Origin: Candidatus Margulisiibacteriota bacterium
GTDB lineage: Bacteria; Margulisbacteria; WOR-1; O2-12-FULL-45-9; XYB2-FULL-48-7
Assembly (NCBI GenBank): GCA_041661965.1
Contig: JBAZTH010000001.1
Coordinates: forward strand, 291,221-355,220
Length of the DNA stretch: 64,000 nucleotides
Direction: 5' to 3'
Shown: positions 1 to 64,000 of the stretch, in pieces
Position numbering within the stretch: the stretch's first letter is position 1
Layout: each line of letters starts with the position of its first letter
The notes under the pieces: generated by a model
What the model saw: the letters and a program-made list of their open reading frames with translations, nothing else
Told to the model about the DNA's origin: nothing
Database searches by the model: none
Translations under genes and position numbers: made by a program

Positions 1-1
1 T

Positions 2-1075
2 ATTTTTTCAGCAGTATTTAGTTTCTTGTCCGTATTTGTAATTTGGTTATTGGGCTTTGTTTGTGATTTGGGCTTTGGAGCTTGGGATTTAGTCCCAAGA
101 TGGATCGCTTCGTTTAGCATTAGTTACTTGTCTCATCTGATCCTTGATATGTTCAATCTCCGTGGTTCCCAGATGTTTTGGCCCGATCCCGGGCGGGATG
201 TTATTCCCAAAAACCCGAAATTCCGGCTGGAGTCGGGGGCTAAAGCGGAAGTTCTGGTCTTTTTTATCCTGGTTATTCTAATGGTCCTGGCATTTCCTTT
301 GTCTAAATTCGGTTTGGCCAGCTCTCTGCGTTGGCTCCTGGCGACCCCCGGGTCAGCGATCCAGGAGTTTAAAACCCTCAAGACGCATGCTTACCTCGAT
401 TTCAAAGGAGTCTTGAATGAAACCAAAGAGCCGATCGCCGGGCGTGGGGAAGTTCTAGATGTTAACAACCAGCGGCTGGTTGTTCTCTTTGAAGGAAATA
501 TTTATACCTTAAGCGATGAACTTGCCGCCGATATCTTCGCTTCTCATGTCCGGGTCAAAAAGAGTGACCGGCCGATCAAGATTGAACGGCGGGAGTTTAG
601 AGATAAAAGCCGGGAAGCGCTTCTGGCCGGAATTCCTTCCGGCGGGCTGGTTTCCGGTGTTGTTCATTTGCCGGAAGAGATGTCTTTGAAGATCCCGGTT
701 AGCGAAGGGACCTATAAAGCCATGGAGCAAAAAGGGAACGATCTGGTCCTGACCTATGCTTCCCGGCGGCAGATCGAGAAGCTGGCACTGACACAGGAGT
801 ATGAAATGAAGAACAGGCGGAATCTGGCGGAGCTTTCCCGGTTAAACGCCCAGGCCAGAAAGGTTCGGGGAGAGATAGCGGCACTCGATGATAACGGGCT
901 GACCGCTCTTGGAAAGGAGGTTTTAGTCGATAGGGAAGAAGAGGAAAAGCAGGGAACGCGGCTAGCTGAATTAACCAGCCAGCTTGAGGAGCTAAATGTT
1001 CGGATCGATGAATTGAAGCTTAAACTTGCCGCCGGCCGACCGCTCTTTTCCGGCGAAGTTTATATTAGGCAATAG
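2..1075 (+). CDS. Membrane protein with hydrophobic N-terminus (DUF457/YdjM-like 'HLILD…FWP' motif) and a long coiled-coil C-terminus. 5'-partial: the reading frame is open to the window edge.
   Basis: Reading frame open from nt 2; TM-like N-terminus; heptad-rich, charged C-terminal half ([31 protein letters not shown]). Confidence 0.45.
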
Positions 1076-1077
1076 GC

Positions 1078-1305
1078 ATGATTGACAGTTTATTAATAAA
1101 AAAGGAGCTTCTTGTTTATTTATCCCCAAGGGAAAGGCAAATTATTGAAATGCGCTATGGATTATTAGATGGACGCGAAATGACATTGCAGGCGATCGGC
1201 GATGTTTTCGGCGTCTGCCGGGAAAGGATCAGGCAAATTGAAAGAAAAGCACTTAGAAAGTTAAAGCATCCAAGTCGATTGAAAAAGATTAATCGCTCTG
1301 TTTGA
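1078..1305 (+). CDS. Stand-alone sigma-70 region-4 (HTH) domain protein, 75 aa
   Basis: [54 protein letters not shown] closely matches the RpoD C-terminal region 4.2. ATG lies 3 nt after the upstream stop. Confidence 0.6.
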
Positions 1306-1418
1306 TTCTTGTTTTTTTGTTGTTTTGGTTGTTGAGTTTTGTTTGGTCCTTGTTTCTTGGTAATTGGTTATTGAGATTTATTTGGTAATTGTATCTTGGT
1401 GTTTGGTTATTAATTAAC
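1306..1418 (+). promoter_or_regulatory. Copy A of a repeated T/G-rich leader element (core TTGTTTGGTccTTGTTTCTTGGTAATTGGTTATT at 1339–1372), followed by an AGGAGG RBS.
   Basis: Same 34-nt core recurs at 1819–1852, 10440–10473, 10754–10787 and 33477–33510, each upstream of a gene start. Confidence 0.6.
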
Positions 1419-1430
1419 AGGAGGTGGAAC

Positions 1431-1772
1431 ATGGTTTTCGATCTTGAAGAAAGAACAACAACCTTTGCCAGAGCCGTAATAAGACTATGCAAAAGTCTAC
1501 CCAGAAATCCCATGAACGATCGCTTAACCGGGCAGGCCGTAGGCTCGGCTGGATCGGTTGGGGCAAATTATCGGGAAGCTAACGATGCTCTCGGCAAAAA
1601 AGATTTTCTTCAGCGAATGAAAATCTCACGGCGTGAAGCCAAAGAAATTCATCATTGGCTATGTTTAATTGAAGAAGCGAATGAGTATAAACGGCAGGAA
1701 ATAGCACCGTTGTTAAAGGAATCGAAAGAGTTGATCAAAATTCTTTCGGCAATTATCAATCGTTCAGAATAG
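1431..1772 (+). CDS. Four-helix-bundle protein (the TIGR02436 family often found in 23S rRNA intervening sequences)
   Basis: MVFDLEERTTTFARAVIRL…GANYREANDA…DFLQRMKISRREAKEIHHWLCL is the typical signature of that family. RBS AGGAGGTGG 6 nt upstream of the ATG at 1431. Confidence 0.7.
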   Translation: MVFDLEERTTTFARAVIRLCKSLPRNPMNDRLTGQAVGSAGSVGANYREANDALGKKDFLQRMKISRREAKEIHHWLCLIEEANEYKRQEIAPLLKESKELIKILSAIINRSE

Positions 1773-1775
1773 TTC

Positions 1776-1856
1776 CGGTGTTTGGTTTTTTTGGTTATTT
1801 TGTTTTGGTTATTGAGTTTTGTTTGGTTATTGTCTCTTGGTAATTGGTTATTGAAC
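1776..1856 (+). promoter_or_regulatory. Copy B of the repeated leader element (core 1819–1852)
   Basis: About 55 nt nearly identical to copy A (tgttttggttaTTGAGTTTTGTTTGGTTATTGTCTCTTGGTAATTGGTTATTGAAC), then an AGGAGG RBS and the ATG at 1875. Confidence 0.6.
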
Positions 1857-1874
1857 AATAGGAGGTTGTCAGTC

Positions 1875-2402
1875 ATGAAAAAGATCGTATCAGTGTCGTT
1901 AATAGTTATTAATTTGATTGTCCTTGGAAATTTGTCATTTGCCTCCGAATACCGTCTTGGCCCCTACGATACTCTTGAGCTTGAGGTAATCAATCACCCA
2001 GAACTAAAGACCAAGCAGACTGTTGCTCCCGATGGGCAGGTCTCTTTGCCGTTGTTAGGAGTTGTTTCGGTCGAGGGTCAGTCGCTAAAAGGCTTCCAAC
2101 GGTTTCTGACCAACAATTATTCCGCTTATCTTGATAAGCCGCAAGTTGTGATTGGCCTGACTCCAAAGCCGATTTATGTTGTACAATATGACTTGAAGAA
2201 GGATACTTGGGAAGTAAAGAAGGCCGGTTCGATTGATGAAGCGAAAGCCTATGCCAATCTCGATCCGACCTTGACGATTGAGCACGGCAATGTTTATAAG
2301 ATTACGATGGGGAGTAAGCCGGACTTCTGGGAAGAGAATTGGTACAAGGTTCTTACTGGCGCGGCGGTTGCAGTTGGGATATATGCGACGTTGAATAAAT
2401 AG
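1875..2402 (+). CDS. Small periplasmic polysaccharide-export protein (Wza-type Poly_export N-terminal domain)
   Basis: Signal peptide MKKIVSVSLIVINLIVLGNLSFA. YRLGPYDTLELEVINHPEL…VAPDGQVSLPLLGVVSVEGQSL…PQVVIGL matches the Poly_export motif (YRLGPGDVL…PDG…LP.G…G.T…P.V.V). Confidence 0.65.
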   Translation: MKKIVSVSLIVINLIVLGNLSFASEYRLGPYDTLELEVINHPELKTKQTVAPDGQVSLPLLGVVSVEGQSLKGFQRFLTNNYSAYLDKPQVVIGLTPKPIYVVQYDLKKDTWEVKKAGSIDEAKAYANLDPTLTIEHGNVYKITMGSKPDFWEENWYKVLTGAAVAVGIYATLNK

Positions 2403-2440
2403 GACCAAAACGATGAGGGCCTTAATTTAAGTGACCTAGT

Positions 2441-5125
2441 ATGAATATTGCCCAAATAGAAAAAAATATGCAAAAGCTTGTAAATTCCATACATAAGGAT
2501 AACTTTATCTATGAATTTCTCGAGGCATATGGGATACCAAAGGCATCTATCGCGAGACTTAAAAAAGGAGGATTAAACCTTTCGAAGGTTGAAGGCGAAA
2601 TATTATGGAAGAAGAAAGTATTCTTTAAACAATTGATAGGTGACCATCTCCACGAGACTATTGAAAGTATTAGAGAGAAAGAAAAAGCAACAAAACACAA
2701 TCCCCGCTTCATAATAGTAACCGACTTTATAACCTTACTTGCAATTGATACGAAAACCAACGATACACTTGATATCCCTATCCTTGAAATAGCAAGACAT
2801 TTTGACTTCTTTTTGCCCTGGGCTGGGATGGAAAAGGCTCGCCATCAAAACGAAAACCCCGCAGACGTAAAAGCAGCCGAAAGAATGGCAAAGCTATATG
2901 ATGAAATAAAACGAGAGAACCCAACTAAAACTCTGGGGGAGGCGCATAGCCTAAATGTCTTTCTTTCTCGACTCTTATTTTGCTTCTTTGCAGATGATAC
3001 TGATCTTTTCAAGAAAAATCAGTTTATTAACGCGATAAGTAGCCACACGCAGGTTGATGGTAGCGACCTACAAGCATATCTTGATAAATTGTTTGAGGTT
3101 CTTAATACAGAACCAGGAAAGCGGAAAAAGCTCCCTGCCTACCTTGAAGGGTTTCCTTTTGTTAATGGTGGTTTGTTTCGTAATAAATATGGTTTGCCTG
3201 TTTTTACAAGGCGAAGTCGACAAGAGATCATTAATTGTGGGCTGCTGGACTGGTCGGTTATTAATCCAGATATATTTGGTTCAATGATGCAGGCGGTTGT
3301 AACCCCAGAGCACCGTGGTGGGGTAGGAATGCACTACACCAGCGTTCCTAACATAATGAAGGTGCTTCGGCCTTTGTTCTTGGATGAGTTGAACGAAGTG
3401 CTTGACGTCAGCATGGGAAATCGCAAAAAACTTGAAGCATTATTGATTCGCGTCCAAAACATTAAGGTGTTTGACCCGGCCTGCGGCAGCGGGAATTTCT
3501 TGATTATCGCCTATAAGGAATTGCGAAGACTGGAAATGAAAATCTTTAGGGCTTTAAGTAGCCTGGCTTTTTCAGATATTCGATTGAGCAACTTTTATGG
3601 GATTGAACTGGATGATTTTGCCCACGAAGTGGCAATATTATCGCTATGGCTGGCAGAGCATCAGATGAATCAGGAATTCTTTAAATCTTTTGGAAGGGGA
3701 AAGCCTGCTTTGCCACTAAAGGAAATGGGGAATATTGTTCATGGCAATGCTGCCAAAATTGATTGGGAAGAAGTTTGCCCAAAAAGTACGGGGAAGGAAA
3801 TATACGTTTTAGGAAATCCGCCATATCAAGGCTCAAGGAAGCAAAATAAATCACAAAAAGACGACCTAGCATTGGTGTTTTCTGGTTTCTCAAAATATAA
3901 AGATCTTGATTATATTGCCATATGGTTTTATAAGGGAGCAAAGTATATACGAGAATCTGACGCTAAACTTGCGTTTGTTTCAACAAATTCTATTTGCCAG
4001 GGTGAACAGGTGTCTTTGATATGGCCCACGATATTCGGACTTGGTCTCCAGATATGTTTTGCTTATACATCTTTTAAATGGAAAAACAATGCAAGAGACA
4101 ATGCCGGGGTGACTGTGATTATTGTTGGCTTATCAACGGCAATAGCCCAAGATAAGTTCATATTTAGCGATTCTATCAAACATAAAGTGCATAACATTAA
4201 TGCATATTTAATTTCCGGAGAGAGCAACACATTTGTTTATTCCAGAACCACCCCCTTATCAGATATGCCAACAATGAATTTTGGAAACATGCCTGCTGAC
4301 GGCGGAAAGCTGTTGTTCACTACGGAGGAAATGAATGACTTTGTTTTAAAGGAACCTATTTCTAAAAAGTGGTTTAAGAAGCTAATTAACGCTCAGGAAT
4401 ATCTTAATGGTAGGGAGCGGTGGTGTCTTTGGTTGGAAGGAATAGCTAACAAGGAATTGCGTATGATGCCCAAAGTCTCGTCTGTTGTTAATTGTGTAAA
4501 GGAAATTAGAAAGAAATCATCCCGGCCACAACTGGCCAAAACCCCTCATTTGTTTGCTCAAATAACTCAGCCCCAAAATAAGAGTTGCATTATTGTTCCG
4601 AGGGTATCTTCGGAAAGCCGAAAGTATATTCCCATTGATTATCTTGATGGTGAAAACAAGGTTACAGATTCATTCTTTACTATTGTTACTGACCGGTTAG
4701 AAGTATTCTCTATTGTTACTTCTTACATGCATATGGTTTGGCTGGCCTACATTGGGGGTAAATTGGAAACAAGATATCAATACTCAAAGAATGTCGTTTA
4801 CAATACTTTTCCGATCCCCTTGATTTCCGTTAACCAAAAGAAGGAATTAGAGAAAAATGTTTACCGAATTCTAAAAGAAAGAGAAATGCATAGTGAAAAA
4901 ACACTCTCACAATTATATGATCCTGATAAGATGCCAGAAGGGTTGCGCGAAGCCCATCACCAGAACGATCTTGCAGTAGAAAGCTGCTATCGTAGCCAGC
5001 CCTTTGAAAGTGATGAAGAACGATTAGAATGTCTTTTCAAACTCTATGAGCAAATGATTGCAGATGAAAAGACCAAGGGGACTTTGTTTGAAGCAGAATC
5101 AAAAACCAAAAGAAAAAGGAAGTAA
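2441..5125 (+). CDS. MmeI-like gamma-class N6-adenine DNA methyltransferase with embedded target-recognition region, 894 aa (Type IIL/IIG-like)
   Basis: Motif I VFDPACGSGNFLI (about nt 3470–3510) and motif IV GNPPYQG (about nt 3815–3835). Size and N-terminus resemble the MmeI/PglX family. About 36 % GC. Confidence 0.75.
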   Translation: MNIAQIEKNMQKLVNSIHKDNFIYEFLEAYGIPKASIARLKKGGLNLSKVEGEILWKKKVFFKQLIGDHLHETIESIREKEKATKHNPRFIIVTDFITLLAIDTKTNDTLDIPILEIARHFDFFLPWAGMEKARHQNENPADVKAAERMAKLYDEIKRENPTKTLGEAHSLNVFLSRLLFCFFADDTDLFKKNQFINAISSHTQVDGSDLQAYLDKLFEVLNTEPGKRKKLPAYLEGFPFVNGGLFRNKYGLPVFTRRSRQEIINCGLLDWSVINPDIFGSMMQAVVTPEHRGGVGMHYTSVPNIMKVLRPLFLDELNEVLDVSMGNRKKLEALLIRVQNIKVFDPACGSGNFLIIAYKELRRLEMKIFRALSSLAFSDIRLSNFYGIELDDFAHEVAILSLWLAEHQMNQEFFKSFGRGKPALPLKEMGNIVHGNAAKIDWEEVCPKSTGKEIYVLGNPPYQGSRKQNKSQKDDLALVFSGFSKYKDLDYIAIWFYKGAKYIRESDAKLAFVSTNSICQGEQVSLIWPTIFGLGLQICFAYTSFKWKNNARDNAGVTVIIVGLSTAIAQDKFIFSDSIKHKVHNINAYLISGESNTFVYSRTTPLSDMPTMNFGNMPADGGKLLFTTEEMNDFVLKEPISKKWFKKLINAQEYLNGRERWCLWLEGIANKELRMMPKVSSVVNCVKEIRKKSSRPQLAKTPHLFAQITQPQNKSCIIVPRVSSESRKYIPIDYLDGENKVTDSFFTIVTDRLEVFSIVTSYMHMVWLAYIGGKLETRYQYSKNVVYNTFPIPLISVNQKKELEKNVYRILKEREMHSEKTLSQLYDPDKMPEGLREAHHQNDLAVESCYRSQPFESDEERLECLFKLYEQMIADEKTKGTLFEAESKTKRKRK

Positions 5126-5127
5126 TT

Positions 5128-7059
5128 ATGCCAGATATAGTTCATGTGACTTATTCACAAACAGGGCAAAGTTCTAAAACTAACGCTTTAGGCATGCGTG
5201 AAATGCAAGAGAAAGCATTCCAGTCAAGGGATGCTCAGTACTTGTTACTAAAAGCGCCTCCTGCCTCGGGTAAGTCGAGGGCATTAATGTTTATTGCCCT
5301 TGATAAGATTATGCATCAGGGGCTTAAAAAAGTGATTGTCGCGGTTCCAGAAAGGTCGATCGCGGGATCATTCAGTAAGACGAATTTAAAGGATTATGGA
5401 TACTTTGCCGATTGGGACCCAAATCCTAACTACAATCTTTGCACCCCCGGGCTCGATGGGAGCAAAACAAAAGTGCAAGCTTTTAAGAACTTTCTGGATA
5501 ATGATGAGAAGATTATGATCTGTACTCACGCAACGCTGCGTTTTGCCTATGAAGAAGTGGATGAATCAAGGTTCAACAATATTCTATTGGTTATAGATGA
5601 GTTCCATCATGTGTCGGCAGATTACGATAGCCGCTTGGGTGAGGTGTTGCGCTCAATTATGCAACATACAAGTGCTCATGTTTTTGCTATGACCGGCTCA
5701 TATTTTCGCGGAGACACTGTGCCTGTCCTCTTGCCAGAAGATGAGGCCAAATTTACTAAGGTAACTTATAACTATTATGAACAGCTAAATGGCTACATAT
5801 ATTTAAAATCGCTTGGTATTGGTTACCATTTTTATCAAGGCCAATATACTTCAGCCATAATGGATATATTAGACACAAACAAGAAAACTATTTTACACAT
5901 ACCAAACGTAAACTCTGGGGAATCGACTAAGGATAAGCATAATGAAGTCGATACTATATTAGATGCTATTGGGGAAGTTCAAAGAGTAGACCCCGACACA
6001 CAAGTTATATATGTGAAACGGCATGGAGACGGTAGAATACTTAAGGTTGCTGATCTGGTAAATGATAATCCAAGCGATCGAGACAAGATTATTACCTACC
6101 TCCGCAACATGAAAACACTTGAAGATATGGATCTAATAATTGCATTAGGCATGGCAAAAGAGGGTTTTGACTGGCCATTTTGCGAGCATGCATTAACTGT
6201 TGGCTATAGAGGTTCTTTGACAGAAATTATTCAGATAATTGGGCGTTGTACAAGAGATAGCAGCAATAAAAGCCATGCCCAGTTCACGAATTTAATCGCT
6301 CAGCCTGATGCCGCAGACGCTTTAGTAAAGCTATCTGTGAATAATATGCTGAAAGCTATAACGGCCTCTCTATTAATGGAGCAGGTATTGGCGCCAAACT
6401 TTAAGTTTAAAACCAAACTATCAGATGAGGACAAGTCCGCTCCTAGTGAAATCAAAATTAGAGGACTCAAGCTGCCAAGCTCAAAGAGAGTAAACGACAT
6501 AATTGAATCTGATTTGAATGATTTAAAAGCAACCATCTTGCAGGACGACACAATGTTGAAGGCAATGCCTGGTAATGTTGATCCTGAAGTAATCAATAAG
6601 GTGTTAATCCCCAAGATTATTAAGCTTAGGTATCCTGACTTGTCAGAAGAGGAGGCAGAAGAGGTTCGTCAGTATGTGGTTGTTGATTCCGCGATCAAAA
6701 CCAGCGAAATAAAGGATTCGGGGGGGAAAAGATTTGTCAGAATGGCTGGTCAATTTGTAAACATTGATGACCTTCATATAGATCTAATCGATAAGATCAA
6801 TCCTTTTCAAAAAGCGTTTGAAATACTATCAAAATCAGTAACGACAAGGGTTTTAAAGGTTATTCAAGATGCTATTGAGGCCACAAGAATTCAAATGACT
6901 ATGGAAGAAGCAGTAATACTCTGGCCGAAAATCAATGAATTTGTTAAAACATTCAATAGGCAGCCAGGTATCCAATCCTCGGACCCGTTAGAAAGAAGAA
7001 TGGCGGAAGGAATTATCTATTTAAAGGATCAAAAGCGAAGAAAGCAAAATGGACAATAA
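5128..7059 (+). CDS. SF2 (DEAD/DEAH-type) helicase/ATPase, 643 aa
   Basis: Walker A LLLKAPPASGKSRAL, motif II VIDEFHHV, motif III MTGSYFRGD, motif VI QIIGRCTRD. Starts 3 nt after the methyltransferase gene. Confidence 0.75.
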   Translation: MPDIVHVTYSQTGQSSKTNALGMREMQEKAFQSRDAQYLLLKAPPASGKSRALMFIALDKIMHQGLKKVIVAVPERSIAGSFSKTNLKDYGYFADWDPNPNYNLCTPGLDGSKTKVQAFKNFLDNDEKIMICTHATLRFAYEEVDESRFNNILLVIDEFHHVSADYDSRLGEVLRSIMQHTSAHVFAMTGSYFRGDTVPVLLPEDEAKFTKVTYNYYEQLNGYIYLKSLGIGYHFYQGQYTSAIMDILDTNKKTILHIPNVNSGESTKDKHNEVDTILDAIGEVQRVDPDTQVIYVKRHGDGRILKVADLVNDNPSDRDKIITYLRNMKTLEDMDLIIALGMAKEGFDWPFCEHALTVGYRGSLTEIIQIIGRCTRDSSNKSHAQFTNLIAQPDAADALVKLSVNNMLKAITASLLMEQVLAPNFKFKTKLSDEDKSAPSEIKIRGLKLPSSKRVNDIIESDLNDLKATILQDDTMLKAMPGNVDPEVINKVLIPKIIKLRYPDLSEEEAEEVRQYVVVDSAIKTSEIKDSGGKRFVRMAGQFVNIDDLHIDLIDKINPFQKAFEILSKSVTTRVLKVIQDAIEATRIQMTMEEAVILWPKINEFVKTFNRQPGIQSSDPLERRMAEGIIYLKDQKRRKQNGQ

Positions 7060-8242
7060 TAGGATACTGGAAGAAATATTCAACAATGACCCGTTGGGTT
7101 TATTAAATATTAAGCCAACGTCTTCGCCACAGCAGAGTAAGGATGAAAGACTCATTGCGACATTTTATAAAATTAATGAATTCTATGAAAAGAACAACCG
7201 TGAGCCCCAACAAGATGGGAGTATCCAAGAATATCAATTATATGCAAGATTAAAGGCCATTAGGGACGACCGGTCAAAAAGTAAAATGCTTGTTCCTTAC
7301 GATAACCATCTTCTGCTGAATGTCGAGCATAAACAAATTAATACATTGGAGGATGTTGTAAAAGATGATGTGTTAGGGCTGCTTGAAGATGATTCCGAAG
7401 GCTTATTTAATATTAAGCACATTGGGGTCCAGGATGAAAGAGCGAGCGCTGATTTTGTTGCCCAGCGGAAACCATGTAAAGACTTCGATAAATACGAGCC
7501 AATATTTAGGGCGGTCCAGGAGGATTTGGCGCAGGGTAAGAGAAAAATAATCATGTTTAAGGAAGATGTCCTTCGGGAGGGCGGCTTTTATGTCCACAAT
7601 GGCGTTTTGCTCCAATTGGAAAAAGTTGAATTTAAGCAAGGGGTGGCCCCGTTCAAAAGTGGGGATAGATTACGGAAGGATGGCAGGACAAGAGTAATAT
7701 TTGAAAATGGAACAGAGTCCAATATGCTCTATCGCTCCCTATATAAAGCTTTGCTTGCAAATGGAAGGGCAGTATCAGAAAACGTAGATCGTGTAAATGA
7801 GAGCTTTGTTGAGAGATTTAGTAATATTACTAATGAGGACGAAGCGGCCGGTTATATCTATATACTCAAGTCGAAAAGCGAAAAAAAGGAGATCAGGGAA
7901 ATAAAACATCTCTATAAGATAGGATATTCAAAGACAACAGTTGAGGATAGGATTATCAATGCTAATCAGGACCCAACATATTTAATGGCTGATGTGCAAG
8001 TTCTTATGGTCTTTAAGTGTTTCAACCTTAACCCCCAGAAGCTTGAAATGTTGCTACATAACTTTTTTGGTAAATCCTGTTTGAATATTGATGTGTTTGA
8101 TGCGGTTGGTATTCGGCATACTCCAAGAGAATGGTTTATTGCCCCTTTGTCAGCAATTGAACAAGCAATAAAACTTATAATAAGTGGTGAAATAGTTAAT
8201 TATAGATATGATGGGGACAACGAGATTATCATTAATCGGTAA
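7049..8242 (+). CDS. Protein with C-terminal T5orf172 (GIY-YIG-related) domain, 397 aa. Putative nuclease/effector subunit.
   Basis: C-terminal GYIYILKSKS…LYKIGYSKTTVEDRI…PREWFIAPLSAIEQAIKLI matches the T5orf172/MUG113 pattern (GyvYvl…KIGyT…R…EWF). Overlaps the helicase gene by 11 nt. Confidence 0.6.
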   Translation: MDNNRILEEIFNNDPLGLLNIKPTSSPQQSKDERLIATFYKINEFYEKNNREPQQDGSIQEYQLYARLKAIRDDRSKSKMLVPYDNHLLLNVEHKQINTLEDVVKDDVLGLLEDDSEGLFNIKHIGVQDERASADFVAQRKPCKDFDKYEPIFRAVQEDLAQGKRKIIMFKEDVLREGGFYVHNGVLLQLEKVEFKQGVAPFKSGDRLRKDGRTRVIFENGTESNMLYRSLYKALLANGRAVSENVDRVNESFVERFSNITNEDEAAGYIYILKSKSEKKEIREIKHLYKIGYSKTTVEDRIINANQDPTYLMADVQVLMVFKCFNLNPQKLEMLLHNFFGKSCLNIDVFDAVGIRHTPREWFIAPLSAIEQAIKLIISGEIVNYRYDGDNEIIINR

Positions 8243-8429
8243 TAAAAACGACCAAATTAGGTTTAATGTTGGATGTAGAAGAAGGTGCAGGGTTGAAAAT
8301 ACTTTTATTGTGCTGGCTTTGATGGAGAGTTCCCTGTTTTTATGGTGAAGACTACTCCGTCACTATCCTCATCACGTTCTTTACTAAGAATGTGAGCTGT
8401 TTTTGATCGCAAAATGACTAATTATTAAA

Positions 8430-9374
8430 TCAGCTGGAAAAGGGCAATGCAACCATATGTTTGCTTAAAGGAGTGCCTTCGTCGTGCAATGAAAATTGTT
8501 CATATTCCCATTTCCCATTTTTACATATACTACTTTTTGTTAAGCTGAATGATTTATGATGCCCGCTATTTCTAAAGAACCCTTTTCGCTTATTTTGCTT
8601 AAGTAATATCTGTCTAATAGGGGTTGCAATATTGTATTTAAATGAGCCTTTATCGCATTGGAAAACACAGGCCTTAAAAGCTCCTAGTAATAAATCGGTT
8701 ATTTGTAATAGATGTGCGCGATTTTGGTCGGAGCAATCCGGGCTTTTGTGATTGCTCAAAATTGGAATAATATCCATGCTATGATCGAAATCAATAAAAG
8801 CTTCTTTATCGGGATGTAAGCGACCAATAATTCGTTTCTTATCGAGAGGCCGGCTCCAGCCTATTCCATCCGTGTAAAAACCAGTCAGCTTAACTTTGTG
8901 ATCATCGCCGAACAAAAAATGAAGGCCGCTTTTTAGTCCAATTCGTAAAAGCGTTTCAACTTTCCTTGTATATATTTCTGTCTTATCAGCTGAGCCGTAA
9001 TAAAGCGAACTCATTGTTGATGTGTTCCTTTTAAAAAATAGAACAAATTTACAACATGGGGGAATAATACCCCAGAGATGCTTATTGTGTCTTTTACTGC
9101 GTAAAGCATCTTCCATTAGTATTAAAATATCTTTTGCCGTTTTATGCTTAATATTTTCTGTTGTTCCAGTTAAATCATTGTAATGCAGTTTGCTGTCATT
9201 GTTATACTTAGCTCTGATCTTGCCTATCTGTGAGAGGATTATAGGTTTTATTCTGGTTGGAATAAATAAAAAAGCATGTATTACGTGGTTATCTTTGCTT
9301 TCATCGTGATAAACCTCATATTCGTCCCACTCGGGGAAAATATTGTACGGTTTTATATTGAATAATGTGTCCAT
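8430..9374 (-). CDS. DUF3800-family protein
   Basis: N-terminal EVYHDESKDNHVIHAFLFIP resembles the DUF3800 'YIDESG…' start. ATG at 9374 preferred over the TTG at 9398. AT-rich, like the neighbouring restriction-like genes. Confidence 0.5.
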   Translation of the reverse strand: MDTLFNIKPYNIFPEWDEYEVYHDESKDNHVIHAFLFIPTRIKPIILSQIGKIRAKYNNDSKLHYNDLTGTTENIKHKTAKDILILMEDALRSKRHNKHLWGIIPPCCKFVLFFKRNTSTMSSLYYGSADKTEIYTRKVETLLRIGLKSGLHFLFGDDHKVKLTGFYTDGIGWSRPLDKKRIIGRLHPDKEAFIDFDHSMDIIPILSNHKSPDCSDQNRAHLLQITDLLLGAFKACVFQCDKGSFKYNIATPIRQILLKQNKRKGFFRNSGHHKSFSLTKSSICKNGKWEYEQFSLHDEGTPLSKHMVALPFSS

Positions 9375-9723
9375 AAAGATAAAGCCCCACTTTTTCAAGT
9401 CTTTCTTTGTGTAGCTAGAACTAGCTAGCAGGCATCATTTTCCCTTCTCCCAGCTTCTCCATTGTAGCATTTTTCCGCCTATACCCTGTCAAGGGGTCGC
9501 TCGCAGATATACATCAATAAAAATCTAATGTAGCTCGCGCCCCTCTGCTCCAGTCGTCCTCGACTCGCCCTCACATTAAATCAATGAAGCATTATAGTTC
9601 GGGCTTGCTCGTCCTCTTTTCGCGCCCTCCACCGATCCGCTCGTTATCCCTCGCGGATCGGCTCCGGGTGACAGGGGCGAAAAAATGCTATTGGCATGGC
9701 ATCTTTTTTGGGAGGTGTCGCTT

Positions 9724-10251
9724 ATGGTACGTGTCGTTGGCTTCATTGGTTCCCGCTCCTTGCCCGCTTCATTTTCTCCTCTTGTTTCCTCGTCCGTTTC
9801 CCTCTTTTTGTCCCGTGGCTTCCGGGTTGCTTCCGGTGGCGCTTTGGGGGCTGATTCATTCGCCCTCTCTGCCTTGCTCCGGCAGGGGGCCGCTTCTTCC
9901 GGGGTGCTATTCTCCGCTTGGCAGTCCGCTTCTGGGTTCCCTGCTTCGGTTCGTCCCCAGGTCAGCCGGTTCCTTGCTTCCGGCGGCCAGGTCGTTTGGG
10001 GTTCTGCTTCGCCCGGCGCGTCCCGCCAGCAGGCTGTCTCCGCGCTTTTGGGCCGCAACCGGCGGCTGGCCTCTTCCTGTTCGGTTCTGGTGGCTTTCCT
10101 CTTCGGTCCTTCCCGCGGCTCCCTTTTTACGGTGCGTCAGGCGGTTAGCCGTGGCGTTCCGGTGGTGGTTTTCCTTTGCGGGGGCGGGGCTGCTTTGCCC
10201 CCTGATCTAGCCAGGCACTGTTTTATTTTCAACAAAAAGGAGGTGCTTTAG
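9724..10251 (+). CDS. Minimal DprA/Smf-like Rossmann-fold protein, 175 aa
   Basis: VVGFIGSRSLP…RVASGGALGADSFALSAL…GRNRRLASSCSVLVAF…RGSLFTVRQAVSRGVPVVVF aligns with the DprA core (VGSR…SGxAxGID…RNRiisgLs…sGsLiTa). RBS GGGAGGTG 8 nt upstream. Coding strand strongly A-depleted. Confidence 0.5.
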   Translation: MVRVVGFIGSRSLPASFSPLVSSSVSLFLSRGFRVASGGALGADSFALSALLRQGAASSGVLFSAWQSASGFPASVRPQVSRFLASGGQVVWGSASPGASRQQAVSALLGRNRRLASSCSVLVAFLFGPSRGSLFTVRQAVSRGVPVVVFLCGGGAALPPDLARHCFIFNKKEVL

Positions 10252-10430
10252 TGGCTATTTCAGTTTTGTCCCCATGTCTGCAGTGCGGCAGCTTACTGCC
10301 AGGAGTTAGATGCCGTCCTCACAATCGGACCAGATGCGCCCGGTTTCTTAACTATGTTCAGTCTCTTAGCAAAAACCGCGCCCACCACATTCTGATCAAA
10401 GAATTGAAAGAATTAATTATCAAAAATTAA
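10251..10430 (+). CDS. Possible small Cys/His-rich (zinc-ribbon-like) protein, 59 aa, translationally coupled via TAGTG
   Basis: AGGAGG 8 nt upstream of the GTG; CLQCG…C…H…C. Weak support. Confidence 0.3.
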   Translation: MAISVLSPCLQCGSLLPGVRCRPHNRTRCARFLNYVQSLSKNRAHHILIKELKELIIKN

Positions 10431-10439
10431 GATTGATCA

Positions 10440-10473
10440 TTGTTTGGTTATTGCGTCTTGGTTATTGGTTATT
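10440..10473 (+). promoter_or_regulatory. Copy C of the repeated leader element
   Basis: TTGTTTGGTTATTGCGTCTTGGTTATTGGTTATT, followed by AAAAAAGGAGG and the ATG at 10494. Confidence 0.6.
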
Positions 10474-10493
10474 TAAAAAAGGAGGTGTTTCAG

Positions 10494-10667
10494 ATGAGAA
10501 GATGTTCTGTTTGCCGGGCATTGCTGACCCCTTGCAACGAGGGGCTTGATCATATCGGCTTCGAGCCGTACACGCTCAACCGGGTGGTCTTCATTTGCCA
10601 GGGTTGCTTGAACTCGATCCAAAATCAGATCGAATATGGCATATCTTATCAATATGCCGAGGTTTGA
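10494..10667 (+). CDS. Small cysteine-rich protein (CxxC…CxxC), 57 aa
   Basis: RBS AGGAGG then ATG; MRRCSVCRALLTPCNEGLDH…FICQGCLNSI; followed by a terminator. Confidence 0.5.
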   Translation: MRRCSVCRALLTPCNEGLDHIGFEPYTLNRVVFICQGCLNSIQNQIEYGISYQYAEV

Positions 10668-10678
10668 TCCCATCAGGC

Positions 10679-10717
10679 CCGCTTCCTTCCACCAAAGGGA
10701 AGCGGGTCATTTTTTTG
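10679..10717 (+). terminator. Rho-independent terminator
   Basis: Hairpin CCCGCTTCCcTTccaccAAAGGGAAGCGGG followed by TTTTTTT. Confidence 0.7.
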
Positions 10718-10753
10718 GTGATTATCTCTTGGTTATTTAGTGGTCATTGAATT

Positions 10754-10787
10754 TTGTTTGGTAATTGTTTCTTGGTAATTGGTTATT
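10754..10787 (+). promoter_or_regulatory. Copy D of the repeated leader element
   Basis: TTGTTTGGTAATTGTTTCTTGGTAATTGGTTATT, then AAAAAAGGGAG and the ATG at 10809. Confidence 0.6.
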
Positions 10788-10808
10788 TAAAAAAGGGAGT
10801 TGGTAAAA

Positions 10809-11207
10809 ATGGGTGAGTATATTAAAAACATTGCGACCGGGGAAGAGATAAAGATCGGGGTCATGGATAATTGCTTTTTTAGTCGGGCGGAGATCAAGGA
10901 GTGGCTGTTCGATCCCGATTGGGTCGGTTGGTATGCCGGCAAGGAAGAGGCCGGGACGCTTGAGTCGTTTTACGACAATCCCGGTACTTTATACGATGGG
11001 ATTCCGGGGTTGATCCGGAAAGATTTCGCGATCCTTGTCCCTTTGGGCGATTTGGAAGTTTGCGATCATCGCAAAGTTGATGTTTGGAAGAAAGGGAAGC
11101 GCGGGACTGGCTATCAATACACGGTTGAGTGCGAATTTAAGGGGAAGAACGAGCTGTGGGCGGCAGTTGGGCAATTTTTGCTTGCGATTGTTGCGACACT
11201 TTATTGA
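10809..11207 (+). CDS. Hypothetical protein, 132 aa
   Basis: ORF directly downstream of leader copy D with an RBS. No recognisable motif. Confidence 0.45.
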   Translation: MGEYIKNIATGEEIKIGVMDNCFFSRAEIKEWLFDPDWVGWYAGKEEAGTLESFYDNPGTLYDGIPGLIRKDFAILVPLGDLEVCDHRKVDVWKKGKRGTGYQYTVECEFKGKNELWAAVGQFLLAIVATLY

Positions 11208-11307
11208 GTCTTCCCCAGGAGTTGATTAATAAAGCCTTAGAGCAAATGAGTCCGGACCAGCGAGAGTATCTTACGCCGTTGCTAAAAGGGAGATCCTGAT
11301 CCATAAA

Positions 11308-11331
11308 GGGGGCGGAAGCGCCCCCTTTTTT
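11308..11331 (+). terminator. Rho-independent terminator
   Basis: GGGGGCGgaaGCGCCCCC followed by TTTTTT. Confidence 0.7.
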
Positions 11332-11347
11332 GTGGTCGCCGGTATAT

Positions 11348-11376
11348 TTGACAACTCAAGCGATGAGTTGTATCAT
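11348..11376 (+). promoter_or_regulatory. Sigma-70-like promoter (TTGACA-17-TATCAT) with a perfect palindromic operator in the spacer
   Basis: TTGACA at 11348–11353; palindrome ACAACTCAagcgaTGAGTTGT at 11351–11371; -10 TATCAT at 11371–11376, about 40 nt before the HTH gene. Confidence 0.5.
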
Positions 11377-11415
11377 ATGGTAACAAGTAGTAATAAGTAG
11401 TAGGAGGCGGTAGCA

Positions 11416-12237
11416 ATGAGTAGCCTGGTTGTTGGTAAATCGTGGCTGACATTGGAAGAGCTTTCCCAGTATCTTTGTTTCAGCAAAGAGAAGATATATT
11501 TACTGCTAAAAGCCAGACAAATTCCAGCGGTGAAAGTCGGACGGCACTGGCGCTTTAACCGGCAACATATCGATGAATGGTTAATAAGTTTAACCCCATC
11601 CGTAGAACAAAAACCGGAGAACACGGAAAAACAACAATATTCAGCTTCGTTGGGGATTGTCGGGCCTGCTGGGTCGATCAAAGTTGTCTTGCAAAAAGAA
11701 GTTGTTGATCCAAAACTCCAAAACGATTTATGGGCAACCTATCACGATACTTTTGAAAGAAACAAGGAAAAGGCGGCCCAAGATCAGCGTTCTTACGATC
11801 GATCGACTTTTATTGACGCGTTAACCGATCCGGATTATCTTAAATTCGTTCTGGTCAAAGACGATTCGATCAAGGGCTTAAGTTTGGCGACCAATAATTT
11901 AGATAAGGCCCGTATTGTTTACATGAATCCGGAATACTTCAAAACCCGATACCCCAATTTTGCTCAAGCCGGAAAAATCTTTTATGTTACCGCTCTAAGC
12001 GTGATCTCCGGCTTTCATGAATTAAAGGGAATCAATGAGCTTTTGACGACCATGATCCATTTTATCGACCAAAACGAAGCGGTCGTCGCCTTTGATTATT
12101 CGGAAAATAAAAATCATTTTCTCCCTGATCTGATCCAACTGCTGGCCAGGCGGAATAATATCCCGGTGATCGGCAATAAACTGGATGCACAGGTCTATTT
12201 TGAAATATATGGTGAAAAAAACCGTCAGCCGGAGTAA
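11416..12237 (+). CDS. Excisionase-family HTH DNA-binding domain protein with an uncharacterised ~200-aa C-terminal domain
   Basis: N-terminal LTLEELSQYLCFSKEKIYLLLKARQIPAVKVGRHWRFNRQHIDEWL matches the HTH_17/excisionase signature (…TIYRLIKRGELPAYKIGRRWRI…DLDEWL). Confidence 0.55.
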   Translation: MSSLVVGKSWLTLEELSQYLCFSKEKIYLLLKARQIPAVKVGRHWRFNRQHIDEWLISLTPSVEQKPENTEKQQYSASLGIVGPAGSIKVVLQKEVVDPKLQNDLWATYHDTFERNKEKAAQDQRSYDRSTFIDALTDPDYLKFVLVKDDSIKGLSLATNNLDKARIVYMNPEYFKTRYPNFAQAGKIFYVTALSVISGFHELKGINELLTTMIHFIDQNEAVVAFDYSENKNHFLPDLIQLLARRNNIPVIGNKLDAQVYFEIYGEKNRQPE

Positions 12238-12249
12238 AATTAGTCGTAG

Positions 12250-14187
12250 ATGCACCAGAACTATCTCATTTATACACCAATCTTAGCGGCTTCTTTAGTT
12301 TTAAGCCTGTACATTCTATTCCGTGATTCAAAAAACGGCCCTCATCGGGTCTTAAGCGCCCTGATCTTCTCTCTTTTTGTTTGGGTCTTTTGCCTGCTGA
12401 TAACTGACACGACGCAGGACCTATCGACCGCTCTATTTTGGGGGAGAATGGCGATCATTGGTCCCTCTTTTATTCCGGCCTTGTTCCTTTGCTTTACGTT
12501 AGTATTTCCAAAAGTAAATCTGACCGTTTTCCGGTTAATAACGATATTGTTGCCGGCCTTAGCCTTTACTGTTTTATCGCCGACGGCGCTTAATGTCGAA
12601 GCGGTGGCGATCCATGGTTGGGGGACGGAGATATTTCCTGGGGTTCTCTACCGCTATCTGTTGGCATATTTTTTGGTTTATTTTGGTTTGGCTTTTATTC
12701 TCTTATTCCAAAATTATCAAAACGGTCCAATCTCGACCAAAAACCAGATCAGGTATGTATTTTTTGGCGCGCTTATCGCGGTGCTTTTAGGTTTATGCAC
12801 CAATTTGATCTTAATTGAATTTGGCCTTTCGCAATTCAGTGTTTTAGGGCCTTTTTCCACGTTAATCTTTTCCGCTGTTACCGCTTACGCGATTATTAAA
12901 CACCGCCTGATCGATATTTCGGTCGTTATTAGTCGGTGGGTCGCGGAGTTGGCGGCCGCTTCCATTTTTAGCGTGATCTATCTCGCTTTAGCCTGGGGAT
13001 ATAAAGCTTTTTTTGCCAACGCTCTTAATTTGCCGTTTATTATTTTGACTTTAATTTATGGTTTTATGGTCGCCCAATATCATCTACGGGTCAGGCTGTT
13101 TATCCAAACTACCTCCGACAAGCTGATCCTGCGCGGTAAATATGACTACTATCAATCATTGGCGAATGTCGGCCTTGAGATCAATAAAAGCCTTTCCCTG
13201 GAGAATATTAAGGCGACTTTGCGCCGGGTCTTTTTTGAGGTGATGGAGGTTTCCAATCCCAGGCTGTTTCTCCCGGCCGATTTTTCCCGTCCGGAAGTTA
13301 AAGCGCTTATCGCGGAGGAGATCGTTTTCAAAGGAAATGATCTGGTCATTCCCTGCCGGATCGAGAACCGGCTTGTTGCCCTGATCGCGCTGGGGAAAAA
13401 ATTATCGGAGGATGCCTATACTGACGAGGATTTGCGCCTCCTTAACTCTTTGTCCAGCCAGGTGGCGGTGGCGATCGATCATACCAGGACCTACGATGAG
13501 ATCAAGAAAGAGCTGGAAACAGCCCAAGTTCAACTCGACCGCGCCCAGCGGCTGGCCGCGCTGGGAACGATTGCCGCCGGCGTGGCCCACGAGATTCGCA
13601 ACCCTTTGACCGTTATCCAGACGGAAACTGATATATTGGTGAAAGCCCCGAAGGGGGTGGAAGAGTTAAAGACTTTCCAGGAAAAAGTTACTTCTCATAT
13701 CAAAAGAGCGACCGCTATTATCAGGAACATGCTTAACCTGACAAAAAGCGAAAAAAGAGTGGAATTACCGGTCGACCTCAATGCGCTTATTGAGGCGACG
13801 ATCGGCTTCTTTTCTTTGGACCGGATAGTTTTGCGGAAGGAATTGAAGCCGCTTTCCGTGATCAAAGGCAATCCTGATGAGCTTCGGCAGGTCTTGGTCA
13901 ATCTTATTGATAATGCCCTGGCTGTAATGCCGGAAGGGGGCGCTCTGGGGATAAAAACGTATCAAACAGAAGGGCATGTTTTTATTGAGGTTTCCGATAC
14001 CGGACCGGGGATCGCTAAAGAAAATCTTTCCAGGATATTTGACCCATTCTTTTCGACCCGGCATGATGGGGCTGGCTTGGGGTTGTCGATAGTTTACCGA
14101 ATTGTCAGGGAGCATGGGGGCAAGATTGAAGTGAAAAGTCCCTCCGCCGATCCGGAGTTCAAGACAACTTTTATTCTTTCTTTTTAA
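12250..14187 (+). CDS. Sensor histidine kinase with N-terminal multi-TM sensor domain
   Basis: About 230-aa polytopic N-terminus; H-box GVAHEIRNPLTVI; N/G boxes LIDNALAV…DTGPGI…GAGLGLSIV. Confidence 0.8.
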   Translation: MHQNYLIYTPILAASLVLSLYILFRDSKNGPHRVLSALIFSLFVWVFCLLITDTTQDLSTALFWGRMAIIGPSFIPALFLCFTLVFPKVNLTVFRLITILLPALAFTVLSPTALNVEAVAIHGWGTEIFPGVLYRYLLAYFLVYFGLAFILLFQNYQNGPISTKNQIRYVFFGALIAVLLGLCTNLILIEFGLSQFSVLGPFSTLIFSAVTAYAIIKHRLIDISVVISRWVAELAAASIFSVIYLALAWGYKAFFANALNLPFIILTLIYGFMVAQYHLRVRLFIQTTSDKLILRGKYDYYQSLANVGLEINKSLSLENIKATLRRVFFEVMEVSNPRLFLPADFSRPEVKALIAEEIVFKGNDLVIPCRIENRLVALIALGKKLSEDAYTDEDLRLLNSLSSQVAVAIDHTRTYDEIKKELETAQVQLDRAQRLAALGTIAAGVAHEIRNPLTVIQTETDILVKAPKGVEELKTFQEKVTSHIKRATAIIRNMLNLTKSEKRVELPVDLNALIEATIGFFSLDRIVLRKELKPLSVIKGNPDELRQVLVNLIDNALAVMPEGGALGIKTYQTEGHVFIEVSDTGPGIAKENLSRIFDPFFSTRHDGAGLGLSIVYRIVREHGGKIEVKSPSADPEFKTTFILSF

Positions 14188-14647
14188 GTTCTTCTCTTTT
14201 ATCGATATGTCGGCCGAAGGTTTCCAGTACCATCGATGTTTCCGCGTCCGATTTAGAAAAGAACCGTTTGATCGTTCCAATCAGTTCGTCTTCTACGAAA
14301 GGCTTGGTGATATACCCGGCGACATAGCCTCCCGTTGCCTTTTCCCATTTTTCCTCGTCTTCATAAGCAGTGACCATTATGATCCCAATTTGGTCTTCAT
14401 ATTCTTTTCTGATCTTTTGGAGAAATTGCAGGCCGTCCATCTCCGGCATTTTAATGTCTAAAAGTATCAGCCTGACGCGATTGCTGGAAGGGAGCAGCTT
14501 GCGATTGTGCTTATGGAGTATTTCCAAGGCTTCTTTGGCTGAATTGGCGGTCAGTGCGTCAAATTCATCCGTTTCTTTAATTAATCGGGCGGTTCCTTCC
14601 GCGATTTCCACCTCATCGTCGACGACTAAAACTAATGGCTTTTTCAT
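14171..14647 (-). CDS. Single-domain response regulator (CheY-like receiver), 158 aa
   Basis: MKKPLVLVVDDEVEIAE…LILLDIKMPEMDGLQFL…IIMVTAY…GYITKPF. RBS GGAGGTG upstream of the ATG at 14647. 3' end overlaps the kinase gene by 17 nt (convergent). Confidence 0.75.
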   Translation of the reverse strand: MKKPLVLVVDDEVEIAEGTARLIKETDEFDALTANSAKEALEILHKHNRKLLPSSNRVRLILLDIKMPEMDGLQFLQKIRKEYEDQIGIIMVTAYEDEEKWEKATGGYVAGYITKPFVEDELIGTIKRFFSKSDAETSMVLETFGRHIDKREELKKKE

Positions 14648-14738
14648 GGTGACACCTCCAAAATGATTTTGATTGTCCCATGGTTGTGGGAAAGAAGTCA
14701 ACTTGTAATTAAGAAAGAGGATATAATTAAAAACAAAT

Positions 14739-15659
14739 ATGCGCATCTATCTTAAAGATTCCCATTGGTTGGAATACTTGAGATATCGACGACTTTCCCG
14801 GTTGTCTCGATCGACTCACGAGAAAATCCGGATCGAGATTGGTTTGTATTTCAGTTATTTAAAGAAAGTCGGCATAAAGTCAATAAATGAAGCAAACGAG
14901 GAAATGGTCAGTGATTATTTGCTCGATTGTAAAAACAGTAAATATTGGCTGACTGGACGGAAAAGAAGCGTTTTTACCATTGCTTATAAGCGGATGCTTC
15001 TTTGGAATTATTACGAATTCCTGCAAAAAAATGGCTACTACCCGGTTAATCCCTTTAGGAATATCCCCCCTTTATTGTTACCGAAGAAAATCCCTCCTTA
15101 TTTATCAACGCGGCAGATAATCAAGCTCTTTAAGGTGGCGGTTAGAAACAAAAAGCGGCCGACCCAATTTCAAATAAGATTGCGGGCTTATATGGCTTTA
15201 TTGTTTTTCTACGGACTGACAAACCACGAAGTGTTCAGGATAAGAATTAAAGACCTAGATTTCCTTAATGGGGTTATTCTTATTCGCCGGACAAGAACTC
15301 ATGATAGACGTGCTTTGCCCTTATTCTCCCCGATTACAAGCTGGTTGCAGGATTATATTGAAATCCGACCCAAAAGAAGATCTCCCAACTTATTTCAATG
15401 TGTAAAAAGAAAAAGTCATTACAGCTATTTTAGTTCAAGGGGCGATTTACTGCATATATCAAGGAAACTTCATTTTCCGGTGAGTGCCTCAATTATTCGA
15501 AACACCTTTTTTGTAATTATGAGCAATAACCGGGTCGAGCACCGGGTTATTCAGGCGATCGTCGGTTCCCACACGATAAGAACAATAAAAAAACGAGCAA
15601 GCAAGAGTCTCGCCGGCAAAAGAGAAACGGTTGAGAAATATTTGCAGGGCATTACATGA
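14739..15659 (+). CDS. Tyrosine recombinase (phage-integrase family), first of a trio. C-terminal motifs atypical.
   Basis: Integrase-like core (…LFFYGLTNHEVFRIRIKDLD…, LHISRKLHFPVSASIIRNTF) but no canonical LGH…T..Y box. Stop overlaps the next start (ATGA). Confidence 0.55.
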   Translation: MRIYLKDSHWLEYLRYRRLSRLSRSTHEKIRIEIGLYFSYLKKVGIKSINEANEEMVSDYLLDCKNSKYWLTGRKRSVFTIAYKRMLLWNYYEFLQKNGYYPVNPFRNIPPLLLPKKIPPYLSTRQIIKLFKVAVRNKKRPTQFQIRLRAYMALLFFYGLTNHEVFRIRIKDLDFLNGVILIRRTRTHDRRALPLFSPITSWLQDYIEIRPKRRSPNLFQCVKRKSHYSYFSSRGDLLHISRKLHFPVSASIIRNTFFVIMSNNRVEHRVIQAIVGSHTIRTIKKRASKSLAGKRETVEKYLQGIT

Positions 15660-16549
15660 GGTTAAATAAATGCGTAAGGTCCTATATGTCGGGGAACAAG
15701 CATATTAAAAGGCTATCGATAAACACCATGGTTTTTCAAAAACGAGTTCTTGCTAAATATCTTCCCGATGTTCTGACTGTCGAAGACATTACGGTCAAAA
15801 TGATTCAAACGATATTTGATTTGATGAAAAAGGAAAGGGTTTCGCCGGCGACCATTCGATCTCGCTATGCGATAATAATGGCGTTTCTTAATCATTGCTA
15901 TCGCCACAAACACCTGAAATTCAACCCTTCTTTTACTATTAAAAAAATCAGGAAATATCGAGCCCAAAAAATCCCTTTGAATGGGCTGGCATTGCGCAAG
16001 ATGTTGGACGTTAATATTAACTATCGTTATTGCCATGATTTTCAATATTATCGGAATAAAGCAATTATTGGCCTGCTGATTTATACTGGCTTGAGAGTCG
16101 GAGAGGTTGATCGTCTGCGGAAAGACGATGTTCATGACGACTATGTAAATATAATTGCCGGGAAAGGGCGGTTTGATCGGGTCGTGCCTATTCAAGAGCC
16201 GCTGATTTCCTGGCTAGCCAATTACTTAAAAAGCCGTAAACACTTTCATTCAAACCGTCTCTTTATCGGTCTGTTCAAAAAATCGCAATTCAATCGCAAT
16301 ACCGTAAACATAATTGTTAAAAATGTGGCGCGCGCGGCTAAAATTCGAAAGAAAGTATATGCCCATTTGTTGCGGCATTCGTTTGCCAGCCAAATGTTAA
16401 AAGGCCGGGTCGATCTGGAAGACTTACGGCAAATAATGGGGCATCAGAACCTTGAAATGACCGCGATGTACGCAAAACCAGATTTTGAAATGGTGAAGGA
16501 AGCGTTATTATCAAACCCAATGGTAAAGATATTAGGAGGTGAAAAATGA
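15656..16549 (+). CDS. Tyrosine recombinase (XerC/D-like), second of the trio
   Basis: GLRVGEVDRL…AHLLRHSFASQMLKGRVDLEDLRQIMGHQNLEMTAMYAK (R…HxxR…GH…Y). Confidence 0.75.
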   Translation: MRLNKCVRSYMSGNKHIKRLSINTMVFQKRVLAKYLPDVLTVEDITVKMIQTIFDLMKKERVSPATIRSRYAIIMAFLNHCYRHKHLKFNPSFTIKKIRKYRAQKIPLNGLALRKMLDVNINYRYCHDFQYYRNKAIIGLLIYTGLRVGEVDRLRKDDVHDDYVNIIAGKGRFDRVVPIQEPLISWLANYLKSRKHFHSNRLFIGLFKKSQFNRNTVNIIVKNVARAAKIRKKVYAHLLRHSFASQMLKGRVDLEDLRQIMGHQNLEMTAMYAKPDFEMVKEALLSNPMVKILGGEK

Positions 16550-17940
16550 TTGCGATCAAACAGGTGTGGTCGAAAAGGAAAATCATTGAAGGGATAAGGC
16601 TTTTATTTGTTGAACATGGGACGATAACTCCCCGTGAAATACGAAGAGATTATGCTCGTTTATATAATGCCACCCAGAAGCGTATTTATTTTGGCGGCTG
16701 GCTGAAAGCGGTTGAAGCTGCGGGCTACGCGGATAAATACGAAAGGATCCTGGATAAAGCACGCAGGCAAGCTTTAAATCGGCGGAAAAATACTAGGGAC
16801 AAGTGGAGTAAGGAAATAATTCAGGAGAAAATCCGCGAGATTCATGCTACCGGACAGTCATTGTATGGCAAATACATCAAAAAGTCTCATTATAATTTAT
16901 TGCATGCGGCTCACAGTAAGTTGTACTTTGGAAGTTGGAAAGCGGCGGTTGAATCAATAGGAGTTAATTACAGCAAATATGAGCGAGGATATCGCAAAAA
17001 GAAAAAAAGATTTGTCTATGTTATCAATGACCGAAAATACCGCGAGTTTCTTAAGGCTTGGCAGAAACAACTTGTTTTACATAATTATCATCGGGTCACG
17101 ATAATTAAAAAGCTGAGAGACGCGCAGAAATTTATTGGATTCTTTGTGAATAAACGTCAAATAAAGTCGTTGGCCGAACCCGATGTTAGAAAGTATTTAT
17201 GCTCAAAAGAGATCAAGCGATTGTCGGCTAATACTGTGGGGGGTACCATTCTTTCTCTCCGTCAATTTATGGAATTTTGCGTCAAAAACGGAGTGGCCAA
17301 AAACAATCCGTTTGATGAGATCGAACGCCCCCAATATAAACTTAGTGGCTCTGCAGCGTTAAGTGAACAGGAATTGGCGCGTTTTGTCGGTGCAATTGAA
17401 GAATTGCCTTTTAATGAATTGCTGAGAATACGGGGACGATTAATGATTGAGTTGATCGTATATTGTGGTTTAAGACAGCAGGAAGTGACCTCGCTAAAAC
17501 GGCAAGACATTGATCTGGTTGAAATGACTTTGAAAGTGGAGCAGGGGAAGCGAAAAAAGGACCGGCTTATTCCAATAAACGAGGCGTTATCTGGAACAAT
17601 AACAAAATATCTGAAATTGAGAGGCCATAACTATGGTCGCTATTTGATAACCAATCGAATGAACAATCGACAGATTAATTCGATTGTGTTTTATAATCTA
17701 TTTCGTTTGCTTTCAATAAAAGCGGGGTTAAAGATTGTTGTTACCCCTCATCTTTTACGGACCACCTTTGCTACGATCTTATTCGATCGGGGGGCGCCCA
17801 TCAGGGCGATACAAGAGCTTATGGGGCATACATTTGTCAACACAACTGCAAGATATATTCAGGTCTCAATTGGTTACTTGAGAAAGGAGATGAGTAAGCA
17901 CCCTTTATTGGCCGCGAGCCTCGATAATAAGAAGTCATAA
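16546..17940 (+). CDS. Tyrosine recombinase, third of the trio, with a ~170-aa N-terminal extension carrying an internal duplicated motif
   Basis: C-terminal GLRQQEVTSL…PHLLRTTFATILFDRGAPIRAIQELMGHTFVNTTARYIQ. N-terminal repeats LYNATQKRIYFGGWLKAVEAAGY and LLHAAHSKLYFGSWKAAVESIGV. Confidence 0.75.
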   Translation: MIAIKQVWSKRKIIEGIRLLFVEHGTITPREIRRDYARLYNATQKRIYFGGWLKAVEAAGYADKYERILDKARRQALNRRKNTRDKWSKEIIQEKIREIHATGQSLYGKYIKKSHYNLLHAAHSKLYFGSWKAAVESIGVNYSKYERGYRKKKKRFVYVINDRKYREFLKAWQKQLVLHNYHRVTIIKKLRDAQKFIGFFVNKRQIKSLAEPDVRKYLCSKEIKRLSANTVGGTILSLRQFMEFCVKNGVAKNNPFDEIERPQYKLSGSAALSEQELARFVGAIEELPFNELLRIRGRLMIELIVYCGLRQQEVTSLKRQDIDLVEMTLKVEQGKRKKDRLIPINEALSGTITKYLKLRGHNYGRYLITNRMNNRQINSIVFYNLFRLLSIKAGLKIVVTPHLLRTTFATILFDRGAPIRAIQELMGHTFVNTTARYIQVSIGYLRKEMSKHPLLAASLDNKKS

Positions 17941-18052
17941 TGACGAAAAATCGCCACCTTACAAGAAAAATCGATTGCAATTATTGACAGAGATGGGCGA
18001 TAATACAGAGTAGTCGTTAAGTTGCTTTAAGAAATGAAAGGGAGGAAAAAAG

Positions 18053-18691
18053 ATGAAGAGAATAATTGTTGGACTTGTTATGTTTTTAGGTTTTGTTGGA
18101 GTTGCTTTCGCGGGGCCATTTTCAGGTGTTGGCGGTGACGCCGACTATTTTCCTAAAAATGGACCGATCGGTTCTTTTTTTCTGGTCCCAATGTTAAATC
18201 TTGAAAGCACCTCTGCCAGCTCTATTTATGGGCTTGAGGGGGTAATTGGTTGGAGCGATCTTTCATTCTCCATTAAATATGGAAAACAAGGCGATTCCAA
18301 CTTTACTGGCTTGGGAATAAGAAAAAAGATATTAGGTGAAGATAATATGCCATTTTCTTGTGCTTTAATTTATGATGTAGATGGAATTTTAGCGCAAAAT
18401 AGTAGTGTTAATGGTTCGTATCTTGGTGCGATTTTTAGTAAAAAAATTGATAACTTATTCCCTTATATTGCGATCCTTTCAACTACTTATTACACCTCGG
18501 CTAACGTTGGTGGGACAACTGTTTGGAATTATATTTATGGAACTGGGTTAGCTGGTGGGGTGCGTTATGACTACAGTGATAACTGGGCAATTAAGGGGGA
18601 GCTTAATTATAATATCCTCTCGACTACGGCATCGATGCCGTCGCCAAAATCAGTTATGAGTCTAATTGTAGCCGCAAGCTTTAGAAGATAA
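18053..18691 (+). CDS. Secreted β-strand-rich protein (possible small outer-membrane β-barrel), 212 aa
   Basis: Signal peptide MKRIIVGLVMFLGFVGVAFA. Alternating hydrophobic pattern. Strong RBS GGGAGGAAAAAAG upstream of the ATG. Confidence 0.5.
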   Translation: MKRIIVGLVMFLGFVGVAFAGPFSGVGGDADYFPKNGPIGSFFLVPMLNLESTSASSIYGLEGVIGWSDLSFSIKYGKQGDSNFTGLGIRKKILGEDNMPFSCALIYDVDGILAQNSSVNGSYLGAIFSKKIDNLFPYIAILSTTYYTSANVGGTTVWNYIYGTGLAGGVRYDYSDNWAIKGELNYNILSTTASMPSPKSVMSLIVAASFRR

Positions 18692-18761
18692 TATTTTGAA
18701 GGCCAGATTGTAATTTGAGATGGCTCAATTGCTTAAAGCAATGAAAGGGAACGATAATTTG

Positions 18762-19664
18762 ATGACAAAAATATTTAGTAAAGGATTGCTTTTGACGGCG
18801 ATATTGATTGGGGGTGTGCTTTTTGGGGGAATGGCGATGGGAGGATGTGGAAGCTCATTAAGTTCAAGTACGAGAAGTGTTTACTGTTTTCCTGATTGGA
18901 CACCTGATGGGAAGATCCTTTGTGTAAAAGCTAAGGTTTCTACTTCTACGGGTGCGGGGTCGAATCCAAGTGTTGATTCCAGCGCGGAATATTTTATAAC
19001 AATTATGGATATCAATGGAAGTAATGAGGCGGATTTGAGGCGAATTAACTCTTATGGAGTTGCTGTTATGTCGCCATTAGGGAATTATATCGCTTATTCT
19101 GAAGGATCGAAAATAAAAGTTATAAAAGCAAATGGGGATGATTTGCATACTATTGGTCTTAATGATGGGTTTGAAGTAATTGGTCTTGATTGGGGTTCCG
19201 ATGAATCAAGTATTATTTATTATGCGGGGAAATCGCCGAATTTTGAACAAGCTGTTGTCGGCATTGATGGAGCAGGTAAGGCAATTATTTCAACAAACGG
19301 CGGATCGATTGCTTGGAGATATGGAGACAGGATTGTTATGCAAAAGCCGATTTCAACGGAAGTCAATAGAGTTGTTGCCATTGATAGGAGAACTTTAAAT
19401 GAAATATCATCTTACCCTAATGTTGTTGGAGGCAATTTCAACGTTAACAGAACAAGCACAAACGAGGTAGTGTTTTTTGGGGAAAAAATAGAAAAGTTTG
19501 ATTTAACCGCGCCAAGTATGCCCCCTGTGGTGATAATAAACAGAAGCGATATTTATGATATTAAACTATCTCCCGATGGTCAGAAAATTGTTGGAGATAA
19601 TGTTAACAAAATCGGTATTTATTTAATAAATATAGATGGCACGGGGTTTGAACAATTGAGATGA
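18762..19664 (+). CDS. Lipoprotein with PD40/TolB-like β-propeller repeats
   Basis: Lipobox AMGGC. Repeats FPDWTPDGKILCV and IKLSPDGQKIVGD. Stop overlaps the start of the giant gene (ATGA). Confidence 0.6.
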   Translation: MTKIFSKGLLLTAILIGGVLFGGMAMGGCGSSLSSSTRSVYCFPDWTPDGKILCVKAKVSTSTGAGSNPSVDSSAEYFITIMDINGSNEADLRRINSYGVAVMSPLGNYIAYSEGSKIKVIKANGDDLHTIGLNDGFEVIGLDWGSDESSIIYYAGKSPNFEQAVVGIDGAGKAIISTNGGSIAWRYGDRIVMQKPISTEVNRVVAIDRRTLNEISSYPNVVGGNFNVNRTSTNEVVFFGEKIEKFDLTAPSMPPVVIINRSDIYDIKLSPDGQKIVGDNVNKIGIYLINIDGTGFEQLR

Positions 19665-22600
19665 AAAAGCTTCTGTTAATGGTTTTTTTCTGTGTATTAA
19701 CTTTAGTGCAAGCTGCAATCTCTGACGATGCGGCTTGGATAAATCTTAATAGTAGAACAGAAGGGACCGCTACATATAAGGATTATCTTTTTATCCTTGT
19801 CCATGGCATTAATGGAAGTAGCCAACATTTTAATGGCCAGGATGATCGAGATAAGGGTTTGCGGCTTTTGCAGCAGTTGCGAGACGACCTTCATTTGGAC
19901 GGGCATATCTTTGCCTATTCATTCAGCGAGAAAAGCGGAAGCAACTTTACCAGAGTGCGCGAGTTTGCGGATAGGACTTATAATAACTCAGCTTCATATG
20001 TTGATGAGAATGGCAAGCCTGTTTCTATGGGTGGAAAATGTTGGTTGGACAAAGCAAGAGAGGATTATAAGAGATGGTATGCACGAACCCACCCCGAATA
20101 TTCAAGAGATGAAAATAAGTGGGAATCTGTTCCCGATTCAATTGTTCCCAAAAAATATATTATCCTCACTCACTCGATGGGAAACATGGCGGCAAGATTA
20201 TATATTTACTCAAAAGATTTATTGGGCGAGGATTTGTATAAGAATGACGTCGCGAAAGTTGTGTACATCGCTCCGCCATTTACGGGCAGTGATTTGGCAT
20301 ATTTAGGGATGGTGCCGCAGGGCATATTTTGGGATCTTCAATTGTGGTCTAAAGCCAATGAATATAATGTTCTGTGGGAAGCGTTGTTGAAAAACCCGAC
20401 TAATTTTGCCCTTGATCCCCGAAAGACCTACAAGATCGCCAAGGAATATGCTTATTGGACGTTGAATGGGCCAGTCATGCTGGATAATGTGACTGCTCAA
20501 ATTGGAATTAAAGGAGCTAGCTTTCAATTAAATATTAATGAGCTAATTCATACGGAAGAGAGACCAGGTGGTGCGTCATTAGTTAAAGGGTCGGGAGCTT
20601 GTTATCAGGATCCAGGATTATACGAATTAATGCCGGAGATGATGATGGGGGTCTTTTTCCCAAAACTCCTTGACGCGAAACTGGCTGACGATGGCAACGA
20701 ACCCCTCTATAGTGTGGTCTACGGACAGGGGTCCCCGCTACCTAATGTAAGAGATTCGGCAATTGGGGGGATCGTTACGCAGGGGATAAAATATTCTTTG
20801 AGTGATGTTAACCGCTCGAACCTGATTGCCGGTGTCAAAAATCTTTCCGGGACGATAACAACTACTCCTGGTGAGTGGGGAAAGGTCTTTGGCGCAGGAA
20901 AAAATGTATTTGATGAGATTTCCGACTCCGCAGAGAATGGGAAATTAAGCTTTTATAATGGGTTTATGGGTGAGCTGTTGACTGTATTTGGCTCGGGGAA
21001 TTTTGCTAAATTACCAACCGAACAGGCGAAATTCTTGGCCTTAATCCAAAGCAATCCGGCTTTTGTCTTTTCCGATGATGGGGATAGCGCGGTGCCGGTT
21101 GATAGCGCAAAGGGGCTATATCAGGGGAAATCAACACGGGCCTTGCGAAACGCCAACTTTTATCCCGTTTTACTTAAAAGTGGATTTGATGATTATTTGA
21201 AAACGCAATTCCCAGGTCAATTTGAAGTGGTTGTCGCGGCCTATTACTTAAGCACGCAATTTGTTCCGGAGCCCGCGAAGACACCGATTGCAATTGGTTG
21301 CCAATATGGGCTGTTATTGTCTTTTATGGAAAGGGTAAATGCTTTTACGCCTGAACTGCAGGCCACAACTTGGTCGCATACTAATACCATGTTAAGACAG
21401 TACGATGTAATCGAAAAAGCAATTTTAGATACAGAAGCTATTTTTACTGTTAATGATTTGCAAACGACTGCTACTAATGACGCTAACACTTTAGAGGCGA
21501 AAACGGTTAAAGTTTTTACCACAAGCGTAGTGGTGCCGAGCGGTTACCACTCTGTTCAAGTTAAAAGCGCGGTAGAAAACCGAAATCCAACCGGACTGAC
21601 TAATCTGCCGATTCCAATGACTCTCGATGGCCAACGAATGTATGTAACGCAGATGACTGTGACTAAGCCGCCAAAGCGAATCGCTGGGAAGCTTAATTAC
21701 CTCATTCCCAGGTTGATGAAACAATTCGAATATTCATTTAATTTTGCCGCCTGGAAGCCGATAACTGGTGTCGACCAAGAAACGGGAGAATTTGAATTAG
21801 ATGATCTGCCCTTTGCCGAAGGGCAAAATATACTTGCTATCCGTTCCGAGAACGGGGTTGGGATTAAATCCCACCAACTCCTTAAGATCATCCTCAATAC
21901 CATTCCGATGCAGCCGAGCCAGTTTAAGCCTCTGCCGGAATATTACGTTGCCACTGCCAATCCCGAGATCTCGGTTGAGTTCAATAAATCGGAATATACC
22001 GGGGATTACGATTCGGAGAAAATTACGATCAAAGGGATGACCTTTGACGGAGAAGAAGTAGCCCCGCAGGTTGAATCGAGCATGGAAGCCTACCACCCCT
22101 GGGCTAAAGCAAGTTATAAAGCCAATGGCTTAAGTGATGGGGAGCATAATGTTGCCGTCAGAGCGGAATCAAATGTCGGGGTTGCCCAGGGGCTCTGGAC
22201 ATTTTATGTCGATACTACCGCTCCGACGATCTCGATCGAACCCTTAGCCCCATATAGCCCGCGCGGACCAACGACGATTCGCTATACCGTTTCCGATGAA
22301 GTTTCTCCCAACCTCCGCTTTGTCCGCTGTGATCTCTACGATAAGAATGATACCCTGGTAACTACCATTGCGACCGCTGACTCTCTCTCTAAAGGCGAAA
22401 ACTATTTTACTCTTGATCCTCGATCCCTTGATGTCTCTCTTCTCGATGGCAGTTACAAAATTAAGATTAAAGCTTTTGATCTGGCCGGTAACGTTGCCGT
22501 TGCCGAAACGCCGTTAATTATTGACGCTACGCCGCCAAAGGTTGGGCCAGTCGCTTTGACCCCAAACCCCATGACCTCAAATACCAACGAATTAAAAATG

Positions 22601-25600
22601 AACGCCGAAGTTAGTGAGAAAGCGTTAGTCGTAATCAAACTTAATAACTTATCGAATAAGACGACCACAGCGTATTTGGCTCAAGCGGGAACCTCTTCCT
22701 CAACACTTACAACTTATAGCTTTCTTGCTTCTTATGCCTGGCCCTATAACAATTCTTTTGCTCCTGGGCCTGAAGATGGGATCTATCGGGTCGAAGTGAT
22801 TGCTCGTGACGAGGCCGGGAACGAAAGTGCGCCCCGTACCCTTGAAGCGGTCCGGATCGATCGTACTCCGCCAACCATTTTGGGGCAGATCGCTAATCCA
22901 TATGTTCTTACCAATATTGGCGCTAATGCTTATAAAACGACACTGACGTACAATTTAAGGGAGAATGGATTGGGAGATAAGGGGGAGGGGGTAGGGGTTA
23001 AAGTTAAGATATTTAATGCTAGTACTGGCCTGCTGGCCGATGCCTATGAAGAGGCTCCGGCATCGTTAACAGAAGAAAATAAGATCGTTTGGCATTCTGT
23101 TTCTGATCTACCGAAAGGAGCCTATAAATTCCAAATCACCGCGACCGATGATGTCGGTAATACCGCGACCGCGTATTCTTCCTGTGTCAAAGACGGGATC
23201 GCCCCTAGCCTCTCTTTCCCGGCGGAAGATGGGGCTGAAATTTCCGGGTTGGTCGCTATCCGCGGCACCGCCATGGACCCCGACTGGTCAAACGATAAAC
23301 CGTTCAAGCAGTACCGGGTTTATTTAGCCAGGGGCGATAAGTCAAAAATGGAAGCCGCGACGATCTTGTCGCAGGCTTCCGAGCTTGTTTTTTCCGCCAT
23401 CGAAGTTCCCTTGATCAATAGAGGCGGCGGCGCCTCAAACATCTCTCTCCGGCCATTGCAGAATGATGCCACTCTGGCTTATCTCAATACCAATGGGCTG
23501 GAAAATGGTGACTATACCATCCTAGTTGTAGTTGATGAAGAAAACGGCGACTCTTTAGCGGTCACACGACTAATAAAGGTTAATAATGGTTCATTTCGCG
23601 CATCAGCCATGACTGCTCCTTATGTTAAGCTCAAGCCGCTGGCTTCTACTGTAGACTTTAAAGCCGACGATTCGGTAAAACTTCAGATCGGCTTCATTAA
23701 TAGCGTCAAGTCGGCCAATGTCTATGTGGAGATTCTCAAATCGCAGGACGAAAAGCTTGTTTATTTTAAATATTTCCCCAATATTCTTGGCGCCCCCTTT
23801 ATCGGAAAACCTGATTATAAGGCGGGGACCGACCTTGGTTATTTTATCTGGAGCGACGAATCTGGCTACCATATTCGCTGGTCGGCCGATGGTTCAAGTC
23901 ATAAGTTCAGCGGTAATTTGATCGCGATGGGAGGAACAGTTAACATAACTGGTGGCAACTCTTCTGTTTCCAGTGGGAGCATGATCAGTTGGAATAAGAC
24001 ACTTTCCGGTGGTGAAGGAGGCTTCGATTTTACCGCTGATGGCGGCCAGCTGATGATCACCCCCAAGCTTGATGAGGACCCAAGTTCCCCTTCGATCTAC
24101 GCTGATAATGTTTACCTTGGGATAACCAAACAAACCCAGCAATACCTGCCGTTGGTGATTGATGTCGCCGGCCAGCGACTGGTTAGCCTTGCTGGAATGG
24201 GGCAGACTTCTTCTTCGATTGCTGGTCAGCCTCCTTCCGGGATTGACTGGGATGGTCGTTTGGATACAGGAGCTTATGTTGATAACGGGAGCTACATTGT
24301 CAAAGTGATTGCCGAAGGGGTGGATGGACAGGGACTGGCCTCTGCCGAAGCGGTGGTTAATGTGACCACGCCGTTTGAATTGAAGATTAAAGAGGCGACC
24401 AATAAAGAGTTTAGTTCTCTTTCAGTTCCTGACCGGGTTTCCATTTTTTACAATGTTTCCAAAGATGCTCTTATAACCGCGCAGGTTCAGAAAGAGAATG
24501 GCGATTTTGTTGCCAGCTTGGCCGCCGGGAAAGAGAGCCTAGGGACTCTCCCAACTAATCCCCTTTCCTTGGTTTGGACCGGGAATTATCCCGATAACGA
24601 CTCGACCCAGGTAGTGACCGGCGGCACTTATAAACTTATTCTGACTGCCGCTGCGAAAGACGGGTCCGGAAACCGCACCGAAACGATTAGTGGAATTAAA
24701 GTTGTCTCTTTTGCCAGAAATGAAGCCTTGGTTAAACTTGAACCGATTGGCGAGGAGGTTGATTATAACGATGGACTTGGCTTGAAAAAGATCCGTTTAG
24801 CAGACGGAGAATCACCGTTATATTTTGAAGCTAAGGGTTATGGCAATTACCATCCAGTAAAAGATCTTACATATACTCTGTCCGCTCAAGGGAAGCAAAA
24901 GCTGACCGCTTATCCGTATGTGTCGTTCGCCGGCCTGATGCATCGAGGGTTTAATGAAGTTGATACGAAAATAAAAGTTATATTCAAGATTCATGCTTGG
25001 AATCATTATTTGGGGGCTGAAGATTATTGGGCATTAGGTAGGTTTTGGAATCCTATGAAGTGGCGAAGGGAAACCAAGGAATGGGTTGAGGAAAAATGGA
25101 TTGCTGTTGATAGCCTTCCTAGTGGGGCTGGAGTAGGGACCGTTTTTAAAGTAGGGGATCAGGTAAAAAATTATACATTCAATTTTGACAGTTATAATTG
25201 GTGGCCCCAAAATGAAAATGATCATTATTACAATAAAGATAAATTTGGTTGCGGGATCGACGCTGTTGATGTCCAGGTTGAAGTCTACACAAAAAATTCA
25301 GGATTTATCTTGGATAAAAATGTTGATTGGCTTCTTGTAAGTCAAGAAAAGCCAACTAGCAAAGGCATATTTAGAACGGCCTATAGCGGAAGCAATGGAG
25401 AATCTCATTATGGAACCTTAGTGTCTGGCGGAAATCGATATGATAAAACATACGGCACTTATCAGGTAAATTTAACCATTAAACTTGAGGCTCCTATTGC
25501 CTATTCCCGCCTGACCAACCGTTTTGTCCCTTGGTTTGGGTTTGTCAGGGCCAATGAAGCGAAACAAAAAGATTTTTCGGAGTATTTAACCGACATCAAT

Positions 25601-28600
25601 CGTGGCTTAGGTTTTCCAGGGAAATTGTTTTTTGATGATCCTAGTGCCAAGCCTGATGTCGCTTATAAACCGAAAACCGAGATCGAAGCGGAATTGGCAG
25701 GGTTAACTTGGGAAAAACGAAGCCAAAAATTAAAAGAAATGAGCGAACAAGCCAATCTGCTTGGCTACAAAGACGCACTTGCTTCTTCAGTCGGTTATGA
25801 TAGCTATCTTTCTGACGGATACTATGAATTTGTCCCGATTACTTATCCGGATCAGGCGAATATAAGCAAATCCGGCTTTGATTATACCAATGATTCGAGC
25901 TTAGTTAAGGTCCACACCGATCTTACCTATCACGGGGACGGCAACCCCCAATCGCCTTTTGAATTCAGTTGGCCGTGGCGGGAGAGTGAATATACAGCCT
26001 TTCTGGCCACTCAGGAAACGCAGCGAAAAAGATTGGACAAGGATTACGGCGGTGAACCTCAGAATTATACTGCGCCAACGATTGATGGGACATTCTGGAC
26101 GCTTGATCCATCACAAGTCAACCAACGGAAAATCGACCAAAATAATAGCAAGGTTTCCGGCGGCCAGATTCATTACAACAAAGCGACCAGAAGAGGGGAA
26201 TGGAGCTCAACCCAGAACCCGGTAACTAGCCGGAGCGTCGATCAGATTATGCCTTTGCCCAGCTATGTTTACGATAAATCCTTCAAAGTCGAAAGCAATA
26301 CTCCAGGGATCAAGCTTATGCTCTCTTCTTCAGCTCTCAGCGCGGTAGTTAAGGCCGAAGATCAGGATATCAACGGCTTTCCTTGGACGACCGCAGATGA
26401 TACCAATCTGGCCGCTAACCGCGGCTACGTCAAGAGCCCTGCGCTGATCTTGAATCCCGATGCTTTTCGGTCCAAGCGGTTGATTAAACTTTCTTCCGCT
26501 TACCAGATTGTTGATGATTATAAATCGACTGGAGCGGCAAGATTCACTTTCCTGAAAAAACACCCGTGGGAACCGGACAACCAGGATAGCCCGGTCGATA
26601 ACCCCAATCTTGAGATCGACCGCTGGGAAGTCATAGTTAAAGATAAAAGCGGCGCGGTCAATAAAGATGTCGCCCTCGAAAATGTTACGACTGGCGCAAA
26701 GCGGTTAGACGATGCCCTTTCTCTTAAGCTGAAAATTGACGCTTCAGAAGCCCGTTATGTCGAGATTAAAGGTTCGGCTCCCGGCCCGTACGAACTCCTC
26801 TATTATGATGGTAAGAGCTGGCAGTCGATCACCCAATCGTTTGATGAGACTCCGACCAGCGGGCGCCTCGCCTGGTGGAACGTCTCTCGCTTGAACGGCG
26901 AATACACGGTTATGCTCCGTGCCGGCAGTTACATTTCAACTCAAAACGTTTCGATCGGGACCCTGATCAAAAAAGACGATGGGGGAGACGCCTGGAGCAC
27001 ATATAAACGGGCCCAGCTGAAATTCCCGCCCCATGCTTTTGGCAACCGTGATCAGCTGGCGACGGTCACTCCGGTGACCATGAAAGAGATCAAGCTCCGT
27101 AACAAGCCGATCATCCTAACCTCCGGGCCGATCGTTGAGATCAAGCCTTCCTGGAAATTTACGGTTAGCTCCCTCGAAGGGGTTGATCTGCGGCCGACTC
27201 TCCGTTTCGTTTACACTTTTGACGAATTGAAAGAACTGGGGGCTTGGAATGGCGAAGGAGAGCCTAAAAACCTCCCCTGGAACATCCATCAAGTGACCGA
27301 AGCGGGAGACCTGCAGATCGTTTCCGATAACCAGCAGACGATCGAAGAAAATAACGGTGAAAAGCATTACGTTTTCTACGCCGCGCTTGACCATTTTTCA
27401 ACTTACGCGCTTCTGCCTGGTAAATTTAAACTTTCCGCGCCGATCGTTCTGGCTGATCGTTATATTACCAATAAAAATAGCGTCACTATTTATGGTACGG
27501 CGGAACCGGGTTCGGTTTTAGGTCTTAAGGTTTCGAAAGAGCCAATCTCGGACACTTCAAAAATTAATAGCCTTGATGAGATAACGGCTGACGAGAAAGG
27601 GAATTTCCGGATTGAAAATGTTCCTCTGATTCAAGAAGGAGCCAGCTACATTTATGTGACCGCGCACCCTCAAGGGAATTCAGAGATCTTAACTTGCGGC
27701 GACGTTATGGTAACGAAAGACACAATCCCGCCAACGGTTGGCATTGCTCCAAATCTTTACGCCTTTTCGCCTAACGGCGACGGCAAATATGACAGTGTCG
27801 ATTACCTTTTGACGATGAATGAAAAAGGGAAGATATACTTAGGAGTTAAGAGCGATTCGAACGACCTAATCAATATTGACGCGCCGCTTTTGGCTGGAAA
27901 AGAGCTCAAGGTCAATTGGTCGAAAGAAGGCTTTAAACTATATCGTCGGGATAACGCGACCGGCCTTTGGACTCTTTATTCCCAGGTCCCGAATCCTTCT
28001 AATCCAATAGACGGAGGATATTCTGTGGTTGGTTACGCGATCGATGAGGCGGGGAATATTTCCGATAACATCATGGTTAAAACTATAATTGATCTCACCC
28101 CGCCAAAGGTTTTGGGCTTAACCGCCGATCCCAATCCATTCACCCCCAATGACGATGGGGTAAAGGATGCAACTAGTTTCTGGTATAAGTTTAGCGAGCC
28201 GGTGACGGTAAGCCTGGGGATATACCGCGAAGATGGCGGTCTCTTTAAGAATACTGAAGGGGAAACGGAGAAGTTTACTTATCCAACAACAGATAGGAAC
28301 CGCGACGTTCAGTCGCAGGTTCCGTCGGTTGGGCAGTGGTCCTGGGATGGCCGGGGGAATCGCAATGAACTCCTTGGCGGAAACTATTCATATTTTATTT
28401 ACGCGGAAGATTGGGTTGGCAATACTGTTTCATCGGAGGTCAAACAGATCGTTGTTGATCGGGCGCCGACCCTTATCCCGTACGTTTTTTTCGAGCCCGA
28501 TCCATTTTCCTCGGCAAAGGGGACGATCATTAAATACTATCTTGCCCAGGACGACTTGAAAGTTACTGCGGCGATTGTTGGGGAAAGGGGCAAGGTTATT

Positions 28601-31600
28601 AAAAACCTGCTCAATGAGTCTGTTCAGGGGAAGGGCGAACATCAGCTGTTCTGGAGTGGCGATCTTGATGGCGCCAGCAAAGCGGTTGATGGCTCATACA
28701 CCATTAAGATAAAAGCGGTTGGTGACGGCTTGTCGGCGGAAGCGACTAATACTGTGCGGATCGATAACACCAGCCCAACGGTGATTCTCCAACCACTGCA
28801 AATCGACTATACCAGCAAACAAGGAACAATAATCTTTTCGATCCCGGAAGAGGCCAAAGTCGATGTTTCAGTCGTTAAGGCTGATGGTAGTATCGTTGTT
28901 TTAATGTCCAGCGAAGCTAATGCGGCCGGAGAACACCAATTGTCATTTAGTGCGGCAATAGTTGGCAGCGATGGGCAAGTAATGGTTTCAGCGGTTGACC
29001 GGGCGCAAAACGAAGCGGCCGCGACGGTCCCATTCTCTTTCCTGCCGCCGAAACTGCAGATCACCGATCACCTGGCCGATCCGGCGATCTTTACCCCCAA
29101 CGGCGACGGTCATACCGATACCACCCGGATTGCCTATAAGCTTAGCGGTGGCAGGGCTCCTTACATAGTTAACGTGAACATTGCTAACTCCTCCGGGACC
29201 AGTGTAAAGCGCTTGGCGGATAATGACGAGCAATCCGCCGGTAGCAATTCATTCTATTGGGATGGGAAATCAACGGTCCTTTCATCCGTTGAAACGTATG
29301 TTTCCGACGGCGATTATCAATACCAGGTTTCTGCGGTTGATGCTGATGGTGTTAAGCAGGAGGTTGCTGGCAAGCTCGAAGTCGCGGGAGGGAAGATCAC
29401 TTCCAACTTCAATTTGAGTGCCCAGTCGTTTTCTCCTAATGGCGATGGGGTTAATGAAACTCTGGGGATAACTTATTCAATCAATTACCCGCCGTTTTAT
29501 AACGTGCCGGGAGAGCCCCAGGTCCTACTAGCGATCCTGGCGGCGAATGGTGACCTTCTCTATCAAACCGGTTTAGAGCGCGCTCCCGGTACCTATACGT
29601 ATGTTTTTGACGGGAAGAGTAATTTTGACGCGCCGGGCTTGCCTATCGGTTCATCTTTAACAACCGGTAAATATTACGCCCGGATCACTATTCAAGACTC
29701 GCTGGGGACGGTTACTTCGTTGACCAAAGACTTTGCGGTTGACGTCACCAACCCGGAAGTTGTTATCTCCAGCGAGGCGGGGATGATCGCCAATCCGTCA
29801 AGCTTTTCGACCAATGCTAATCCAGATGGGAGCGACCGGCCGCGCAGCACAACTCTATATTACAAGCTGACCGAAGATACACTGGTTTCGGTCAAAGTCT
29901 ATAAGATTGACGGCAAGAAAGATTACCAGCGAACTGACTTCACGGCTGACAATCTAATTGCTACGCTGGTTAATGGCCAGTGGCAGAGTGGTGGCCAGCA
30001 GTACCAGGTTAATTGGGACGGAAAGATGGCTAGCGGAGTTTATGCCGATCCCGGTAAATACGCTTTCATTGTCGAAGGAGCAGATACCTTGGGAAATACT
30101 ACCCTCCGGAAGTGGGGCGGAACGGTCTGGATCCAGAACAATGTTTTGACTCTCCGTACTCCAGAACAGCTTGAACTGGCGACACTTGCGGTGACCAACA
30201 ATCCCGATCCCCGCGCCATCTCGCCGAACGGCAACAGTCAAGAGCTGGCCCAAAAACGGGCTCGTTTCTACTTTATGATTGATCTTTCGTTGGCACCGGC
30301 GACGGTTGAAGCGGCGGAGCGGATCGAGGCGATGGGGGTAACCGTTAATACCAAACCAGTTGGCAAGTATTCCGTGAAGGTTTATAGCGACAGTGCTATG
30401 GCTAACCTGGTTCGGACTATTACACCTGACGCTGTTGCTCAATCGGGGACACTCTCCTGGGAAGATTGGGACGGGAAAGCTGATGGCGGCGCCTACTCTC
30501 CAAATGGCAATTACTGGCTGGCGGTTGAGCTTCAGGATTATGCGGGGAATAAGCAACCACTGCTGATCGGCCAGGTAACTGTTGATAACACTTTGCCCGA
30601 GGTTAAGAATGTTTTGGCTGCTCCATATTTCTTTGCTCCGGGCGGGACGAATTCGAGCCTTAAAACGACCACTTGTAGCTATGAGGTTGCCGATAATTCC
30701 GGCAAAGTTAAAGTTGTGATTGGAGCTTATAGTGGGAGTGCGTTGGTAAAAACTTTAACGGCTGATGCCTGGCAGGTAAATGGTAATTATTCGATTGATT
30801 GGGATGGGTCCAGCGTGACCGGCTATGTTGGCAGTGCCAATGGAAGCGGCTTTATTGATGGAGAATATACCTTGAAAATTATGGCCTATGATGAGGCCGG
30901 CAATAGTTCGGTTCTCCAGTCGGCAAATGTAAAAGTTGATACTTTGCCTCCCGATGGAGTAGTCGTTATTGGCAGCGGGAATCCGCAATTTACTAGTTCG
31001 CCAACTGTTGAGCTGTTTGCTTCTGCTAGTGAGCCAACTTCCGGGGTCAATAAAATGAGCTTTAGCAACGACGGCGCAAGCTGGTCCTCCTGGGAAGATT
31101 ATTCAACGCTGGGTAAGGCCTGGCTCCTTCCCGCTGTGGATGGGACCAAAACGGTGCGGGTAAGATTAATGGATAACGCTGGGAACTATTCGACCGCTGT
31201 TTTTGCCGATCAGATTGTCTTAGATTCTGCCGCGCCGGTTATTAAGTCGGTAGTCCAGCCTCAACCGGTTACTATCAATAGCCCTACAACCAGTTTGCTT
31301 GGGGGCATGGCTGATTTCAATGGCGGAGCCGATACAATTTCCGGCATAAACAATTGGCAGATAAAGATCGTGAATTCCGGCGGCAGTGTTGTTAAAACCT
31401 TTGGCGCGACGGTTACTCCCGCGCAAACCGGTGATCTTGTTATTAATCAGGAATGGGTGCCGACAGGACTTGATGGTTATTATTACTATTATTTTACCGC
31501 GACCGACGCGGCCGGCAATGCTTTTGATTCCAGAAAAACCGGCTATGGCGCTTATAAGCCACTAGGTGGGAACGATACTTATTATCGGGTCTTTGTTGAT

Positions 31601-33364
31601 AAAACCCCTCCAGCGGTCGATATAACTAGCCCGACGCCAAGCCAATGGTATAAAGGGACAATAAATATCAGCGGCAGTGCCTCTGACAGCAATCCCGGAC
31701 CTTACAAGCTTGAATACGCCATTGCCAATACCAATAATTGGACTTTGATTTCCAATGGGAATTGTCCAGTCAGCGGGGTCTTGGCAGCCTGGAACACGAC
31801 TGCTTTAAACGGTGATTATGATTTAAGGTTGTCCGCGACCGATGAAGTTGGCAATTACGCGGAGAAGAAGATAACCATTAGGCTTGATAATACTCAACCG
31901 GTTATTACGATTATTCCGGTTTCACCGATCACCTTTAACCCTTATGTCGACGGCAGCGGCAGAATTGATTTTACCGCGACCGATCCGGCGCCAAGCGGTG
32001 GTTTTTCGATTGGGAACATTTCTTCGGTGGTTAGATATAACGGACAGATTGTGAAATATCTGCCTATTTACAGTAGTGGCGGCAACAGTTATTACGTCTT
32101 GTGGGATGGGACCAATATTAGTGGTGATTACGAAAATGAAGGGAGTTATTCGATCGAGATCGGCGCTGTAGATGTGGTTGGCAATAACGCGGCAACGGCT
32201 AGCCTCGGCATAAATTTGCAAGACAATCAACGACTGCTTTACAACCTTAATAATACCGAATTAACAGGTTTTGATATTGTACAGATTGATATAGTTTTGC
32301 AATGGCAGCAAGGGCCTTCATATTACGAGAAAAATTGTGGCAAAGAGTATCAAATTAATCTTCCTAATGCGCCAGTTCAGCCAAGGACGGTAGCAAGATC
32401 GAAATATACTAATTATGCGGTTGGAAATTACCAACATGTTGTTTCTGTAACAAATGGGAATGTTTATTATAAAAGAATCATTGGCAACGATACATATGGC
32501 CCAATAAAAGTGTATAGTGGTGGGAACGCGATCTCTGCCGCTATCTGTGCTGAAAACACGAATGACTCATATATTGCTTGGTTAATTAATGTTGGACAAT
32601 TTTATGAAATCTATTTCCAGAAAATCCCGGTTAATTTTGCCCCCAGTACTGGAACGAAATTAGGAGCAAGCGCGATTAAAAAAGGAATAATGGCGATTGC
32701 GACCCTCGAATCTCCATCCCTCCTTGCGCCCGCTAAAGATCGCCAGGATGTCCAAAACATCCGCCCTGCGTTTGAATGGCAACACCATAAGGCGGATACC
32801 ACCGAATATCGGGTCGAGGTTGCGAAGAACGATAGCTTTACGATCGACCACCAGACTTTCAGCAAAGCGGCCGGGACAGGGACACAAGATAAGTCTGATA
32901 GTAATCTCTACGCCTTTAACTACGCCATCCATGAGTTTGATCCTGGCTTAGAGCGGAATACCGACTACTTCTGGAAGGTTACGGCACTTTCTCCAACCAA
33001 TTCGGCGACCTCGGAGACCTGGGGCTTCCGTATCCAACCGGAGCTGACCTTGGTAGGGGTGACCAATTATCCAAACCCATTCAATCCGAACCGGGAGCAG
33101 ACCAAGATCCGCTACCGGCTCTCGGCTGACGCCGATGAAGTGCGGATTAGGATTTACGATATAACCGGTTCTTTGGTGACCGAACTTGACGGAACGACCA
33201 ATGGCGAAGGGATGAGCGTCTGGCAGAAGTATAACGATGTTTCCTGGGATGGGCGGAATGGGCGAGGGGATCTGGTCGTCAACGGGATCTATCCGTTCGA
33301 AATCATGGCGCGGATAGGTGATAAGACCGTGAGCGGGAGAGGGAAAATAGCGGTGCTCAAATGA
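19661..33364 (+). CDS. Giant (4,567 aa) secreted surface protein: signal peptide, N-terminal α/β-hydrolase (lipase/PGAP1-like) domain, many Ig-like and FlgD-Ig-like repeats, and a C-terminal T9SS/FlgD-Ig-type sorting domain
   Basis: Signal peptide MKKLLLMVFFCVLTLVQA; lipase nucleophile elbow ILTHSMGNMAARLY. Repeated F(S/T)PNGDGxxD modules (about nt 27775, 28145, 29095, 29435, 30225). C-terminal …NYPNPFNPNREQTKIRYRL…VRIRIYDITGSLVTEL…SWDGRNGRGDLVVNGIYPFEIMARIGDKTVSGRGKIAVLK is the classic Por-secretion-tail/FlgD_ig pattern. Uninterrupted 13.7-kb ORF. Confidence 0.8.
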   Translation: MKKLLLMVFFCVLTLVQAAISDDAAWINLNSRTEGTATYKDYLFILVHGINGSSQHFNGQDDRDKGLRLLQQLRDDLHLDGHIFAYSFSEKSGSNFTRVREFADRTYNNSASYVDENGKPVSMGGKCWLDKAREDYKRWYARTHPEYSRDENKWESVPDSIVPKKYIILTHSMGNMAARLYIYSKDLLGEDLYKNDVAKVVYIAPPFTGSDLAYLGMVPQGIFWDLQLWSKANEYNVLWEALLKNPTNFALDPRKTYKIAKEYAYWTLNGPVMLDNVTAQIGIKGASFQLNINELIHTEERPGGASLVKGSGACYQDPGLYELMPEMMMGVFFPKLLDAKLADDGNEPLYSVVYGQGSPLPNVRDSAIGGIVTQGIKYSLSDVNRSNLIAGVKNLSGTITTTPGEWGKVFGAGKNVFDEISDSAENGKLSFYNGFMGELLTVFGSGNFAKLPTEQAKFLALIQSNPAFVFSDDGDSAVPVDSAKGLYQGKSTRALRNANFYPVLLKSGFDDYLKTQFPGQFEVVVAAYYLSTQFVPEPAKTPIAIGCQYGLLLSFMERVNAFTPELQATTWSHTNTMLRQYDVIEKAILDTEAIFTVNDLQTTATNDANTLEAKTVKVFTTSVVVPSGYHSVQVKSAVENRNPTGLTNLPIPMTLDGQRMYVTQMTVTKPPKRIAGKLNYLIPRLMKQFEYSFNFAAWKPITGVDQETGEFELDDLPFAEGQNILAIRSENGVGIKSHQLLKIILNTIPMQPSQFKPLPEYYVATANPEISVEFNKSEYTGDYDSEKITIKGMTFDGEEVAPQVESSMEAYHPWAKASYKANGLSDGEHNVAVRAESNVGVAQGLWTFYVDTTAPTISIEPLAPYSPRGPTTIRYTVSDEVSPNLRFVRCDLYDKNDTLVTTIATADSLSKGENYFTLDPRSLDVSLLDGSYKIKIKAFDLAGNVAVAETPLIIDATPPKVGPVALTPNPMTSNTNELKMNAEVSEKALVVIKLNNLSNKTTTAYLAQAGTSSSTLTTYSFLASYAWPYNNSFAPGPEDGIYRVEVIARDEAGNESAPRTLEAVRIDRTPPTILGQIANPYVLTNIGANAYKTTLTYNLRENGLGDKGEGVGVKVKIFNASTGLLADAYEEAPASLTEENKIVWHSVSDLPKGAYKFQITATDDVGNTATAYSSCVKDGIAPSLSFPAEDGAEISGLVAIRGTAMDPDWSNDKPFKQYRVYLARGDKSKMEAATILSQASELVFSAIEVPLINRGGGASNISLRPLQNDATLAYLNTNGLENGDYTILVVVDEENGDSLAVTRLIKVNNGSFRASAMTAPYVKLKPLASTVDFKADDSVKLQIGFINSVKSANVYVEILKSQDEKLVYFKYFPNILGAPFIGKPDYKAGTDLGYFIWSDESGYHIRWSADGSSHKFSGNLIAMGGTVNITGGNSSVSSGSMISWNKTLSGGEGGFDFTADGGQLMITPKLDEDPSSPSIYADNVYLGITKQTQQYLPLVIDVAGQRLVSLAGMGQTSSSIAGQPPSGIDWDGRLDTGAYVDNGSYIVKVIAEGVDGQGLASAEAVVNVTTPFELKIKEATNKEFSSLSVPDRVSIFYNVSKDALITAQVQKENGDFVASLAAGKESLGTLPTNPLSLVWTGNYPDNDSTQVVTGGTYKLILTAAAKDGSGNRTETISGIKVVSFARNEALVKLEPIGEEVDYNDGLGLKKIRLADGESPLYFEAKGYGNYHPVKDLTYTLSAQGKQKLTAYPYVSFAGLMHRGFNEVDTKIKVIFKIHAWNHYLGAEDYWALGRFWNPMKWRRETKEWVEEKWIAVDSLPSGAGVGTVFKVGDQVKNYTFNFDSYNWWPQNENDHYYNKDKFGCGIDAVDVQVEVYTKNSGFILDKNVDWLLVSQEKPTSKGIFRTAYSGSNGESHYGTLVSGGNRYDKTYGTYQVNLTIKLEAPIAYSRLTNRFVPWFGFVRANEAKQKDFSEYLTDINRGLGFPGKLFFDDPSAKPDVAYKPKTEIEAELAGLTWEKRSQKLKEMSEQANLLGYKDALASSVGYDSYLSDGYYEFVPITYPDQANISKSGFDYTNDSSLVKVHTDLTYHGDGNPQSPFEFSWPWRESEYTAFLATQETQRKRLDKDYGGEPQNYTAPTIDGTFWTLDPSQVNQRKIDQNNSKVSGGQIHYNKATRRGEWSSTQNPVTSRSVDQIMPLPSYVYDKSFKVESNTPGIKLMLSSSALSAVVKAEDQDINGFPWTTADDTNLAANRGYVKSPALILNPDAFRSKRLIKLSSAYQIVDDYKSTGAARFTFLKKHPWEPDNQDSPVDNPNLEIDRWEVIVKDKSGAVNKDVALENVTTGAKRLDDALSLKLKIDASEARYVEIKGSAPGPYELLYYDGKSWQSITQSFDETPTSGRLAWWNVSRLNGEYTVMLRAGSYISTQNVSIGTLIKKDDGGDAWSTYKRAQLKFPPHAFGNRDQLATVTPVTMKEIKLRNKPIILTSGPIVEIKPSWKFTVSSLEGVDLRPTLRFVYTFDELKELGAWNGEGEPKNLPWNIHQVTEAGDLQIVSDNQQTIEENNGEKHYVFYAALDHFSTYALLPGKFKLSAPIVLADRYITNKNSVTIYGTAEPGSVLGLKVSKEPISDTSKINSLDEITADEKGNFRIENVPLIQEGASYIYVTAHPQGNSEILTCGDVMVTKDTIPPTVGIAPNLYAFSPNGDGKYDSVDYLLTMNEKGKIYLGVKSDSNDLINIDAPLLAGKELKVNWSKEGFKLYRRDNATGLWTLYSQVPNPSNPIDGGYSVVGYAIDEAGNISDNIMVKTIIDLTPPKVLGLTADPNPFTPNDDGVKDATSFWYKFSEPVTVSLGIYREDGGLFKNTEGETEKFTYPTTDRNRDVQSQVPSVGQWSWDGRGNRNELLGGNYSYFIYAEDWVGNTVSSEVKQIVVDRAPTLIPYVFFEPDPFSSAKGTIIKYYLAQDDLKVTAAIVGERGKVIKNLLNESVQGKGEHQLFWSGDLDGASKAVDGSYTIKIKAVGDGLSAEATNTVRIDNTSPTVILQPLQIDYTSKQGTIIFSIPEEAKVDVSVVKADGSIVVLMSSEANAAGEHQLSFSAAIVGSDGQVMVSAVDRAQNEAAATVPFSFLPPKLQITDHLADPAIFTPNGDGHTDTTRIAYKLSGGRAPYIVNVNIANSSGTSVKRLADNDEQSAGSNSFYWDGKSTVLSSVETYVSDGDYQYQVSAVDADGVKQEVAGKLEVAGGKITSNFNLSAQSFSPNGDGVNETLGITYSINYPPFYNVPGEPQVLLAILAANGDLLYQTGLERAPGTYTYVFDGKSNFDAPGLPIGSSLTTGKYYARITIQDSLGTVTSLTKDFAVDVTNPEVVISSEAGMIANPSSFSTNANPDGSDRPRSTTLYYKLTEDTLVSVKVYKIDGKKDYQRTDFTADNLIATLVNGQWQSGGQQYQVNWDGKMASGVYADPGKYAFIVEGADTLGNTTLRKWGGTVWIQNNVLTLRTPEQLELATLAVTNNPDPRAISPNGNSQELAQKRARFYFMIDLSLAPATVEAAERIEAMGVTVNTKPVGKYSVKVYSDSAMANLVRTITPDAVAQSGTLSWEDWDGKADGGAYSPNGNYWLAVELQDYAGNKQPLLIGQVTVDNTLPEVKNVLAAPYFFAPGGTNSSLKTTTCSYEVADNSGKVKVVIGAYSGSALVKTLTADAWQVNGNYSIDWDGSSVTGYVGSANGSGFIDGEYTLKIMAYDEAGNSSVLQSANVKVDTLPPDGVVVIGSGNPQFTSSPTVELFASASEPTSGVNKMSFSNDGASWSSWEDYSTLGKAWLLPAVDGTKTVRVRLMDNAGNYSTAVFADQIVLDSAAPVIKSVVQPQPVTINSPTTSLLGGMADFNGGADTISGINNWQIKIVNSGGSVVKTFGATVTPAQTGDLVINQEWVPTGLDGYYYYYFTATDAAGNAFDSRKTGYGAYKPLGGNDTYYRVFVDKTPPAVDITSPTPSQWYKGTINISGSASDSNPGPYKLEYAIANTNNWTLISNGNCPVSGVLAAWNTTALNGDYDLRLSATDEVGNYAEKKITIRLDNTQPVITIIPVSPITFNPYVDGSGRIDFTATDPAPSGGFSIGNISSVVRYNGQIVKYLPIYSSGGNSYYVLWDGTNISGDYENEGSYSIEIGAVDVVGNNAATASLGINLQDNQRLLYNLNNTELTGFDIVQIDIVLQWQQGPSYYEKNCGKEYQINLPNAPVQPRTVARSKYTNYAVGNYQHVVSVTNGNVYYKRIIGNDTYGPIKVYSGGNAISAAICAENTNDSYIAWLINVGQFYEIYFQKIPVNFAPSTGTKLGASAIKKGIMAIATLESPSLLAPAKDRQDVQNIRPAFEWQHHKADTTEYRVEVAKNDSFTIDHQTFSKAAGTGTQDKSDSNLYAFNYAIHEFDPGLERNTDYFWKVTALSPTNSATSETWGFRIQPELTLVGVTNYPNPFNPNREQTKIRYRLSADADEVRIRIYDITGSLVTELDGTTNGEGMSVWQKYNDVSWDGRNGRGDLVVNGIYPFEIMARIGDKTVSGRGKIAVLK

Positions 33365-33462
33365 ATTGCCAAGATACATGCCGCAATAACCAAGGTACAA
33401 GATACAATGACCAATCAATAACCAATAATCAAATTTCAATCTCTAAACTATTTTCTTGGTTA

Positions 33463-34377
33463 TTGAGATTTAGAATTTGTTTGGTTATTGTTTCTTGGTT
33501 ATTGATTATTACATCCGCTAATGCGATTGGTCAATCTGGTGCCGACATCGCCGTCCTCAATGCCGGTGTCGGCGCTCGTCCGCTGGCCATGGGGGGCGCT
33601 TTCACTGCGGTTGCCGATAATGCCGACGCCCCATATTGGAATCCTGCTGGTTTGGGTTTTATTAGTAGCCAGGAGATAACCAGCAGTCAAACCAGACTTT
33701 CGACCGACGCCGATCATTATTACCTAAGTTACGTGACTCCGGCTCTGGGTGGAACGATCGGTCTTTCCTGGATTCAGGTTGGGCTGGGAAATATCGCCCA
33801 GACCTCTAGCGAGGTTGATATTCACAATGAAGTTCAGAATATTAGCTTGTTCAGCTACTTTTCTAGCGCCTACCTTCTTTCCTACGGAAAAAAACTGAAC
33901 GACCATATTGCCTTTGGTCTAACTGCCAAGTATCTAAGTTCCGAGATGTTTGGGATCAGTGGTGGGAGCGGCTGGGGCTACTCATTAACCCCCGGGATAA
34001 TGCTCCGCCTTGACCCTTGTCACTTGACCCTTGGTCTCAAGATCGACGAACTGATCAATACCCAGCAGTGGGGGACCGGGACGGTCGAAAACGTTCCGCC
34101 CAAGGCGCGGCTGGGCTTGAGCTGGCTTCCTTGGTCCGAAAGCCGGGTGGCGGTTGATATCAGCCAAACTGTTAAATCAGGTTATTCTCCGGAGGTTGTG
34201 ACCGGCTTTGAGTGGGCGCAAGGGGGAATTGCTTATCGAGCCGGATATAATTCCAGCGGCCTGACCGCTGGCGTTGGCTTTACCGTTGGCCACGCCAGGC
34301 TCGATTATGGCTATGTTCAAGACGCAAATTTTTCCTCGAACAATGTTCACCGGATCTCTTTAAGCGGGATTTGGTAA
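33463..34377 (+). CDS. Outer-membrane β-barrel of the PorV/FadL-like family. Start uncertain: TTG at 33463 gives a clean signal peptide, with the alternative an ATG at 33361.
   Basis: Mature N-terminus IGQSGADIAVLNAGVGARPLAMGGAFTAVADNADAPYWNPAGLGF matches the FadL/PorV N-terminal signature. Predicted cleavage after …LLIITSANA. Lies directly downstream of the T9SS-CTD cargo gene. Confidence 0.5.
   Translation: MRFRICLVIVSWLLIITSANAIGQSGADIAVLNAGVGARPLAMGGAFTAVADNADAPYWNPAGLGFISSQEITSSQTRLSTDADHYYLSYVTPALGGTIGLSWIQVGLGNIAQTSSEVDIHNEVQNISLFSYFSSAYLLSYGKKLNDHIAFGLTAKYLSSEMFGISGGSGWGYSLTPGIMLRLDPCHLTLGLKIDELINTQQWGTGTVENVPPKARLGLSWLPWSESRVAVDISQTVKSGYSPEVVTGFEWAQGGIAYRAGYNSSGLTAGVGFTVGHARLDYGYVQDANFSSNNVHRISLSGIW
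33477..33510 (+). promoter_or_regulatory. Copy E of the repeated leader element (here apparently overlapping the signal-peptide codons of the PorV-like gene)
   Basis: TTGTTTGGTTATTGTTTCTTGGTTATTGATTATT preceded by ggttattgagatttagaa, as in copy A. Confidence 0.5.
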
Positions 34378-35053
34378 CGCCCTCTAGCCTCTTCCCGCCA
34401 GAAGCCGCCATAGGCGGGCCTTGGCGGAATATTACCTCTACCTCTCTTTTGCTGGGTCATTATCCCGAGTTACCACCCCTTTTTTTTCAAAGCGGAGGGA
34501 AAGGGAGGGGGTAGCAAATGGTTCGTGGCTTGAAAGGTGACGGAGCGGGTTGCGGTTAGCGGGGAAAATGACCAGCTAAGCCCGCCAAACAGCTCTGGCT
34601 GGTTATTGGCCGCTGGAAGGCAGGCAATGCCTCGAAGAGGCGGCGGGCGGGAGTTCTCCCGACGGTAAAAGGCCAACTATGGGAAGGACGGTTTTGATAA
34701 AATCAATTAACGACCGCTATTTTTTACCTCCTGCTTAATATGAGCGTTAAATAAAACTGAAGGGGCAGGAACGCTGATCATTAATCATGGCGCAAAGAGC
34801 TTGAGACTTCTTCTCAAAGGCTGAATAAATGAGCTGTACGCTGGTTTTGTTTGCTAAGGAAGGAGAACGGATGCTGTTCAGCAAATAAAAGCAATAATGA
34901 GTTATTAGCGCTTTATAGCAGGCAGCAGCAGCGCGCAAGGTAAAAATATATAGGGATGTTGCGATCTTAGCCGGTAGCTTGGTCAATTAATGAGAGCTTA
35001 AAAATTAATTCCAGGGCGGCTTTTAGCTTATGGTAAACTTCAGGCCAAGTGGC

Positions 35054-35202
35054 CATCCATAGGTCTTGATATAATATCGGCGCGAATTTTCCTTTTCTGT
35101 TGCCATTTATTGCACTTCCTTCTTCTAAATTCAGCTTGTTGAACGGGGAATAAAAAAAAGGGACAATTCGGGACGCGGCGGCGGCGCTTTTTGCGGCATT
35201 TA
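35054..35202 (-). repeat. Left arm of a perfect ~149-bp inverted repeat (inverted copy of the miaB upstream region plus its first 18 codons)
   Basis: The reverse complement of 35054–35202 is identical to 36988–37136. Reading outward from this arm gives MATEKENSRRYYIKTYGW followed by an early stop. Confidence 0.85.
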
Positions 35203-35322
35203 TTGTACGGCCTGCCCGCGGCTCGCTTTTTACTCCTGCTCATCCTTTGGCTCGCCGCACTGCAGGCCTCATTCAGAATTGTATTGACAACAACTGTAAA
35301 CACAATTAAACTATTATTGCGT

Positions 35323-35508
35323 ATGGCAAAAGAGCAAATTATTTACAATATGACTGAGTTGGCGAAAGAGCTTAAGGTTACGCGGCAAGCAATTTATAAG
35401 TGGATAAAGAAGGGTTGGGTTAAACCAAAAAGGGATTATCGTGATTATCCGGTATTTACCGAAGCTGATGTTAAGAAAATTATGAAATGGAAATCAGCAA
35501 TAAAATGA
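35323..35508 (+). CDS. Small HTH DNA-binding protein (excisionase/MerR-like; possible recombination directionality factor), 61 aa
   Basis: MAKEQIIYNMTELAKELKVTRQAIYKWIKKGWVKP; stop overlaps the recombinase start (ATGA). Putative TTGACA promoter at 35284. Confidence 0.55.
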   Translation: MAKEQIIYNMTELAKELKVTRQAIYKWIKKGWVKPKRDYRDYPVFTEADVKKIMKWKSAIK

Positions 35509-37295
35509 AAACAGCCATCTACACCCGAGTTAGCACCGAAGATCAAGTTCGCGAGGGGTATTCTCTTGAAGTTCAGAGGGAATATCTTCTTAACTACGCT
35601 AAACAGCAGGATTGCGAAGTGTTCGAGGTCTATTCGGACGAGGGGATTAGTGCCGGCACTACCGATCGCCCCGCTTTGCAAAAACTTCTCAAAGATGCCA
35701 AGGCGAAGAAATTCGAGCTGGTTATCGTTTATAAAATTGATCGTTTCAGCCGCCGACTCAAGGACCTAATTGGGCTTGTTGATCAGTTGGAGTCGTATGA
35801 GGTAGGGTTTAAGTCTGCTACCGAACCTTTTGATACCACCACCTCTGCTGGAAAGTTGATGTTTCAACAGCTTGGCAGTTTTGCTGAATTTGAACGGAAT
35901 CGTTTGGCCGAGAGAGTTTTCCCTGGTATGGTTAAAAGTATTCAAGGCGGGAACTGGCATGGTTCCCGAAATTGTCCGACCGGTTACGCTTACAACAAAG
36001 AAAAGAAGCTATTAGAGATCAATAAGCGGGAAGCCAACCTTGTTCGCTTGATTTACAGATTATATCTGGAAGGGAAAAGTACGACCGATATCGCTGAATA
36101 TCTGAATAAAAGTAAGCATGAAACAAGGGTGGGTCGGTATTTTTACCAAAAATATATAAGAGACATATTAAGAAATCGTATTTATATCGGTGAGATTGTT
36201 TGGAATAAGTACCATTACGATAAAAAGCAGAAAGTTGGCAAAGGGCATAAATATGTTAAGAACGATTCTTCAAAATGGATAGTTGCCAAGGGAAAACATC
36301 AACCGATTATTTCAGTAGAAGATTTCGAGAAGGTCCAGAAACTATTAAACGAAAACAACCTTGCGCCTGTTCGCAGGGTGCAAAAAAGTAAATTTGCCTT
36401 TAGTCGATTACTTTATTGCGAAAAGTGCAATTATCGTTTCTTCGGGGTTTCAAATATAGCTAATCATCGGACGGGTGAACGCAAAACCTGGTATCGTTGC
36501 GGTGGCCATCAACAGCGACATGTAAGATGTGGGACTGGAGCGATCAGAGAAGAAGTTTTAGAAATGGTGATTCTATCGGCTATTAATAATATGCTTGATT
36601 CCGATAGGTTAAAAGGGAGCCGATGGACGAGTATGACCGACCTCCAAAACCAATCAGAAACAAGCATTTCTAATGCTGACCTTGCCAGCATTAGAAATGC
36701 CCTAAAAGAGAACCGGGAAAAGCAGTTAAAATTAACCGATCTTTATCTCGGCCGGCACCTTTCCGAAGATACTTTTAAATTGAAAAATGAAGCTTTGCGA
36801 CAAGAGGAAGAGGTGCTCCGCTCAAAACTGGCCGGCCTCGAAATATTGTTGCTGGAAAAGGAAAATTCCTCCGACTATTTGGATAGGGTCAAGTCGTATC
36901 TTGCTTCCTACGACCCTCAAAAAAAGGCATTGAGCGCCGCCGATAAAAAACAAATTCTTGGTCTCTTTTTGAAGAAGATTGTTATTAAAAATGCCGCAAA
37001 AAGCGCCGCCGCCGCGTCCCGAATTGTCCCTTTTTTTTATTCCCCGTTCAACAAGCTGAATTTAGAAGAAGGAAGTGCAATAAATGGCAACAGAAAAGGA
37101 AAATTCGCGCCGATATTATATCAAGACCTATGGATGCCAGATGAACGTCGCCGACTCTTCAAAATTGGCGGAGGTCCTCGAAGAATATGGCTACCAGAGG
37201 GGAGAGAGCGAAGAGACAGCCGACATTCTTCTGATCAATACCTGCGTTGTCCGCCAGGGGGCGGAAGACCGGGCCGCCTGGTATGTGATGTCTAG
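35505..37295 (+). CDS. Large serine recombinase (resolvase catalytic domain, recombinase domain, zinc ribbon, coiled coil). The ORF reads through the right inverted repeat into miaB.
   Basis: MKTAIYTRVSTEDQVREGYSLEVQ…VIVYKIDRFSRRLKD (catalytic Ser motif). Cys cluster CEKCNYRF…YRCGG. Coiled-coil tail. No stop until 37295, so the last ~70 codons are encoded by the repeat and miaB 5' sequence and are probably not functional. Confidence 0.75.
   Translation: MKTAIYTRVSTEDQVREGYSLEVQREYLLNYAKQQDCEVFEVYSDEGISAGTTDRPALQKLLKDAKAKKFELVIVYKIDRFSRRLKDLIGLVDQLESYEVGFKSATEPFDTTTSAGKLMFQQLGSFAEFERNRLAERVFPGMVKSIQGGNWHGSRNCPTGYAYNKEKKLLEINKREANLVRLIYRLYLEGKSTTDIAEYLNKSKHETRVGRYFYQKYIRDILRNRIYIGEIVWNKYHYDKKQKVGKGHKYVKNDSSKWIVAKGKHQPIISVEDFEKVQKLLNENNLAPVRRVQKSKFAFSRLLYCEKCNYRFFGVSNIANHRTGERKTWYRCGGHQQRHVRCGTGAIREEVLEMVILSAINNMLDSDRLKGSRWTSMTDLQNQSETSISNADLASIRNALKENREKQLKLTDLYLGRHLSEDTFKLKNEALRQEEEVLRSKLAGLEILLLEKENSSDYLDRVKSYLASYDPQKKALSAADKKQILGLFLKKIVIKNAAKSAAAASRIVPFFYSPFNKLNLEEGSAINGNRKGKFAPILYQDLWMPDERRRLFKIGGGPRRIWLPEGRERRDSRHSSDQYLRCPPGGGRPGRLVCDV
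36988..37136 (+). repeat. Right arm of the ~149-bp inverted repeat, containing the miaB RBS, start codon and first 18 codons
   Basis: Identical to the reverse complement of 35054–35202. Confidence 0.85.
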
Positions 37296-38232
37296 CAAGG
37301 GATTGAAGGAGAAACATCCCGGGGTGATGATTGGGTTATGCGGTTGTATTGTTAATGAACCGGGGCGAGATATTAAAAAAGACTTTCCTCACATTGATTT
37401 TTTTATTCCACCTCATAGTCCTAATAAATTAAAAGAGTTTTTATCCTCTTTATCCCACTTTCCCCCTTCCCCCTTAATAAGGGGGAAGGGGACAGGGGAT
37501 AGGGGTGGAGTGGTGGGTGAGGGGCGCCATGAAGACGTTACATACATTACTGTAATGACCGGTTGTAACAACTACTGTTCGTATTGTGTCGTTCCTTATG
37601 TTCGGGGGCCGGAAGTTAGCCGGCCGATGGCCGAGGTCCTGGCCGAAATTGAACAGGTGATGAATGGGGGAGCAAAAAATATTATTCTTCTAGGCCAGAA
37701 CGTCAACGCTTATCAATACGGATTAGCTAATCTATTAGAAAATATTGCTTTCGCGACTAAACGTCGCGGTTCCGAGTCCTTACGAGTTGGCTTTTTAACT
37801 TCCCATCCCAAAGATATGTCCGATGAGATCATTGAGTCTGCCGCTCGCTTCCCTTTTATTGCCCGGGAGTTTATTATGCCGCTCCAATCCGGGGATGACG
37901 CGATCTTGGAAAAGATGAGACGCGGTTATACTCTCGATTATTTCCGGGGCCGGGTTAATAAGCTCCGGGAATTGATGCCGGACGTGCGGCTGGTCTCTGA
38001 TCTGATTGTCGGTTTTCCCGGTGAAACTGACGCCCAGTTTGAAGCGACCCTGCGGGCGGTCGAAGAGTTCCGGTTCTCGGCGGTCAATATGTTTGCTTAT
38101 TCTCCCCGACCGGAGACCGACGCGGCCAAGTTCCCCGGCCAGTTGTCGGAAGAAGTTCGGCAGAAGCGGCTCAAGCGCCTGATAACCCTGGTCCGCTCCA
38201 CAGTAAAACCCCGGCAATCCCTTGTCAACTAA
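37084..38232 (+). CDS. miaB: MiaB-family radical-SAM methylthiotransferase (MTTase N-domain and CxxxCxxC core). The C-terminal TRAM domain appears to lie in the +1 frame (frameshift or pseudogene-like 3' end).
   Basis: YYIKTYGCQMNVADS…; radical-SAM box CNNYCSYCVVPY. The ORF stops at 382 aa, but a TRAM-like continuation (GVLTIDSRSKSDKITIV…FGFREYVRLVD) lies in the +1 frame at 38206–38394. Confidence 0.7.
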   Translation: MATEKENSRRYYIKTYGCQMNVADSSKLAEVLEEYGYQRGESEETADILLINTCVVRQGAEDRAAWYVMSSKGLKEKHPGVMIGLCGCIVNEPGRDIKKDFPHIDFFIPPHSPNKLKEFLSSLSHFPPSPLIRGKGTGDRGGVVGEGRHEDVTYITVMTGCNNYCSYCVVPYVRGPEVSRPMAEVLAEIEQVMNGGAKNIILLGQNVNAYQYGLANLLENIAFATKRRGSESLRVGFLTSHPKDMSDEIIESAARFPFIAREFIMPLQSGDDAILEKMRRGYTLDYFRGRVNKLRELMPDVRLVSDLIVGFPGETDAQFEATLRAVEEFRFSAVNMFAYSPRPETDAAKFPGQLSEEVRQKRLKRLITLVRSTVKPRQSLVN

Positions 38233-38461
38233 GGGGGTATTGACTATTGACAGCCGGTCGAAATCAGATAAAATTACCATCGTTAAAGAGAATTTCACGG
38301 TCAGCGGCGGTTTGAACGTTATCGAAACGAAATTCTTCGGTTTCCGGGAATACGTCCGGCTCGTTGATAATGATAAAAAAATAAATTGGGGGTGAATAGA
38401 AGATAGCTGTTGGATCAAAGATCGCGTACTATTAAAAAAGTTGATTAAGGAGGAAAAGAAG

Positions 38462-39985
38462 ATGAGAAAAGTCATCGCGGTGATAATTGGTTTATGTCTT
38501 ATTGGGTCGCTTGGGGTTTTAATAACGGGGTGCGGGCAATCGACCCCGACCATTAATACCTCTAATTCCCAGCCTAATGGTTTGAAGATCAAAGGAGTGG
38601 TTCGGGGCTACACTATATCCGGGTCGGTTGGCGATCCGGTGGCCAACGCCGTGGTCGCCCTTTCCGGCGACAGCGTCAATAAAACGGTTGTGACCAACGC
38701 GGTTGGGGAATATTTAATTGAGGGGATCCCCGACGGAGTTTACAATTTGATCACTACCGCGGAGGGCTATTCTCGAGATCGAAATAATGGCGTCACCATC
38801 AAACCGACCAGCGGGGTTCCGGCCGATAATACTATTACCGTCTCCGACATTTTATTAAATTCGAATCCGATCGTGACCGCTTATTTGCCCCTGCCGAACA
38901 CGATCATTGCCAGTGACCAGGCTTTTACCGTCACCTTCAACGAACCGATGGACACCTCGACCGTGACCTTTACGCTTGCTCCTTCCGGTGTCAGGACCTT
39001 TGTCGCGACCAGCGGCGCGGTGCCGATCAACGTTGCCTGGAACGCGACCAATTCTATCGCGACCATTACTCCGGTCAGCAATTTGATCGTTAATAATACG
39101 TATACTTTAACCGCTTCTCCGAGCGCTAAGGACCTCTCCGGGTTTACGATTGGCACTTCGGCCGATCAGGCGCTGGCCTTGAGCCAGCTCTACCGCGTTT
39201 CAACGGGCGGCGTGCCGGCGGGAGCGGGGGATATCAGCTTTTCAATTGGCGGGACGACGCTTGAAGCGGCGACTTTCGCTAATGTTTTCGGTGCCGGGGC
39301 TTTGAACATATATTGGAACCCGGCGTCAGGTGTTGTGACCGGTTATCGGATCTACGTGGCCAACAGCGCGACCGGCAACTATACTCTGTTGACGACCTCG
39401 ACTGTCAACTATGCTACCCCCTCAATGAACAGCGTCTTAACCGCTCTTTATGGCACTACCAATATCGATCCAATCTCGACCGGCGCTAATTATCCTCTGA
39501 TCAATACCCCTTTATATCTTAAGATCATTGCTTACAACGGTGACGGGGAATCGGGAGCGGTCGCGAGCGGCGCTCTGCAGTATAAGAAAGGCCCGGCGGT
39601 TATCGAAGGACACGGCTGGAACAACGCCAATTTTACCACTGCCCACGCTAACGCCAACAATTATGTGCTGGGCGACTCAACCAATCGACTGGCCTCAACT
39701 AACGAGGCCTATATAGGCTTTGATACGCCGCTTGTTTCTTCGACCGTGACCGCCGCGAACTTTACGATCGCCGGCGGCTCGGTAACGGCGGCGACGCTTC
39801 TTACCAATCATACGGCCGATCTTGATCCGGCTGCGTATTGGACAGGAGCGAATCTTCGTTCGATCGTTAAAATAACGGCTGACGTGACCGTTTACGGCAA
39901 CACGATCGAAGCTGGGACGGCGGTTAAAGATTTAGCCGGGAACAGCGTTCGGTCCGGATCAACTTCGACGATCGTTACAAACTAA
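38462..39985 (+). CDS. Surface lipoprotein with carboxypeptidase-regulatory-like and Ig-like (SbsA/Big-type) domains
   Basis: Lipobox LITGC. Repetitive Thr/Ala/Asn-rich β-sandwich-like sequence. RBS AGGAGG upstream of the ATG at 38462. Confidence 0.6.
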   Translation: MRKVIAVIIGLCLIGSLGVLITGCGQSTPTINTSNSQPNGLKIKGVVRGYTISGSVGDPVANAVVALSGDSVNKTVVTNAVGEYLIEGIPDGVYNLITTAEGYSRDRNNGVTIKPTSGVPADNTITVSDILLNSNPIVTAYLPLPNTIIASDQAFTVTFNEPMDTSTVTFTLAPSGVRTFVATSGAVPINVAWNATNSIATITPVSNLIVNNTYTLTASPSAKDLSGFTIGTSADQALALSQLYRVSTGGVPAGAGDISFSIGGTTLEAATFANVFGAGALNIYWNPASGVVTGYRIYVANSATGNYTLLTTSTVNYATPSMNSVLTALYGTTNIDPISTGANYPLINTPLYLKIIAYNGDGESGAVASGALQYKKGPAVIEGHGWNNANFTTAHANANNYVLGDSTNRLASTNEAYIGFDTPLVSSTVTAANFTIAGGSVTAATLLTNHTADLDPAAYWTGANLRSIVKITADVTVYGNTIEAGTAVKDLAGNSVRSGSTSTIVTN

Positions 39986-39992
39986 GTTCAAA

Positions 39993-40034
39993 CCCTCCCA
40001 CCCTGAATCAGCTTAGGGTGGGAGGGCGTTTCAT
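39993..40034 (+). terminator. Putative rho-independent terminator
   Basis: CCCTCCCACCCTgaatcagcttAGGGTGGGAGGG followed by a T-rich tract. Confidence 0.55.
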
Positions 40035-40051
40035 TAATAAAAGGAAATGCG

Positions 40052-41572
40052 ATGATAAAAAAACTTGCCGTAATATTTTCAGTTGTTTTCCTGACTGCTT
40101 CCTTGGCTTATGGAGCGGAAAAAACGGCGGTGAAAAAGGCCCCGGTCAAAACTACTGTAAAGAAAGCTGCGGCCTTGCCTCCAGTTGCGGTTGTTTCAAC
40201 TTCGGAAGCGCCGGTCAAAAAGCTAATTACTTTCAAAGACCTGAAGAAGGGCCCGGCTTACGACTTTGTCATGAAAATGGTCAATGATTATCAGGTGATC
40301 TCCGGTTATCCGGACGGGACCTTCAAAGGGACCAAGACGATCAACCGGGCGGAGTTTGCCAAGATCGTGACCAACGCCCTCGATTATGTGGAAAAGAAAT
40401 ATGAGATATCTTTAGCCGATGAGCCGGCCGATTCAAATGTGACTTTTAAGGATTTTAAGGCCAAACACTGGGCCTATCCTTTCGCTTCAAAACTTATTGC
40501 CAAATACAAGCTCTTCTCCGGTTATCCGGATGGAACTTTTAAGCCCGGCAAGACGATCAACCGTTTTGAGATGGCGACGGTCCTCTCCAAAACCTTGAGG
40601 TTGATCTATGATCGTTGCGAAGTGACCATGCCCCAGCCGTCGAGCAAAGAGGTGGTCGCGCTCAAAGACGTAAAAAAGAACCACTGGGCGATGAAAGATA
40701 TTCAGCTGATGCTTTATACCAAGATCATGACGGCGACCTCCGCGAACAAACTGAAATATTTCAAGGGGAACGCCAATGTCAATCGCTATGATGTGGCGAT
40801 CGCCGGCGTTAAACTAATCAAGCTATCCGACTCGGCAATCGCTTCTCTTTCGGCCGAAAAGCTGGCCGCCCTCCGCAAGAAGAGCGCCGGTCCGGCGGCT
40901 GCCGCGCTCCCGGACGAAAAGGACTTGATCGCGAAATCGGTTGTTATTCCAAGTAAACCGCAAACATCGCTGGCCGGCGGCTACGGCGGGGTATACGAGA
41001 AGGGCTCGGCAACCGATAATTGGCGCGGCTTAAGCCTGGCTGGAACTTACGCCGACAAGTTTTCAGTTTTAGGGCTTTCCGGTAACTACGAGATGACCGG
41101 CAAATATGGTTATAATCAGGTTGTTTACACCGTGCCTAATAGCAACGGGGGGGGCGGCCTATCCGCTTCGATCAATAACGAACACCGCCTGGAGCTGGAA
41201 GCGAATACCACCTATCCAGTGCTTGATTTCTACGGAATTAAAGGGAAGGTTCTGCTTGGAGCTAAGCATTTTTACTTGCGGAACGAATCGGCTCCGTCCA
41301 GTTTTACCGGCTTTAACGCCGGGGTGGTCAGTAGCGCCAAGATTTGGGATCGCGATCTGCTGGTCAAAGCTTTCTATTCGTTGCCGCTGATCAGGACCCA
41401 GCTGACCCCGTCAGTTCAGGGCCAGCCGATCCAGCTTTTCGATTACGAAGCTTCGGTTAACGCCACGGTCTTTGACTTGCCGATGCTAGTCGGCCTGACC
41501 GGCGAGACGATGCTCTTCTCCGGCGGCGATAATCGCTACTATAATATGCTCTTTGCCAGATATTTCTTGTAG
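40052..41572 (+). CDS. OmpM-like outer-membrane protein: signal peptide, three S-layer-homology (SLH) domains, C-terminal β-barrel
   Basis: Three SLH motifs (FKDLKKGPAYDFVMKMVNDYQVISGYPDGTFKGTKTINRAEFAKIV; FKDFKAKHWAYPFASKLIAKYKLFSGYPDGTFKPGKTINRFEMATVL; a third at about aa 205). C-terminal half rich in Gly/Tyr/aromatic residues and ends …FARYFL. Confidence 0.6.
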   Translation: MIKKLAVIFSVVFLTASLAYGAEKTAVKKAPVKTTVKKAAALPPVAVVSTSEAPVKKLITFKDLKKGPAYDFVMKMVNDYQVISGYPDGTFKGTKTINRAEFAKIVTNALDYVEKKYEISLADEPADSNVTFKDFKAKHWAYPFASKLIAKYKLFSGYPDGTFKPGKTINRFEMATVLSKTLRLIYDRCEVTMPQPSSKEVVALKDVKKNHWAMKDIQLMLYTKIMTATSANKLKYFKGNANVNRYDVAIAGVKLIKLSDSAIASLSAEKLAALRKKSAGPAAAALPDEKDLIAKSVVIPSKPQTSLAGGYGGVYEKGSATDNWRGLSLAGTYADKFSVLGLSGNYEMTGKYGYNQVVYTVPNSNGGGGLSASINNEHRLELEANTTYPVLDFYGIKGKVLLGAKHFYLRNESAPSSFTGFNAGVVSSAKIWDRDLLVKAFYSLPLIRTQLTPSVQGQPIQLFDYEASVNATVFDLPMLVGLTGETMLFSGGDNRYYNMLFARYFL

Positions 41573-41584
41573 GGTTAAGAGGAA

Positions 41585-41620
41585 TAATTTATTGCTTAAA
41601 GCTGTAAGCTTACAGCTTTA
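41585..41620 (+). terminator. Rho-independent terminator
   Basis: TTAAAGCTGTAAGCTTACAGCTTTAA followed by GCTTTTTTA. Confidence 0.65.
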
Positions 41621-41682
41621 AGCTTTTTTATTATATTGCTCCGTATCTTCTTTATTGCTATAATCAAATCGGAGGGAAATTA

Positions 41683-42624
41683 ATGATACAAAACTCAAAT
41701 CTTTGTGTTTTTTCCGGTACTTCCCATCCCGTTCTCGGCGATAAGATTGTTGAATATCTCGGTCTTAAAAAGGGGGAGATTAAGATTTCCCGCTTTGCCG
41801 GCGGCGAGATCTACGCCCGCCTGCTCGATAACGTCCGCGGCCATTCCGCGGTTATCATCCAGACCTGCACGGAAGAGGTAAACGAGAACCTGATGGAGCT
41901 ATTCATTATAATAGACGCGATGAAGAGAGCGTCGGCCAAGTCGATTACCGCGGTGATCCCGCATTTCGGTTATGCCCGCCAGGACCGCAAAGCCGCCTCC
42001 CGTGAGCCGATCTCGGCCAGGCTGGTCGCCAATCTTTTGGAGACCGCCGGCGCCGACCGGATCATTGCCATGGACCTTCATTCCGACCAAATCCAGGGTT
42101 TTTTCAACATCCCGGTCGATACCTTGACCGCGTTGCCGCTCTTTACTACATATATTAAGGAAAAGAAGCTCAAGGACCCGGTTGTTGTCGCGCCGGACAC
42201 CGGCCGGGCCAAGGTCGCCAAGAAAATGGCCGATCGGATCGGCGCCAGCTTGGCGATCCTGCACAAGGTCCGTTCCGGCCACCACCAGTCCGAAGTCACC
42301 CACGTTGTCGGTGAGGTCAAAGGGAAGACCGTTATTATTACCGACGACATGATCGATACCGCCGGGACGGTGACGAGCGGGGTCGACGTTCTGCGCAAAG
42401 AAGGGTGCAACGATGAGATCTACATTGCCGCCACGCACGGGATCTTTTCCGGGCCGGCGGTTGACCGGATGAACAAAGCCGGTTTTGCCGAGGTGATCAT
42501 CAGCGATTCCCTGCCGATCAATAAACCGATCAAAAACCTGAAGATCCTTTCGACCGCGGGCTTGCTCGGTGAAGCGATCAAGCGTAATTACGCCAATCAG
42601 TCGATCAGTTCGCTTTTTGATTAA
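41683..42624 (+). CDS. prs: Ribose-phosphate pyrophosphokinase (PRPP synthetase)
   Basis: Conserved PRS sequence throughout (…HFGYARQDRK…, DLHSDQIQGFF, VVGEVKGKTVIITDDMIDTAGT). Putative promoter TTGCTC-17-TATAAT upstream. Confidence 0.9.
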   Translation: MIQNSNLCVFSGTSHPVLGDKIVEYLGLKKGEIKISRFAGGEIYARLLDNVRGHSAVIIQTCTEEVNENLMELFIIIDAMKRASAKSITAVIPHFGYARQDRKAASREPISARLVANLLETAGADRIIAMDLHSDQIQGFFNIPVDTLTALPLFTTYIKEKKLKDPVVVAPDTGRAKVAKKMADRIGASLAILHKVRSGHHQSEVTHVVGEVKGKTVIITDDMIDTAGTVTSGVDVLRKEGCNDEIYIAATHGIFSGPAVDRMNKAGFAEVIISDSLPINKPIKNLKILSTAGLLGEAIKRNYANQSISSLFD

Positions 42625-42627
42625 ATT

Positions 42628-43872
42628 ATGAAGCAAATCAATATCGGGATAATTGGTTTAGGGGTCGTTGGAGCGGCGGTCGCGGAAGTTCTTCATAAGA
42701 ACGCGTCGGCTATTGCCGCGCAGTCCGGCCTCCAACTAAAAGTTAAGAAGGGGTGCGATCTCCGTAAAGTCAAAGTTCCTTGCCCGGTGACGACCGACGC
42801 TTATGCTCTGATCAATGACCCGGAGATCTCCATTATCGTCGAGACAATGGGGGGCGTCAATCCGGCCAAGAAATTTATCCTTGACGCGATTGCCGCCGGA
42901 AAACATATTGTTACCTCCAATAAAGAATTGATCGCCCTCCACCAAGACGAAATCATTGCCGCTGCCCGAGAGCGTAACGTTTCCGTGCTATATGAAGCGT
43001 CGGTTGGCGGAGGCGTGCCAATCCTAGCCGCTTTACGCCGTAATCTGGCCGGCAACGTCCTGTCGGAAGTCTACGGTATCGTTAACGGAACGACCAATTA
43101 TATTCTCTCAACTATGTCGGAAGAAGGGAAAGAATTTTCCGATGCCTTAAAAGAGGCGCAGGCCAAAGGCTTTGCCGAAGCCAATCCGAAAAAAGATATC
43201 GAGGGCTACGATGCCGCTTATAAAACGGTCATTTTGGCGGCCGAGGCTTTTGGCGCCCGGGTGAAAATGGATGCCGTTTTCCGTGAAGGGATCGAAAAGA
43301 TCACGATCGAAGATATTTGCTATGCCAGGGAGATCGGCTACGCGATCAAGCTCCTGGCGATCGCTAAAGAGAGCGCCGGTTCAGTCGATGTCCGGGTCCA
43401 TCCGGCGCTGGTTCCTTTGGCTCATCCGCTGGCCGGGATCAGGCAGAATTTCAACGCGATCTACGTGAAGGGTTTCCCGATCGGCGAGCTGATGTTTTAT
43501 GGGCCGGGGGCGGGGGGGAATCCGACCGCCTCGGCGGTCATTGCCGATATCATAGAATTAGGGCAGACCGGACGGGTTTTTCGCCGTGAGATCAAGGCGG
43601 CGACGGTCAAAAAGATCGACGACATTAAGGCCCGATATTACCTGCGGCTCCAGGTCTCCGATAAGGTCGGGGTTCTGGCCTCTATTGCCAAGGTTTTCGC
43701 GGAGAAAAGCGTCAGTATTGCCGCGGTTATCCAAAAGGAGACCGCCCAGAATACCACCACGCTCGTCATTATGCTTGATGAATCGAGCGAAAAGAACATC
43801 CAATCGGCCTTAAATTCGATCAAAAAACTGTCAGTGGTCCACCGCCTCGGCAATCTGATTCGGATTTTGTAA
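42628..43872 (+). CDS. hom: Homoserine dehydrogenase with C-terminal ACT domain
   Basis: NAD-binding GIIGLGVVGAAV; catalytic core; ACT-like C-terminus (YYLRLQVSDKVGVLASIAKVFAEKSVSIAAV). Confidence 0.85.
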   Translation: MKQINIGIIGLGVVGAAVAEVLHKNASAIAAQSGLQLKVKKGCDLRKVKVPCPVTTDAYALINDPEISIIVETMGGVNPAKKFILDAIAAGKHIVTSNKELIALHQDEIIAAARERNVSVLYEASVGGGVPILAALRRNLAGNVLSEVYGIVNGTTNYILSTMSEEGKEFSDALKEAQAKGFAEANPKKDIEGYDAAYKTVILAAEAFGARVKMDAVFREGIEKITIEDICYAREIGYAIKLLAIAKESAGSVDVRVHPALVPLAHPLAGIRQNFNAIYVKGFPIGELMFYGPGAGGNPTASAVIADIIELGQTGRVFRREIKAATVKKIDDIKARYYLRLQVSDKVGVLASIAKVFAEKSVSIAAVIQKETAQNTTTLVIMLDESSEKNIQSALNSIKKLSVVHRLGNLIRIL

Positions 43873-43879
43873 CCCTCTC

Positions 43880-43985
43880 CCACCGTTCCGAGAATCGGAA
43901 CGGTCCCCCCTCTCCATCGAAGATGGAGAGGGGCGGAAAAGGCTTTTAATTTGGCCTTCTCCACGAAGTGGAGAAGGGGGACCGT
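43880..43985 (+). terminator. Three consecutive stem-loops after hom (terminator/insulator-like)
   Basis: CCGTTCCGAgaatCGGAACGG; CCTCTCCATCgaaGATGGAGAGG; CTTCTCCACgaaGTGGAGAAG. Confidence 0.5.
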
Positions 43986-44023
43986 CGCCGAAGGCGATGG
44001 TGGATGAGGTGGCAAATTCCGTA

Positions 44024-44051
44024 TTGACAAGTTTTCCCGTTTGCAGTAGAA
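44024..44051 (+). promoter_or_regulatory. Sigma-70-like promoter (TTGACA, 16-nt spacer, TAGAAT) for the rpmG–tRNA-Trp–secE–nusG… cluster
   Basis: Near-consensus hexamers about 135 nt upstream of rpmG. Confidence 0.55.
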
Positions 44052-44186
44052 TAATAAGGTTGTTGTGCCGTTTGGGATAGCGAGCCAAACCTTCCAAAGA
44101 TGCTGGAAGGGTCACAAATCTCCCTATTTTTTCCCGATGAAATCGGGGAGCGGGGGAGTTTGTGTTTTTTTATTGGGAGAAATAAA

Positions 44187-44336
44187 ATGAGAGAAATAAT
44201 TACCATGGTTTGCGGTGAATGTAAACGGAAGAATTACACAACCACCAAGAACAGAAAAACGACCAAAGAAAGAATTGAACTGACGAAGTTTTGCAAGTGG
44301 GACCGGAAACATACGGCGCATAAAGAGGAAAAGTAA
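44187..44336 (+). CDS. rpmG: 50S ribosomal protein L33
   Basis: [47 protein letters not shown] (C4 zinc-ribbon L33). Confidence 0.85.
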
Positions 44337-44361
44337 AGGGCTAAAGCTCGCGGGTTCTTCT

Positions 44362-44433
44362 GGGAGTGTCGGTTAATGGCAAACCACTGGTCTCCAAAAC
44401 CAGGACTGGGGGTTCAAGTCCCTCCACTCCCGG
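44362..44433 (+). tRNA. tRNA-Trp (anticodon CCA)
   Basis: GGGAGTG…CACTCCC acceptor stem; anticodon loop CTCCAAAAC; T-arm GGTTCAAGTCC. Canonical position between rpmG and secE. Confidence 0.85.
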
Positions 44434-44451
44434 TTTTAAATTTGGCAAGTT

Positions 44452-44637
44452 ATGAAAAATAAGATCGTTACATACTTTAATGAGACTCTGGCCGAGATGA
44501 AAAAGGTTGCCTGGCCGGACAGACAGTATGTGGTTGCGGCGACCGGGATAATTTTAGTGATCGTGCTCATGACCGGTTTCTTTGTTTTGTTCGTCGATTA
44601 CGTGCTCGGCGCGATATTTAAAATGCTGTTAGGTTGA
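44452..44637 (+). CDS. secE: Preprotein translocase subunit SecE
   Basis: 61-aa single-TM protein in the conserved position before nusG. Confidence 0.75.
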   Translation: MKNKIVTYFNETLAEMKKVAWPDRQYVVAATGIILVIVLMTGFFVLFVDYVLGAIFKMLLG

Positions 44638-44644
44638 TTATTTA

Positions 44645-45304
44645 ATGAACGATAACCAAGAACATTTGAAAAACGAGTCTCCAGAAGTTGCCGCTCCGGA
44701 ACCCTCCGTAGCGACAAACGAAGCGGCTCAACCTGTTCCAGCGGAAGCGGCGCCGGTCGAGGTCAATGTCCAGCCGGTCGGCGAGAAGCGCTGGTACGTT
44801 ATCCAAACCCTGACCGGCCAGGAAGATCGGGCCAAGCTGGCCATTGAGCAGGCAATCGAATCGGAAGGGTTAAAAGAGCGGATTTTTCAGGTTTTGGTCC
44901 CGATTGAGGAAACGATAGAAATTAAAGGCGGCAAGCGATTCGAGCGGATCCGCAAAATGTTCCCCGGTTATGTTTTCCTCGAGATGATCCTGGACGAAAA
45001 GACCTGGTATGTGATCCGGCAGACCACCGGGGTCGCCAGATTCATCGGGACCAAAATTCAACCGACCCCGGTTTCCGATCGGGAGATGGCCCGGGTCTTG
45101 AAACAGTTGGGTAAAGAAGAGAAGTTCGAGGTCTCTTTCGAAAAAGGCGAAGCGGTCAGGATCATTTCCGGTCCGTTCCGCGGTTACACCGGCAACGTCG
45201 ACGAACTTAACGCGGAAAAAGGGAAGCTCAAGGTCTTGATCAACATTTTTGGTCGGGATACGCCGGTCGAAGTTAATTTTGAGCACGCCCAGAAATTAGT
45301 GTAA
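44645..45304 (+). CDS. nusG: Transcription termination/antitermination factor NusG (with ~45-aa Ala/Pro/Glu-rich N-terminal extension)
   Basis: NGN domain [17 protein letters not shown]…; KOW motif [18 protein letters not shown]. Confidence 0.85.
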
Positions 45305-45314
45305 AGGAAAAACA

Positions 45315-45743
45315 ATGGCAGCGAAAAAAGAAATTTTAACCAAAGTCAAATTGCAGATCAAAGCCGGGGCGGCCAACCCGGCCCCGCCGATCGGTCCGGC
45401 CCTCGGTCAGCACGGCTTGAATATCATGGAGTTTTGCAAACAGTACAATGCCGCGACCAAGGACAAAGGGGATATGGTCATTCCGGTCGAGATCTCGATC
45501 TACAAAGACCGTTCCTTCACCTTTATTCTGAAAACTCCCCCGGTTGCCGACCTGCTCCGCAAAGCGGCCGGAGTGGAAAAAGGTTCCGGTGTCCCCAACA
45601 AGAACAAGGTTGGGACCGTGACCAAGGCCAAGGTCAAAGAGATCGCCGAACTTAAACTGCCGGACCTCAACGCCAATGATGTTAATGCCGGAATGAAAAT
45701 CGTTGAAGGGACCGCGCGAAGCATGGGGATAAACGTACAATGA
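45315..45743 (+). CDS. rplK: 50S ribosomal protein L11
   Basis: [31 protein letters not shown]. Confidence 0.9.
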
Positions 45744-46435
45744 GCGGAAAAAAATTCACTGAAAAGAAAAAAATAGTTGACAGCAACAAAAAGTATACTT
45801 TGCAGGAAGCGGTCGGTTTGGTCAAGCAGGCGGCTTGGGCCAAGTTTGACGAGACCGTCGACCTGGCGATCAAGCTCGGGGTCAACACGACCAAGAACCC
45901 GTCGATCCGCGGCGCGGTTTCTCTCCCTTCCGGGAGCGGCAAGAGCAAGAAGATCGCGGTTATTACCAGTCCTGGCGGAGTTAACGAGGCCGAAAAGGCC
46001 GGCGCCGCCGTGGTCGGGTCCGAAGACCTGGTGGAAAAAATTAAAGGCGGGTTCCTCGATTTTGATGTCTTGATTGCTTCCCCCGATATGATGGGTTCGG
46101 TCGGTAAGCTTGGTCGGGTACTCGGGCCGAAGGGTTTGATGCCTAATCCGAAGACCGGGACCGTGACCGAAGATGTCGCCAAAGCGGTCGCCGAGTTCAA
46201 AGGCGGCAAGGTTGAGTTCAAGATGGACAAGGGTGGAGCGGTCCACATGGTGATCGGTAAAGTTTCTTTCGCTCCCGAAGCTTTGGCCAAGAATTTCCGG
46301 ACCGCGCTTGAAGCGATCAACCGCCAAAAGCCGTCCGGTCTCAAGGGAATTTACATTAAGTCGATCACGCTCTCTTCGACCATGGGGCCGGGAGTAAAGC
46401 TTGATTTACGCAAGACTTTGGAAGAGGTTGAATAA
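45740..46435 (+). CDS. rplA: 50S ribosomal protein L1
   Basis: Conserved L1 sequence throughout; overlaps rplK (ATGA). Confidence 0.9.
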
Positions 46436-46965
46436 TGAGCGAAAAAGCGATCGCGCAAAAGAAAATAGTTGTTGATGACCTGAAGGATCGGATAACGCGG
46501 GCCTCGCTCGTGGTTATTACCGATTACGTTGGTTTTACCGTGAAAGATCTGACCGGTCTGCGCAAGAAACTGCGGCCGTCCGGCGGCGAGCTTAAGGTTC
46601 TAAAAAATACCCTGATCCACCGGGCCGCCAGTGAATGCGGCTATGATGGGCTTGAGGGCAATCTTAAGGGTTCAACCGCGCTGCTCTTGGGCTATGACGA
46701 TCCAATCATTCCGCTCAAGGTCATGGTTGATTATTTCAAGGAGATCGAAAAGGGTTCGATGCGGGCCGGGATCGTCAGCAAAACCGTATTCGACGAAAAA
46801 CAGCTTAAAGAAATTGCGAAACTGCCGCCGCGCGAAGTCTTACTGGCTAAGGTGGTTGGCGGATTGCAGTCGCCGATAAGTGGCTTGGTTAACGTCTTGC
46901 AGGGTCCGATCAGGAAACTGGTCTACGCGCTGCAGGCGATCAAGGACAAGAAAGGGGGGGAATAA
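46435..46965 (+). CDS. rplJ: 50S ribosomal protein L10
   Basis: L10 family; position before rplL. Confidence 0.85.
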   Translation: MSEKAIAQKKIVVDDLKDRITRASLVVITDYVGFTVKDLTGLRKKLRPSGGELKVLKNTLIHRAASECGYDGLEGNLKGSTALLLGYDDPIIPLKVMVDYFKEIEKGSMRAGIVSKTVFDEKQLKEIAKLPPREVLLAKVVGGLQSPISGLVNVLQGPIRKLVYALQAIKDKKGGE

Positions 46966-46968
46966 GTT

Positions 46969-47345
46969 ATGTCTAAAGTACAGGAATTGATTACGTCCGT
47001 TGAGTCGATGACCGTTCTGGAGTTGTCTGAATTGGTGAAGGCCCTGGAGGAAAAGTTCGGGGTTACCGCCGCCGCTCCGGTCATGATGGGTGGAATGATG
47101 CCTGGCGCCGGCGCCGCCGCCGCGGAAGCGCCTAAGGATGAATTCGACGTCGTGCTCACCGCTGCCGGTGACAAGAAGATCCAGGTGCTCAAGGTTCTCC
47201 GCGAGCTGACTGGTCTTGGTCTGAAGGAAGCGAAAGATCTCGTTGACGGAGCGCCCAAAACCGTTAAAGAGAAGCTGAAGAAAGCAGAAGCTGAAGAGAT
47301 GAAAAAGAAACTCGAAGCTGAAGGGGCAAAGGTAGAAATTAAGTA

Positions 47346-47346
<1 letters not shown>
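46969..47346 (+). CDS. rplL: 50S ribosomal protein L7/L12
   Basis: Ala-rich hinge; C-terminal domain [23 protein letters not shown]. Confidence 0.9.
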
Positions 47347-50607
<3,261 letters not shown>

Positions 50608-50618
<11 letters not shown>

Positions 50619-53600
50619 AAAACCAGAAGATAAAGAATTCGATTTTATTAAGATCGGGTTGGCTTCCCCGGAGCAGATCCTTTCCTGGTCGCACGGTGAA
50701 GTCGAAAAACCGGAAACGATTAACTACCGGACTTTTAAGCCGGAGCGCCGCGGTCTGTTTTGTGAAAAGATCTTCGGGCCGGCCAAAGACTGGGAATGCC
50801 ATTGCGGCAAATACCGCCGGGTCCGCTATCGCGGGATCGTCTGCGAACGCTGCGGCGTCGAAGTTACAACTTCCCGTGTCCGCCGCGAGCGGATGGGGCA
50901 TATCAAGCTGGTTGAGCCGGTCGCTCACATCTGGTTCCTGCGCGGCATCCCGAGCTATATCAGTCTCCTGCTCGACATTTCGACCCGCGCGCTGGAAGAG
51001 GTCATTTATTACGATGCCTTTATCATTACTGAAGTTGACGAAGACGTTAAAGGCTTGCGGGTTGGGACCGTCCTCCGCGAAGCCGATTATCAGGAAGCGG
51101 TGGAGAAATACGGCGACAGCCTCAAGGCCGAGACCGGCGCCCGCGCCATCAAGGAGCTTTTAGGCCGGATCGACATGAGCGCCCTGGTTGCCAAGCTGCG
51201 CCGCGAACTGAAAGGTTCCGTCGGCCAGAAGCGGATGAAGATCATCAAACGGCTCCGGATCGCCGAAGCTTTCCTCAAATCAAACAATCGCCCGGAATGG
51301 ATGATCCTGACCAATGTCCCGGTCATTCCGCCGGATTTGCGTCCGATGGTCCAGCTTGAAGGGGGACGTTTTGCCACTTCCGATCTGAACGATCTTTATC
51401 GCCGCGTTCTTAACCGGAACAACCGCTTGAAGAAGATGATCAACATGGGCGCGCCCGAAATGATCATCCGGAACGAAAAGCGGATGCTCCAGGAAGCGGT
51501 TGATGTTCTCATCGACAATGGCCGCCGCAAACGGGCCGTGACCGGTTCCACCGGCCGCCCGCTCAAATCGCTGACTGACGGGATCGAAGGAAAACAGGGT
51601 CGTTTCCGGCAGAACCTGCTCGGTAAGCGGACCGATTATTCCGGCCGTTCAGTTATCGTCGTCGGCCCGAGTTTGAAACTTCACCAGTGCGGTCTGCCGA
51701 AAGAAATGGCGCTGGAGCTCTTCAAGCCTTTCGTGATCCGTAAGCTGGTTGAGCGGGGGATTTCCCAGAACGTTAAATCGGCCAAGCGGATGATCGAACG
51801 GCAGGAAGTCATTGTTTGGGATATTCTCGAAGAGATCATCAAGGGGCACCCGGTCATGCTGAACCGCGCCCCAACGCTCCATCGCTTAAGCGTTCAGGCC
51901 TTCGAACCGATCCTGGTCGAAGGAAAAGCGATCCAGCTTCATCCGCTCGTTTGTCCGGCGTTCAACGCCGACTTCGACGGCGACCAAATGGCGGTCCACG
52001 TGCCGCTGACGCCCGAAGCCCAGGTGGAATGCCGCATTCTGATGCTTTCTTCCAACAACGTCATGTCGGCCGCTTCCGGCCGGCCGGTCATTACCCCGAC
52101 CCAGGACATGGTCCTCGGCACCTATTACCTGACGGTCGACAACGAAAAAGAACTGCTTGGCAAAGACATCATTTTTGCCAACGATCAAGAAGCGATGGTC
52201 GCCAACGATCTCGACGAACTTCACCTGCACGCCAAGATCAAGGTCCGCCGCGGCGGTCAGCTGGTTGAAACGACCGTTGGCCGGGTCAAATTCAATTACA
52301 CCCTGAACCGGGTTCTTCGGAACCGGGGAATAAAGGAAGCTTATCCGTATCTTAATAATGTTCTGACCAAGAAAGAACTGGAGAAGCTGATTACCGATTG
52401 TTATGCCCGCTACGGCGCCGCGGTCACCGCGGAGATCGCCGACGAGATCAAACGGCTTGGTTTCAAGTACGCGACCCTGGCCGGCGTTTCCATCTCCATT
52501 GAAGATCTGAACGTGCCGAAGCGCAAAAAAGAGATCGTGGAAAAAGCCAACTCCCAGGTCGAAAGCCTGGAAAACATGTTCCGCAACGGCCAGCTGACCG
52601 ACAAAGAAAAATTCATCCGCTCGCTCGATATCTGGAGCACCGTGACCGAAGAAGTGACCGAATTGATGCTGGCCAATCTCGATAAGCTGAATTCAGTTTA
52701 CATGATGGCCTTCTCCGGCGCCCGCGGTAACGTCCAACAGGTTCGTCAGCTCTCCGGTATCCGCGGTTTGATGGCCGATCCGTTCGGGAACATCATTAAC
52801 ATCCCGATCAAATCGAACTTTAAAGAAGGTTTGAGCATTACCGAATATTTCATCTCTTCTTACGGCGCGCGTAAAGGCCTCGTTGATACCGCGCTCCGCA
52901 CCGCCGATTCCGGTTACCTGACCCGTCGTTTGGTCGACGTGGCCCAAGACGTTATCGTCACCGAAGTTGATTGCGGGACCAAGGAAGGCGTTGAACTGGT
53001 CGCGATCCGCGAAGGCTACGACATCGTTGTGCCGATCTCGCAGCGGTTGATCCATCGCACTCCGACCAAGAATATCAATGACCCGCTGACCGGCAAGGCG
53101 CTGGCCAAAGCGGATGAAATGATCGATAAAGAAACCGCTGAAAAGATCGAAGCGGCCGGCGTGGAAAAAGCCGAGGTTCGCTCGGCCTTGACCTGCCACA
53201 CGAAGAAAGGTCTCTGCCAGAAATGTTACGGGCTTGATCTCTCGACCATGAACGTGATCAATGTCGGCGAAGCGGTCGGGATCATTGCCGCCCAGTCGAT
53301 CGGTGAGCCCGGCACCCAGCTGACTATGAGAACCTTCCATATCGGCGGCGTCGCGCTCCATAAAACGACCAAGACCGCGATCAAGGTCAAGCACACCGGG
53401 ACCATCCATTTCGGCGAAGGGTTCGAACTCCGGGCCATCGTCGATGAATTCGGCGCCAAACGGAAAATGGTCACCCGCAGCGCTTCGGCCTTCGTTAAGG
53501 TCAAAGACAAAAAGGAAGAGTACTTACTGCCGGTTGGTTCCCTCCTGATGGTTGGCGACGGCGACAAGGTTGATGCCAACCAGACGATCGCCGAATTCGA

Positions 53601-54759
53601 TCCCTCTTTCGAGTACGTGATCGCCAGTACCCAAGGCAAGGTCAAGTTTATTAAGCTGGAAGTCAGCAGCAAGCGCGGCGAAAAGACGACCAAGCGTGAC
53701 GGCGAGATCTTCACCTATAATCCGAAGGGGAGCAAAGAATATTCCATCCCGAAAGACGCCCAGTCTTTTGTTAATGTCGGGGACAAGGTCAAAATCGGCG
53801 ATGAGATCGCGACCGGCGTGATCTGTAAGACCAACGGCGTTGTCCTCGAAGCGAAGAAAGAATATCTGATCGTCGCCCCCGGCGAACTTTATCTGATCAT
53901 CGCCGGTTCCAATGTTTACGTGGAAGACGGCGACAACGTTGAAAGTCATGACGTGATCGCTAAAGTTGAGGCGATCCGCCGCGATCCGAGCAAGACCCGC
54001 GACATCATTCAGGGTCTGCCGCGCGTCGAAGAATTGTTTGAAGGACGCCGCCCGAAAGACCCGGCTATTCTCTCCGAGATCGAAGGGGTTGTTGAGATCT
54101 CCGAAAAGGAAGGGGAGCGCTCCGTTCGGGTCCGCGGCAAAGAAGATTCCAGGGAATATTTCGTGCCTTACGAAACCCGCCTGCGCGTCGCCACCGGCGA
54201 CAAGGTCCATGTCGGCATGCAGCTGACCGAAGGGACCGTCAATCCGCACGACGTTTTGAGCATTCTCGGTTCCCGGGCGGCCCAAAGTTTCATGGTCGCC
54301 GAGATCCAGAAGATCTATCGCTCGCAAGGGGTAACGATCGCCGACAAGCACATTGAAGTGATCGTGCGCCAGATGACCAAGAAGGTCCGCGTCGTTCAAT
54401 CGGGCGACACGACCTTGCTCCCGGGCGAATTGATCGATGCCAATGCGATGGCTCGGATCAACGACGCTTCCAAGGGTGAAAAGGCCGAAGCCAATGAAGT
54501 GCTTCTCGGTATTACCAAGGCGTCGCTTAGCACCGACAGTTTTCTCTCCGCCGCTTCCTTCCAGGAGACGGCCAGAGTGCTGACTGAAGCCGCCGTTCAG
54601 GGGAAGATCGACGAAATGTACGGGCTCAAAGAGAACGTCATTATCGGCAAGCTGATCCCTGCCGGGACCGGCTTCGAAGATTACCGCTATATTGAATTAG
54701 TTCCGACGGCCGGGACCGTTTCCGAACTCGAGGAAGAAGTTAAGCAGGAGGAAGAATAA
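50608..54759 (+). CDS. rpoC: DNA-directed RNA polymerase subunit beta' (TTG start overlapping the rpoB 3' end)
   Basis: Zn finger [23 protein letters not shown]; catalytic [25 protein letters not shown] precedes TTG 50608; the longer ORF from 50536 is unlikely. Confidence 0.92.
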
Positions 54760-55151
54760 TGCCGACAATCAATCAATTGATCAGAAAAGGGCGGGGCTTT
54801 AAGAAGACAAGGAGCAAAGCTCCGGCGCTCAAGTCTTGCCCTTTGAAGAGAGGGGTCTGTACCAGGGTCTATACAACCACTCCTAAAAAACCGAACTCGG
54901 CTCTTCGTAAAGTCGCTCGCGTTAAGCTGGCCGGCGGGATCGAGGTCAGCGCTTACATTCCGGGGGTCGGGCACAACCTGCAGGAGCACTCCGTGGTCCT
55001 CGTTCGCGGCGGCCGCGTTAAGGATCTCCCCGGGGTTCGCTATCACATTGTGCGCGGCGCGTACGATACGGCCGGAGTCGAAAAACGGATGCAAAGCCGT
55101 TCCAAATATGGGGCGAAGAAACCGAAGTCTGGAGGTGGCGCCAGTGCCTAG
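54759..55151 (+). CDS. rpsL: 30S ribosomal protein S12
   Basis: [11 protein letters not shown]…[11 protein letters not shown]. Confidence 0.93.
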
Positions 55152-55614
55152 ATACGGAAGGGTCCCTAAAAGAAAAATATCGCCGGACTCCGTTTACAAT
55201 AGCGTGACGGTCTCCCGCTTTATCAACAAGATGATCCAGGACGGAAAAAAGAGCAAAGTTGAAAAGATCTTTTACGAAACCATGGAAATCGTCGAGAGTA
55301 AGTTGAAGAAACCGGCCCTGGAGGTCTTCACCAAAGCGCTCGAGCACTTGATTCCGCTGGTCGAAGTCAAGCCCCGGCGCGTCGGCGGCGCGACCTATCA
55401 GGTCCCGGTTGAAGTTTCCAAGCTGCGCGGCGAAGCCTTGGCGATGCAGTGGCTTAGGGAATCGGCGCGGCAACGGAGCGGTCGTTCGATGGCCGAAAAT
55501 CTGGCCGGCGAAATGATCGATGCTTACAACGGCGGCGGCAACGCGATGAAGAACAAAGAGACATTACATAAAACAGCCGAAGCCAACAAGGCTTTCGCGC
55601 ACTTTAGGTGGTAA
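55144..55614 (+). CDS. rpsG: 30S ribosomal protein S7 (GTG start)
   Basis: [20 protein letters not shown]…; the in-frame upstream extension overlapping rpsL is rejected. Confidence 0.88.
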
Positions 55615-55617
55615 AAA

Positions 55618-57696
55618 ATGGCAAGAGAATGTCCGATCGATAAATATCGAAATATGGGTTTTGCGGCGCACATCGACGCCGGCAAAACCACGACCACGGA
55701 ACGGGTGCTGTTCTACAGCGGCCGGCTCCACCGCATCGGCAACGTCGATGAGGGAAATACCGCCATGGACTGGATGGTCCAGGAAAAAGAGCGCGGGATT
55801 ACCATTACCTCGGCCGCGACCACGACTTTTTGGCGCGATCACCGGATCAATATCATTGACACGCCGGGACACGTTGATTTTACCGTCGAAGTCGAACGCT
55901 CGATGCGCGTTCTGGACGGCGTCGTCGTTATTTTCTGCGCGGTCGGCGGCGTCCAGCCCCAATCGGAAACCGTTTGGCGGCAGGCGATGCGCTACAAAGT
56001 TCCCCGGATGGCTTTCGTCAACAAAATGGACCGCCTGGGCGCGGACTTTTTCCGGGTCGTCGGTCAGATCAAGGATCGTTTGCTTGTTAAACCGGTCGTG
56101 ATGCAGCTCCCGGTCGGTTCTGAAGAGAACTTAAAAGGGATCGTTGATCTGGTTGAGATGGAAGCGGTCATTTATGACGACGAGCAGGGGATGAAGTTCC
56201 ACAAAGAGCCGATCCCGGCCGACCTGCAGGAAACAGCGAAAAAATACCGCGACCAGTTGGTCGAAGCGGCGGCGGAAGCCGACGACGCGACCCTGGAAAG
56301 ATATCTCTCCGGGACCCCGCTGACCAAAGAAGAGATCAAAGCGGGGATCCGCAAGCTGACCGTCGATGCCGAGATCGTTCCGGTTTTCTGCGGTTCGTCG
56401 TTTAAGAACAAAGGGGTCCAGCCGCTCCTTGACGGTATCGTCGATTATCTTCCATCTCCGGCCGATAAGAAGGCGGTGGTTGGAATAAATCCCGCGAATG
56501 GCGAAGAGAGCACCCGTGACCCCAAAGACGAAGCCCCGTTCTCGGCGCTGGCTTTTAAGATCATGACCGATCCTTTTGTCGGGCGCCTGACCTTCTTCCG
56601 GGTTTATTCCGGGGTCTTGAGCACCGGCTCCTATACGTTTAACTCGTCGAAGGACCGGAAAGAGCGGATCGGCCGCTTGCTGCAGATGCACGCCAACAAG
56701 CGGGAAGAGATCGGCGAGATCCGGGCCGGAGACATCGGCGCGATCGTTGGTTTGAAAGAGACGATGACCGGCGACACGCTCTGCGACGGCGACAAACAGA
56801 TCATCCTGGAATCGATCCAATTCCCGGAACCGGTTATCTTCGTGGCGATCGAACCGAAGACCTCGGCCGATCAGGAGAAGCTGGGGATGTCACTGTCGAA
56901 GCTGGCGGAAGAAGATCCGACCTTTAGGATCAAGACCGATCCCGAGACCGGCCAGACCATTATTTCCGGTATGGGCGAGCTCCACTTGGAGATCATCGTC
57001 GACCGGTTGCTGCGCGAATTCAAAGTTGAAGCCAACGTCGGTAAGCCGCAGGTCGCCTATAAAGAAACGATCCTCGGTTCGACCGAAGTCGAAGGGAAGT
57101 TCATCCGCCAGACCGGCGGCCGCGGTCAATACGGCCACGTTTGGCTGAAGATCGAGCCGCTCGAGGCCGGCAAAGGTTATGAGTTCGTCAATAAGATCGT
57201 CGGCGGATCGATCCCTAAGGAGTACATTCCCGCGGTCGACGCCGGTATTAAGGAAGCGATGGTGACGGGGGTTTTGGCCGGTTATCCGGTGATCGACGTT
57301 CGAGTGATCCTGTTCGATGGTTCTTATCACGACGTCGACTCTTCGGAAATCGCCTTTAAGATTGCCGGTTCCATGGCCTTCAAGAGCGGGTTTATGAAGA
57401 GCAAACCGATCCTCCTTGAACCGCTCATGAAAGTTGAGGTCGTCGTTCCCGAACAGTACATGGGGGATGTGATCGGCAACTTGAGCAGCCGCCGCGGCCA
57501 TGTTGAAGAGATGAGTCCGGCCCTCGGCATGCAGACGATCAAGGCCAAAGTGCCGCTGGCGCAGATGTTCGGTTATTCGACCGATCTGCGATCGCTGACC
57601 CAGGGACGCGGCAACTACACTATGGAATTCTCTGAATACCGCGAAGTTCCAAACAACATCGCGACTCAAATAATTGAAAAGGCACAAGGAAAGTAA
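55618..57696 (+). CDS. fusA: Elongation factor G
   Basis: G1 [13 protein letters not shown]; domain organisation and length (692 aa) typical. Confidence 0.93.
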
Positions 57697-57698
57697 AG

Positions 57699-58019
57699 AT
57701 GAACAAACAGAAGAGACAAAAAATTCGAATCAAGTTAAAAGCCTACGATCATCGGGTTTTGGACAAGTCGGCCGAGAAGATCGTTGATACGGCAAAACGC
57801 GCCGGAGCGCTGGTTTCCGGACCGATCCCGCTGCCGACCGATATTCAAAAGTGGTGCGTGCTCCGTTCGCCGCACGTCGATAAAAAGTCGCGCGAACATT
57901 TCGAAATGCGGACCCACAAACGTTTGATCGATATCCTTGAGCCGCCGCCGCAAACGGTCGACGCGCTCATGCAACTCGACCTGCCGGCAGGCGTCGATAT
58001 CGAAATAAAAATGGATTAA
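57699..58019 (+). CDS. rpsJ: 30S ribosomal protein S10
   Basis: [22 protein letters not shown]. Confidence 0.92.
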
Positions 58020-58031
58020 GGACAGATAGAT

Positions 58032-58571
58032 ATGTTAGGTAAAAAAATAGGCATGACCCAGGTTTATGATGAAAGCGGCAACATGATCGGCGTGACCGTC
58101 GTCGAAGCCGGTCCGTGCGTCGTCTCCCAGGTTAAGACCGTGGCCAAAGAAGGTTACGACGCGATTCAGATCACGTTCGGCAAGAAAAAATGCGAGATCA
58201 GGGTCGACAATCCGGCTGATTTCAAAGTTGGCCAGGAAATGAAGGCTGACGCTTTCAAGTCGGGCGACATGATCGAAGTTTCCGGCACTACCGTCGGCAA
58301 GGGCTTTGCCGGACGCATTAAGCGCTGGCATCAACACCGCGGGCCGATGTCCCACGGTTCCAAGTTTCACCGCATCCCCGGTTCCATCGGTTCCGGTACC
58401 ACTCCGGGCCGCGTCTGGAAGGGGAAGCAAATGCCCGGCCGGATGGGTAACTGCCAAGCGACGAACAAAGGTTTGACCGTGATCCAAGTCATCCCGGAAA
58501 AGAACCTGATCCTGCTCAAAGGATCGGTCCCGGGCAAACGCGGAAATACAGTTTTTATAAGGAAGGCATAA
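58032..58571 (+). CDS. rplC: 50S ribosomal protein L3 (short form, 179 aa)
   Basis: MLGKKIGMTQVYDESG…; conserved W-x-G-x-M-x-R near the C-terminus. Confidence 0.88.
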   Translation: MLGKKIGMTQVYDESGNMIGVTVVEAGPCVVSQVKTVAKEGYDAIQITFGKKKCEIRVDNPADFKVGQEMKADAFKSGDMIEVSGTTVGKGFAGRIKRWHQHRGPMSHGSKFHRIPGSIGSGTTPGRVWKGKQMPGRMGNCQATNKGLTVIQVIPEKNLILLKGSVPGKRGNTVFIRKA

Positions 58572-58572
58572 C

Positions 58573-59142
58573 GTGGAAAAGAGCAAGATATTCAACGAGA
58601 AAAAAAATATGGCGGTCGTGCACGAGACTGTGCGCTGGCTGCAAGCCTCGGCTCGCCGCGGGACCCATTCGGCCAAAACCCGCAGTGAAGTCCGCGGCGG
58701 CGGCATCAAGCCGTGGAAGCAAAAAGGGACCGGCCGGGCCCGTGCCGGCAGTACCCGTTCACCTTTGTGGCGCCATGGTGGGGTTATTTTCCCCCCGAAG
58801 CCGAGGGATTATTCATATCCTCTGCCGAAGAAAGTCCGTAGCCTGGCTCTTCGGGTTGCGCTTTCCGAATTCAACCGGGCCGATAAATTGAAAGTTATCG
58901 ACGGGTATAAGTTGGCCGCGCCGAAGACCAAAGAAGGGGTGAAGTTCCTCAAGGAACTCGGCGTCAGCGGCAAGGTCACTTTGATCTACGCTGAAAAGGA
59001 CGATTTCGAAAAAGGCCTGCGCAACATTGCCGGGGTGACGATGGCTAAAGCGATCGAAGTCACGGTGATAGATTTGCTGAAATCCAAGTGGCTGGTTGTC
59101 GATAAGAAATCCGTGCAGGTATTAGAGGAGAGATTAAGTTAA
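58573..59142 (+). CDS. rplD: 50S ribosomal protein L4 (GTG start; an ATG start at about 58609 is possible)
   Basis: KPWKQKGTGRARAGS. Confidence 0.85.
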   Translation: MEKSKIFNEKKNMAVVHETVRWLQASARRGTHSAKTRSEVRGGGIKPWKQKGTGRARAGSTRSPLWRHGGVIFPPKPRDYSYPLPKKVRSLALRVALSEFNRADKLKVIDGYKLAAPKTKEGVKFLKELGVSGKVTLIYAEKDDFEKGLRNIAGVTMAKAIEVTVIDLLKSKWLVVDKKSVQVLEERLS

Positions 59143-59143
59143 A

Positions 59144-59425
59144 ATGGAAGTTGAAAACGTAATTTTAGGCGTCGTCGTGACCGAAAAATCGCTGGGCAAC
59201 CGTCCGCAGGGCGGTTACTCGTTCCGCGTCCATCTGGACGCGACAAAAATCATGGTCAAGCAGGCGGTCGAAAAGCTGTTCAAGGTGAAGGTCAAGTCGG
59301 TCAACATGCTCAATGTCCGGGGGAAACGCCGGGTCATTGGCAAAACTGCCGGCGAAACTTCCCGCTGGAAAAAGGCTTACGTCGCTTTGCGAGCCGGACA
59401 AACAATAAAGGAGCTAGAGGCGTAA
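59144..59425 (+). CDS. rplW: 50S ribosomal protein L23
   Basis: Position between L4 and L2; ILGVVVTEKS family motif. Confidence 0.85.
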   Translation: MEVENVILGVVVTEKSLGNRPQGGYSFRVHLDATKIMVKQAVEKLFKVKVKSVNMLNVRGKRRVIGKTAGETSRWKKAYVALRAGQTIKELEA

Positions 59426-59426
59426 C

Positions 59427-60257
59427 ATGGGTTTGAAGAGAAATAGACCAACAAGTCCGGGCACAAGGTTTAGGATTGCCGACGACTACTCCGATATTAC
59501 AAAAAATTATCCGGAGAAGAGTTTGCTGGCCGGCAAAAAACAGAAGTCGGGCCGCGATTGGCGCGGTTTTGTTTCGATGCGCCATCGGGGCGGCGGGAAC
59601 AAAAAGCATTATCGGATCATCGATTTTGTCCGGAACAAGGACAATGTCGCGGCCAAGGTCGTGGCGATCGAATACGATCCGAACCGGAACTGCCGCATCG
59701 CGCTGATCGAATATACCGACAACGTCAGAAATTATATTCTGGCGCCGCTCGGGGTTGGGGTCGGCGACGCGATTATGTCCGGGGTCGAAGCCGATATCAA
59801 GCCGGGGAATGCTTTGCCTCTGTCGGCGATTCCGGTCGGGACCACCGTCCATAATGTTGAGATCGATCCGGGCCGCGGCGGCAAACTGGCCCGCTCCGCC
59901 GGCGCCGGATTATCGCTGTTGGCAAAAGAAGGAAATTATGCTATTGTAAAGATGCCATCCGGCGAGCAGCGGATGATCCTGATTACCTGCCGGGCCACGG
60001 TCGGGCAGGTCGGGAACCTTGATCACAAAAATCTCATTATGGGTAAGGCCGGTAAGAAACGGCATCTTGGTCGTCGTCCGGAAGTCCGCGGTGTCGTGAT
60101 GAATCCTTGTGATCATCCCCACGGCGGCGGTGAGGGTAAGTCTGGCATCGGGAGAGAACATCCTGTTACCCCTTGGGGCAAACCTACTTTGGGTAAGAAG
60201 ACAAGAAAACCTCGTCTGCGCAGCAATCGCTTTATTTTGTCTAGGAGGAAAAAGTAG
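59427..60257 (+). CDS. rplB: 50S ribosomal protein L2
   Basis: GRNxxGxITxRHRGGG and [13 protein letters not shown] motifs present. Confidence 0.93.
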
Positions 60258-60259
60258 AC

Positions 60260-60544
60260 ATGGCACGTTCTTTGCATAAAGGGCCGTTCGTTGAAGAGAA
60301 GCTGCTCCGAAAAGTGCAGAAAGCTCAAGCGACTAACGACAAAAAAGTTATTAAAACCTGGTCCCGCAGTTCAACGGTCATTCCCGACATGGTCGGCCTG
60401 ACCCTGGCGGTCCATAACGGGAACAAGCATATTCCGATCTATATAACCGAAAATTATGTCGGCCACAAGCTCGGGGAATTTGCCCAGACCAGATCTTTCC
60501 GCGGCCACAGTTCGCCGGCGGATAAAGGGACGGCGCCAGCCTAA
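60260..60544 (+). CDS. rpsS: 30S ribosomal protein S19
   Basis: [11 protein letters not shown]…[11 protein letters not shown]. Confidence 0.92.
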
Positions 60545-60882
60545 TGGTTAACGTAAAAGCAAAATCAAAATGGGTGCGCAGTTCCCCCCGCAAGATCATG
60601 CGGGTGATGAATGAAGTTCGCGGCAAGTCGGTGGCCGAAGCGTTGGCTCTCCTCAAGTTCATGCCGCAGAAAGCGGCCCGGATCATTGAGAAGACCATGA
60701 AGTCGGCGATCGCTAACGCCACGAATAACTATAAATTGAACGAAGCGAAGTTGGTGCTCGGAGAAGTGTTCGTGACCAAAGGCTTCGTGATGAAGCGGTT
60801 CCAACCGCGCGCTCGGGGCCGGGCTTTTCCGATCAAGAAACGCACCAGCCACGTGACAGTATCAGTACAGGAGGCAAAGTAA
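60544..60882 (+). CDS. rplV: 50S ribosomal protein L22
   Basis: S10 operon order; L22 family sequence. Confidence 0.88.
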
Positions 60883-61559
60883 TGGGTCAAAAGGTCCACC
60901 CAAAAGGTTTAAGGCTCGGAATTATTGAAGAATGGGATAGTTATTGGTATGCCGACGACCAGAACTTCAAGAAATTATTGCAAGAAGACGTGGAGCTGCG
61001 CAGTTATCTGAAGAACACGCTTTATAAAGCGGGGGTTTCCAGGATCAAGATCAGCCGTAAAGCGAATCAGATCGAAGTTGATCTTAATACTGCCAAGCCT
61101 GGTTTGATCATCGGTAAAGGCGGCAAAGAGGTCGCGGCCCTGCGCGAACAGTTGATCAAGAAACTTGGCAAGACGGTCCAGCTCAATATTCATGAAGAAC
61201 CGAATCCTGATTCCTGCGCCATTCTGATGGCGGAGAATATCGCCCAACAGTTAGAGAAGCGCATTTCTTTCCGCCGGGCGATGAAGCAAGGTGTTTCCCG
61301 CTCCCTGCGCGCCGGCTCCAAAGGGATCAAGATCATGTGCGGCGGCCGCTTGGACGGCGCCGAAATCGCCCGCAGCGAATGGTACCGGAGCGGCCGGGTG
61401 CCGCTGCAGACCTTGCGCGCCAGGATCGATTATGGCTTTGCCGAAGCGATGACCCTTTACGGGAAGATCGGCATAAAAGTTTGGATCTACAAGGGCGAAG
61501 TCTTGCCTGAAGTAAAGGAGACGAAGAGTGGCACTAATACCATCGAAAACAAAGTTTAG
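60882..61559 (+). CDS. rpsC: 30S ribosomal protein S3
   Basis: [13 protein letters not shown]; KH domain. Confidence 0.92.
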
Positions 61560-61938
61560 GAAGCACCAGCGCCGCCGGCTCAACGGCGAGGCTTCCCGGG
61601 GGAATACTCTCCACTTCGGTGAGTTTGGCTTGCAGTCGGAAGAATGCGTTTATCTGACGACCAATCAGATCGAATCGGCCAGAAAAGCGATGACCCATTT
61701 TTTTAAACGCGGCGGCAAGATCTGGCTCCGGGTCTGCGCCGACAAGGTCGTGACGGCGAAGCCGGCCGAGACCCGCATGGGGAGCGGTAAAGGGGCGCCG
61801 GCCAAGTTTGTCGTTCCGATTAAGCGCGGTCATATCATATTCGAGATCGCCGGCGTCAGCCTGGAAGACGCCCAGCGGGCTTTCGAACTGGCCAGTTATA
61901 AATTACCGATGGCGGTCCGGCTGGTGGTGAAACAATGA
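61528..61938 (+). CDS. rplP: 50S ribosomal protein L16 (GTG start overlapping the rpsC end; RBS AGGAG upstream)
   Basis: [16 protein letters not shown]…; operon position. Confidence 0.85.
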
Positions 61939-62153
61939 AGATCAGCGAATTAAGAGAATTATCGGTCGGCGAATTAACTAAAAAAGCGTCGGAGCTTAGA
62001 AAAGAACTTTTTACGCTCCGGATCCAAAAATCCGGACAGCAGGTCAAGAACCCTCTGAAACAGCGGGAGCTGCGCCGGGGGATCGCCAGAGTTTTGACGA
62101 TCGTTAACGAAAAGGCGGCTAAAAAGCCGGTTCCTGCCAAGGAGGGCAAATAG
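61935..62153 (+). CDS. rpmC: 50S ribosomal protein L29
   Basis: 72 aa; [25 protein letters not shown]. Confidence 0.88.
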
Positions 62154-62413
62154 TGGAAAGAGGTAATCCAAAAGTCAGACAGGGTGTGGTAGTCAGCGAT
62201 AAGATGCAGAAAACCATCGTTGTTAGAGTCGAGAGGGTTTTTCGGCACCCGAAATATCATAAGGTGGTCCGGATGGCGAAGAAATTCAAAGCTCATGACG
62301 AGCAGAACCAGTACAAGATCGGGGACTTAGTCGAGATCATGGAGACGAAACCGATCTCGAAAGACAAACATTGGCGCGTAGTGAGGAGGGTTAACGTTGA
62401 TTCAGCCGCGTAG
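62153..62413 (+). CDS. rpsQ: 30S ribosomal protein S17 (GTG start)
   Basis: [17 protein letters not shown]. Confidence 0.88.
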
Positions 62414-62765
62414 TATCTTAAAAGTTGCCGATAATAGTGGCGCTCGGACCCTGATGGTCATTCGCTGCCTCGGCGGGTCGAACCGCAAGTTTTCCGGGGT
62501 GGGCGATATGATCGTTGGCGTGGTCAAAGAAGTAATGCCGAACATGACCGTTAAAGACGGCGAAGTTGTTTTCGCGGTGGTTGTTCGGACCAAAAAGAAG
62601 CTCCGTCGGAGCGACGGTTCCTACGTTTGTTTCGACGATAACGCGGTCGTGATTGTCGCCAAAGACAAGAACCCGCGCGGGACCCGCGTTTTCGGGCCGA
62701 TTGCCCGGGAATTGCGCGAACAAGATTACATGAAGATTATTTCACTGGCCCCGGAAGTAGTGTAA
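62397..62765 (+). CDS. rplN: 50S ribosomal protein L14 (TTG start)
   Basis: [16 protein letters not shown]; RBS GAGGAGGG upstream. Confidence 0.9.
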
Positions 62766-62780
62766 AAGGTAGAAGGAAAA

Positions 62781-63104
62781 ATGGAAAATACAACAAGAAT
62801 TAAAAAAGGCGACACGGTGCTGATGCTTTCCGGCAAAAACAAAGGGAAGAAAGGGAAAGTTGTCAAAGTCAATCCGGAAAAAGGGACCTTGATCGCTGAA
62901 GGGATCAACGTTGCCAAGCGCCACCAGAAGCCGATGAACAAGATGCCGGGCGGTATTATTGACAAGGCCCTGCCGTTCCTGGCTTCGAAGGCGATCCTTG
63001 TTTGTCCGCGCTGCGGCAAGCCGACCCGCGTCGGCATTACAAAAGTCGAAGGAAAAAATCGGCGCACTTGCAAAAAGTGCAAAGAAATAATGGATAAGGT
63101 ATAA
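62781..63104 (+). CDS. rplX: 50S ribosomal protein L24 (variant with Cys4 zinc-ribbon motif in the C-terminal part)
   Basis: KOW motif IKKGDTVLMLSGKNKGKKGKV; C-terminal CPRCGKPTRVGITKVEGKNRRTCKKC. Confidence 0.88.
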   Translation: MENTTRIKKGDTVLMLSGKNKGKKGKVVKVNPEKGTLIAEGINVAKRHQKPMNKMPGGIIDKALPFLASKAILVCPRCGKPTRVGITKVEGKNRRTCKKCKEIMDKV

Positions 63105-63106
63105 CC

Positions 63107-63655
63107 ATGAAAGATCTACGACAGGATTATCATAAAATTATCGTCAAAAAGCTGCAGGATAAGCATAACTACAAGAACGCGATGTCGGTTCCGCGACTGG
63201 AAAAGCTGGTGATCAACCGGGGGGTCGGCGAGGCGAGGGAAAATCCCAAAGCGATCGAGGTTTCCGCGGCCGAACTGGCCGGCATTGTCGGGCAGAAGCC
63301 GCTGGTGATCAATAGTAAAAAAGCGATCGCCAACTTTAAGCTCAAAGGGAACACCCCGATCGGCTTGAAGGTCACCCTCCGCGGGAAGCGGATGTGGCAA
63401 TTCGTCAATAAATTGATCGGTATTTGTTTGCCGAAGATCCGCGACTTCAGAGGGGTCAATCCCAAGTCGTTCGATGGTCGGGGGAATTACTCCATGGGGA
63501 TCAAAGAACAGTTGATCTTCCCGGAAGTCGATTACAACAAGGTTGACGCGGTTAGAGGGATGGACATCACGTTCGTGACCTCGGCCCGGACCGACGCCGA
63601 AGCCAGAGATCTTTTGGAGGCGCTCGGCATCCCGTTCCGGACCCACGATGTATAA
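63107..63655 (+). CDS. rplE: 50S ribosomal protein L5
   Basis: L5 family sequence; spc operon order. Confidence 0.9.
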   Translation: MKDLRQDYHKIIVKKLQDKHNYKNAMSVPRLEKLVINRGVGEARENPKAIEVSAAELAGIVGQKPLVINSKKAIANFKLKGNTPIGLKVTLRGKRMWQFVNKLIGICLPKIRDFRGVNPKSFDGRGNYSMGIKEQLIFPEVDYNKVDAVRGMDITFVTSARTDAEARDLLEALGIPFRTHDV

Positions 63656-63664
63656 GAGGAGAAA

Positions 63665-63853
63665 ATGATGGCGAAAAAGTGTTGGTTGGAAAAATTAAAA
63701 CGTGAGCCGAAGTTTTCGACCCGGCTGGTCCACCGCTGTTTTGTCTGCGGCCGCCGGCGCGCTTATATTAGAAAATTCGGGCTTTGTCGTCTTTGCTTTC
63801 GGAAGATGGCGCACCAAGGTCAAATCCCAGGCGTGGTCAAATCCAGCTGGTAA
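63665..63853 (+). CDS. rpsN: 30S ribosomal protein S14, type Z (zinc-binding short form)
   Basis: 61–62 aa; [22 protein letters not shown]. Confidence 0.9.
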
Positions 63854-63871
63854 ATTTAAGGAGATAGAAGA

Positions 63872-64000
63872 ATGGATCCAATAGCAGATTTGTTGGTTAG
63901 AGTAAACAACGCGATCAAGGTCAGAAAGGATACGGTTGATATTCCTCATTCCAAAATGAAGGAAGGGATCCTCAAGATCCTGCTGGAAGAAGGGTTTATC
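63872..64000 (+). CDS. rpsH: 30S ribosomal protein S8 (3'-truncated at the window end)
   Basis: [37 protein letters not shown]…; ORF runs off the window. Confidence 0.85.

Follow-up and report, generated by a model that had tools for sequence, protein, structure and literature searches.

A predicted YeeA(DnmA)-YeeB-YeeC cassette in Candidatus Margulisiibacteriota, a member of a trio that probably provides restriction-like phage defence

A second set of MmeI homologues, with YeeA/DnmA from Bacillus subtilis as its type, was described by Morgan et al. (2009; PMC2731913). Members of this set lack the PD-ExK nuclease and were reported to be 'invariably' adjoined by a YeeB-like DEAD helicase and a YeeC-like GIY-YIG protein. 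A split, Type I-like division of labour was already proposed in that study, and the trio was offered as a link between the Type II MmeI enzymes and the Type I systems. YeeA and MslORFHP gave no endonuclease activity when expressed alone (Morgan et al. 2009), as is expected under a three-protein model. The authors of the Type ISP work likewise drew attention to relatives in which the helicase is a separate subunit and the nuclease is of GIY-YIG type, and noted the relationship of their enzymes to MmeI-family sites and to such relatives (PMC3553950). The trio was taken up again in 2020, 2021, and 2023, when the methylase was named DnmA and genetic tests were done. In B. subtilis, DnmA makes m6A at GACGAG, and plasmid transformation is unrestricted by the trio (Nye 2020). 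The B. subtilis trio gave no protection against phages Nf, phi29, and SBS-PhiJ, phage genomes show no avoidance of the DnmA site, and the localisation of DnmA responds to RNA-DNA hybrids. Deletion of dnmA changes the expression of some genes, and it was proposed there that the partner genes are relics; the B. subtilis copies of YeeB and YeeC are reported to be without C-terminal stretches. In Vibrio crassostreae, yeeAB mediates resistance to P1b_red phages, and its inactivation leads to sensitivity to some phages (Piel 2021). No system name or mechanism is assigned to the trio in the literature surveyed.

Here, we analyzed a stretch of 64,000 nucleotides (the window) from Candidatus Margulisiibacteriota. 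Judged by the published description of the B. subtilis trio (YeeA NP_388558, YeeB AAB66475, YeeC AAB66476), that is by domains and gene order, the window appears to carry an intact cassette of the YeeA(DnmA)-YeeB-YeeC family. The first protein is MmeI-like beyond its first ~100 residues and lacks PD-ExK at the positions corresponding to D70, E80, and K82. A DEAD-superfamily helicase gene follows directly 3' on the same strand, and then a GIY-YIG/T5orf172 gene. The features of the region are:

2441..5125, + strand: yeeA/dnmA-like gene, 894 aa; MmeI-family gamma-class N6-adenine methyltransferase with a fused target-recognition domain (TRD)
2441..2914, + strand: MmeI_N-like N-terminal domain, aa 1-158, in which the PD-ExK catalytic triad is missing
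3413..4165, + strand: methyltransferase catalytic domain, aa 325-575 (MmeI_Mtase 2.7e-107), with FDPACGSGNF at aa 344-353 and NPPY at aa 459-462
4223..4822, + strand: TRD, aa 595-794 (MmeI_TRD 1.7e-67), the segment in which the protein varies most
5128..7059, + strand: yeeB-like gene, 643 aa; SF2 (DEAD/ResIII-type) helicase or translocase
7049..8242, + strand: yeeC-like gene, 397 aa; C-terminal T5orf172/GIY-YIG domain
7850..8179, + strand: predicted T5orf172/GIY-YIG-superfamily nuclease domain, aa 268-377, with GYIY, YKIG, R301, H337, and E361-W-F
8372..8395, + strand: terminator-like hairpin with a T-run behind it, located in the interval from the yeeC stop to the convergent 322-aa ORF (consensus scan only)
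8430..9398, - strand: 322-aa ORF, convergent to the yeeC-like gene

The three coupled ORFs of the original prediction are present, the '3 nt' between the methylase and helicase genes being a start-minus-end offset that corresponds to 2 nt of intergenic sequence. A purine-rich AGGAAG lies immediately 5' of the helicase ATG, and the helicase and yeeC-like genes overlap by 11 nt. The catalytic motifs are intact in all three proteins of the cassette. The GC content of 2441-9398 was measured as 0.386 (38.6 %) and not the ~35 % first given; adjoining stretches are at 0.41-0.49, and 0.54 is attained only at the rpoBC/ribosomal end of the window. The hairpin between the convergent genes might mark the end of the operon; by consensus scan, terminator-like sites were not commoner in the region than in shuffled sequence. 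Among the other ORFs of the window, we found no PglZ/BrxC, DUF1998, HsdS, or HsdR, in agreement with the original prediction, and the neighbours match unrelated families; DrmA, DrmB, and DrmC were not found in the window either. The 322-aa ORF had been taken for a DUF3800 gene. This could not be upheld, as no Pfam family, DUF3800 included, was matched even at E<=10. The ORF gave no PHROG or PADLOC match and has only six homologues, all without a precomputed Pfam domain. It was found next to none of the related cassettes (0/80 loci) and lies outside the cassette; it may be related to DUF3800 too remotely for HMM detection.

The assignment of the 894-aa protein to the MmeI-type gamma-class methyltransferases was confirmed by five Pfam domains (MmeI_N 3e-32, MmeI_hel 6e-24, MmeI_Mtase 3e-107, MmeI_TRD 2e-67, and MmeI_C 5e-20) and by a phmmer alignment to the MmeI structure 5hr4 (E=3e-181) that covers residues 83-873 and leaves residues 1-82 unaligned. 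Its best PADLOC match is REase_MTase_IIG (1001 bits, full length), followed by distant matches to DrmMI (3e-31) and PglX (1e-9); the NCBIfam PglX models score 17-39 bits against cut-offs of 400-900. In Pfam, the relationship of the cassette to N6_Mtase is weak, as is that to ResIII as a link to Type I. Both the methyltransferase domain and the TRD had been recognised earlier, while the degenerate MmeI nuclease-like domain at the N-terminus had been overlooked. To examine this domain, the window copy and 60 homologues (61 YeeA-like sequences) were aligned with MAFFT, the MmeI N-terminus being verified against 5hr4. MmeI D70 is replaced by E in 53 sequences, E80 by K or R in 53, and K82 by V, E, A, or T; in the window copy, E80 and K82 align with K and Q, respectively. 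The domain is still conserved, with an identity of 0.44-0.60 per 50-aa block, and is an MmeI nuclease-like domain that has become catalytically degenerate through loss of PD-ExK. Following Morgan et al. (2009), it presumably serves as a docking domain for YeeB and YeeC. The residues of the FDPACGSGNF and NPPY motifs are kept in 59-61 of the 61 sequences, and identity per block is 0.29-0.45 in the TRD versus 0.52-0.68 in the rest of the methylase.

The 643-aa protein matches DEAD (4.7e-10) and ResIII (9.6e-8) in Pfam and contains the motifs PPASGKS, DEFH, TGS, and QIIGRCTR, consistent with the SF2 helicase with DEFH and QxxGRxxR that had been predicted. An ATPase core (~aa 24-416) is followed by a family-specific C-terminal domain (~aa 430-643). 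Motifs I, II, III, and VI do not vary among the 80 sequences compared (80/80). The helicase has >8000 homologues, the best matches being 81-85 % identical across phyla, and an identity of 62-85 % is kept across phyla. No related solved structure was found in the PDB by sequence or profile, Type ISP chains included, and structure prediction gave a pLDDT of only 50.6. In PADLOC, the helicase is weakly similar to PbeA.

In the 397-aa protein, the N-terminus is helical and the middle domain rich in beta structure; for the C-terminal domain, the T5orf172 assignment was sustained by Pfam (at residues 268-377, T5orf172 9e-11 with 42.7 bits where the cut-off is 20, and MUG113 2e-13) and by a BFVD fold search that led to T5 Orf172 proteins; the fold also matches SLX1 nucleases. 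PF10544 and PF13455 are found in all 120 YeeC-like homologues among the matches listed, and the GIY-YIG residues (Tyr, Arg, His, and Glu) are kept in 68-69 of 69 sequences. Annotation of viral proteins labels T5orf172 as DNA-binding. PADLOC has no model for the YeeC-like protein.

In order to survey the neighbourhoods, as the original prediction had proposed, we used the best 80 loci by helicase match, from 80 species genomes in >12 phyla, a sample that takes in Bacillus, Vibrio, and Moraxella species and in which B. subtilis is absent. Of the loci with enough flanking sequence to be informative, all those with >=3 kb upstream of the helicase have a co-oriented MmeI-like gene there (64/64), and all those with >=1.3 kb downstream have a YeeC-like gene as the next one (71/71). 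The yeeB/yeeC junction is overlapping or has a gap of <=150 nt in all but one of the latter (70/71). Together with the invariant catalytic motifs, this conserved gene order bears out the predicted distribution of specificity and methylation, motor, and nuclease over separate polypeptides. No further conserved gene was found in the flanks of related loci. At the methylase-helicase junction, 27/64 loci have co-oriented genes for RhuM, Fic/DOC, SLFN_AlbA_2-HATPase_c_4 (Schlafen), PIN, AIPR/Abi_C, HamA, or YhcG. Cargo of the RhuM/Fic/AlbA_2/Abi kind is also known from the interior of Type I R-M operons. The finding is modest but new, in that it marks the methylase-helicase junction as a hotspot of co-oriented defence cargo. 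The helicase has matches in 265 plasmid records, of which 120 are conjugative, and the family is present in at least ~600 species genomes from many phyla; the cassette family is thus mobile.

We consider it fairly likely that YeeABC is an ATP-dependent, Type I/Type ISP-like R-M system split over three polypeptides, in which restriction depends on the methylase subunit. The family is the branch of MmeI homologues in which the N-terminal PD-ExK nuclease has been lost and the methylase always has an SF2 helicase and a GIY-YIG/T5orf172 protein as partners. The MmeI-like subunit would recognise a short asymmetric site via its fused, fast-evolving TRD and put an N6 methyl group on one adenine, thereby marking host DNA. 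At an unmethylated site on incoming DNA, the nuclease-dead N-terminal domain would recruit YeeB, which would translocate along the DNA using ATP, and YeeC, translationally coupled to YeeB, would cut the DNA with its GIY-YIG domain. What our analysis shows is domain identity, the loss of PD-ExK, motif conservation, synteny, TRD variability, and mobility; that the proteins form a complex, that it translocates, that YeeC cleaves, and that DNA is hemimethylated in the Margulisiibacteriota host, we infer. More generally, the trio is widespread and probably defends bacteria against phages in a restriction-like manner.

Points weighed against the restriction model were the negative plasmid and phage tests in B. 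subtilis, the lack of site avoidance, and the 'DNA-binding' label of T5orf172. Some of these would fit a BREX-like, methylation-guided defence without cleavage at unmodified sites, in which YeeB and YeeC block replication or act on forks, ssDNA, or R-loops and T5orf172 is mainly a DNA binder or nickase. No cleavage has been reported for the family, phages do not avoid the site, DnmA responds to RNA-DNA hybrids, and there is the weak PADLOC similarity of the methylase to PglX/DrmMI and of the helicase to PbeA, as well as the viral T5orf172 annotation. We nevertheless regard this alternative as rather unlikely, given the invariant Tyr, Arg, His, and Glu of the GIY-YIG domain and its fold match to SLX1 nucleases, the absence of BREX/DISARM partners from the window, and PglX scores that lie far below the cut-offs.

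Slightly less probable still, and offered as a speculation, is that the YeeA-YeeB junction constitutes a docking site for embedded abortive-infection effectors, which YeeABC would hold latent and which would be freed upon phage anti-restriction attack, a 'guarded R-M' like EcoprrI-PrrC, with YeeBC as a distinct, unclassified ATP-dependent R-M type. The effectors concerned would be RhuM, Fic/DOC, Schlafen/AlbA_2-ATPase, PIN, AIPR, and HamA, and the R-M type would be set apart by a nuclease of the GIY-YIG kind, a motor on a polypeptide of its own, and methylation of one strand.

The B. subtilis results, namely no restriction of plasmids or of the three phages used, no motif avoidance, and altered expression upon dnmA deletion, have also been read as those of an orphan epigenetic methyltransferase for gene regulation, with the helicase and YeeC as non-functional R-M relics. 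For the cassette in the window, we find this improbable. The three ORFs in the window are intact, with YeeB and YeeC of full length where the B. subtilis copies reportedly lack C-terminal stretches, the motifs are invariant across 69-80 species, the helicase keeps its identity across phyla, and synteny was complete among informative loci; this indicates strong purifying selection on all three genes and not decay. Furthermore, Vibrio knock-outs lose phage resistance.

Automatic annotation would make the first gene a stand-alone Type IIL/IIG MmeI-type R-M enzyme with two unrelated neighbours, on the strength of the full-length REase_MTase_IIG match and the MmeI_N domain. The replaced E80/K82 equivalents, the members of the set without endonuclease activity, and the partners present at every informative locus make this highly improbable. 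That the cassette is a previously undescribed defence system, as originally predicted and as the missing PADLOC model for YeeC and the want of a name or mechanism for the trio in the literature surveyed could suggest, can hardly be maintained, because the same set and the same functional hypothesis were published in 2009 (PMC2731913) and revisited in 2020, 2021, and 2023; the system is thus known and not new.

With the locus in the window, a known trio gains a further copy, this time in Candidatus Margulisiibacteriota. The family merits attention for its broad spread and because it was proposed seventeen years ago as a link between Type II and Type I, and defence finders currently mislabel it as a Type IIG enzyme. 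Besides the cargo hotspot at the methylase-helicase junction, our additions are the quantitative synteny and the strict conservation of three catalytic centres, the latter of which argues against the relic view.

Compared with known systems, the cassette is closest to DnmA-YeeB-YeeC from B. subtilis and to yeeAB(C) from V. crassostreae 7F1_18, with which it shares an MmeI homologue whose first ~100 aa are devoid of PD-ExK and, 3' of it on the same strand, the genes for a DEAD-type SF2 helicase and then a T5orf172/GIY-YIG protein; a local low point in GC or a mobile setting is likewise common to these loci. It differs from the B. subtilis locus in its host, represented by a MAG, and in its full-length helicase and YeeC. 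The methyltransferase and C-terminal regions of BREX PglX and DISARM DrmMI are MmeI-like and distantly related to the window methylase, with scores far below family cut-offs; a BREX or DISARM assignment was rejected, as PglZ, BrxC, DrmA, DrmB (DUF1998), and DrmC do not occur beside the methylase. MmeI itself (Type IIL/IIG, 5hr4) is homologous from residue ~83 to the C-terminus, through spacer, methyltransferase, TRD, and C-terminal domain, and probably has single-strand modification in common with the window methylase. However, MmeI is ATP-independent and without conserved neighbours, whereas the window methylase has lost the PD-ExK triad and has helicase and GIY-YIG partners; a Type IIL/IIG assignment was rejected for lack of a fused active PD-ExK and because the partners are conserved. 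With Type I systems (HsdM/HsdS/HsdR), the cassette shares a multi-subunit make-up, an ATP-dependent SF2 motor, and, as expected, methylase-dependent restriction. The Type I nuclease is a PD-ExK domain fused to the motor and not a separate GIY-YIG protein, and the site of the window system is, in contrast to Type I, probably an uninterrupted, asymmetric one that receives its modification on a single strand. As the methylase carries a fused TRD, the cassette has no HsdS, and with neither an HsdS nor an HsdR family in the window, assignment to Type I R-M was rejected. The Type ISP enzymes LlaGI and LlaBIII combine the same activities: nuclease, SF2 motor, gamma-class N6A methyltransferase, and a TRD for an asymmetric, hemimethylated site. 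A Type ISP assignment was rejected in view of the three ORFs, their other order, the GIY-YIG nuclease, and the lack of a PDB match to Type ISP chains. What Type ISP carries on one polypeptide, in the order Mrr nuclease-helicase-methyltransferase-TRD, is distributed in the window over three: methyltransferase-TRD, helicase, and GIY-YIG protein.

The cassette in the island at 2441-9398 is an added member of a known, mechanistically uncharacterised gene trio, represented in Bacillus subtilis by YeeA (DnmA), YeeB and YeeC. All four ORFs of the island were recovered at the positions originally predicted:

2441-5125, + strand, methylase (894 aa)
5128-7059, + strand, helicase (643 aa)
7049-8242, + strand, YeeC-like protein (397 aa)
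8430-9398, - strand, convergent neighbour (322 aa)

The tight coupling predicted for the first three genes was likewise observed. Only 2 nt lie between the methylase stop and the helicase ATG (a start-minus-end offset of 3), with AGGAAG just 5' of this ATG, and the helicase and YeeC-like genes overlap by 11 nt; the cassette thus fits one translationally coupled operon. The predicted dip in GC content is real but smaller than had been stated, at 0.386 for 2441-9398 (0.358 for the 322-aa ORF alone) against 0.448 (1-2440) and 0.476 (9399-14000) in the flanks. GC for the whole window is 0.481, and 0.54 is reached only at the rpoBC/ribosomal end. Promoter and terminator scans of the region performed no better than on shuffled sequence, direct repeats did not define att-like borders for the island, and the island DNA had no megablast match in E. 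coli genomes or in plasmids.

The methyltransferase (MTase) domain and TRD originally assigned to the first gene were both confirmed, but the protein is really a full-length MmeI homologue, as judged by the presence of all five MmeI Pfam domains (N, helical spacer, MTase, TRD and C), a PADLOC match to REase_MTase_IIG (1001 bits), the similarity to the MmeI crystal-structure sequence 5hr4 (E=3e-181) and the motifs FDPACGSGNF and NPPY. The phmmer alignment with MmeI starts at methylase residue 83, corresponding to MmeI residue 103, and searching with the N-terminus by itself did not extend it. The MmeI N-terminal sequence was checked against 5hr4 and then aligned with the window methylase and its relatives. 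In this alignment, the catalytic D70-X9-E80-X-K82 of MmeI has no counterpart in the 61 YeeA-like sequences, where the E80 position is K/R in 53, the K82 position is V/E/A/T and the D70 position is E. Identity in the N-terminal domain is 0.44-0.60 per 50-aa block, on par with the methyltransferase core, and conservation is lowest in the TRD (0.29-0.45). Automatic tools would wrongly annotate the methylase (2441-5125; plasmid match H4, NZ_CP053372.1) as an intact Type IIG/IIL restriction enzyme, though the nuclease triad is lost.

The second gene encodes an SF2 ATPase (DEAD, 5e-10; ResIII, 1e-7) in which motifs I (PPASGKS), II (DEFH), III (TGS) and VI (QIIGRCTR) show no variation in 80/80 sequences, followed by a family-specific C-terminal region of ~210 aa. 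Neither single-sequence nor profile searches of PDB sequences gave meaningful relatives of the helicase or the YeeC-like protein, and an AlphaFold model of the helicase (mean pLDDT 50.6), built on a shallow alignment of sequences >=81 % identical, was discarded. Helicase homologues number >8000, and the best 120 show 81-85 % identity even though their hosts are Bacteroidota, Nitrospirota and others. Exhaustive searching of representatives clustered at 50 % identity gave 396 matches at E<1e-30, and when one genome per species was scanned, the helicase was located in at least 597 genomes, of which 80 loci were kept for comparison. These loci cover Bacteroidota, Planctomycetota, Chlamydiota, Lentisphaerota, Spirochaetota, Desulfobacterota, Campylobacterota, Pseudomonadota (including Vibrio, Moraxella and Pseudomonas), Bacillota, Actinomycetota, Melainabacteria and three CPR phyla. 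As a route to a direct link with B. subtilis YeeB, cluster names were looked up for ten diverse helicase representatives, and B. subtilis is absent from them; on this point the pLOCK 0919 paper offers just primers. By tblastn, the helicase gene is preceded by a co-oriented MmeI-like gene in 64/64 loci that extend at least 3 kb upstream of it, and followed directly by a YeeC-like gene in 71/71 loci that extend at least 1.3 kb downstream. No fourth conserved gene was found in the flanks, the largest flank cluster comprising 5/47 loci. The helicase matched 265 plasmid records, including 120 conjugative ones, and is almost never present in phage genomes. For a defence gene its conservation is unusually high, with 62-85 % amino acid identity over >12 phyla; in the same loci, its partners show 32-64 % (methylase) and 32-69 % (YeeC).

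A modest new point is the cargo found between the methylase and helicase genes, which lie 0.5-6 kb apart in 27/64 loci; the inserted genes are almost exclusively co-oriented. They encode SLFN_AlbA_2+HATPase_c_4 (8-9 cases), RhuM (8) and Fic/DOC (3), as well as PDDEXK_3, PIN, Bro-N, HamA, YhcG/DUF1016, AIPR, Abi_C and AAA_21/DUF4276. Examples from individual helicase loci are:

L001:8236-9888; L004:4199-5053; L047:4617-9738; L060:2830-8683, inserts between MmeI-like and helicase genes (related loci L009-L088)

The helicase-YeeC junction is never interrupted, and the window copy is insert-free at the methylase-helicase junction. Type I R-M operons host a matching cargo repertoire, and the likeness supports a defence role.

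The DUF3800 identity originally proposed for the 322-aa ORF was unsupported, with no Pfam, PHROG or PADLOC match, and is rejected on present evidence; its sole DUF3800-like trait is an N-terminal YHDESKD. Only six homologues, all without a Pfam domain, were found in 5.8 billion proteins, and the ORF occurs in 0/80 related loci. It is an orphan neighbour. A 100 % match assigns the window to a Candidatus Margulisiibacteriota MAG. The cassette is surrounded by recombinase genes, and one or more mobile elements seem to make up the first ~37 kb of the window. Features of these surroundings include:

L006:636-2093 (L006, the longer contig), upstream integrase-AAA fusion
1078-1305, Sigma70_r4-only ORF, 5' of the cassette
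1389-1772, + strand, with L006:2137-2547 and 4236-4577, two 23S rRNA intervening sequence protein (PF05635) genes and a short Poly_export ORF, 5' of the cassette
9685-10251, + strand, short DprA-like ORF (188 aa; DNA_processg_A, profile positions 45-186 of 212)
14739-17940, three consecutive tyrosine-recombinase genes (306, 297 and 464 aa)
19661-33364, + strand, single 4567-aa ORF, flanking ORFs without Pfam matches
35487-37295, large serine recombinase (602 aa)

The DprA-like ORF immediately follows the island in a GC-rich patch (0.51-0.57) and could be a gene cut short at an insertion boundary. A T/G-rich repeat of 60-90 nt (TTGGTTATTGAGTTTTGTTTGGTTATTGTCTCTTGGTAATTGGTTATTGA...AGGAGG) flanks the cassette on both sides (43-104, 1286-1425, 1766-1866, 10426-10487 and 10701-10801), each copy having a Shine-Dalgarno-like end immediately 5' of a small ORF; the repeat may serve as a common leader or promoter.

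The best-supported reading of the cassette is a restriction system, ATP- and methylase-dependent, whose functions are divided among three proteins. YeeA would recognise the site and mark one strand with m6A, its nuclease-dead N-terminal domain would recruit YeeB, which would translocate on DNA, and the GIY-YIG domain of YeeC would cleave the DNA. The domain identities, PD-ExK loss, strict co-occurrence, translational coupling and TRD diversification are established here, and the catalytic residues of all three enzymes are invariant; complex formation, translocation and cleavage we infer. The main rival, a non-cleaving, BREX-like mode, is considered unlikely. No endonuclease activity was found for YeeA or a Moraxella member (Morgan et al. 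2009, PMC2731913), and YeeA, renamed DnmA, forms m6A at GACGAG and plasmid transformation was not restricted (Nye et al. 2020); as originally predicted, BREX partners are absent within the window, as are those of DISARM and Type I. In Vibrio crassostreae 7F1_18, resistance to one phage group is lost when yeeAB is inactivated (Piel et al. 2021). The B. subtilis copy has been termed a relic, its YeeB and YeeC being without C-terminal stretches, and it gave no protection against three Bacillus phages, nor is its site avoided (Fernandez et al. 2023), but the conservation data oppose a relic as the general explanation.

A stand-alone Type IIL enzyme, as MmeI is, is effectively excluded, and so is a new system: the trio, which the original prediction did not recognise as described, was reported together with the same hypothesis by Morgan et al. 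(2009, PMC2731913). The prediction was mostly right in what it observed and functionally sound in its interpretation, but a rediscovery. These authors divided MmeI homologues into two sets, the second without the PD-ExK motif, unlike MmeI in the first ~100 residues and "invariably" adjoining a YeeB-like DEAD helicase and a YeeC-like GIY-YIG protein; this synteny was later confirmed at positions +1 and +2 (Fernandez et al. 2023). In the literature searched, we found no later paper with a mechanism or system name for the trio. Feature-by-feature membership tests led us to reject BREX, DISARM, Type I and stand-alone Type IIL. In the 2009 proposal, the MmeI-like subunit provides specificity and host modification, and its altered N-terminal domain engages a separate helicase and endonuclease, a connection also drawn by the Type ISP authors (PMC3553950); Morgan et al. 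(2009) viewed the arrangement as Type I-like, but with single-strand modification.

Follow-up and report, generated by a model that had tools for sequence, protein, structure and literature searches.

An adenine-depleted DprA/ShosA-like gene behind a conserved hairpin leader on a mobile element of Margulisiibacteriota

The stretch of DNA analysed here, hereafter the window, is 64,000 nt long and comes from the genome of a Margulisiibacteriota bacterium. On its + strand, at 9724..10251 and preceded by a Shine–Dalgarno (SD) sequence GGGAGG at 9710-9715, lies a gene for a 175-residue protein that consists of a Rossmann domain of the DprA/ShosA type. Residues 3-149 matched PF02481 (DNA_processg_A) with 40.3 bits against a gathering cut-off of 29.6 (E 2.5e-10). 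The AF2 model of the protein had a pLDDT of 92.2 and a pTM of 0.87, and its best Foldseek matches were ShosA (8zva) and the DprA structures of H. pylori, R. palustris and S. pneumoniae, with probability 1.0 to 4ljk, 4ljr, 3maj and 3uqz and TM scores of 0.66-0.74. The same search additionally retrieved YpsA (SLOG), LOG proteins, RCL and the ADP-ribose-binding domains of TRPM. The conserved motifs are those of DprA (GSR, GxAxGxD, RNR, SxGS...T), and no catalytic LOG motif was evident in the protein. A preliminary description of this DNA had singled out the same frame as DprA-like and suggested structure prediction as a check; profile match and predicted fold now agree with it.

With DprA/Smf (PF02481; 3MAJ, 3UQZ, 4LJK) the protein shares the Rossmann-like DNA-binding fold and its motifs. 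Unlike bona fide DprA, however, it has only this core: the SAM and winged-helix domains are missing, so that the full SAM + Rossmann (+ C-terminal) architecture is not present, and the match to the NCBIfam dprA equivalog (TIGR00732) reached 25.9 bits against a cut-off of 191.15. The gene also differs from dprA in lying on a mobile element, in occurring in several copies per genome, and in encoding, nearly without adenine, a protein of ten-letter composition. ShosA, which like PsyrA is the antitoxin of a defence system (ShosTA and PsyrTA, respectively), was the best match in both sequence and structure, by PDB profile search and, as a partial match (1.7e-7), by PADLOC, although the alignment is limited to the Rossmann domain (profile positions 117-258 of 303). 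ShosA binds ssDNA and RecA (PMC12961424). From this homology, the GSR and RNR motifs and the literature on ShosA and DprA, we infer that the window protein is probably an ssDNA-binding mediator of RecA. In contrast to ShosTA and PsyrTA, this is a solitary gene followed by genes for recombinases, and no ShosT phosphoribosyltransferase, PsyrT or other toxin was found among the neighbours in the window or the related loci.

What sets the gene apart is its base composition. Between 9724 and 10210 the + strand contains 21 adenines in 487 nt (4.3%; C 161, T 158, G 147), against a mean of 27.0% (sd 5.4%) over 200-nt segments of the window. The eight segments lowest in adenine in the entire 64 kb all fall within this islet, while C, G and T each stay at or above 8% everywhere in the window. 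The depleted core (9725..10204, + strand) measures ~480 nt at ~4% A and amounts to a T-free template strand; extreme depletion sets in at the ATG (9724) and ends ~45 nt short of the stop codon at 10249-10251. The preliminary description had seen the depletion but gave it some 800 bp within 9400-10430. Its extreme part is the ~0.48-kb body of the gene, with adenine only moderately low in the flank 9400-9720 and ordinary base composition in the zinc-ribbon ORF at 10251-10430. The islet is the body of a coding sequence that is translated into a minimal DprA/ShosA-like protein. Any stop codon, on either strand, requires an adenine on the + strand, and overlapping frames therefore remain open at 9584-10210 (+), 9918-10148 (+) and 9576-10058 (-), none with a family match; a further + frame is open at 9685-10251. 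These had rightly been taken for artefacts, and are a trivial outcome of the absent adenine. An artefact of assembly, by contrast, is excluded, since the same gene and bias recur in hundreds of independent assemblies and in finished plasmids of cultured strains.

Adenine makes up 3.7% and 5.6% of codon positions 1 and 2, against ~30%. Because the host rpoB and rpoC genes in the window also carry adenine at just 2-3% of four-fold sites, it is the loss at positions 1 and 2 that is diagnostic here; the signal at synonymous sites is clear in related loci. About 88% of the protein is drawn from the ten amino acids with adenine-free codons (F L S C W P R V A G). Adenine is kept at M1, D44, Q54, Q89, Q102, N112, T136, Q139 and D161, and also in the C-terminal tail, which overlaps the ribosome-binding site of the next gene. 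Where it was lost, any other base took its place: T at synonymous sites, G or C at others.

Downstream lies the remainder of a compact module. The GTG start of a 59-aa zinc-ribbon ORF (CxxC...Cx7C; 10251..10430, +) overlaps the TAG stop of the DprA-like gene (TAGTG) behind an AAGGAGG 8 nt upstream, and the ORF is kept at this place in more than 20 loci; the coupling described earlier as possible is a translational one. The ORF had no Pfam, NCBIfam or PADLOC match; its product may be a recombination directionality factor or a regulator. It is followed by a second zinc-ribbon ORF of 57 aa (10494-10667, +), conserved in L001, L002, L008, L011, L021 and L023-25, by a hairpin resembling an intrinsic terminator (10676-10708, +), and by a 132-aa ORF of the same module (10809..11207, +), without a family match, that shares 98% identity with its L001 counterpart and 58-63% with those of L021 and L023. 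Three tandem tyrosine recombinases forming a RIT-like trio (14739..17940, +), all with Pfam Phage_integrase, complete the picture; in L001 the trio directly follows the module, and it is the module's recombinase partner in this lineage. Neighbouring cargo is often an adenine-methylating restriction-modification (RM) system (MmeI-like in the window, AlwI and D12 methyltransferases in L004). The DprA-like gene is the first gene of the establishment/recombination module of a mobile, integrative element whose host belongs to Margulisiibacteriota. The mobile context suspected in the preliminary description is borne out. Its "recently acquired remnant" is not: the gene is an intact, strongly conserved part of the module, and its bias is a family trait under selection across phyla.

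Related loci carry a compact element, in which the zinc-ribbon gene and, directly downstream, a large serine recombinase (LSR; 485 aa; Resolvase + Recombinase + Zn_ribbon_recom; nearest NCBIfam models CcrB and XisF) are added. The unit is 2.65 kb long, has near-perfect terminal inverted repeats of 218 nt that take in the 3' end of the recombinase gene, and is inserted at the CCA ends of tRNA genes in both orientations; its core dinucleotide appears to be the palindrome AT. LSR, ~218-nt inverted repeats and tRNA-CCA junction were found together at 12 related loci and are absent around the window copy, where the tyrosine-recombinase trio takes their place. Other LSR elements at tRNA genes (tycheposons, SCC-type ccr) likewise carry an LSR and abut tRNA 3' ends, but the unit in the relatives is distinguished by its size of just 2.65 kb, its 218-nt inverted repeats and its putative palindromic AT core. 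A literature search for elements pairing a large serine recombinase with DprA returned nothing relevant.

Upstream of the gene, a structured leader of ~280 nt (9445..9723, +) contains a long-range stem with arms at 9465-9491 (left) and 9669-9690 (right) and an outer extension in which CTCCCAGC (~9447-9454) pairs with the SD region; homology between the window and L001 begins at 9439. Folded as DNA, the - strand of the leader gave -49.9 kcal/mol (z -4.3); folded as RNA, the + strand gave z -4.45. Across 19 loci 90.4% of cells were paired and 14 of 22 pairs changed on both sides, a value reached by 0 of 500 shuffles, with slid controls at 45-65%. G.T and A.C wobbles in the stem number 8 and 7 and are thus near-equal for the two strands, and the same stem would form equally in RNA read through from upstream. 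Beside the right arm stands an inner hairpin (9632..9661, +; CCGATCCGC / loop TCGTTATCCCTC / GCGGATCGG) whose stems vary between loci yet stay complementary (GCACATATGC/GCATATGTGC in L004, ACGCATCTGC/GCAGATGCGT in L005), and hairpins of like design, with ATCC(C/T)T(G) loops, recur within the leaders of gammaproteobacterial relatives. Scanned against Rfam at E<=1, the stretch 9200-10900 matched no family. Of a structured non-coding function, one of the causes suggested earlier for the skew, the part that stands concerns this leader and not the islet itself.

The left arm holds promoter-like elements on the - strand (9461..9492): a -35 TTGACA (9492-9487) and an extended -10 TGC-TACAAT (9469-9461), 20 nt apart including a 5-nt bulge (9480-9484). 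On the bottom strand TAnnnT occurred in all 23 loci compared, TGn in 22 and the full TTGACA (6/6) in 14; the spacer was 19-20 nt long across loci, except that in L017, with an additional stem-loop at the bulge, it reached 39 nt. The right-arm sequence facing the -10 is not conserved. Judged by sequence, a linear spacer of 19-20 nt (or 39 nt) would be unsuitable for a duplex promoter, and the spacing would be sensible only in the folded strand. A leftward duplex promoter serving cargo genes was ruled out: upstream neighbours are mostly co-oriented with the module (14 of 21 on the + strand) and end at the hairpin, several of them being host genes (carB, mutS). For these genes a leftward double-strand promoter makes no sense, which supports a single-strand promoter. 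Neither this putative hairpin promoter nor the family-wide bias figured in the preliminary description.

The bias is indeed family-wide. The protein belongs to a family of 714 members and has at least 219 homologues at 67-97% identity, and adenine avoidance is common to more than 200 homologues in Margulisiibacteriota/Saganbacteria. At 23 Margulisiibacteriota loci the gene contains 3-13% A, against 21-34% in the flanks. Serine is encoded by AGY at 26 of 618 positions in the related loci (4%) but at 1910 of 5830 in flanking ORFs (33%); for arginine and AGR the figures are 27 of 300 (9%) and 1882 of 4296 (44%). Four-fold sites carry adenine at a frequency of 0.01-0.06 in these loci, against flank medians of 0.12-0.31. 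Adenine-requiring residues are retained at just 18 of 175 columns, and these are the conserved ones. The borders of the depletion are sharp and limited to the gene: depletion spares the zinc-ribbon and recombinase genes transcribed with it, and in Margulisiibacteriota no other base-depleted gene turned up among the 510 kb of related loci searched.

In distant clades the proteins are 93-99% ten-letter. They include a clade on gammaproteobacterial plasmids, among them plasmid A of Nitrosococcus oceani ATCC 19707 (NC_007483), where the adenine-free unit lies at positions 2832-4129, and on other mobile elements; six metagenomic loci and the N. oceani and Methylobacter plasmids confirmed the avoidance at the DNA level (A 1-8% against 17-27%). 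The trait occurs on phage-like (L043), plasmid and integrative elements. Related adenine-depleted genes, which the preliminary description had proposed to seek in plasmid and phage databases, were thus found on plasmids, whereas neither blastn of 9400-10700 (against plasmids and phages) nor tblastn of a distant homologue (against phages) gave a match. An origin from an ssDNA phage, another of its suggestions, accordingly has no direct support. In the most extreme clades the avoidance extends to the SD (GGGGG) and to the initiation codon (GTG), and in L040 the adenine-free stretch is a whole short transcription unit ending at a terminator. Adenine persists in the stop codon and, in the Margulis clade, in the last 15 codons. 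A second, unrelated adenine-free gene family, with no Pfam match and no PDB fold match, lies upstream of the DprA-like gene in Gammaproteobacteria. Because the SD and start codon are affected as well, the pressure acts on the nucleic acid and not on decoding, and decoding-level causes (anticodon nucleases, A-site mRNA cleavage, tRNA supply) were ruled out by the avoidance in SD, leader and start codon. Selection on the nucleotides themselves has purged the sense strand of adenine and spared it only, or at any rate mainly, where a conserved residue requires it. The shared bias points to an undescribed selective pressure on the expression of such genes; literature searches for adenine-free bacterial genes and for reports of an adenine-purged gene returned nothing relevant.

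What might this pressure be? The architecture of the leader recalls the Frpo/ssi single-stranded DNA promoter reportedly described by Masai and Arai in 1997. In the leading regions of conjugative plasmids, such promoters consist of a long imperfect hairpin with -35 and -10 in its stem, directly upstream of a gene for an ssDNA-handling protein, and the folded strand is the template of that gene (PMC11541004). The window leader shows the same arrangement: a conserved long hairpin, -35 and -10 in the stem, and a folded strand that is the template of the downstream gene. The likeness noted here is one of architecture. Unlike Frpo, moreover, the leader lies in a small integrative element with no conjugation genes in view, not in a leading region beside an oriT; its -10 falls in an internal loop with an extended TGn; and the gene downstream has been purged of adenine. 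We know of no report of such a purge in F-like leading genes.

On this basis we propose that, in a single-stranded bottom strand, the 280-nt leader would fold into a long hairpin whose stem rebuilds a sigma-70-type promoter (TTGACA ... TGnTAnnnT) with its -10 in an internal loop. Host RNA polymerase could then transcribe the gene straight from incoming ssDNA, as at Frpo promoters. The adenine-free sense strand would supply both a thymine-free template and an adenine-free message, an immunity by composition for the sole product needed at the single-strand stage. The liability during entry would be each T in the unpaired template or each A in the transcript, and candidates for it include DarT-type ADP-ribosylation of thymine, occupancy of the strand by protein, TAnnnT -10-like traps for sigma-70, and adenine-directed attack on RNA. 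That the purge is an adaptation for early expression from incoming ssDNA, through a folded-strand promoter and a T-free template, is the explanation we favour, at a little short of an even chance. For it speak relatives from Marinamargulis that have an ordinary promoter without the hairpin and are only mildly poor in adenine. Against it, no relaxase, T4SS, oriT or rolling-circle Rep was recognised in the scanned ORFs of the window, and in PLSDB the related plasmids are classed as non-mobilizable; the adenine-free L043 gene has a textbook double-strand promoter upstream (TTGACA-17-TATACT); the co-transcribed zinc-ribbon and recombinase genes keep their adenine; and the wobble counts of the stem favour neither strand. 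The idea that the purge yields an unstructured template was dropped, and the same result weighs against the favoured reading: predicted ssDNA folding energies of the template were not consistently different from, or weaker than, those of controls.

The main rival places the hazard in the message alone. An adenine-free mRNA would survive RNA-targeting agents that require adenine, such as HEPN RNases (Csm6/Csx1), most MazF/HicA/ToxN-type interferases, mRNA ADP-ribosylation at GA, and A-to-I editing, so that an anti-defence or repair protein could still be made when the rest of the transcripts are degraded, with the single-strand promoter providing early timing only. The indifference of the trait to promoter and element type (L043, plasmids, integrative elements) fits this account, as do its extension to leader, SD and start codon, its coverage of a whole terminator-ended unit in L040, the second adenine-free family, and the HicA toxin gene directly downstream on N. 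oceani plasmid A. Messages without ACA, moreover, reportedly escape MazF, a finding attributed to Suzuki et al. (2005). Yet no consistent RNase or toxin partner appears across loci, cleavage at the adenines left in the stop codon and last 15 codons of the Margulis clade would yield non-stop messages, some interferases recognise adenine-free motifs, and a U-rich message stays sensitive to U-specific nucleases such as Cas13. We regard this account as unlikely, if a serious contender. It is improbable that the gene instead avoids its own product, a DprA-like protein that would bind or act on adenines in single-stranded nucleic acid and whose transcript would have to be no substrate if auto-repression or self-destruction were to be averted. 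The fold is related to LOG/SLOG/RCL adenine-nucleotide binders and N-glycosidases, the trait is confined to the DprA-like family and spares neighbouring genes, and the activity of relatives of ordinary composition could differ; but the motifs are those of DprA and not catalytic LOG ones, the unrelated upstream gene of Gammaproteobacteria is equally free of adenine, and genes downstream on the same transcript contain it.

Nucleotide economy, whereby the unit could be transcribed and its complementary strand made while ATP or dATP is depleted or corrupted by defences (ATP nucleosidases, RADAR, ShosT-like disturbance of purine metabolism), would suit a depletion that acts per nucleotide, untranslated parts included, and the nearest relatives to have been characterised, ShosA and PsyrA, serve as antitoxins against toxins of nucleotide metabolism (PMC11961720). 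We nevertheless find it very improbable: charging of tRNA needs ATP, so that a frugal message alone would not help under severe depletion, and no such toxin adjoins the gene. Local hypermutation of adenine without adaptive value, by a diversity-generating retroelement (DGR) or another strand-specific mutator with purifying selection rescuing essential codons, has a slim chance indeed. Replacement of A by any base superficially resembles DGR adenine mutagenesis, but neither the reverse transcriptase domain (window ORFs; called genes of L039-L044) nor the template/variable repeat pair of such an element, nor a matching direct repeat of the gene, was present in the scanned sequence. The borders, sharp within tens of nucleotides, fall at the ends of genes or transcripts in elements unrelated to one another, the state is kept across phyla and host GC contents, and proteins stay 67-97% identical within clades. 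To restriction-site avoidance carried to its limit, a cause named in the preliminary description, we give the faintest chance of all. By the structure of recognition sites, an adenine-free strand would carry no palindromic site with an A:T pair and no site adenine-methylated on both strands, and adenine-methylating RM cargo lies nearby; direct support is lacking, however. A shield over 0.5 kb is of no use to an element that can be cleaved elsewhere and, qualitatively, such avoidance is not seen in the other genes of these elements. In well-studied plasmids, too, the leading regions are not consistently depleted of such motifs (PMC13478746).

Two systems offer precedents for removing sequence from a coding region to alter the fate of its RNA. 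The ACA-less messages of MazF "single protein production" are engineered and motif-specific, whereas the window gene is a natural whole-gene purge of one base; ALREX, the adenine-poor signal-sequence coding regions of vertebrate secretory mRNAs, is eukaryotic and short, whereas the gene here is bacterial and purged throughout. More broadly, and tentatively, since we hold it somewhat doubtful, mobile elements in at least two phyla may maintain "three-letter" transcription units, with leader, ribosome-binding site, start codon and one or two genes free of adenine, as a general immunity by composition. If so, the purge runs up to the limit of the genetic code, proteins fold from a ten-amino-acid alphabet, and an establishment or anti-defence operon would be expressed despite attack on thymine in ssDNA or adenine in RNA, or depletion of ATP. 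Selection on a single nucleotide would then override protein composition across a whole gene, implying a strong hazard on A in RNA or T in ssDNA as mobile DNA enters the cell. The family, a large natural set of folded proteins built to 88-99% from ten amino acids, would serve as a data set for reduced-alphabet evolution, and Frpo-like single-strand promoters, here backed by covariation, would reach beyond enterobacteria into an uncultured phylum and into integrative elements of very small size. The trait's presence on plasmids of cultured Nitrosococcus and Methylobacter strains, among the latter Methylobacter sp. YRD-M1, makes it testable now, and scans for genes free of a single base would reveal early anti-defence genes together with the defences that they answer.

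The gene at 9724-10251 (+), with the Shine-Dalgarno sequence GGGAGG at 9710-9715, encodes a DprA-like protein of 175 aa. The product matched Pfam DNA_processg_A (40.3 bits; gathering score 29.6) and the PADLOC models of the DprA-like antitoxins ShosA and PsyrA, and a family-profile search matched solved ShosA chains. An AlphaFold model built from 33 homologues (pLDDT 92.2) had ShosA as its top PDB match (E 7.6e-10, TM 0.73), and also matched DprA of H. pylori, R. palustris and S. pneumoniae. These matches bear out the preliminary description, which had read a DprA-like protein in this frame and proposed comparison with the H. pylori and S. pneumoniae structures. Because the NCBIfam dprA equivalog scored only 25.9 bits, under its cut-off of 191, and the protein is the Rossmann core alone, we place it in the DprA superfamily but not with competence DprA. 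Nor is this a ShosTA system, in which a toxin gene lies beside ShosA, since the window gene has no toxin neighbour.

The gene is strikingly poor in adenine. The (+) strand of 9724-10210 has 21 A in 487 nt (4.3%), compared with 161 C, 158 T and 147 G; the window as a whole averages 27.0% A, with an sd of 5.4% among 200-nt windows. Of these, the eight poorest in A across the 64 kb are all found in this stretch, and no other base falls below 8% anywhere in the window. An A-depleted islet of about 0.8 kb had been described at 9400-10430. The depletion is real, but the extreme run measures ~0.48 kb, from the ATG at 9724 to ~45 nt short of the stop codon at 10249-10251, and the flanks included in the longer interval range from ordinary to mildly A-poor. 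The overlapping open frames noted on both strands do appear in our ORF scan; they arise because any stop codon, on either strand, requires an A on the (+) strand. At four-fold sites the host rpoB and rpoC genes (47346-54759) contain 3.3% and 2.3% A, respectively, despite the A content of the window, a strong codon bias of core genes that must be allowed for in judging composition. Third positions by themselves are therefore no guide in this window, and the diagnosis rests on positions 1 and 2, with 3.7% and 5.6% A in the DprA-like gene.

At least 219 homologues (67-97% identity) were found in the protein database, every one in an assembly assigned to WOR-1, Saganbacteria or Margulisiibacteriota, and residues whose codons can be A-free (F, L, S, C, W, P, R, V, A, G; hereafter ten-letter residues) make up 75-94% of each. 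Scanning species-representative genomes yielded 38 loci, commonly with several in one genome. In the related Margulisiibacteriota loci L001-L025, A is 3-13% in the gene versus 21-34% in the flanks. Averaged over 23 loci, the A fraction drops at the start codon itself, from ~0.2 to 0.03-0.10, and is 0.25-0.33 again in the next genes. AGY codons account for 26 of 618 serines in the DprA-like genes versus 1910 of 5830 in flanking ORFs, AGR codons for 27 of 300 versus 1882 of 4296 arginines, and A for 0.01-0.06 of four-fold sites versus flank medians of 0.12-0.31. Residues that need an A persist in just 18 of the 175 alignment columns: at conserved positions (M1, D44 in the GxD motif, N112 in RNR, T136, Q139, D161 and others) and in the tail that overlaps the ribosome-binding site of the next gene. 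The related loci, 510 kb in all, contain no other gene so depleted in any base. Judged from these comparisons, the A bias is a family trait under selection. Assembly artefact was rejected as a cause of the skew, and both that reading and that of a mobile-element remnant, raised in the preliminary description, were mistaken: the skew at this locus is one instance of a phenomenon conserved across phyla.

The gene belongs to a module of hairpin leader, DprA-like gene, zinc-ribbon gene(s), further ORFs and recombinase(s). Homology with the closest locus, L001, begins at the hairpin base (9439), spans two zinc-ribbon ORFs and a 132-aa ORF, and resumes at three tandem tyrosine recombinase genes (14739-17940, a recombinase-in-trio); in L001 the homologous trio directly follows the module. 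Variable cargo lies between the host genes and the module (2441-9398): an MmeI-like type IIG restriction-methylase, a DEAD/ResIII helicase, a T5orf172/MUG113 protein and a 322-aa unknown (-). In L002, a close relative, other DNA takes the place of this restriction cargo (2402-9422). A 51-nt direct repeat (TTGTTTGGTWATTG...CTTGGTWATTGGTTATTTAAAAAAGG) occurs at 10432-10482 and 10746-10796, ahead of small ORFs at 10494 and 10809; each copy probably serves as an operator or promoter region in the module. The window also holds a giant ORF (19661-33364; 4567 aa) rich in bacterial Ig-like, FlgD-Ig and CHU_C domains, whose product is probably a surface protein, and a large serine recombinase at 35487-37295.

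Twelve other loci (L004-L007, L009, L010, L012, L013, L015, L016, L018 and L020) share the order hairpin, DprA-like gene, zinc-ribbon gene, 485-aa large serine recombinase. Inverted repeats of ~218 nt (78-100% identity; for example, 9504-9718/11931-12146 in L004 and 6747-6963/9114-9329 in L012) bound these elements, with the recombinase 3' end inside the repeat. Both repeat termini abut CCA, one being the 3' end of a gene for tRNA-Tyr, -Ile, -Lys, -Ala, -Met or -Leu, and the insertion point is exactly past the tRNA CCA. We infer a palindromic AT core, which the junctions fit; insertions at tRNA-Tyr are in opposite orientation in L006 and L012. These 2.65-kb units look like autonomous mini-elements, and we found no description of them in the literature.

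A profile search of 1.84 billion representatives returned 714 relatives. Some are ordinary (46-65% ten-letter residues), while many distant ones are more extreme than the Margulisiibacteriota clade (93-99%). One extreme clade of 204 clusters includes Methylolobus and Methylomicrobium; at the DNA level, A in six of its loci is 1.0-6.5% in the gene versus 17-26% overall. Cultured strains carry the gene too: tblastn located it on finished plasmids from Nitrosococcus (N. oceani, N. watsonii and N. halophilus) and from Methylobacter, Methylocaldum and Methylomagnum. In N. oceani, an A-free run on plasmid A (L045 8411-9600) comprises a leader, the A-free gene of a second, unrelated family and the DprA-like gene, and ends no more than 25 nt from a hicAB pair of normal composition. 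This second family (~120 aa; 133 clusters in Methylococcales and Nitrosococcus) lies directly upstream of the DprA-like gene (L039 5197-5544, L042 7616-7990, L045 8621-8986, L046 4577-4876) and has neither a Pfam match nor a PDB fold match. RNA- or nucleotide-directed genes adjoin the A-free unit and differ by element: a TadA-like deaminase in Methylolobus (L039 2710-3312), hicA/hicB on N. oceani plasmid A (L045 9628-10234) and csrA in L041 (4604-4795). No partner is consistent across elements. A prophage-like region of a 433-kb contig (L040) carries two identical A-free DprA-like copies 2 kb apart (6001-6594 and ~8120-8717), the first followed by an intrinsic-terminator-like hairpin.

Alignment of the upstream regions revealed two conserved complementary segments ~170-250 nt apart. 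The proposed stem is 90.4% paired in 19 non-redundant loci, and 14 of its 22 base pairs have substitutions in both partners (42 compensatory cells); none of 500 shuffles reached the observed pairing, and slid controls gave 45-65%. The bottom strand of the left arm reads TTGACA, 19-20 nt, TGn-TAnnnT, with TAnnnT in 23/23 loci and TGn in 22/23; the opposite arm facing the -10 is not conserved in sequence. The promoter-like spacer holds a 4-5-nt bulge, where an extra stem-loop lengthens the spacer to 39 nt in L017; this would be tolerable for a folded promoter but not for a duplex one. A leftward duplex promoter is ruled out because most upstream genes share the orientation of the DprA-like gene and stop at the hairpin, with host genes among them. 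This architecture matches that described for Frpo single-strand promoters (PMC11541004), and by analogy the leader may be an Frpo-like single-strand promoter. The bottom strand would fold so that the left arm serves as non-template strand, and polymerase would run rightwards along the bottom strand into the DprA-like gene, starting near 9700. The same stem is also predicted to form in RNA, wobble counts are similar for either strand (G.T 8 vs A.C 7), and no transfer genes were seen. In Marinamargulis relatives (~40% identity) the hairpin is missing, the promoter is ordinary and A-poverty is only mild; in L043, an extreme A-free relative, the gene lies behind a canonical duplex promoter. Leaders of the gammaproteobacterial units carry repeated short hairpins with loops of the (C/T)ATCC(C/T/A)T(G) type (L039 3400-4700, L042 7150-7520, L045 8150-8470), and the window leader has one similar hairpin (9632-9661; loop TCGTTATCCCTC). 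This loop motif may resemble the IncP-type nick consensus ATCCTG/C.

What removes adenine? In extreme clades GGGGG or GGGGT serves as the Shine-Dalgarno, and GTG is the start codon of the DprA-like gene in 6/9 loci. Since A is avoided in these signals too, the pressure acts per nucleotide on RNA or DNA, not on codons or tRNAs, and decoding-level causes were rejected, as were DGR-type mutagenesis and simple restriction avoidance. With modest confidence, we favour a T-free single-stranded template, because it joins three independent oddities: a fold-dependent promoter, a product that handles ssDNA and a bias confined to the first gene(s). Against it stand the duplex promoter of L043, the undepleted downstream genes, a single-strand stage of the element that is presumed, and a folding test for an unstructured template that lent no support. 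Escape of an A-free message from A-dependent RNA attack remains a close rival; two further explanations still stand, namely ATP economy and self-avoidance by a protein that recognises adenine. Our literature search found no report of adenine-free bacterial genes. The phenomenon is conserved across phyla, apparently undescribed, and testable in cultured strains.

Follow-up and report, generated by a model that had tools for sequence, protein, structure and literature searches.

A clade-restricted trio of tyrosine-recombinase genes with a catalytically dead first member lies between defense genes and a giant adhesin in Margulisbacteria

The window analyzed here is a 64,000-nt stretch of a Candidatus Margulisiibacteriota genome (GCA_041661965.1, contig JBAZTH010000001.1, positions 291,221 to 355,220). 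Between positions 14739 and 17940, it carries three tyrosine-recombinase genes, all on the + strand: ORF1 (14739-15659, 306 aa), ORF2 (15656-16549, 297 aa), and ORF3 (16546-17940, 464 aa). Both gene junctions are ATGA overlaps, and all three products match Pfam PF00589 (Phage_integrase; E = 5e-13, 1e-32, and 4e-34, respectively), in agreement with the sequence-only reading, which had described three tandem overlapping phage-integrase-family genes of these lengths. Gene annotation also places the trio, as that reading did, between a two-component pair and a giant adhesin operon, with histidine kinase and response regulator genes on the 5′ side and the 212-aa, 314-aa, and 4567-aa adhesin genes on the 3′ side; the 212-aa protein (p212), encoded directly after ORF3, is secreted. 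The intergenic flanks are short. The 5′ region (14648-14738, 91 bp), common to ORF1 and the divergent response-regulator gene, contains TATAAT some 11 nt ahead of the ATG of ORF1, and we found in it neither an obvious ribosome-binding site before ORF1 nor a repeat pairing with the right flank. The 3′ region (17941-18052, 112 bp) contains a promoter-like site at 17975-18004, between ORF3 and p212, and no terminator was found between ORF3 and the downstream genes.

ORF2 is a simple Xer-like tyrosine recombinase. Its catalytic set is complete (R147, H237-x-x-R240, H263, and Y272), as is that of ORF3 (R310, K338, H402-x-x-R405, H428, and Y437), confirming residue by residue the R...HxxR...GH...Y motifs claimed earlier for both proteins. 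XerC, XerD, and XerA are the best NCBIfam matches of ORF2 and the ORF3 core, while XerA and XerH are their top fold matches. ORF3 is the large subunit, in which two HNH_repeat modules precede the CB domain and the catalytic domain. The internal duplication proposed for its N-terminal extension is genuine (33% identity over 78 aa, E = 9e-11), and the extension matches Pfam PF18780, HNH_repeat. Module 1 (16567-16743, + strand, aa 8-66), a four-helix unit, was modeled at a pLDDT of 80-92; module 2 spans 16804-16983 (+ strand, aa 87-146). One module alone is present in the 393-394-aa orthologs of lineages L004, L010, and L011. Across lineages, ORF3 is one or two HNH_repeat helical modules before an ordinary Xer-type core, and none of the sources we consulted describes this fusion between homing-endonuclease-associated repeats and a core of that type. 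Beyond Y437, the ORF3 model places two short helices (442-450 and 453-456) with low pLDDT.

ORF1 has a tyrosine-recombinase fold, made up of a single CB region plus a domain of the catalytic type, and is catalytically dead. Arg-I is replaced by T161, His-II by S251, and the Tyr nucleophile by R286, so the atypical C-terminus with an unclear Tyr position that had been noticed earlier is real, but the defect is wider. No lineage examined departs from this dead state, the substitutions themselves are conserved too, and ORF1 is the best conserved gene of the trio. Since the most conserved member is the inactive one, these findings suggest that the dead subunit plays a central part in the system rather than being left over. 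By analogy, ORF1 appears to be a recombinase fold retained as a DNA-binding protein without catalysis. Its structure model shows one four-helix N-terminal region, at a confidence (pLDDT 52) too low for a fold search.

The ORF family is rare, with 4 clusters among 5.8 billion proteins and, in a second database search, about 7 representatives among 1.84 billion proteins; further trio lineages were picked up through an ORF2 search. The module is limited to one clade of Margulisbacteria/WOR-1, where it occupies the same chromosomal neighborhood in about 10 lineages. It always lies between genes for secreted or giant surface proteins and a variable defense-gene region, which is anchored by YdjM-Poly_export where the contig extends that far. 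The trio is single-copy, with one place on a 1.67-Mb WOR-1 contig, and its place right at the edge of the two variable regions persists even among lineages with trio identities of only 34-50%. Frames are intact and gene junctions conserved in about 10 lineages, trees of ORF1, ORF2, and ORF3 show congruent divergence, and all three genes, the dead one included, are under purifying selection (dN/dS 0.17 for ORF1 versus L013, 0.21 for ORF2, and 0.24 for ORF3). Together, these findings support the trio as a single translationally coupled, co-evolving functional unit rather than three unrelated prophage remnants.

Compared with a WOR-1 genome, backbone proteins of the window are 64-97% identical in amino acids and the trio 66, 54, and 49%. 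Among the window, L002, and L103, the corresponding values are 62-66% for YdjM, 51-71% for Poly_export, and 50-54, 47-49, and 38-45% for the trio. Since the divergence of the trio is similar to, or somewhat above, that of backbone genes and roughly tracks it, there is no evidence of recent mobility, and the module appears to be old and vertically inherited. A recent insertion at a plausible site does not agree with the shared neighborhood in about 10 lineages, and the search for empty-site alleles recovered none. A metagenome scan for the conserved terminator and GGTCGC junction returned six contigs, all occupied by the trio; in L017, which lacks the trio, the junction is present and its spacer aligns to neither side of the window's 24 kb. 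A viral origin was dropped, as no ORF1 relatives were found on IMG/VR contigs and the ORF3 relatives there were generic integrases only. A PADLOC defense-system search gave no matches on the trio.

On the 3′ side, the change of gene content coincides with the ORF3 stop or lies no more than about 40 nt from it, even where two trios are 93-98% identical, and the homology break points fall in a boundary zone at 17915-18052. Homology between the window and L013, whose trio is 93% identical, ends at 17915, 25 nt before the ORF3 stop, and L010 and L011, whose trios are 98% identical, begin to diverge 39 nt after it. The variable region ends inside the adhesin gene (about 32699), not at a discrete island end, and over its last 232 aa the adhesin matches the WOR-1 ortholog at 88% identity. 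An apparent variation at the adhesin start among L004-L009 was discarded as a gene-calling difference in identical DNA. In the trio flanks of the window, we found no att-type direct repeats, inverted repeats, or repeats common with distant sites, and the flanks of eight divergent lineages had no k-mers in common. Homologous exchange could also account for the break at the ORF3 stop.

Each lineage has defense genes of its own 5′ of the trio (MmeI-like RM, GmrSD, OLD, AbiV, TIR/ThsB, and HsdR). In the window, the variable segment extends from the Poly_export stop to 9439, 5.3 kb from the trio. A module of a DprA-like (ShosA/PsyrA-like) gene and u132 (9439-11339, + strand), which is a frequent, non-obligatory upstream neighbor, ends in a terminator followed by TTTTTGTGGTCGC (11327-11339); its ultra-conserved leader (9439-9684) matched no known RNA family. 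A block of HTH_17, histidine kinase, and response regulator genes (11340-14738), in which HTH_17 is an excisionase-type N-terminus, adjoins the trio on its 5′ side and fills precisely the space from the GGTCGC motif to the start of ORF1. This block is polymorphic for presence and absence and is outside the conserved module. Between species, the DprA-u132 module is 91-100% and the histidine kinase block 90-95% identical in nucleotides, compared to 72-85% for the backbone. These upstream modules are far more alike between species than the backbone, which indicates transfer, and the exchange of the DprA-u132 module between species was recent. In the comparison of the window with L011, identity falls from about 90% to 50-65% inside ORF1 (15059-15120, + strand; about 15070), at the boundary of the CB and catalytic domains; the shared high-identity tract extends 330 nt into the gene, which points to homologous rather than site-specific exchange. 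A 4.9-kb defense module of L100, which encodes no recombinase itself, is flanked by two copies of a 36-nt boundary sequence. Two candidate sites were rejected. A duplicated Poly_export 3′ end, considered as an att site, occurs in L099 and is absent from the window, while the motif TTTTT(N0-2)GGTCGC, considered as the recombination site of the trio, is specific and conserved yet travels with the DprA module even in the trio-less L017.

The sequence-only reading had matched the trio to the ritA-ritB-ritC arrangement, that is, to a classical RIT transposable element with the two-component pair on one side of its insertion and the adhesin operon on the other. RITs do consist of three adjacent tyrosine-recombinase genes with 4-bp overlaps (PMC3414803). 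However, when we compared the window proteins by BLASTP with RitA, RitB, and RitC from three RITs of pHG1, they scored 16-76 bits against any Rit protein, with no correspondence to the A-B-C order, whereas Rit proteins score 114-368 bits within their own family and 29-72 bits between families. The expected terminal inverted repeats spanning the trio flanks were not found in the window with a tool that detected the 35-nt, 83%-complementary inverted repeat around a real pHG1 RIT. In addition, all RIT proteins keep the catalytic Tyr (RH-Y motif; PMC3414803, PMC10214605), which ORF1 lacks; the gene-length pattern is reversed; and the trio is single-copy with the same neighbors in about 10 lineages and no empty site found. 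Since Rit affinity, flanking repeats, and empty sites are all missing, the RIT reading is refuted on the terms that the sequence-only reading had itself set, and we consider a classical RIT very improbable. Three overlapping integrases are insufficient to call a RIT.

The reading we tentatively prefer, although we rate it somewhat below an even chance, is that of a lineage-specific, chromosomally resident module of three subunits (a dead A, an active B, and an active large C, encoded by ORF1 to ORF3) whose substrate is its own 3′ junction. In its favor are the unity of the three genes, the conserved dead state of A, the rarity, clade restriction, and fixed context of the module, its vertical history, the change of gene content at the 3′ boundary, the missing terminator after ORF3, and the domain structure of C. 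It also has a precedent in GInt and SE, in which two active recombinases accompany a dead recombinase-fold subunit and the last core gene's stop codon marks the start of the cargo (PMC5385486, PMC10214605). The B and C subunits would form a catalytic heterotetramer, each cutting one strand pair like XerC and XerD, while A, itself non-catalytic, would have a DNA-binding, architectural, or regulatory role, comparable to Tfp of SE, GinC of GInt, or the recombinase-fold repressor MrpR. The HNH_repeat modules of C may read accessory, arm-like sites. With the junction immediately after ORF3 as its target, the module would integrate, excise, or exchange the block of surface-protein genes that follows, comparable to ginABCD at the 5′ end of its cargo, and it may now be largely immobilized. 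This 3′-boundary reading is opposed by the failure to find att-type direct repeats, inverted repeats, or an empty site, by the lack of a fourth small gene of the GinD/Srap/TnpC type, by a divergence that tracks the backbone, and by a variable region that ends inside the adhesin and a breakpoint inside ORF1. Breakpoints inside ORF1 and the adhesin are what ordinary homologous exchange around a hypervariable surface gene would give, with the trio a mere conserved flank. Such exchange, at a defense island and a diversifying surface-protein gene, is central to a rather unlikely but substantial alternative, in which the trio is a conserved host set that does not act on its neighbors (for example, a DNA-inversion switch, another distant site-specific reaction, or a recombinase-fold regulator). 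Vertical, backbone-like divergence under purifying selection, breakpoints within genes (about 15070 and about 32699), flanks in which no sites were found, and the precedent of MrpR as a recombinase-fold repressor (PMC10516654) all favor a host set. It does not readily explain why the edge position between two variable regions is kept at 34-50% trio identity or why two independent close pairs each lose homology no more than about 40 nt from the ORF3 stop, and an Xer/dif role in dimer resolution is itself unlikely.

The 5′ side allows a further reading, which we regard as unlikely: the trio could be the integrase module at the right-hand end of a defense island (Poly_export to trio), transcribed outward as classical island integrases are, and either integrating and excising the island or capturing defense modules into it. 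The lineage-specific defense genes, the excess similarity of the upstream modules over the backbone, the precise fit of the histidine kinase block between the GGTCGC motif and the ORF1 start, and the 36-nt duplication around the recombinase-less 4.9-kb module of L100 all favor such an island. On the other hand, the variable segment stops at 9439, a distance of 5.3 kb from the trio, neither a duplicated Poly_export 3′ end nor an att repeat is present in the window, the GGTCGC motif moves with the DprA module even where the trio is missing (L017), and the high-identity tract of L011 enters ORF1 by 330 nt. We think it improbable that the trio is a resident, host-kept platform (a dead organizer plus two catalytic subunits, one small and one large, the latter reading DNA through homing-endonuclease-type repeats) swapping blocks on both sides; such a platform would capture anti-phage modules 5′ and surface-adhesin blocks 3′. 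Finally, it is hardly credible that the trio is what remains of an old integrated element, now decaying and without function. The lost catalytic residues of ORF1 and the unrecognizable ends would fit decay, but about 10 lineages have intact frames and retain the gene junctions, each of the three genes has a dN/dS of about 0.2, and the dead ORF1 is the most conserved member, its substitutions included.

To our knowledge, multi-recombinase modules (RIT, GInt, SE, and Tn554) are poorly understood, and the need for three recombinase-fold proteins on four DNA strands is unexplained. The locus adds an independent, phylogenetically remote example, located exactly between two fast-changing regions, one of defense genes and one with a giant adhesin. 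If the trio acts on its flanks, antigenic and immunity turnover in Margulisbacteria could proceed through it. If the two-sided platform were true, it would be an integron-like gene-exchange device with a new architecture in an uncultured phylum.

Among known systems, RITs (Van Houdt 2009/2012; Ricker 2013) share with the trio three adjacent co-directional genes with short overlaps, each of its own subfamily and evolving as a unit; the RIT overlaps of 4-8 bp have their equivalent in ATGA at both junctions. The proteins differ, however, since RitA is an active protein of about 410 aa with two sequential CB domains, whereas ORF1 is dead and has a single CB region, its length of 306 aa alone excluding two. 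The ORF3 extension is HNH_repeat rather than a second CB domain as in RitA, and RIT lengths of about 410/315/335 aa run opposite to the 306/297/464 aa of the trio. RitC has an extra conserved C-terminal helix, and the part of ORF3 after Y437 is modeled as short helices at low pLDDT. RITs are mobile and have terminal inverted repeats of about 34 bp, while the trio, for which none were found, is single-copy and fixed in position in a narrow host clade, without sign of transposition. Tn554 (tnpA-tnpB-tnpC), compared by description, needs several proteins together, including two tyrosine recombinases, and is site-specific, but its TnpC is not recombinase-fold, its terminal repeats are imperfect, and its hosts are Firmicutes. 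An integron was rejected, with integron-integrase models scoring 26-93 bits against cut-offs of 265-435 and no attC-like repeated elements between the modules. Tyroviruses with three recombinases were likewise set aside as a counterpart, as their recombinase genes are dispersed and do not form a trio.

By sequence and fold, ORF2 and the ORF3 core are of the simple Xer type, as in XerC/XerD, XerA, and XerH, and a two-subunit catalytic heteromer is plausible. The trio differs in its third, dead subunit, the HNH_repeat extension, its fast divergence, and its small clade. ORF2 and ORF3 score 128-158 bits against XerC/XerD models with cut-offs of about 330, and there is no terminus context: over the whole window, GC skew stays positive and genes lie on the + strand, with no switch in either near the locus. 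Because of these sub-cut-off scores, the fast evolution, the small clade, and the lack of a skew or orientation switch, a role in Xer/dif dimer resolution appears unlikely. MrpR/YopR of phage SPbeta (PMC10516654) is, as ORF1 appears to be, a recombinase-fold protein retained as a non-catalytic DNA binder, but it is a stand-alone phage repressor, whereas ORF1 is translationally coupled to two active recombinases.

Parallels in composition come from two systems of other bacteria. SE elements (intA-tfp-intB-srap; PMC10214605) also encode together an ordinary recombinase, a large one, and a Tyr-less recombinase-fold protein. They are strand-biased circularizing integrative elements confined to Gammaproteobacteria, their dead member lies in the middle instead of first, and their Srap has no counterpart in the trio. 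SE elements are probably the "gamma-mobile-trio" GmtX/Y/Z of NCBIfam, to which the trio does not belong (GmtY, 24.5 bits with a cut-off of 340; GmtZ, 17.1 bits with a cut-off of 600). GInt ginABCD (Bardaji et al. 2017; PMC5385486), compared by description rather than by Gin sequences, combines two catalytic recombinases with a recombinase-fold protein without catalytic residues, in an operon at one edge (the 5′ end) of variable DNA that starts at the stop of the last core gene. As with the trio, transcription probably continues into the neighboring DNA, and the system is site-specific and distributed within a clade. In GInt, however, the dead member is third (GinC), a small fourth gene is present (ginD, HLH/TnpC-like; none is coupled to the trio in any lineage), there are 10-11-nt att direct repeats, a definable AT-rich 3′ end, and an excised circle or empty site, whereas no such repeats, end, or empty site were found for the trio, and the hosts are Proteobacteria rather than Margulisbacteria. 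Although the trio departs from both in gene order, in the absent fourth gene, and in sequence, as the Gmt scores indicate for SE, its make-up resembles that of the GInt and SE core modules.

The three genes run in the same direction as ORF1 (subunit A; 14739-15659, 306 aa), ORF2 (subunit B; 15656-16549, 297 aa) and ORF3 (subunit C; 16546-17940, 464 aa), and at both the ORF1/ORF2 and ORF2/ORF3 junctions the start codon overlaps the preceding stop codon as ATGA. Matches to Pfam Phage_integrase are strong for ORF2 (E = 1e-32) and ORF3 (E = 4e-34) and weaker for ORF1 (E = 5e-13), and the ORF calls, junctions and domain matches agree with the sequence-only reading of three consecutive, ATGA-coupled phage-integrase genes. 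The catalytic residues were placed from alignments of the three proteins among themselves and to orthologs; for ORF1 and ORF3, solved Xer structures were aligned as well. The complete motifs previously read in the second and third genes were borne out, with full R/H-R/H/Y sets in ORF2 (Arg-I R147, His-II/Arg-II H237/R240, His-III H263, Tyr Y272; Lys uncertain) and ORF3 (Arg-I R310, Lys K338, His-II/Arg-II H402/R405, His-III H428, Tyr Y437). The first gene had been noted for an unclear catalytic Tyr; we found R286 at that position, and the defect also includes T161 at Arg-I and S251 at His-II (Arg-II is R254), while the Lys position is not K and His-III, H278, is one residue off. The N-terminal extension of the third gene was likewise confirmed, as its first 160 residues form an internal duplication (33% identity over 78 aa, E = 9e-11) that matches Pfam HNH_repeat ('homing endonuclease associated repeat'). 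In the AlphaFold model of ORF3, two confident four-helix modules, corresponding to HNH_repeat, are followed by a normal CB domain and catalytic domain, and the core superposes on XerA, XerH and IntI. In the sources consulted, we found no description of a fusion between HNH_repeat and a Xer-type recombinase domain.

By definition, a RIT element has three overlapping genes, and each of the distinct families RitA, RitB and RitC contributes one (PMC3414803); RitA has two CB domains and RitC an additional C-terminal helix (PMC8138268). The three RIT proteins measure 315-410 aa, all with the catalytic tyrosine, and terminal inverted repeats of 34 bp lie on either side (PMC10214605). The trio had been likened to such a ritA-ritB-ritC element, and it does consist of three overlapping genes that form one unit, but it fails on sequence affinity, inverted repeats, catalysis, size and copy number. 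With genuine RITs of megaplasmid pHG1 as the reference set, RitA, RitB and RitC score 114-368 bits within their own family and 29-72 bits against the other two, whereas the trio proteins and their orthologs score only 16-76 bits against every pHG1 Rit protein, with no correspondence to the A-B-C order; Xer models score ORF2 and ORF3 higher than Rit proteins do (128-158 bits). The expected terminal inverted repeats were also missing: around a pHG1 RIT, the repeat finder detects an inverted pair of 35 nt with 83% complementarity, ~110 bp outside the element, but it returned no inverted repeats spanning the trio. ORF1 is catalytically dead and, at 306 aa, too short for two CB domains, and the trio is single-copy on a complete 1.67-Mb genome. 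We therefore reject the RIT assignment on the lack of Rit affinity and flanking inverted repeats, the dead and short ORF1, and the single copy.

The trio family is very rare. The ORF1 family comprises four clusters among 5.8 billion proteins, and a HMMER profile search of 1.84 billion representatives returned ~7 family members followed by a gap down to generic recombinases; five additional lineages were found via ORF2. All of the resulting ~10 lineages (window/L001, L013/L100, L010, L011, the WOR-1 genome L004, L002, L103/L104, L105, L106 and L107) carry the same three-gene set, with a dead first gene of ~300 aa, a second of ~300 aa and a third of 393-477 aa that encodes one or two HNH_repeat modules. 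Variable defence-type genes (MmeI-like RM, GmrSD, OLD, AbiV, TIR/ThsB, HsdR, SNF2) lie 5' of the trio, and YdjM and Poly_export form the left anchor of this defence region wherever the contig extends far enough; 3' of the trio lie genes for secreted proteins and for a giant protein with many FlgD_ig and Big_13 domains. Among the viral contigs of IMG/VR, none carried a relative of ORF1. The distant ORF1-profile matches (P0143-P0150) include 650-870-aa proteins in which two recombinase modules are fused in tandem.

The sequence-only reading had placed a plausible insertion site between the two-component pair and the adhesin operon, yet the WOR-1 genome retains the whole order of trio, adhesin, p338, Xis-LSR, MiaB, prs and rpoBC. 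Between the window and WOR-1, amino acid identity is 96% for RpoB, 87% for Prs, 79% for Hom and 64-68% for MiaB, SLH, p338 and LSR, compared to 66, 54 and 49% for ORF1, ORF2 and ORF3; among the window, L002 and L103, it is 62-66% for YdjM and 51-71% for Poly_export, compared to 50-54, 47-49 and 38-45% for the trio. In both comparisons, trio identity reaches the bottom of the backbone range or falls slightly short of it. Purifying selection acts on all three genes, with dN/dS between the window and L013 of 0.17 (ORF1), 0.21 (ORF2) and 0.24 (ORF3). The best conserved member is the dead ORF1, whose inactivating substitutions are conserved, also in the distant relatives P0135, P0136 and P0139, and the nearest outgroups (P0141, P0142 and P0145) likewise carry inactivating substitutions. 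Backbone-like divergence and purifying selection argue against a recent insertion, and selection on all three genes together with the conservation of ORF1 and its substitutions argues against a decaying remnant; the pattern marks the trio as an old, functional module passed on vertically. No empty-site allele emerged either, as all metagenome contigs bearing the conserved junction left of the trio were occupied.

As the alignments read, the moving part is the DNA on both sides of the trio. On the 5' side, the window and L011 have the HTH_17-HK-RR block (11340-14738) in common (90-95% nt identity), but L013 and L010 lack it, despite trios 93% identical to that of the window (L013) and 98% identical to that of L011 (L010); a 57-bp promoter segment takes its place directly before the trio. 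The block encodes an HTH_17 protein with an excisionase-type N-terminus, a 7TM-GAF histidine kinase and a response regulator, and in L106 a similar kinase-regulator pair is located downstream of the trio instead. On the 3' side, homology between the window and L013 ends 25 nt short of the ORF3 stop codon (17915), with unrelated sequence downstream, and L010 and L011 share only 39 nt beyond the ORF3 stop; the L013 downstream segment is ~90% identical to that of WOR-1. We found no terminator between ORF3 and the downstream genes, no att-type duplication and no k-mer common to the trio flanks of eight divergent lineages. In L017, a trio-less Saganbacteria locus, the order is GGTCGC, 195 nt, Xis-like gene and MiaB, and the corresponding interval in the window spans 24 kb (HK block, trio, adhesin operon and non-coding tail). 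Since the L017 spacer aligned to neither side of these 24 kb, it defines no precise junction.

Further upstream, the DprA-like + u132 module (9439-11339) is 91-100% identical at the nt level between the window and WOR-1. Since this exceeds the 85% of the rpoB region, the module was probably transferred recently across species. It ends in a terminator and then the invariant TTTTTGTGGTCGC; six lineages conserve the terminator and TTTTT(N0-2)GGTCGC 45-60 nt 5' of the trio, and the motif occurs once in the window (11327-11339). We rejected it as the trio's site and assign it to the DprA module, since it is also present in L017 beside a degenerate DprA gene. The DprA-like protein (module 9685-11339) is similar to ShosA and PsyrA, which are the DprA-like members of the defence modules ShosTA and PsyrTA, and its partner u132 is an uncharacterised 132-135-aa protein. 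The non-coding leader of the DprA-like gene (9439-9684) shows 100% identity across the window, L004, L100 and L099, against only 72-90% for their backbones; its folding is better than that of shuffled sequence (z = -3.8 on the minus and -2.7 on the plus strand), it has no Rfam match, and L017 carries a weaker copy. L100 has the first 36 nt of the leader twice (1565, 6476), on either side of a 4.9-kb defence module without its own recombinase.

Between Poly_export and the DprA module, the window's form of the variable defence island (2441-8242) encodes an MmeI-like type IIG restriction-modification enzyme (PADLOC E = 9e-302), a DEAD/ResIII helicase and a T5orf172/MUG113 protein. In the related contig L099 (oriented), the terminal ~75 nt of Poly_export recur ~830 nt downstream (4206-4357, 5184-5256), with a 260-aa membrane-protein gene in between; this looks like the footprint of a site-specific insertion into the Poly_export 3' end; the window has no such duplication. 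A dispersed, mostly intergenic repeat of ~60-75 nt (window 1307-1427, 1791-1864 and 10432-10487) is shared with L099 10515-10593.

Downstream, a 22-nt direct repeat, TTGCTTWAAGMAATGAAAGGGA (18022-18043 and 18729-18750; ~0.01 matches expected by chance), lies just upstream of the likely starts of two small secreted/lipoprotein genes preceding the adhesin. The 4567-aa adhesin (19661-33364) is hypervariable with a conserved C-terminal module: conservation with the WOR-1 ortholog is confined to its last 232 aa, and the N-terminal domains are swapped (lipase-like in the window, Peptidase_M23 in WOR-1). A 600-nt non-coding segment after the operon (34483-35070) is 83% identical to L099 (oriented) 224-835, where the copy stands in reverse orientation with a recombinase-ATPase fusion gene and YdjM to its right; this is due either to a large inversion that separates close relatives or to long inverted repeats on both sides of the whole region, and the window ends inside YdjM. 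At 35326-37295, a small excisionase-like HTH gene directly precedes the gene for a large serine recombinase of 602 aa, and the 3' end of the recombinase gene runs into the start of the MiaB-like ORF (37084-). Identity of the recombinase is 68% to WOR-1 and 82% to L019, whose MiaB reaches only 53%; L017 and L018 lack the recombinase, although L017 keeps a very similar Xis-like gene; the pair may be a second, separate integrative system.

We tentatively favour a mechanism in which B and C would form the catalytic pair, with A as a non-catalytic organiser or regulator and the HNH_repeat modules of C reading accessory sites. The reaction would occur at the junction just 3' of ORF3, where the surface-protein block would be exchanged or integrated. 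The stronger of two main rivals, less probable than this mechanism, is that the trio only forms the conserved border of two regions varying by homologous exchange, with its real target elsewhere. Part of the mosaic is plainly attributable to such exchange, judging from breakpoints inside ORF1, where the high-identity tract of the window and L011 ends ~330 nt into the gene (~15070), and inside the adhesin, whose variable part ends at ~32699 before a last 232 aa 88% identical to WOR-1. That the trio serves the upstream defence island, whose genes vary across lineages, is less probable still. The trio itself is a recombinase module of three subunits, phylogenetically remote and well conserved, with one core subunit dead; its mobility and recombination site are putative.

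A Xer/dif role is unlikely given low Xer scores, fast gene evolution, restriction of the family to a small clade and no switch of GC skew or gene orientation near the locus. Two catalytic recombinases with one conserved recombinase-fold protein without catalytic residues have been described in SE elements (IntA, Tfp, IntB, Srap; PMC10214605) and in GInt islands (GinA, GinB, GinC, GinD; PMC5385486), and the recombinase-fold repressor MrpR is a further precedent for a non-catalytic role such as A's (PMC10516654). The trio shares this composition with both and, like GInt, shows a switch in content at the stop codon of its last core gene. Unlike SE and GInt, it has its dead member first in order, lacks a fourth small gene and definable ends, and resides in a different host phylum; it belongs to neither the GmtY nor the GmtZ family. 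Since the composition is shared but these differences stand, we regard the trio as a novel form of the multi-subunit tyrosine-recombinase module, outside every named family.

Follow-up and report, generated by a model that had tools for sequence, protein, structure and literature searches.

Results

The locus

The window analysed here is a stretch of 64,000 nucleotides from a Candidatus Margulisiibacteriota contig, and all of the evidence presented below is drawn from metagenome-assembled sequence. Between positions 18053 and 34377 the window carries four open reading frames on the + strand, which an earlier note, made from the letters alone, had read as an operon of four genes coupled by overlaps. 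The four frames are indeed present, but coupling by overlap holds at only two of the three junctions: the 4-nt overlaps lie at 19661-19664 and 33361-33364, whereas a gap of 28 nt lies between ORF1 and ORF2. All of the strings quoted in that note (THSMGN, PNPFNP…, WDGRNGRGDLVVNGIYPF and GARPLAMGGAFTAVADNADAPYWNPAGL) were found in the translations.

ORF1 (18053..18691, + strand; 212 aa) is preceded by a GGGAGG ribosome-binding site and encodes a Sec signal peptide. It looks like a small beta-barrel outer-membrane protein, with weak Pfam hints in that direction (Opacity, E = 0.02; OMP_b-brl, E = 0.3), and it had no homologue in any other locus that we compared. ORF2 (18720..19664, + strand; 314 aa), with a lipobox-like …AMGGC read from the sequence, is a probable lipoprotein with a beta-propeller-like body; its previous designation as a PD40 protein is not sustained by the Pfam scan, in which neither PD40 (E = 0.12) nor WD40 (E = 0.2) was significant. 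Only three relatives of ORF2 were found in the database. One homologue has faint beta-propeller Pfam matches, and the relative at locus L014 directly precedes a stand-alone 838-aa homologue of the hydrolase head described below; ORF2 is linked to this head, not to the cargo-barrel pair. Because ORF1 and ORF2 are missing from the other giant-protein loci, the four genes do not form an operon that is kept as a unit: the conserved unit consists of two genes, those for the giant protein and the PorV-like barrel, and ORF1 lies outside this cassette.

The hydrolase head

The first gene of the cassette (19661..33364, + strand) encodes a protein of 4,567 aa that begins with a Sec signal peptide (MKKLLLMVFFCVLTLVQA) and has an orthologue in a WOR-1 genome that is 69.5% identical across residues 1190-4567. 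Residues ~36-600 (19766..21460, + strand) constitute a PGAP1-like/DUF676-type alpha/beta serine hydrolase with putative lipolytic activity. The motifs of this head include a VHG oxyanion motif, a THSMGN nucleophile elbow at residues 170-175 (with Ser172), DGD at residues 473-475 and HTN near residue 573. Ser172 within HSMG and the VHG motif show little or no variation, even in distant relatives, whereas the candidate DGD (invariant) and HTN (conserved) are kept in the close family only and fall within low-confidence parts of the AF2 model.

Direct scores of the head are below the Pfam cut-offs (PGAP1, 13.1 vs 24.3; DUF676, 14.1 vs 20.3; Abhydrolase_6, 16.2 vs 26.3). A profile search recovered 157 relatives at E <= 1e-3, and among the 53 of these that were scanned, PGAP1 was matched by 30 (best E = 5e-13), Palm_thioest by 27, DUF676 by 15 and LCAT by six. 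The core of the head (residues 40-205) was modelled by AF2 with a pLDDT of 75-89, and lipases and cutinases head the PDB fold matches of the model (E about 7e-3). The alpha/beta-hydrolase head originally proposed is supported by the invariant motifs, the fold matches and the PGAP1-type relatives, but the accompanying term 'lipase' stands only at the level of a PGAP1-like/DUF676 hydrolase and not as a statement of lipase specificity.

The stalk

In a segment-wise Pfam scan, the head is followed by a first Ig-like array (22208..23770, + strand) with Big_13, Big_3_3, Big_3_2 and Y_Y_Y-like matches, and then by a central region of ~1,370 residues (23774..27886, + strand) that is almost without recognisable domains: across its three 457-aa segments there was one weak FlgD_ig match, and its comparison with PDB sequences gave no match. 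The second Ig-like array (27887..32665, + strand) is composed of FlgD_ig, CHU_C-like, Big_13, Big_3_2, Big_7 and OmpL47-type modules, with FSPNGDG-type motifs at residues 2702, 2827, 3144, 3257 and 3520. Since the motif [FIL][ST]PN[GDN][DN][GS] occurs five times in the giant protein and Pfam recognises four significant FlgD_ig stretches (the C-terminal one counted), the earlier estimate of more than five FlgD-Ig modules was slightly generous. FlgD_ig is a fold label only, and the giant protein has no flagellar context around it.

The C-terminal module

The constant C-terminal module (residues 4336-4567; 32666..33361, + strand) consists of an Ig/Fn3-like domain followed by a T9SS type-A-like C-terminal sorting domain (CTD) of FlgD-Ig fold, which runs from PNPFNP to GRGKIAVLK (33041..33361, + strand). 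The CTD occupies the very end of a protein made with a Sec signal peptide, and this terminus reads PNPFNP...IRIYDITGSLV...WDGRNGRGDLVVNGIYPF. Closely related WOR-1-type paralogues share 85-95% identity over their last 232 aa, compared with 21-37% over the remaining sequence; the identity of the module is 88-91% to loci L003, L005 and L008, and 62-68% to L010 and L012. The full module was detected only in Margulisiibacteriota, WOR-1 and Saganbacteria, together with one probably mis-binned contig, and the CTD itself is 35-50% identical to CTDs in phyla of the FCB group.

If this domain were a textbook T9SS sorting domain, as had been claimed, it should reach the curated type-A cut-offs, and it does not: it scores 22.1 vs 27 bits with Por_Secre_tail (PF18962; E = 1.8e-4) and 20.9 vs 23 bits with TIGR04183 (E = 2.7e-4), and only the N-terminal half of each model is aligned. 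The score with FlgD_ig (PF13860), at 39.1 bits, is above its cut-off of 27. The affinity to T9SS nevertheless goes beyond a generic FlgD-Ig fold. The CTD matches positions 970-1094 of the PorU model (E = 5.8e-11) as well as the CTD regions of the M6i (E = 1.2e-9) and PorZ (E = 1.8e-5) models, and its best match among PDB sequences is the CTD of Porphyromonas gingivalis PorU (6za2_A, residues 1027-1150; E = 0.0047), which is closer than real FlgD (E = 0.39). From these comparisons, the CTD can be taken as homologous to T9SS sorting domains, the part of the original claim that stands.

The barrel

The second gene of the cassette (33361..34377, + strand; 338 aa) encodes an outer-membrane barrel of FadL type that belongs to the PorV/PorQ family (NF033709), which it matches over model positions 5-323 of 326 with 100.5 bits, above the cut-off of 90. 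It is below all of the equivalog cut-offs: PorV (NF033710), 29.2 vs 250; PorQ (NF033711), 40.3 vs 220; and PorV2 (NF052325), 72.9 vs 325. Its AF2 model (pLDDT 73.6) has as first-ranked Foldseek match the PorV of Flavobacterium johnsoniae in complex with a substrate CTD (8gl6_F; E = 1.6e-10, TM 0.70), with TodX/FadL structures and, at rank 6, 6h3i_F after it, and neither the model nor the fold comparison revealed a POTRA-like or periplasmic domain. By sequence, the barrel-family profile retrieved no PDB entry, PorV included. The barrel contains the N-terminal signature GARPLAMGGAFTAVADNADAPYWNPAGL and a hatch motif, with a Toluene_X match at E = 0.009. The earlier identification of a PorV/FadL-like barrel downstream of the giant gene is therefore upheld by both the family model and the best structural match. 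Close homologues number at least 500, and their phylum-level names, where given, are Margulisiibacteriota, WOR-1 and Saganbacteria, with the exception of two probably mis-binned entries (Patescibacteria and Hadarchaeum); many of them carry precomputed PF03687 matches.

At L003, L005, L008 and L010 the junction alignment shows the ATGA overlap to be the plain start of the barrel. The window locus alone has an in-frame insertion of 102 nt (33365..33462, + strand) that separates the conserved ATGA overlap from the barrel signal peptide and contains many TTGGTTATTG/CAATAACCAA repeats, and the barrel gene may therefore start either at ATG 33361 or at TTG 33463. The NCBI annotation has a still shorter product, of 298 aa. 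The same TTGGTTATTG/CAATAACCAA repeats also occur at 10432-10796 of the window.

Pairing of cargo and barrel across loci

In all seven of the distinct Margulisiibacteriota/Saganbacteria loci examined first, the barrel gene overlaps the stop codon of a CTD gene of 2,400-5,000 aa, and the ATGA start/stop overlap is found in every locus of these groups that has enough downstream sequence. A genome scan yielded 19 loci of Margulisiibacteriota type (L018-L036): a barrel ORF was detected by model in 14, its N-terminus was recognised by eye in two more (L032 and L036), and the contigs of the remaining three stop at the match. The adjacency of CTD giants and barrels is far beyond chance, and the link between cargo and barrel is not the coincidence that the earlier note had allowed for, since every scanned locus of this type with downstream sequence has the barrel.

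Outside Margulisiibacteriota, we considered 61 loci from Latescibacterota, Krumholzibacteriota, Eisenbacteria, Zixibacteria, Fibrobacteraceae, Elusimicrobia, Firestonebacteria and Goldbacteria. A CTD protein stands directly before a PorV_fam barrel in ~50 of them, and some of the others are at contig ends. The pair is thus shared by candidate phyla of the FCB group and by Elusimicrobia, Firestonebacteria and Goldbacteria, and the ~1,050-aa proteins that partner the barrels in FCB-group phyla match the same CTD region of NF052323 as does the window protein.

The heads vary between cassettes, being a PGAP1-like hydrolase in the window and M23 peptidase, NHL, FG-GAP, Kelch or DUF11 domains elsewhere. 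This variation bears upon a metabolic explanation of the pair, under which the barrel would be a FadL-type channel taking up fatty acids released by a lipase head, and the CTD a plain Ig-like stalk domain. The FadL/TodX fold of the barrel, its hatch motif and a head of lipid-esterase type would all suit such a role; however, the same barrel lies behind giants with non-lipase heads, its conserved neighbour is the CTD and not the head, and PorV, not FadL, is its best structural match. Because the barrel also pairs with non-lipase cargo, we regard metabolic coupling as extremely improbable.

Within one genome, CTDs are 90-95% alike and their partner barrels 65-85%, a difference that argues against strict one-to-one specificity. 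The pattern hints at an additional, shared receptor of the CTD, such as a translocon, and no such receptor was found among the loci analysed.

Discussion

If the host possessed the full classical T9SS machinery (SprA/Sov, PorK/L/M/N, PorU etc.), the giant protein would be an ordinary type-A substrate, and the barrel, acting as PorV, would collect it from the translocon and deliver it to a sortase complex for cleavage of the CTD and anchoring to lipid or LPS. The homology of CTD and barrel to T9SS parts is in keeping with this explanation, as is the stronger conservation of CTDs, which suggests a shared recognition partner such as the translocon; in a solved complex, the CTD touches both SprA and PorV (PMC10994853). 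However, Candidatus Margulisiibacteriota belongs to the Cyanobacteriota/Melainabacteria group and not to the FCB group, and since reviews describe T9SS as restricted to Bacteroidota or to the FCB group (PMC10994853, PMC7463736, PMC12398890), a canonical T9SS cannot be assumed. None of the papers searched mentions Margulisbacteria together with T9SS, and no T9SS-specific Pfam family was present among the genes listed near Margulisiibacteriota-type loci, a small sample with flanks of <= 10 kb. Moreover, the barrel reaches only 29 bits where the PorV equivalog model requires 250, and each cargo comes with a barrel of its own, several times per genome, instead of the usual single general PorV. A classical T9SS is, in our view, an unlikely explanation.

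We propose instead, with about equal weight of belief for and against, that the two genes make up a surface-display cassette in which CTD and barrel are a dedicated anchoring pair, in the manner of PorU-PorV, PorZ-PorQ and SprB-SprF. The giant protein would be exported by Sec, as its signal peptide suggests, and its C-terminal module would then be recognised by, and kept docked on, the barrel from the translationally coupled downstream gene. Each cargo would have a barrel of its own, serving it in the outer membrane as dedicated anchor or cognate shuttle, and precedents come from Bacteroidota, in which PorU is held by PorV, PorZ by PorQ and the 6,497-aa adhesin SprB by SprF. A stalk of Ig-like domains, ~4,000 residues long, would keep the N-terminal PGAP1-like serine esterase/lipase, which we infer to be surface-exposed and enzymatically active, away from the cell, its putative targets being lipids in particles or in the envelopes of other cells; paralogous cassettes carry M23 peptidase or NHL/FG-GAP propellers instead. 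The earlier interpretation of a cargo and its shuttle is thus retained as to the pairing, but since each cargo has its own barrel encoded in cis, the arrangement is better explained by a dedicated anchor or a cognate partner than by a single general PorV shuttle.

The export of a 500-kDa protein is not explicable by a 14-stranded barrel alone, and passage across the outer membrane could occur via a T9SS-like translocon whose genes lie in another part of the genome, or by something else. A self-contained, two-partner-like system, in which the barrel, perhaps aided by BAM, is itself the exit of the cargo and no T9SS core is involved, would accord with the strict one-to-one gene pairing, the translational coupling and the occurrence of the pair in several non-FCB phyla; type B cargo of T9SS likewise requires its cognate barrel for secretion (PMC12618676). 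Yet 14-stranded barrels of FadL/PorV type contain an N-terminal plug and leave too little room for folded Ig domains, the barrel is without POTRA-like or periplasmic domains, and there is no evident source of energy. To our knowledge, no protein-conducting activity is known for barrels of this type. Self-contained export is accordingly quite improbable. As a doubtful but broader possibility, the CTD and PorV-family barrel may be an autonomous and ancient module for surface display that operates without the T9SS core in Margulisiibacteriota, and possibly in Elusimicrobia, Firestonebacteria and Goldbacteria.

Among known systems, the dedicated anchoring pair that we favour finds its closest putative analogues in PorU-PorV and PorZ-PorQ of P. 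gingivalis, in which an uncleaved T9SS-type CTD is held at the surface by a PorV-family barrel: the CTD of PorU remains bound to PorV and that of PorZ to PorQ, and cognate PorV-like barrels have been proposed to protect CTDs against cleavage (PMC10202324). The CTD described here is closest to that of PorU, both among the NCBIfam T9SS models and in the PDB, and the barrel, which scores above the PorV/PorQ family cut-off, has PorV as its nearest structural match. The differences are that the cargo is a hydrolase-tipped fibre of 4,567 aa, and neither a sortase nor PorZ, that the barrel misses both the PorV and the PorQ equivalog cut-offs, and that there are several cargo-barrel pairs per genome in a host outside the FCB group, from which no T9SS core is known.

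SprB-SprF of F. johnsoniae offers the likeness of a giant surface adhesin beside its cognate barrel: adjacently encoded barrels anchor type B cargo, which depends on them, SprF being required for secretion of SprB and anchoring it via its C-terminal region (PMC9143113, PMC12618676). In contrast, the CTD of the window protein scores only 15.1 bits with TIGR04131 (type B) against a cut-off of 35, its CHU_C-like matches are internal stalk domains and not C-terminal, and the barrel belongs to the PorV/PorQ family, with no PorP/SprF match in the barrel scan. The resemblance is best viewed as an analogy of design, not as membership. FadL/TodX channels and the UPF0164 (PF03687) proteins of Treponema pallidum share the 14-stranded barrel and the N-terminal hatch motif, but the genomic partner here is a CTD-bearing protein instead of genes of lipid metabolism, and PorV is structurally closer.

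T9SS-type sorting domains and PorV-family barrels are usually regarded as hallmarks of Bacteroidota and the FCB group. In the present case they form strictly paired, multi-copy CTD-barrel cassettes in a sister phylum of the cyanobacteria and in other non-FCB phyla, which raises the question of whether a CTD-barrel pair can anchor, or even export, proteins without SprA/PorKLMN, and hence of the origin of the T9SS attachment complex. If the module is autonomous, a simpler system of far wider distribution would be the ancestor, or a cousin, of PorU-PorV and PorZ-PorQ, and Margulisbacteria would show interchangeable, giant, enzyme-tipped fibres (bearing esterase, M23 peptidase or propellers) to other cells. 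Epibiotic lifestyles are known in Margulisbacteria, and long fibres tipped by lipid- or cell-wall-degrading enzymes, as suggested here, would bear on such lifestyles, on attachment and on competition.

Very large genes are frequent in Margulisbacteria, and giant proteins have been tied to envelope-degrading functions (West-Roberts et al., 10.1101/2023.11.21.568195); the cassette may explain how such very large gene products are displayed. The proteins of that preprint resemble ours in their giant size, and the heads found here are hydrolases or M23 peptidases; PorV, T9SS and FlgD-type CTDs are, in contrast, not mentioned there. Finally, two NCBIfam families recall both halves of the cassette: the last ~90 positions of NF052323 (T9SS-dependent M6-like inactivated metalloprotease) match the CTD at 36.8 bits, and NF052325 (putative type IX sorting system protein PorV2) ranks second among the models matched by the barrel, with 72.9 bits. 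The equivalog cut-offs of these families, 600 and 325, are far above these scores, and the body of the giant protein bears no relation to them; that the two families themselves represent a gene pair is our guess, prompted by what they are called and by their neighbouring accession numbers.

The conserved unit

Translation of the window gives four co-oriented ORFs at 18053-34377: ORF1 (18053-18691; 212 aa, beta-barrel-like in sequence, with a signal peptide), ORF2 (18720-19664; 314 aa, with a lipoprotein-like N-terminus), a giant ORF of 4,567 aa (19661-33364, + strand) and a last ORF encoding a 338-aa barrel (33361-34377, + strand). All of the motifs quoted in the earlier note were found in the sequence, and its description of four genes coupled by overlaps holds for two junctions, ORF2 with the giant gene and the giant gene with the last ORF (4 nt each), but not for ORF1 and ORF2, which are spaced by 28 nt.

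At every barrel-homologue locus that we looked up, the barrel gene starts where a 2,400-5,000-aa gene with the same C-terminal domain has its stop codon. These loci include another copy within the same metagenome (a giant with M23 peptidase and NHL domains, followed by the barrel), two copies in a complete WOR-1 genome (GCA_001771575.1, contig MEUD01000001.1), and further copies in Saganbacteria and others. The ATGA overlap of the two genes is kept across loci, and junction alignment places a 102-nt in-frame insertion behind the ATGA in the window alone. We rejected ORF1 and ORF2 as conserved members of the cassette, as neither was found upstream of other giants; three relatives of ORF2 were found and none of ORF1, the two having been queried as a concatenation, which is possibly less sensitive for ORF1. 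Of the four-gene operon originally proposed, the link between cargo and barrel is therefore real and conserved, but the unit is two genes, with no conservation of the first two.

A 4,366-aa WOR-1 protein is the orthologue of the giant (69.5% identity over residues 1190-4567); in the other giants, high identity to the window's protein is limited to the last 232 residues. In the WOR-1 genome (L005 and L008), the place ahead of the serine recombinase, radical SAM, SLH and following genes as far as nusG (compared with window 19661-43872) is occupied by a different giant of 3,221 aa with FG-GAP/NHL domains, and the orthologue of the hydrolase-headed giant lies elsewhere, adjoining cobW-rnf. Cassettes therefore vary between slots in related genomes, and recombination within the 3' module and the barrel gene, which are nearly identical, may be what shuffles them. 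Near their giants, several Margulisiibacteriota loci in other contigs (L003, 16579-16932; L015, 19390-19761; L017, 1577-1960; L032, after 6118) have small four-helix-bundle genes of the 23S_rRNA_IVP/bAvd type, and no reverse transcriptase was seen near them in the flanks of these four loci.

The C-terminal domain and the barrel

The last ~100 residues of the giant pass the FlgD_ig model (39.1 bits, cut-off 27) and fall just under both T9SS type-A cut-offs (TIGR04183, 20.9 vs 23; PF18962, 22.1 vs 27). Among NCBIfam models, this C-terminal domain (CTD) best matches those of PorU, an M6-like T9SS substrate and PorZ, each in its CTD region. When the profile of the whole C-terminal module (i.e., the last 232 residues) was compared with PDB sequences, the sole significant match was the CTD of P. 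gingivalis PorU (E = 0.0047), with genuine FlgD at E = 0.39. Because its best matches are thus CTDs of the PorU, M6-like and PorZ kind, with PorU ahead of FlgD, the domain is more than a generic FlgD-Ig fold, which the earlier note had said would, together with an absence of T9SS core genes, make the PorV link coincidental.

At 100% identity, the last ORF encodes the protein of an NCBI entry from a 614-kb contig, 'PorV/PorQ family protein [Candidatus Margulisiibacteriota bacterium]'. With 100.5 bits it clears the cut-off of 90 set for the NCBIfam PorV/PorQ family; it scores below the cut-off of all three equivalog models, PorV, PorQ and PorV2. Pfam gives a weak FadL/Toluene_X match alone, at the N-terminal hatch, and the barrel-family profile has no match among PDB sequences. 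An AlphaFold model built with 36 homologues (pLDDT 73.6) is a FadL-type barrel, whose top PDB fold match (8gl6_F; E = 1.6e-10, TM 0.70) is the PorV of the F. johnsoniae translocon with bound substrate CTD, followed by TodX/FadL and 6h3i_F. Wherever a phylum-level name is given, as it is for hundreds of close barrel homologues, it is Margulisiibacteriota, WOR-1 or Saganbacteria, the exceptions being two probably mis-binned entries.

Across closely related WOR-1-type genomes, the last 232 residues of the giants are 85-95% identical and the remainder of the same proteins 21-37%. Within one genome the CTDs are 90-95% alike, whereas their partner barrels are only 65-85% alike; since the CTDs are the more uniform of the two, this comparison of sequences points to a putative additional, shared component that recognises the CTD.

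A classical T9SS, with the giant as its cargo and the barrel as its PorV, is one way to read these likenesses. However, the literature searched yielded no link between Margulisbacteria and T9SS, type IX secretion or PorV, and reviews restrict the system to Bacteroidota or the FCB group (PMC10994853, PMC7463736, PMC12398890). On these grounds, we consider a classical T9SS quite improbable, and that the CTD-barrel pair is a T9SS-independent module a tentative proposal, itself on the unlikely side.

The pair in other phyla and its proposed mode of action

A scan of one genome per species confined the whole C-terminal module to Margulisiibacteriota, WOR-1 and Saganbacteria. Taken by itself, the CTD proper shares 35-50% identity with protein C-termini in Krumholzibacteriota, Latescibacterota, Eisenbacteria, Zixibacteria and Fibrobacteraceae, and it is similarly close to those in Elusimicrobia, Firestonebacteria and Goldbacteria. 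By taxonomy, Latescibacterota belong to the FCB group, and Eisenbacteria, Zixibacteria and Fibrobacteraceae are counted in it as well; Krumholzibacteriota are unplaced at NCBI, and Firestonebacteria, Elusimicrobia and Goldbacteria all lie outside that group. Of the 61 loci in all of these lineages, roughly 50 have a PorV-family ORF whose start is no more than a few bases away from the stop of the CTD gene, and the barrels pass the PorV/PorQ family model with PorQ second best. Their CTD partners are proteins of ~1,000-1,150 aa with Big_1, Kelch or DUF11 domains ahead of the CTD. Gene order and a size of ~1,050 aa would fit a porU-porV operon, an identity that we rejected because the upstream proteins match the PorU, PorZ and M6i models in the CTD only, with Big_1, Kelch or DUF11 domains in the rest of the protein. 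Since pairs of a CTD protein and a PorV-family barrel recur in this way, what the window shows is the form that a widespread two-gene design takes in Margulisbacteria, with giant cargo and multiple copies.

In Elusimicrobia (L041) a PorV/PorQ-family barrel lies ~0.4 kb downstream of a Kelch-propeller protein with a FlgD-type CTD, and the Firestonebacteria locus (L037) has its barrel ~1.3 kb upstream of such a Kelch-propeller CTD protein. The combination of Kelch propeller and CTD recalls PorZ, a protein of two propellers with a PorQ-bound CTD. Two Goldbacteria loci (L067, L073) have a DUF11-repeat CTD protein, and no barrel was detected there.

In Bacteroidota, it has been proposed that cognate PorV-like barrels shield CTDs against cleavage (PMC10202324). 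Type B cargo, of which the giant adhesin SprB is an example, depends on a barrel that is encoded by a neighbouring gene and anchors it (PMC9143113, PMC12618676), and PorV loops wrap the CTD in solved complexes (PMC10994853). The earlier note had described a cargo-shuttle pair; the connection between cargo and barrel stands, but a dedicated anchoring pair is a better reading of it than a cargo with a general PorV shuttle. By analogy with the Bacteroidota systems, the giant would be exported by Sec, its constant C-terminal module would dock on the co-translated barrel, the barrel would anchor it in the outer membrane, and the stalk would present the hydrolase head outwards. That paralogues bear M23 peptidase and propeller heads would suggest action on the envelopes of other cells or on particles. 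Cognate CTD-barrel pairs are a known kind of system, not so far described from this phylum or on this scale.

The hydrolase head and the stalk

Compared directly with Pfam, the head leaves Abhydrolase_6, DUF676 and PGAP1 all under threshold, and against PDB sequences it returns nanobody noise alone. An exhaustive profile search found 157 relatives, many of which are the N-termini of other proteins of 2,000-7,800 aa. Among the close family members, HSMGN (with Ser172), VHG and a DGD motif do not vary, and an HTN near residue 573 is conserved. Pfam assignments among the 53 of 157 relatives scanned are PGAP1-like (30), palmitoyl thioesterase (27), DUF676 (15) and LCAT (6). The structure model of the head is poor overall (pLDDT 53.6); lipases and cutinases come first, if weakly, among the matches of its confident core. 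From the family motifs, the fold matches of the core and the Pfam assignments of relatives, we infer that the head is a PGAP1-like serine hydrolase, for which lipase activity is plausible.

Stand-alone versions of the head are 741-838 aa long, and one locus has both such a version and a 5,108-aa giant bearing the same head type (all within L014, 1743-6230; L015, 10001-12472 and from 20659 onward; L017, 10001-12226). The 838-aa homologue at L014 directly follows an ORF2-like beta-propeller gene; because of this arrangement, one may speculate that ORF2 is a helper or inhibitor for the hydrolase.

The stalk consists of Ig-like arrays (Big_13, Big_3_3, Big_3_2, FlgD_ig, CHU_C-like and OmpL47-type), whose domain number would give a fibre of the order of 100 nm. 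Between the arrays, ~1,370 residues (23774-27886; residues ~1372-2742) have no domain recognisable by Pfam or PDB apart from one weak FlgD_ig match, and this domain-poor middle is still ~70% identical in the WOR-1 orthologue.

Genomic setting

Two metagenome contigs of ENA ERZ27249449 match the window at 100% over the 11.5 kb and 8.1 kb fetched. Taxonomically, Margulisiibacteriota are Bacillati of the Cyanobacteriota/Melainabacteria group and lie outside the FCB group. On its right side the window has an unremarkable core-genome content, with genes for tRNA-Trp, nusG, rpoB/C, fusA, ribosomal proteins and an SLH-domain protein. That 506-aa SLH-domain protein (40052-41572), which adjoins a CarboxypepD_reg/Big_5 protein, presumably indicates that the outer membrane is tethered through SLH domains in the OmpM style, as it is in other diderms related to cyanobacteria; such an envelope is unlike that of the Bacteroidota in which T9SS is studied.

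G+C is 39-50% in 1-38000 and 50-57% in 38000-64000, and the left 38 kb carries mobile and defence genes: an MmeI-type restriction-modification enzyme (2441-5125), a tyrosine recombinase trio and a large serine recombinase. Positions 1-38000 have the character of a genomic island. Also encoded in the left part are a Poly_export protein, a helicase, a T5orf172 protein, an HTH_17 protein, and a 7TM-GAF histidine kinase with a response regulator.

Recombinase genes flank the cassette on both sides. Directly upstream of ORF1, three tandem tyrosine recombinase genes (14739-17940; 306, 297 and 464 aa) overlap by 4 nt, a layout that we take to be that of a 'recombinase in trio' (RIT) element. Just downstream of the cassette, a 2.08-kb segment (35054-37136) with an HTH gene and the large serine recombinase gene is bounded by perfect 148-nt inverted repeats (35054-35201 and 36989-37136), the right arm of which takes in the recombinase gene's 3' end together with the ~17 initial codons of a MiaB-like radical SAM gene. 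In WOR-1, a segment of this design lies at the same place, with perfect 163-nt arms (L008, 11586-13607), and the arms of the two genomes are 77% alike. One metagenome contig begins exactly at 36989. Both of the two public contigs with the left junction show the assembled orientation, and the inverted junction was not found in public contigs. The segment looks like a conserved invertible switch.

The insertion at the start of the barrel gene (33365-33462) is rich in TTGGTTATTG/CAATAACCAA repeats, a motif also repeated in the intergenic stretch 10432-10796; these may be a small repeat element or an array of binding sites.
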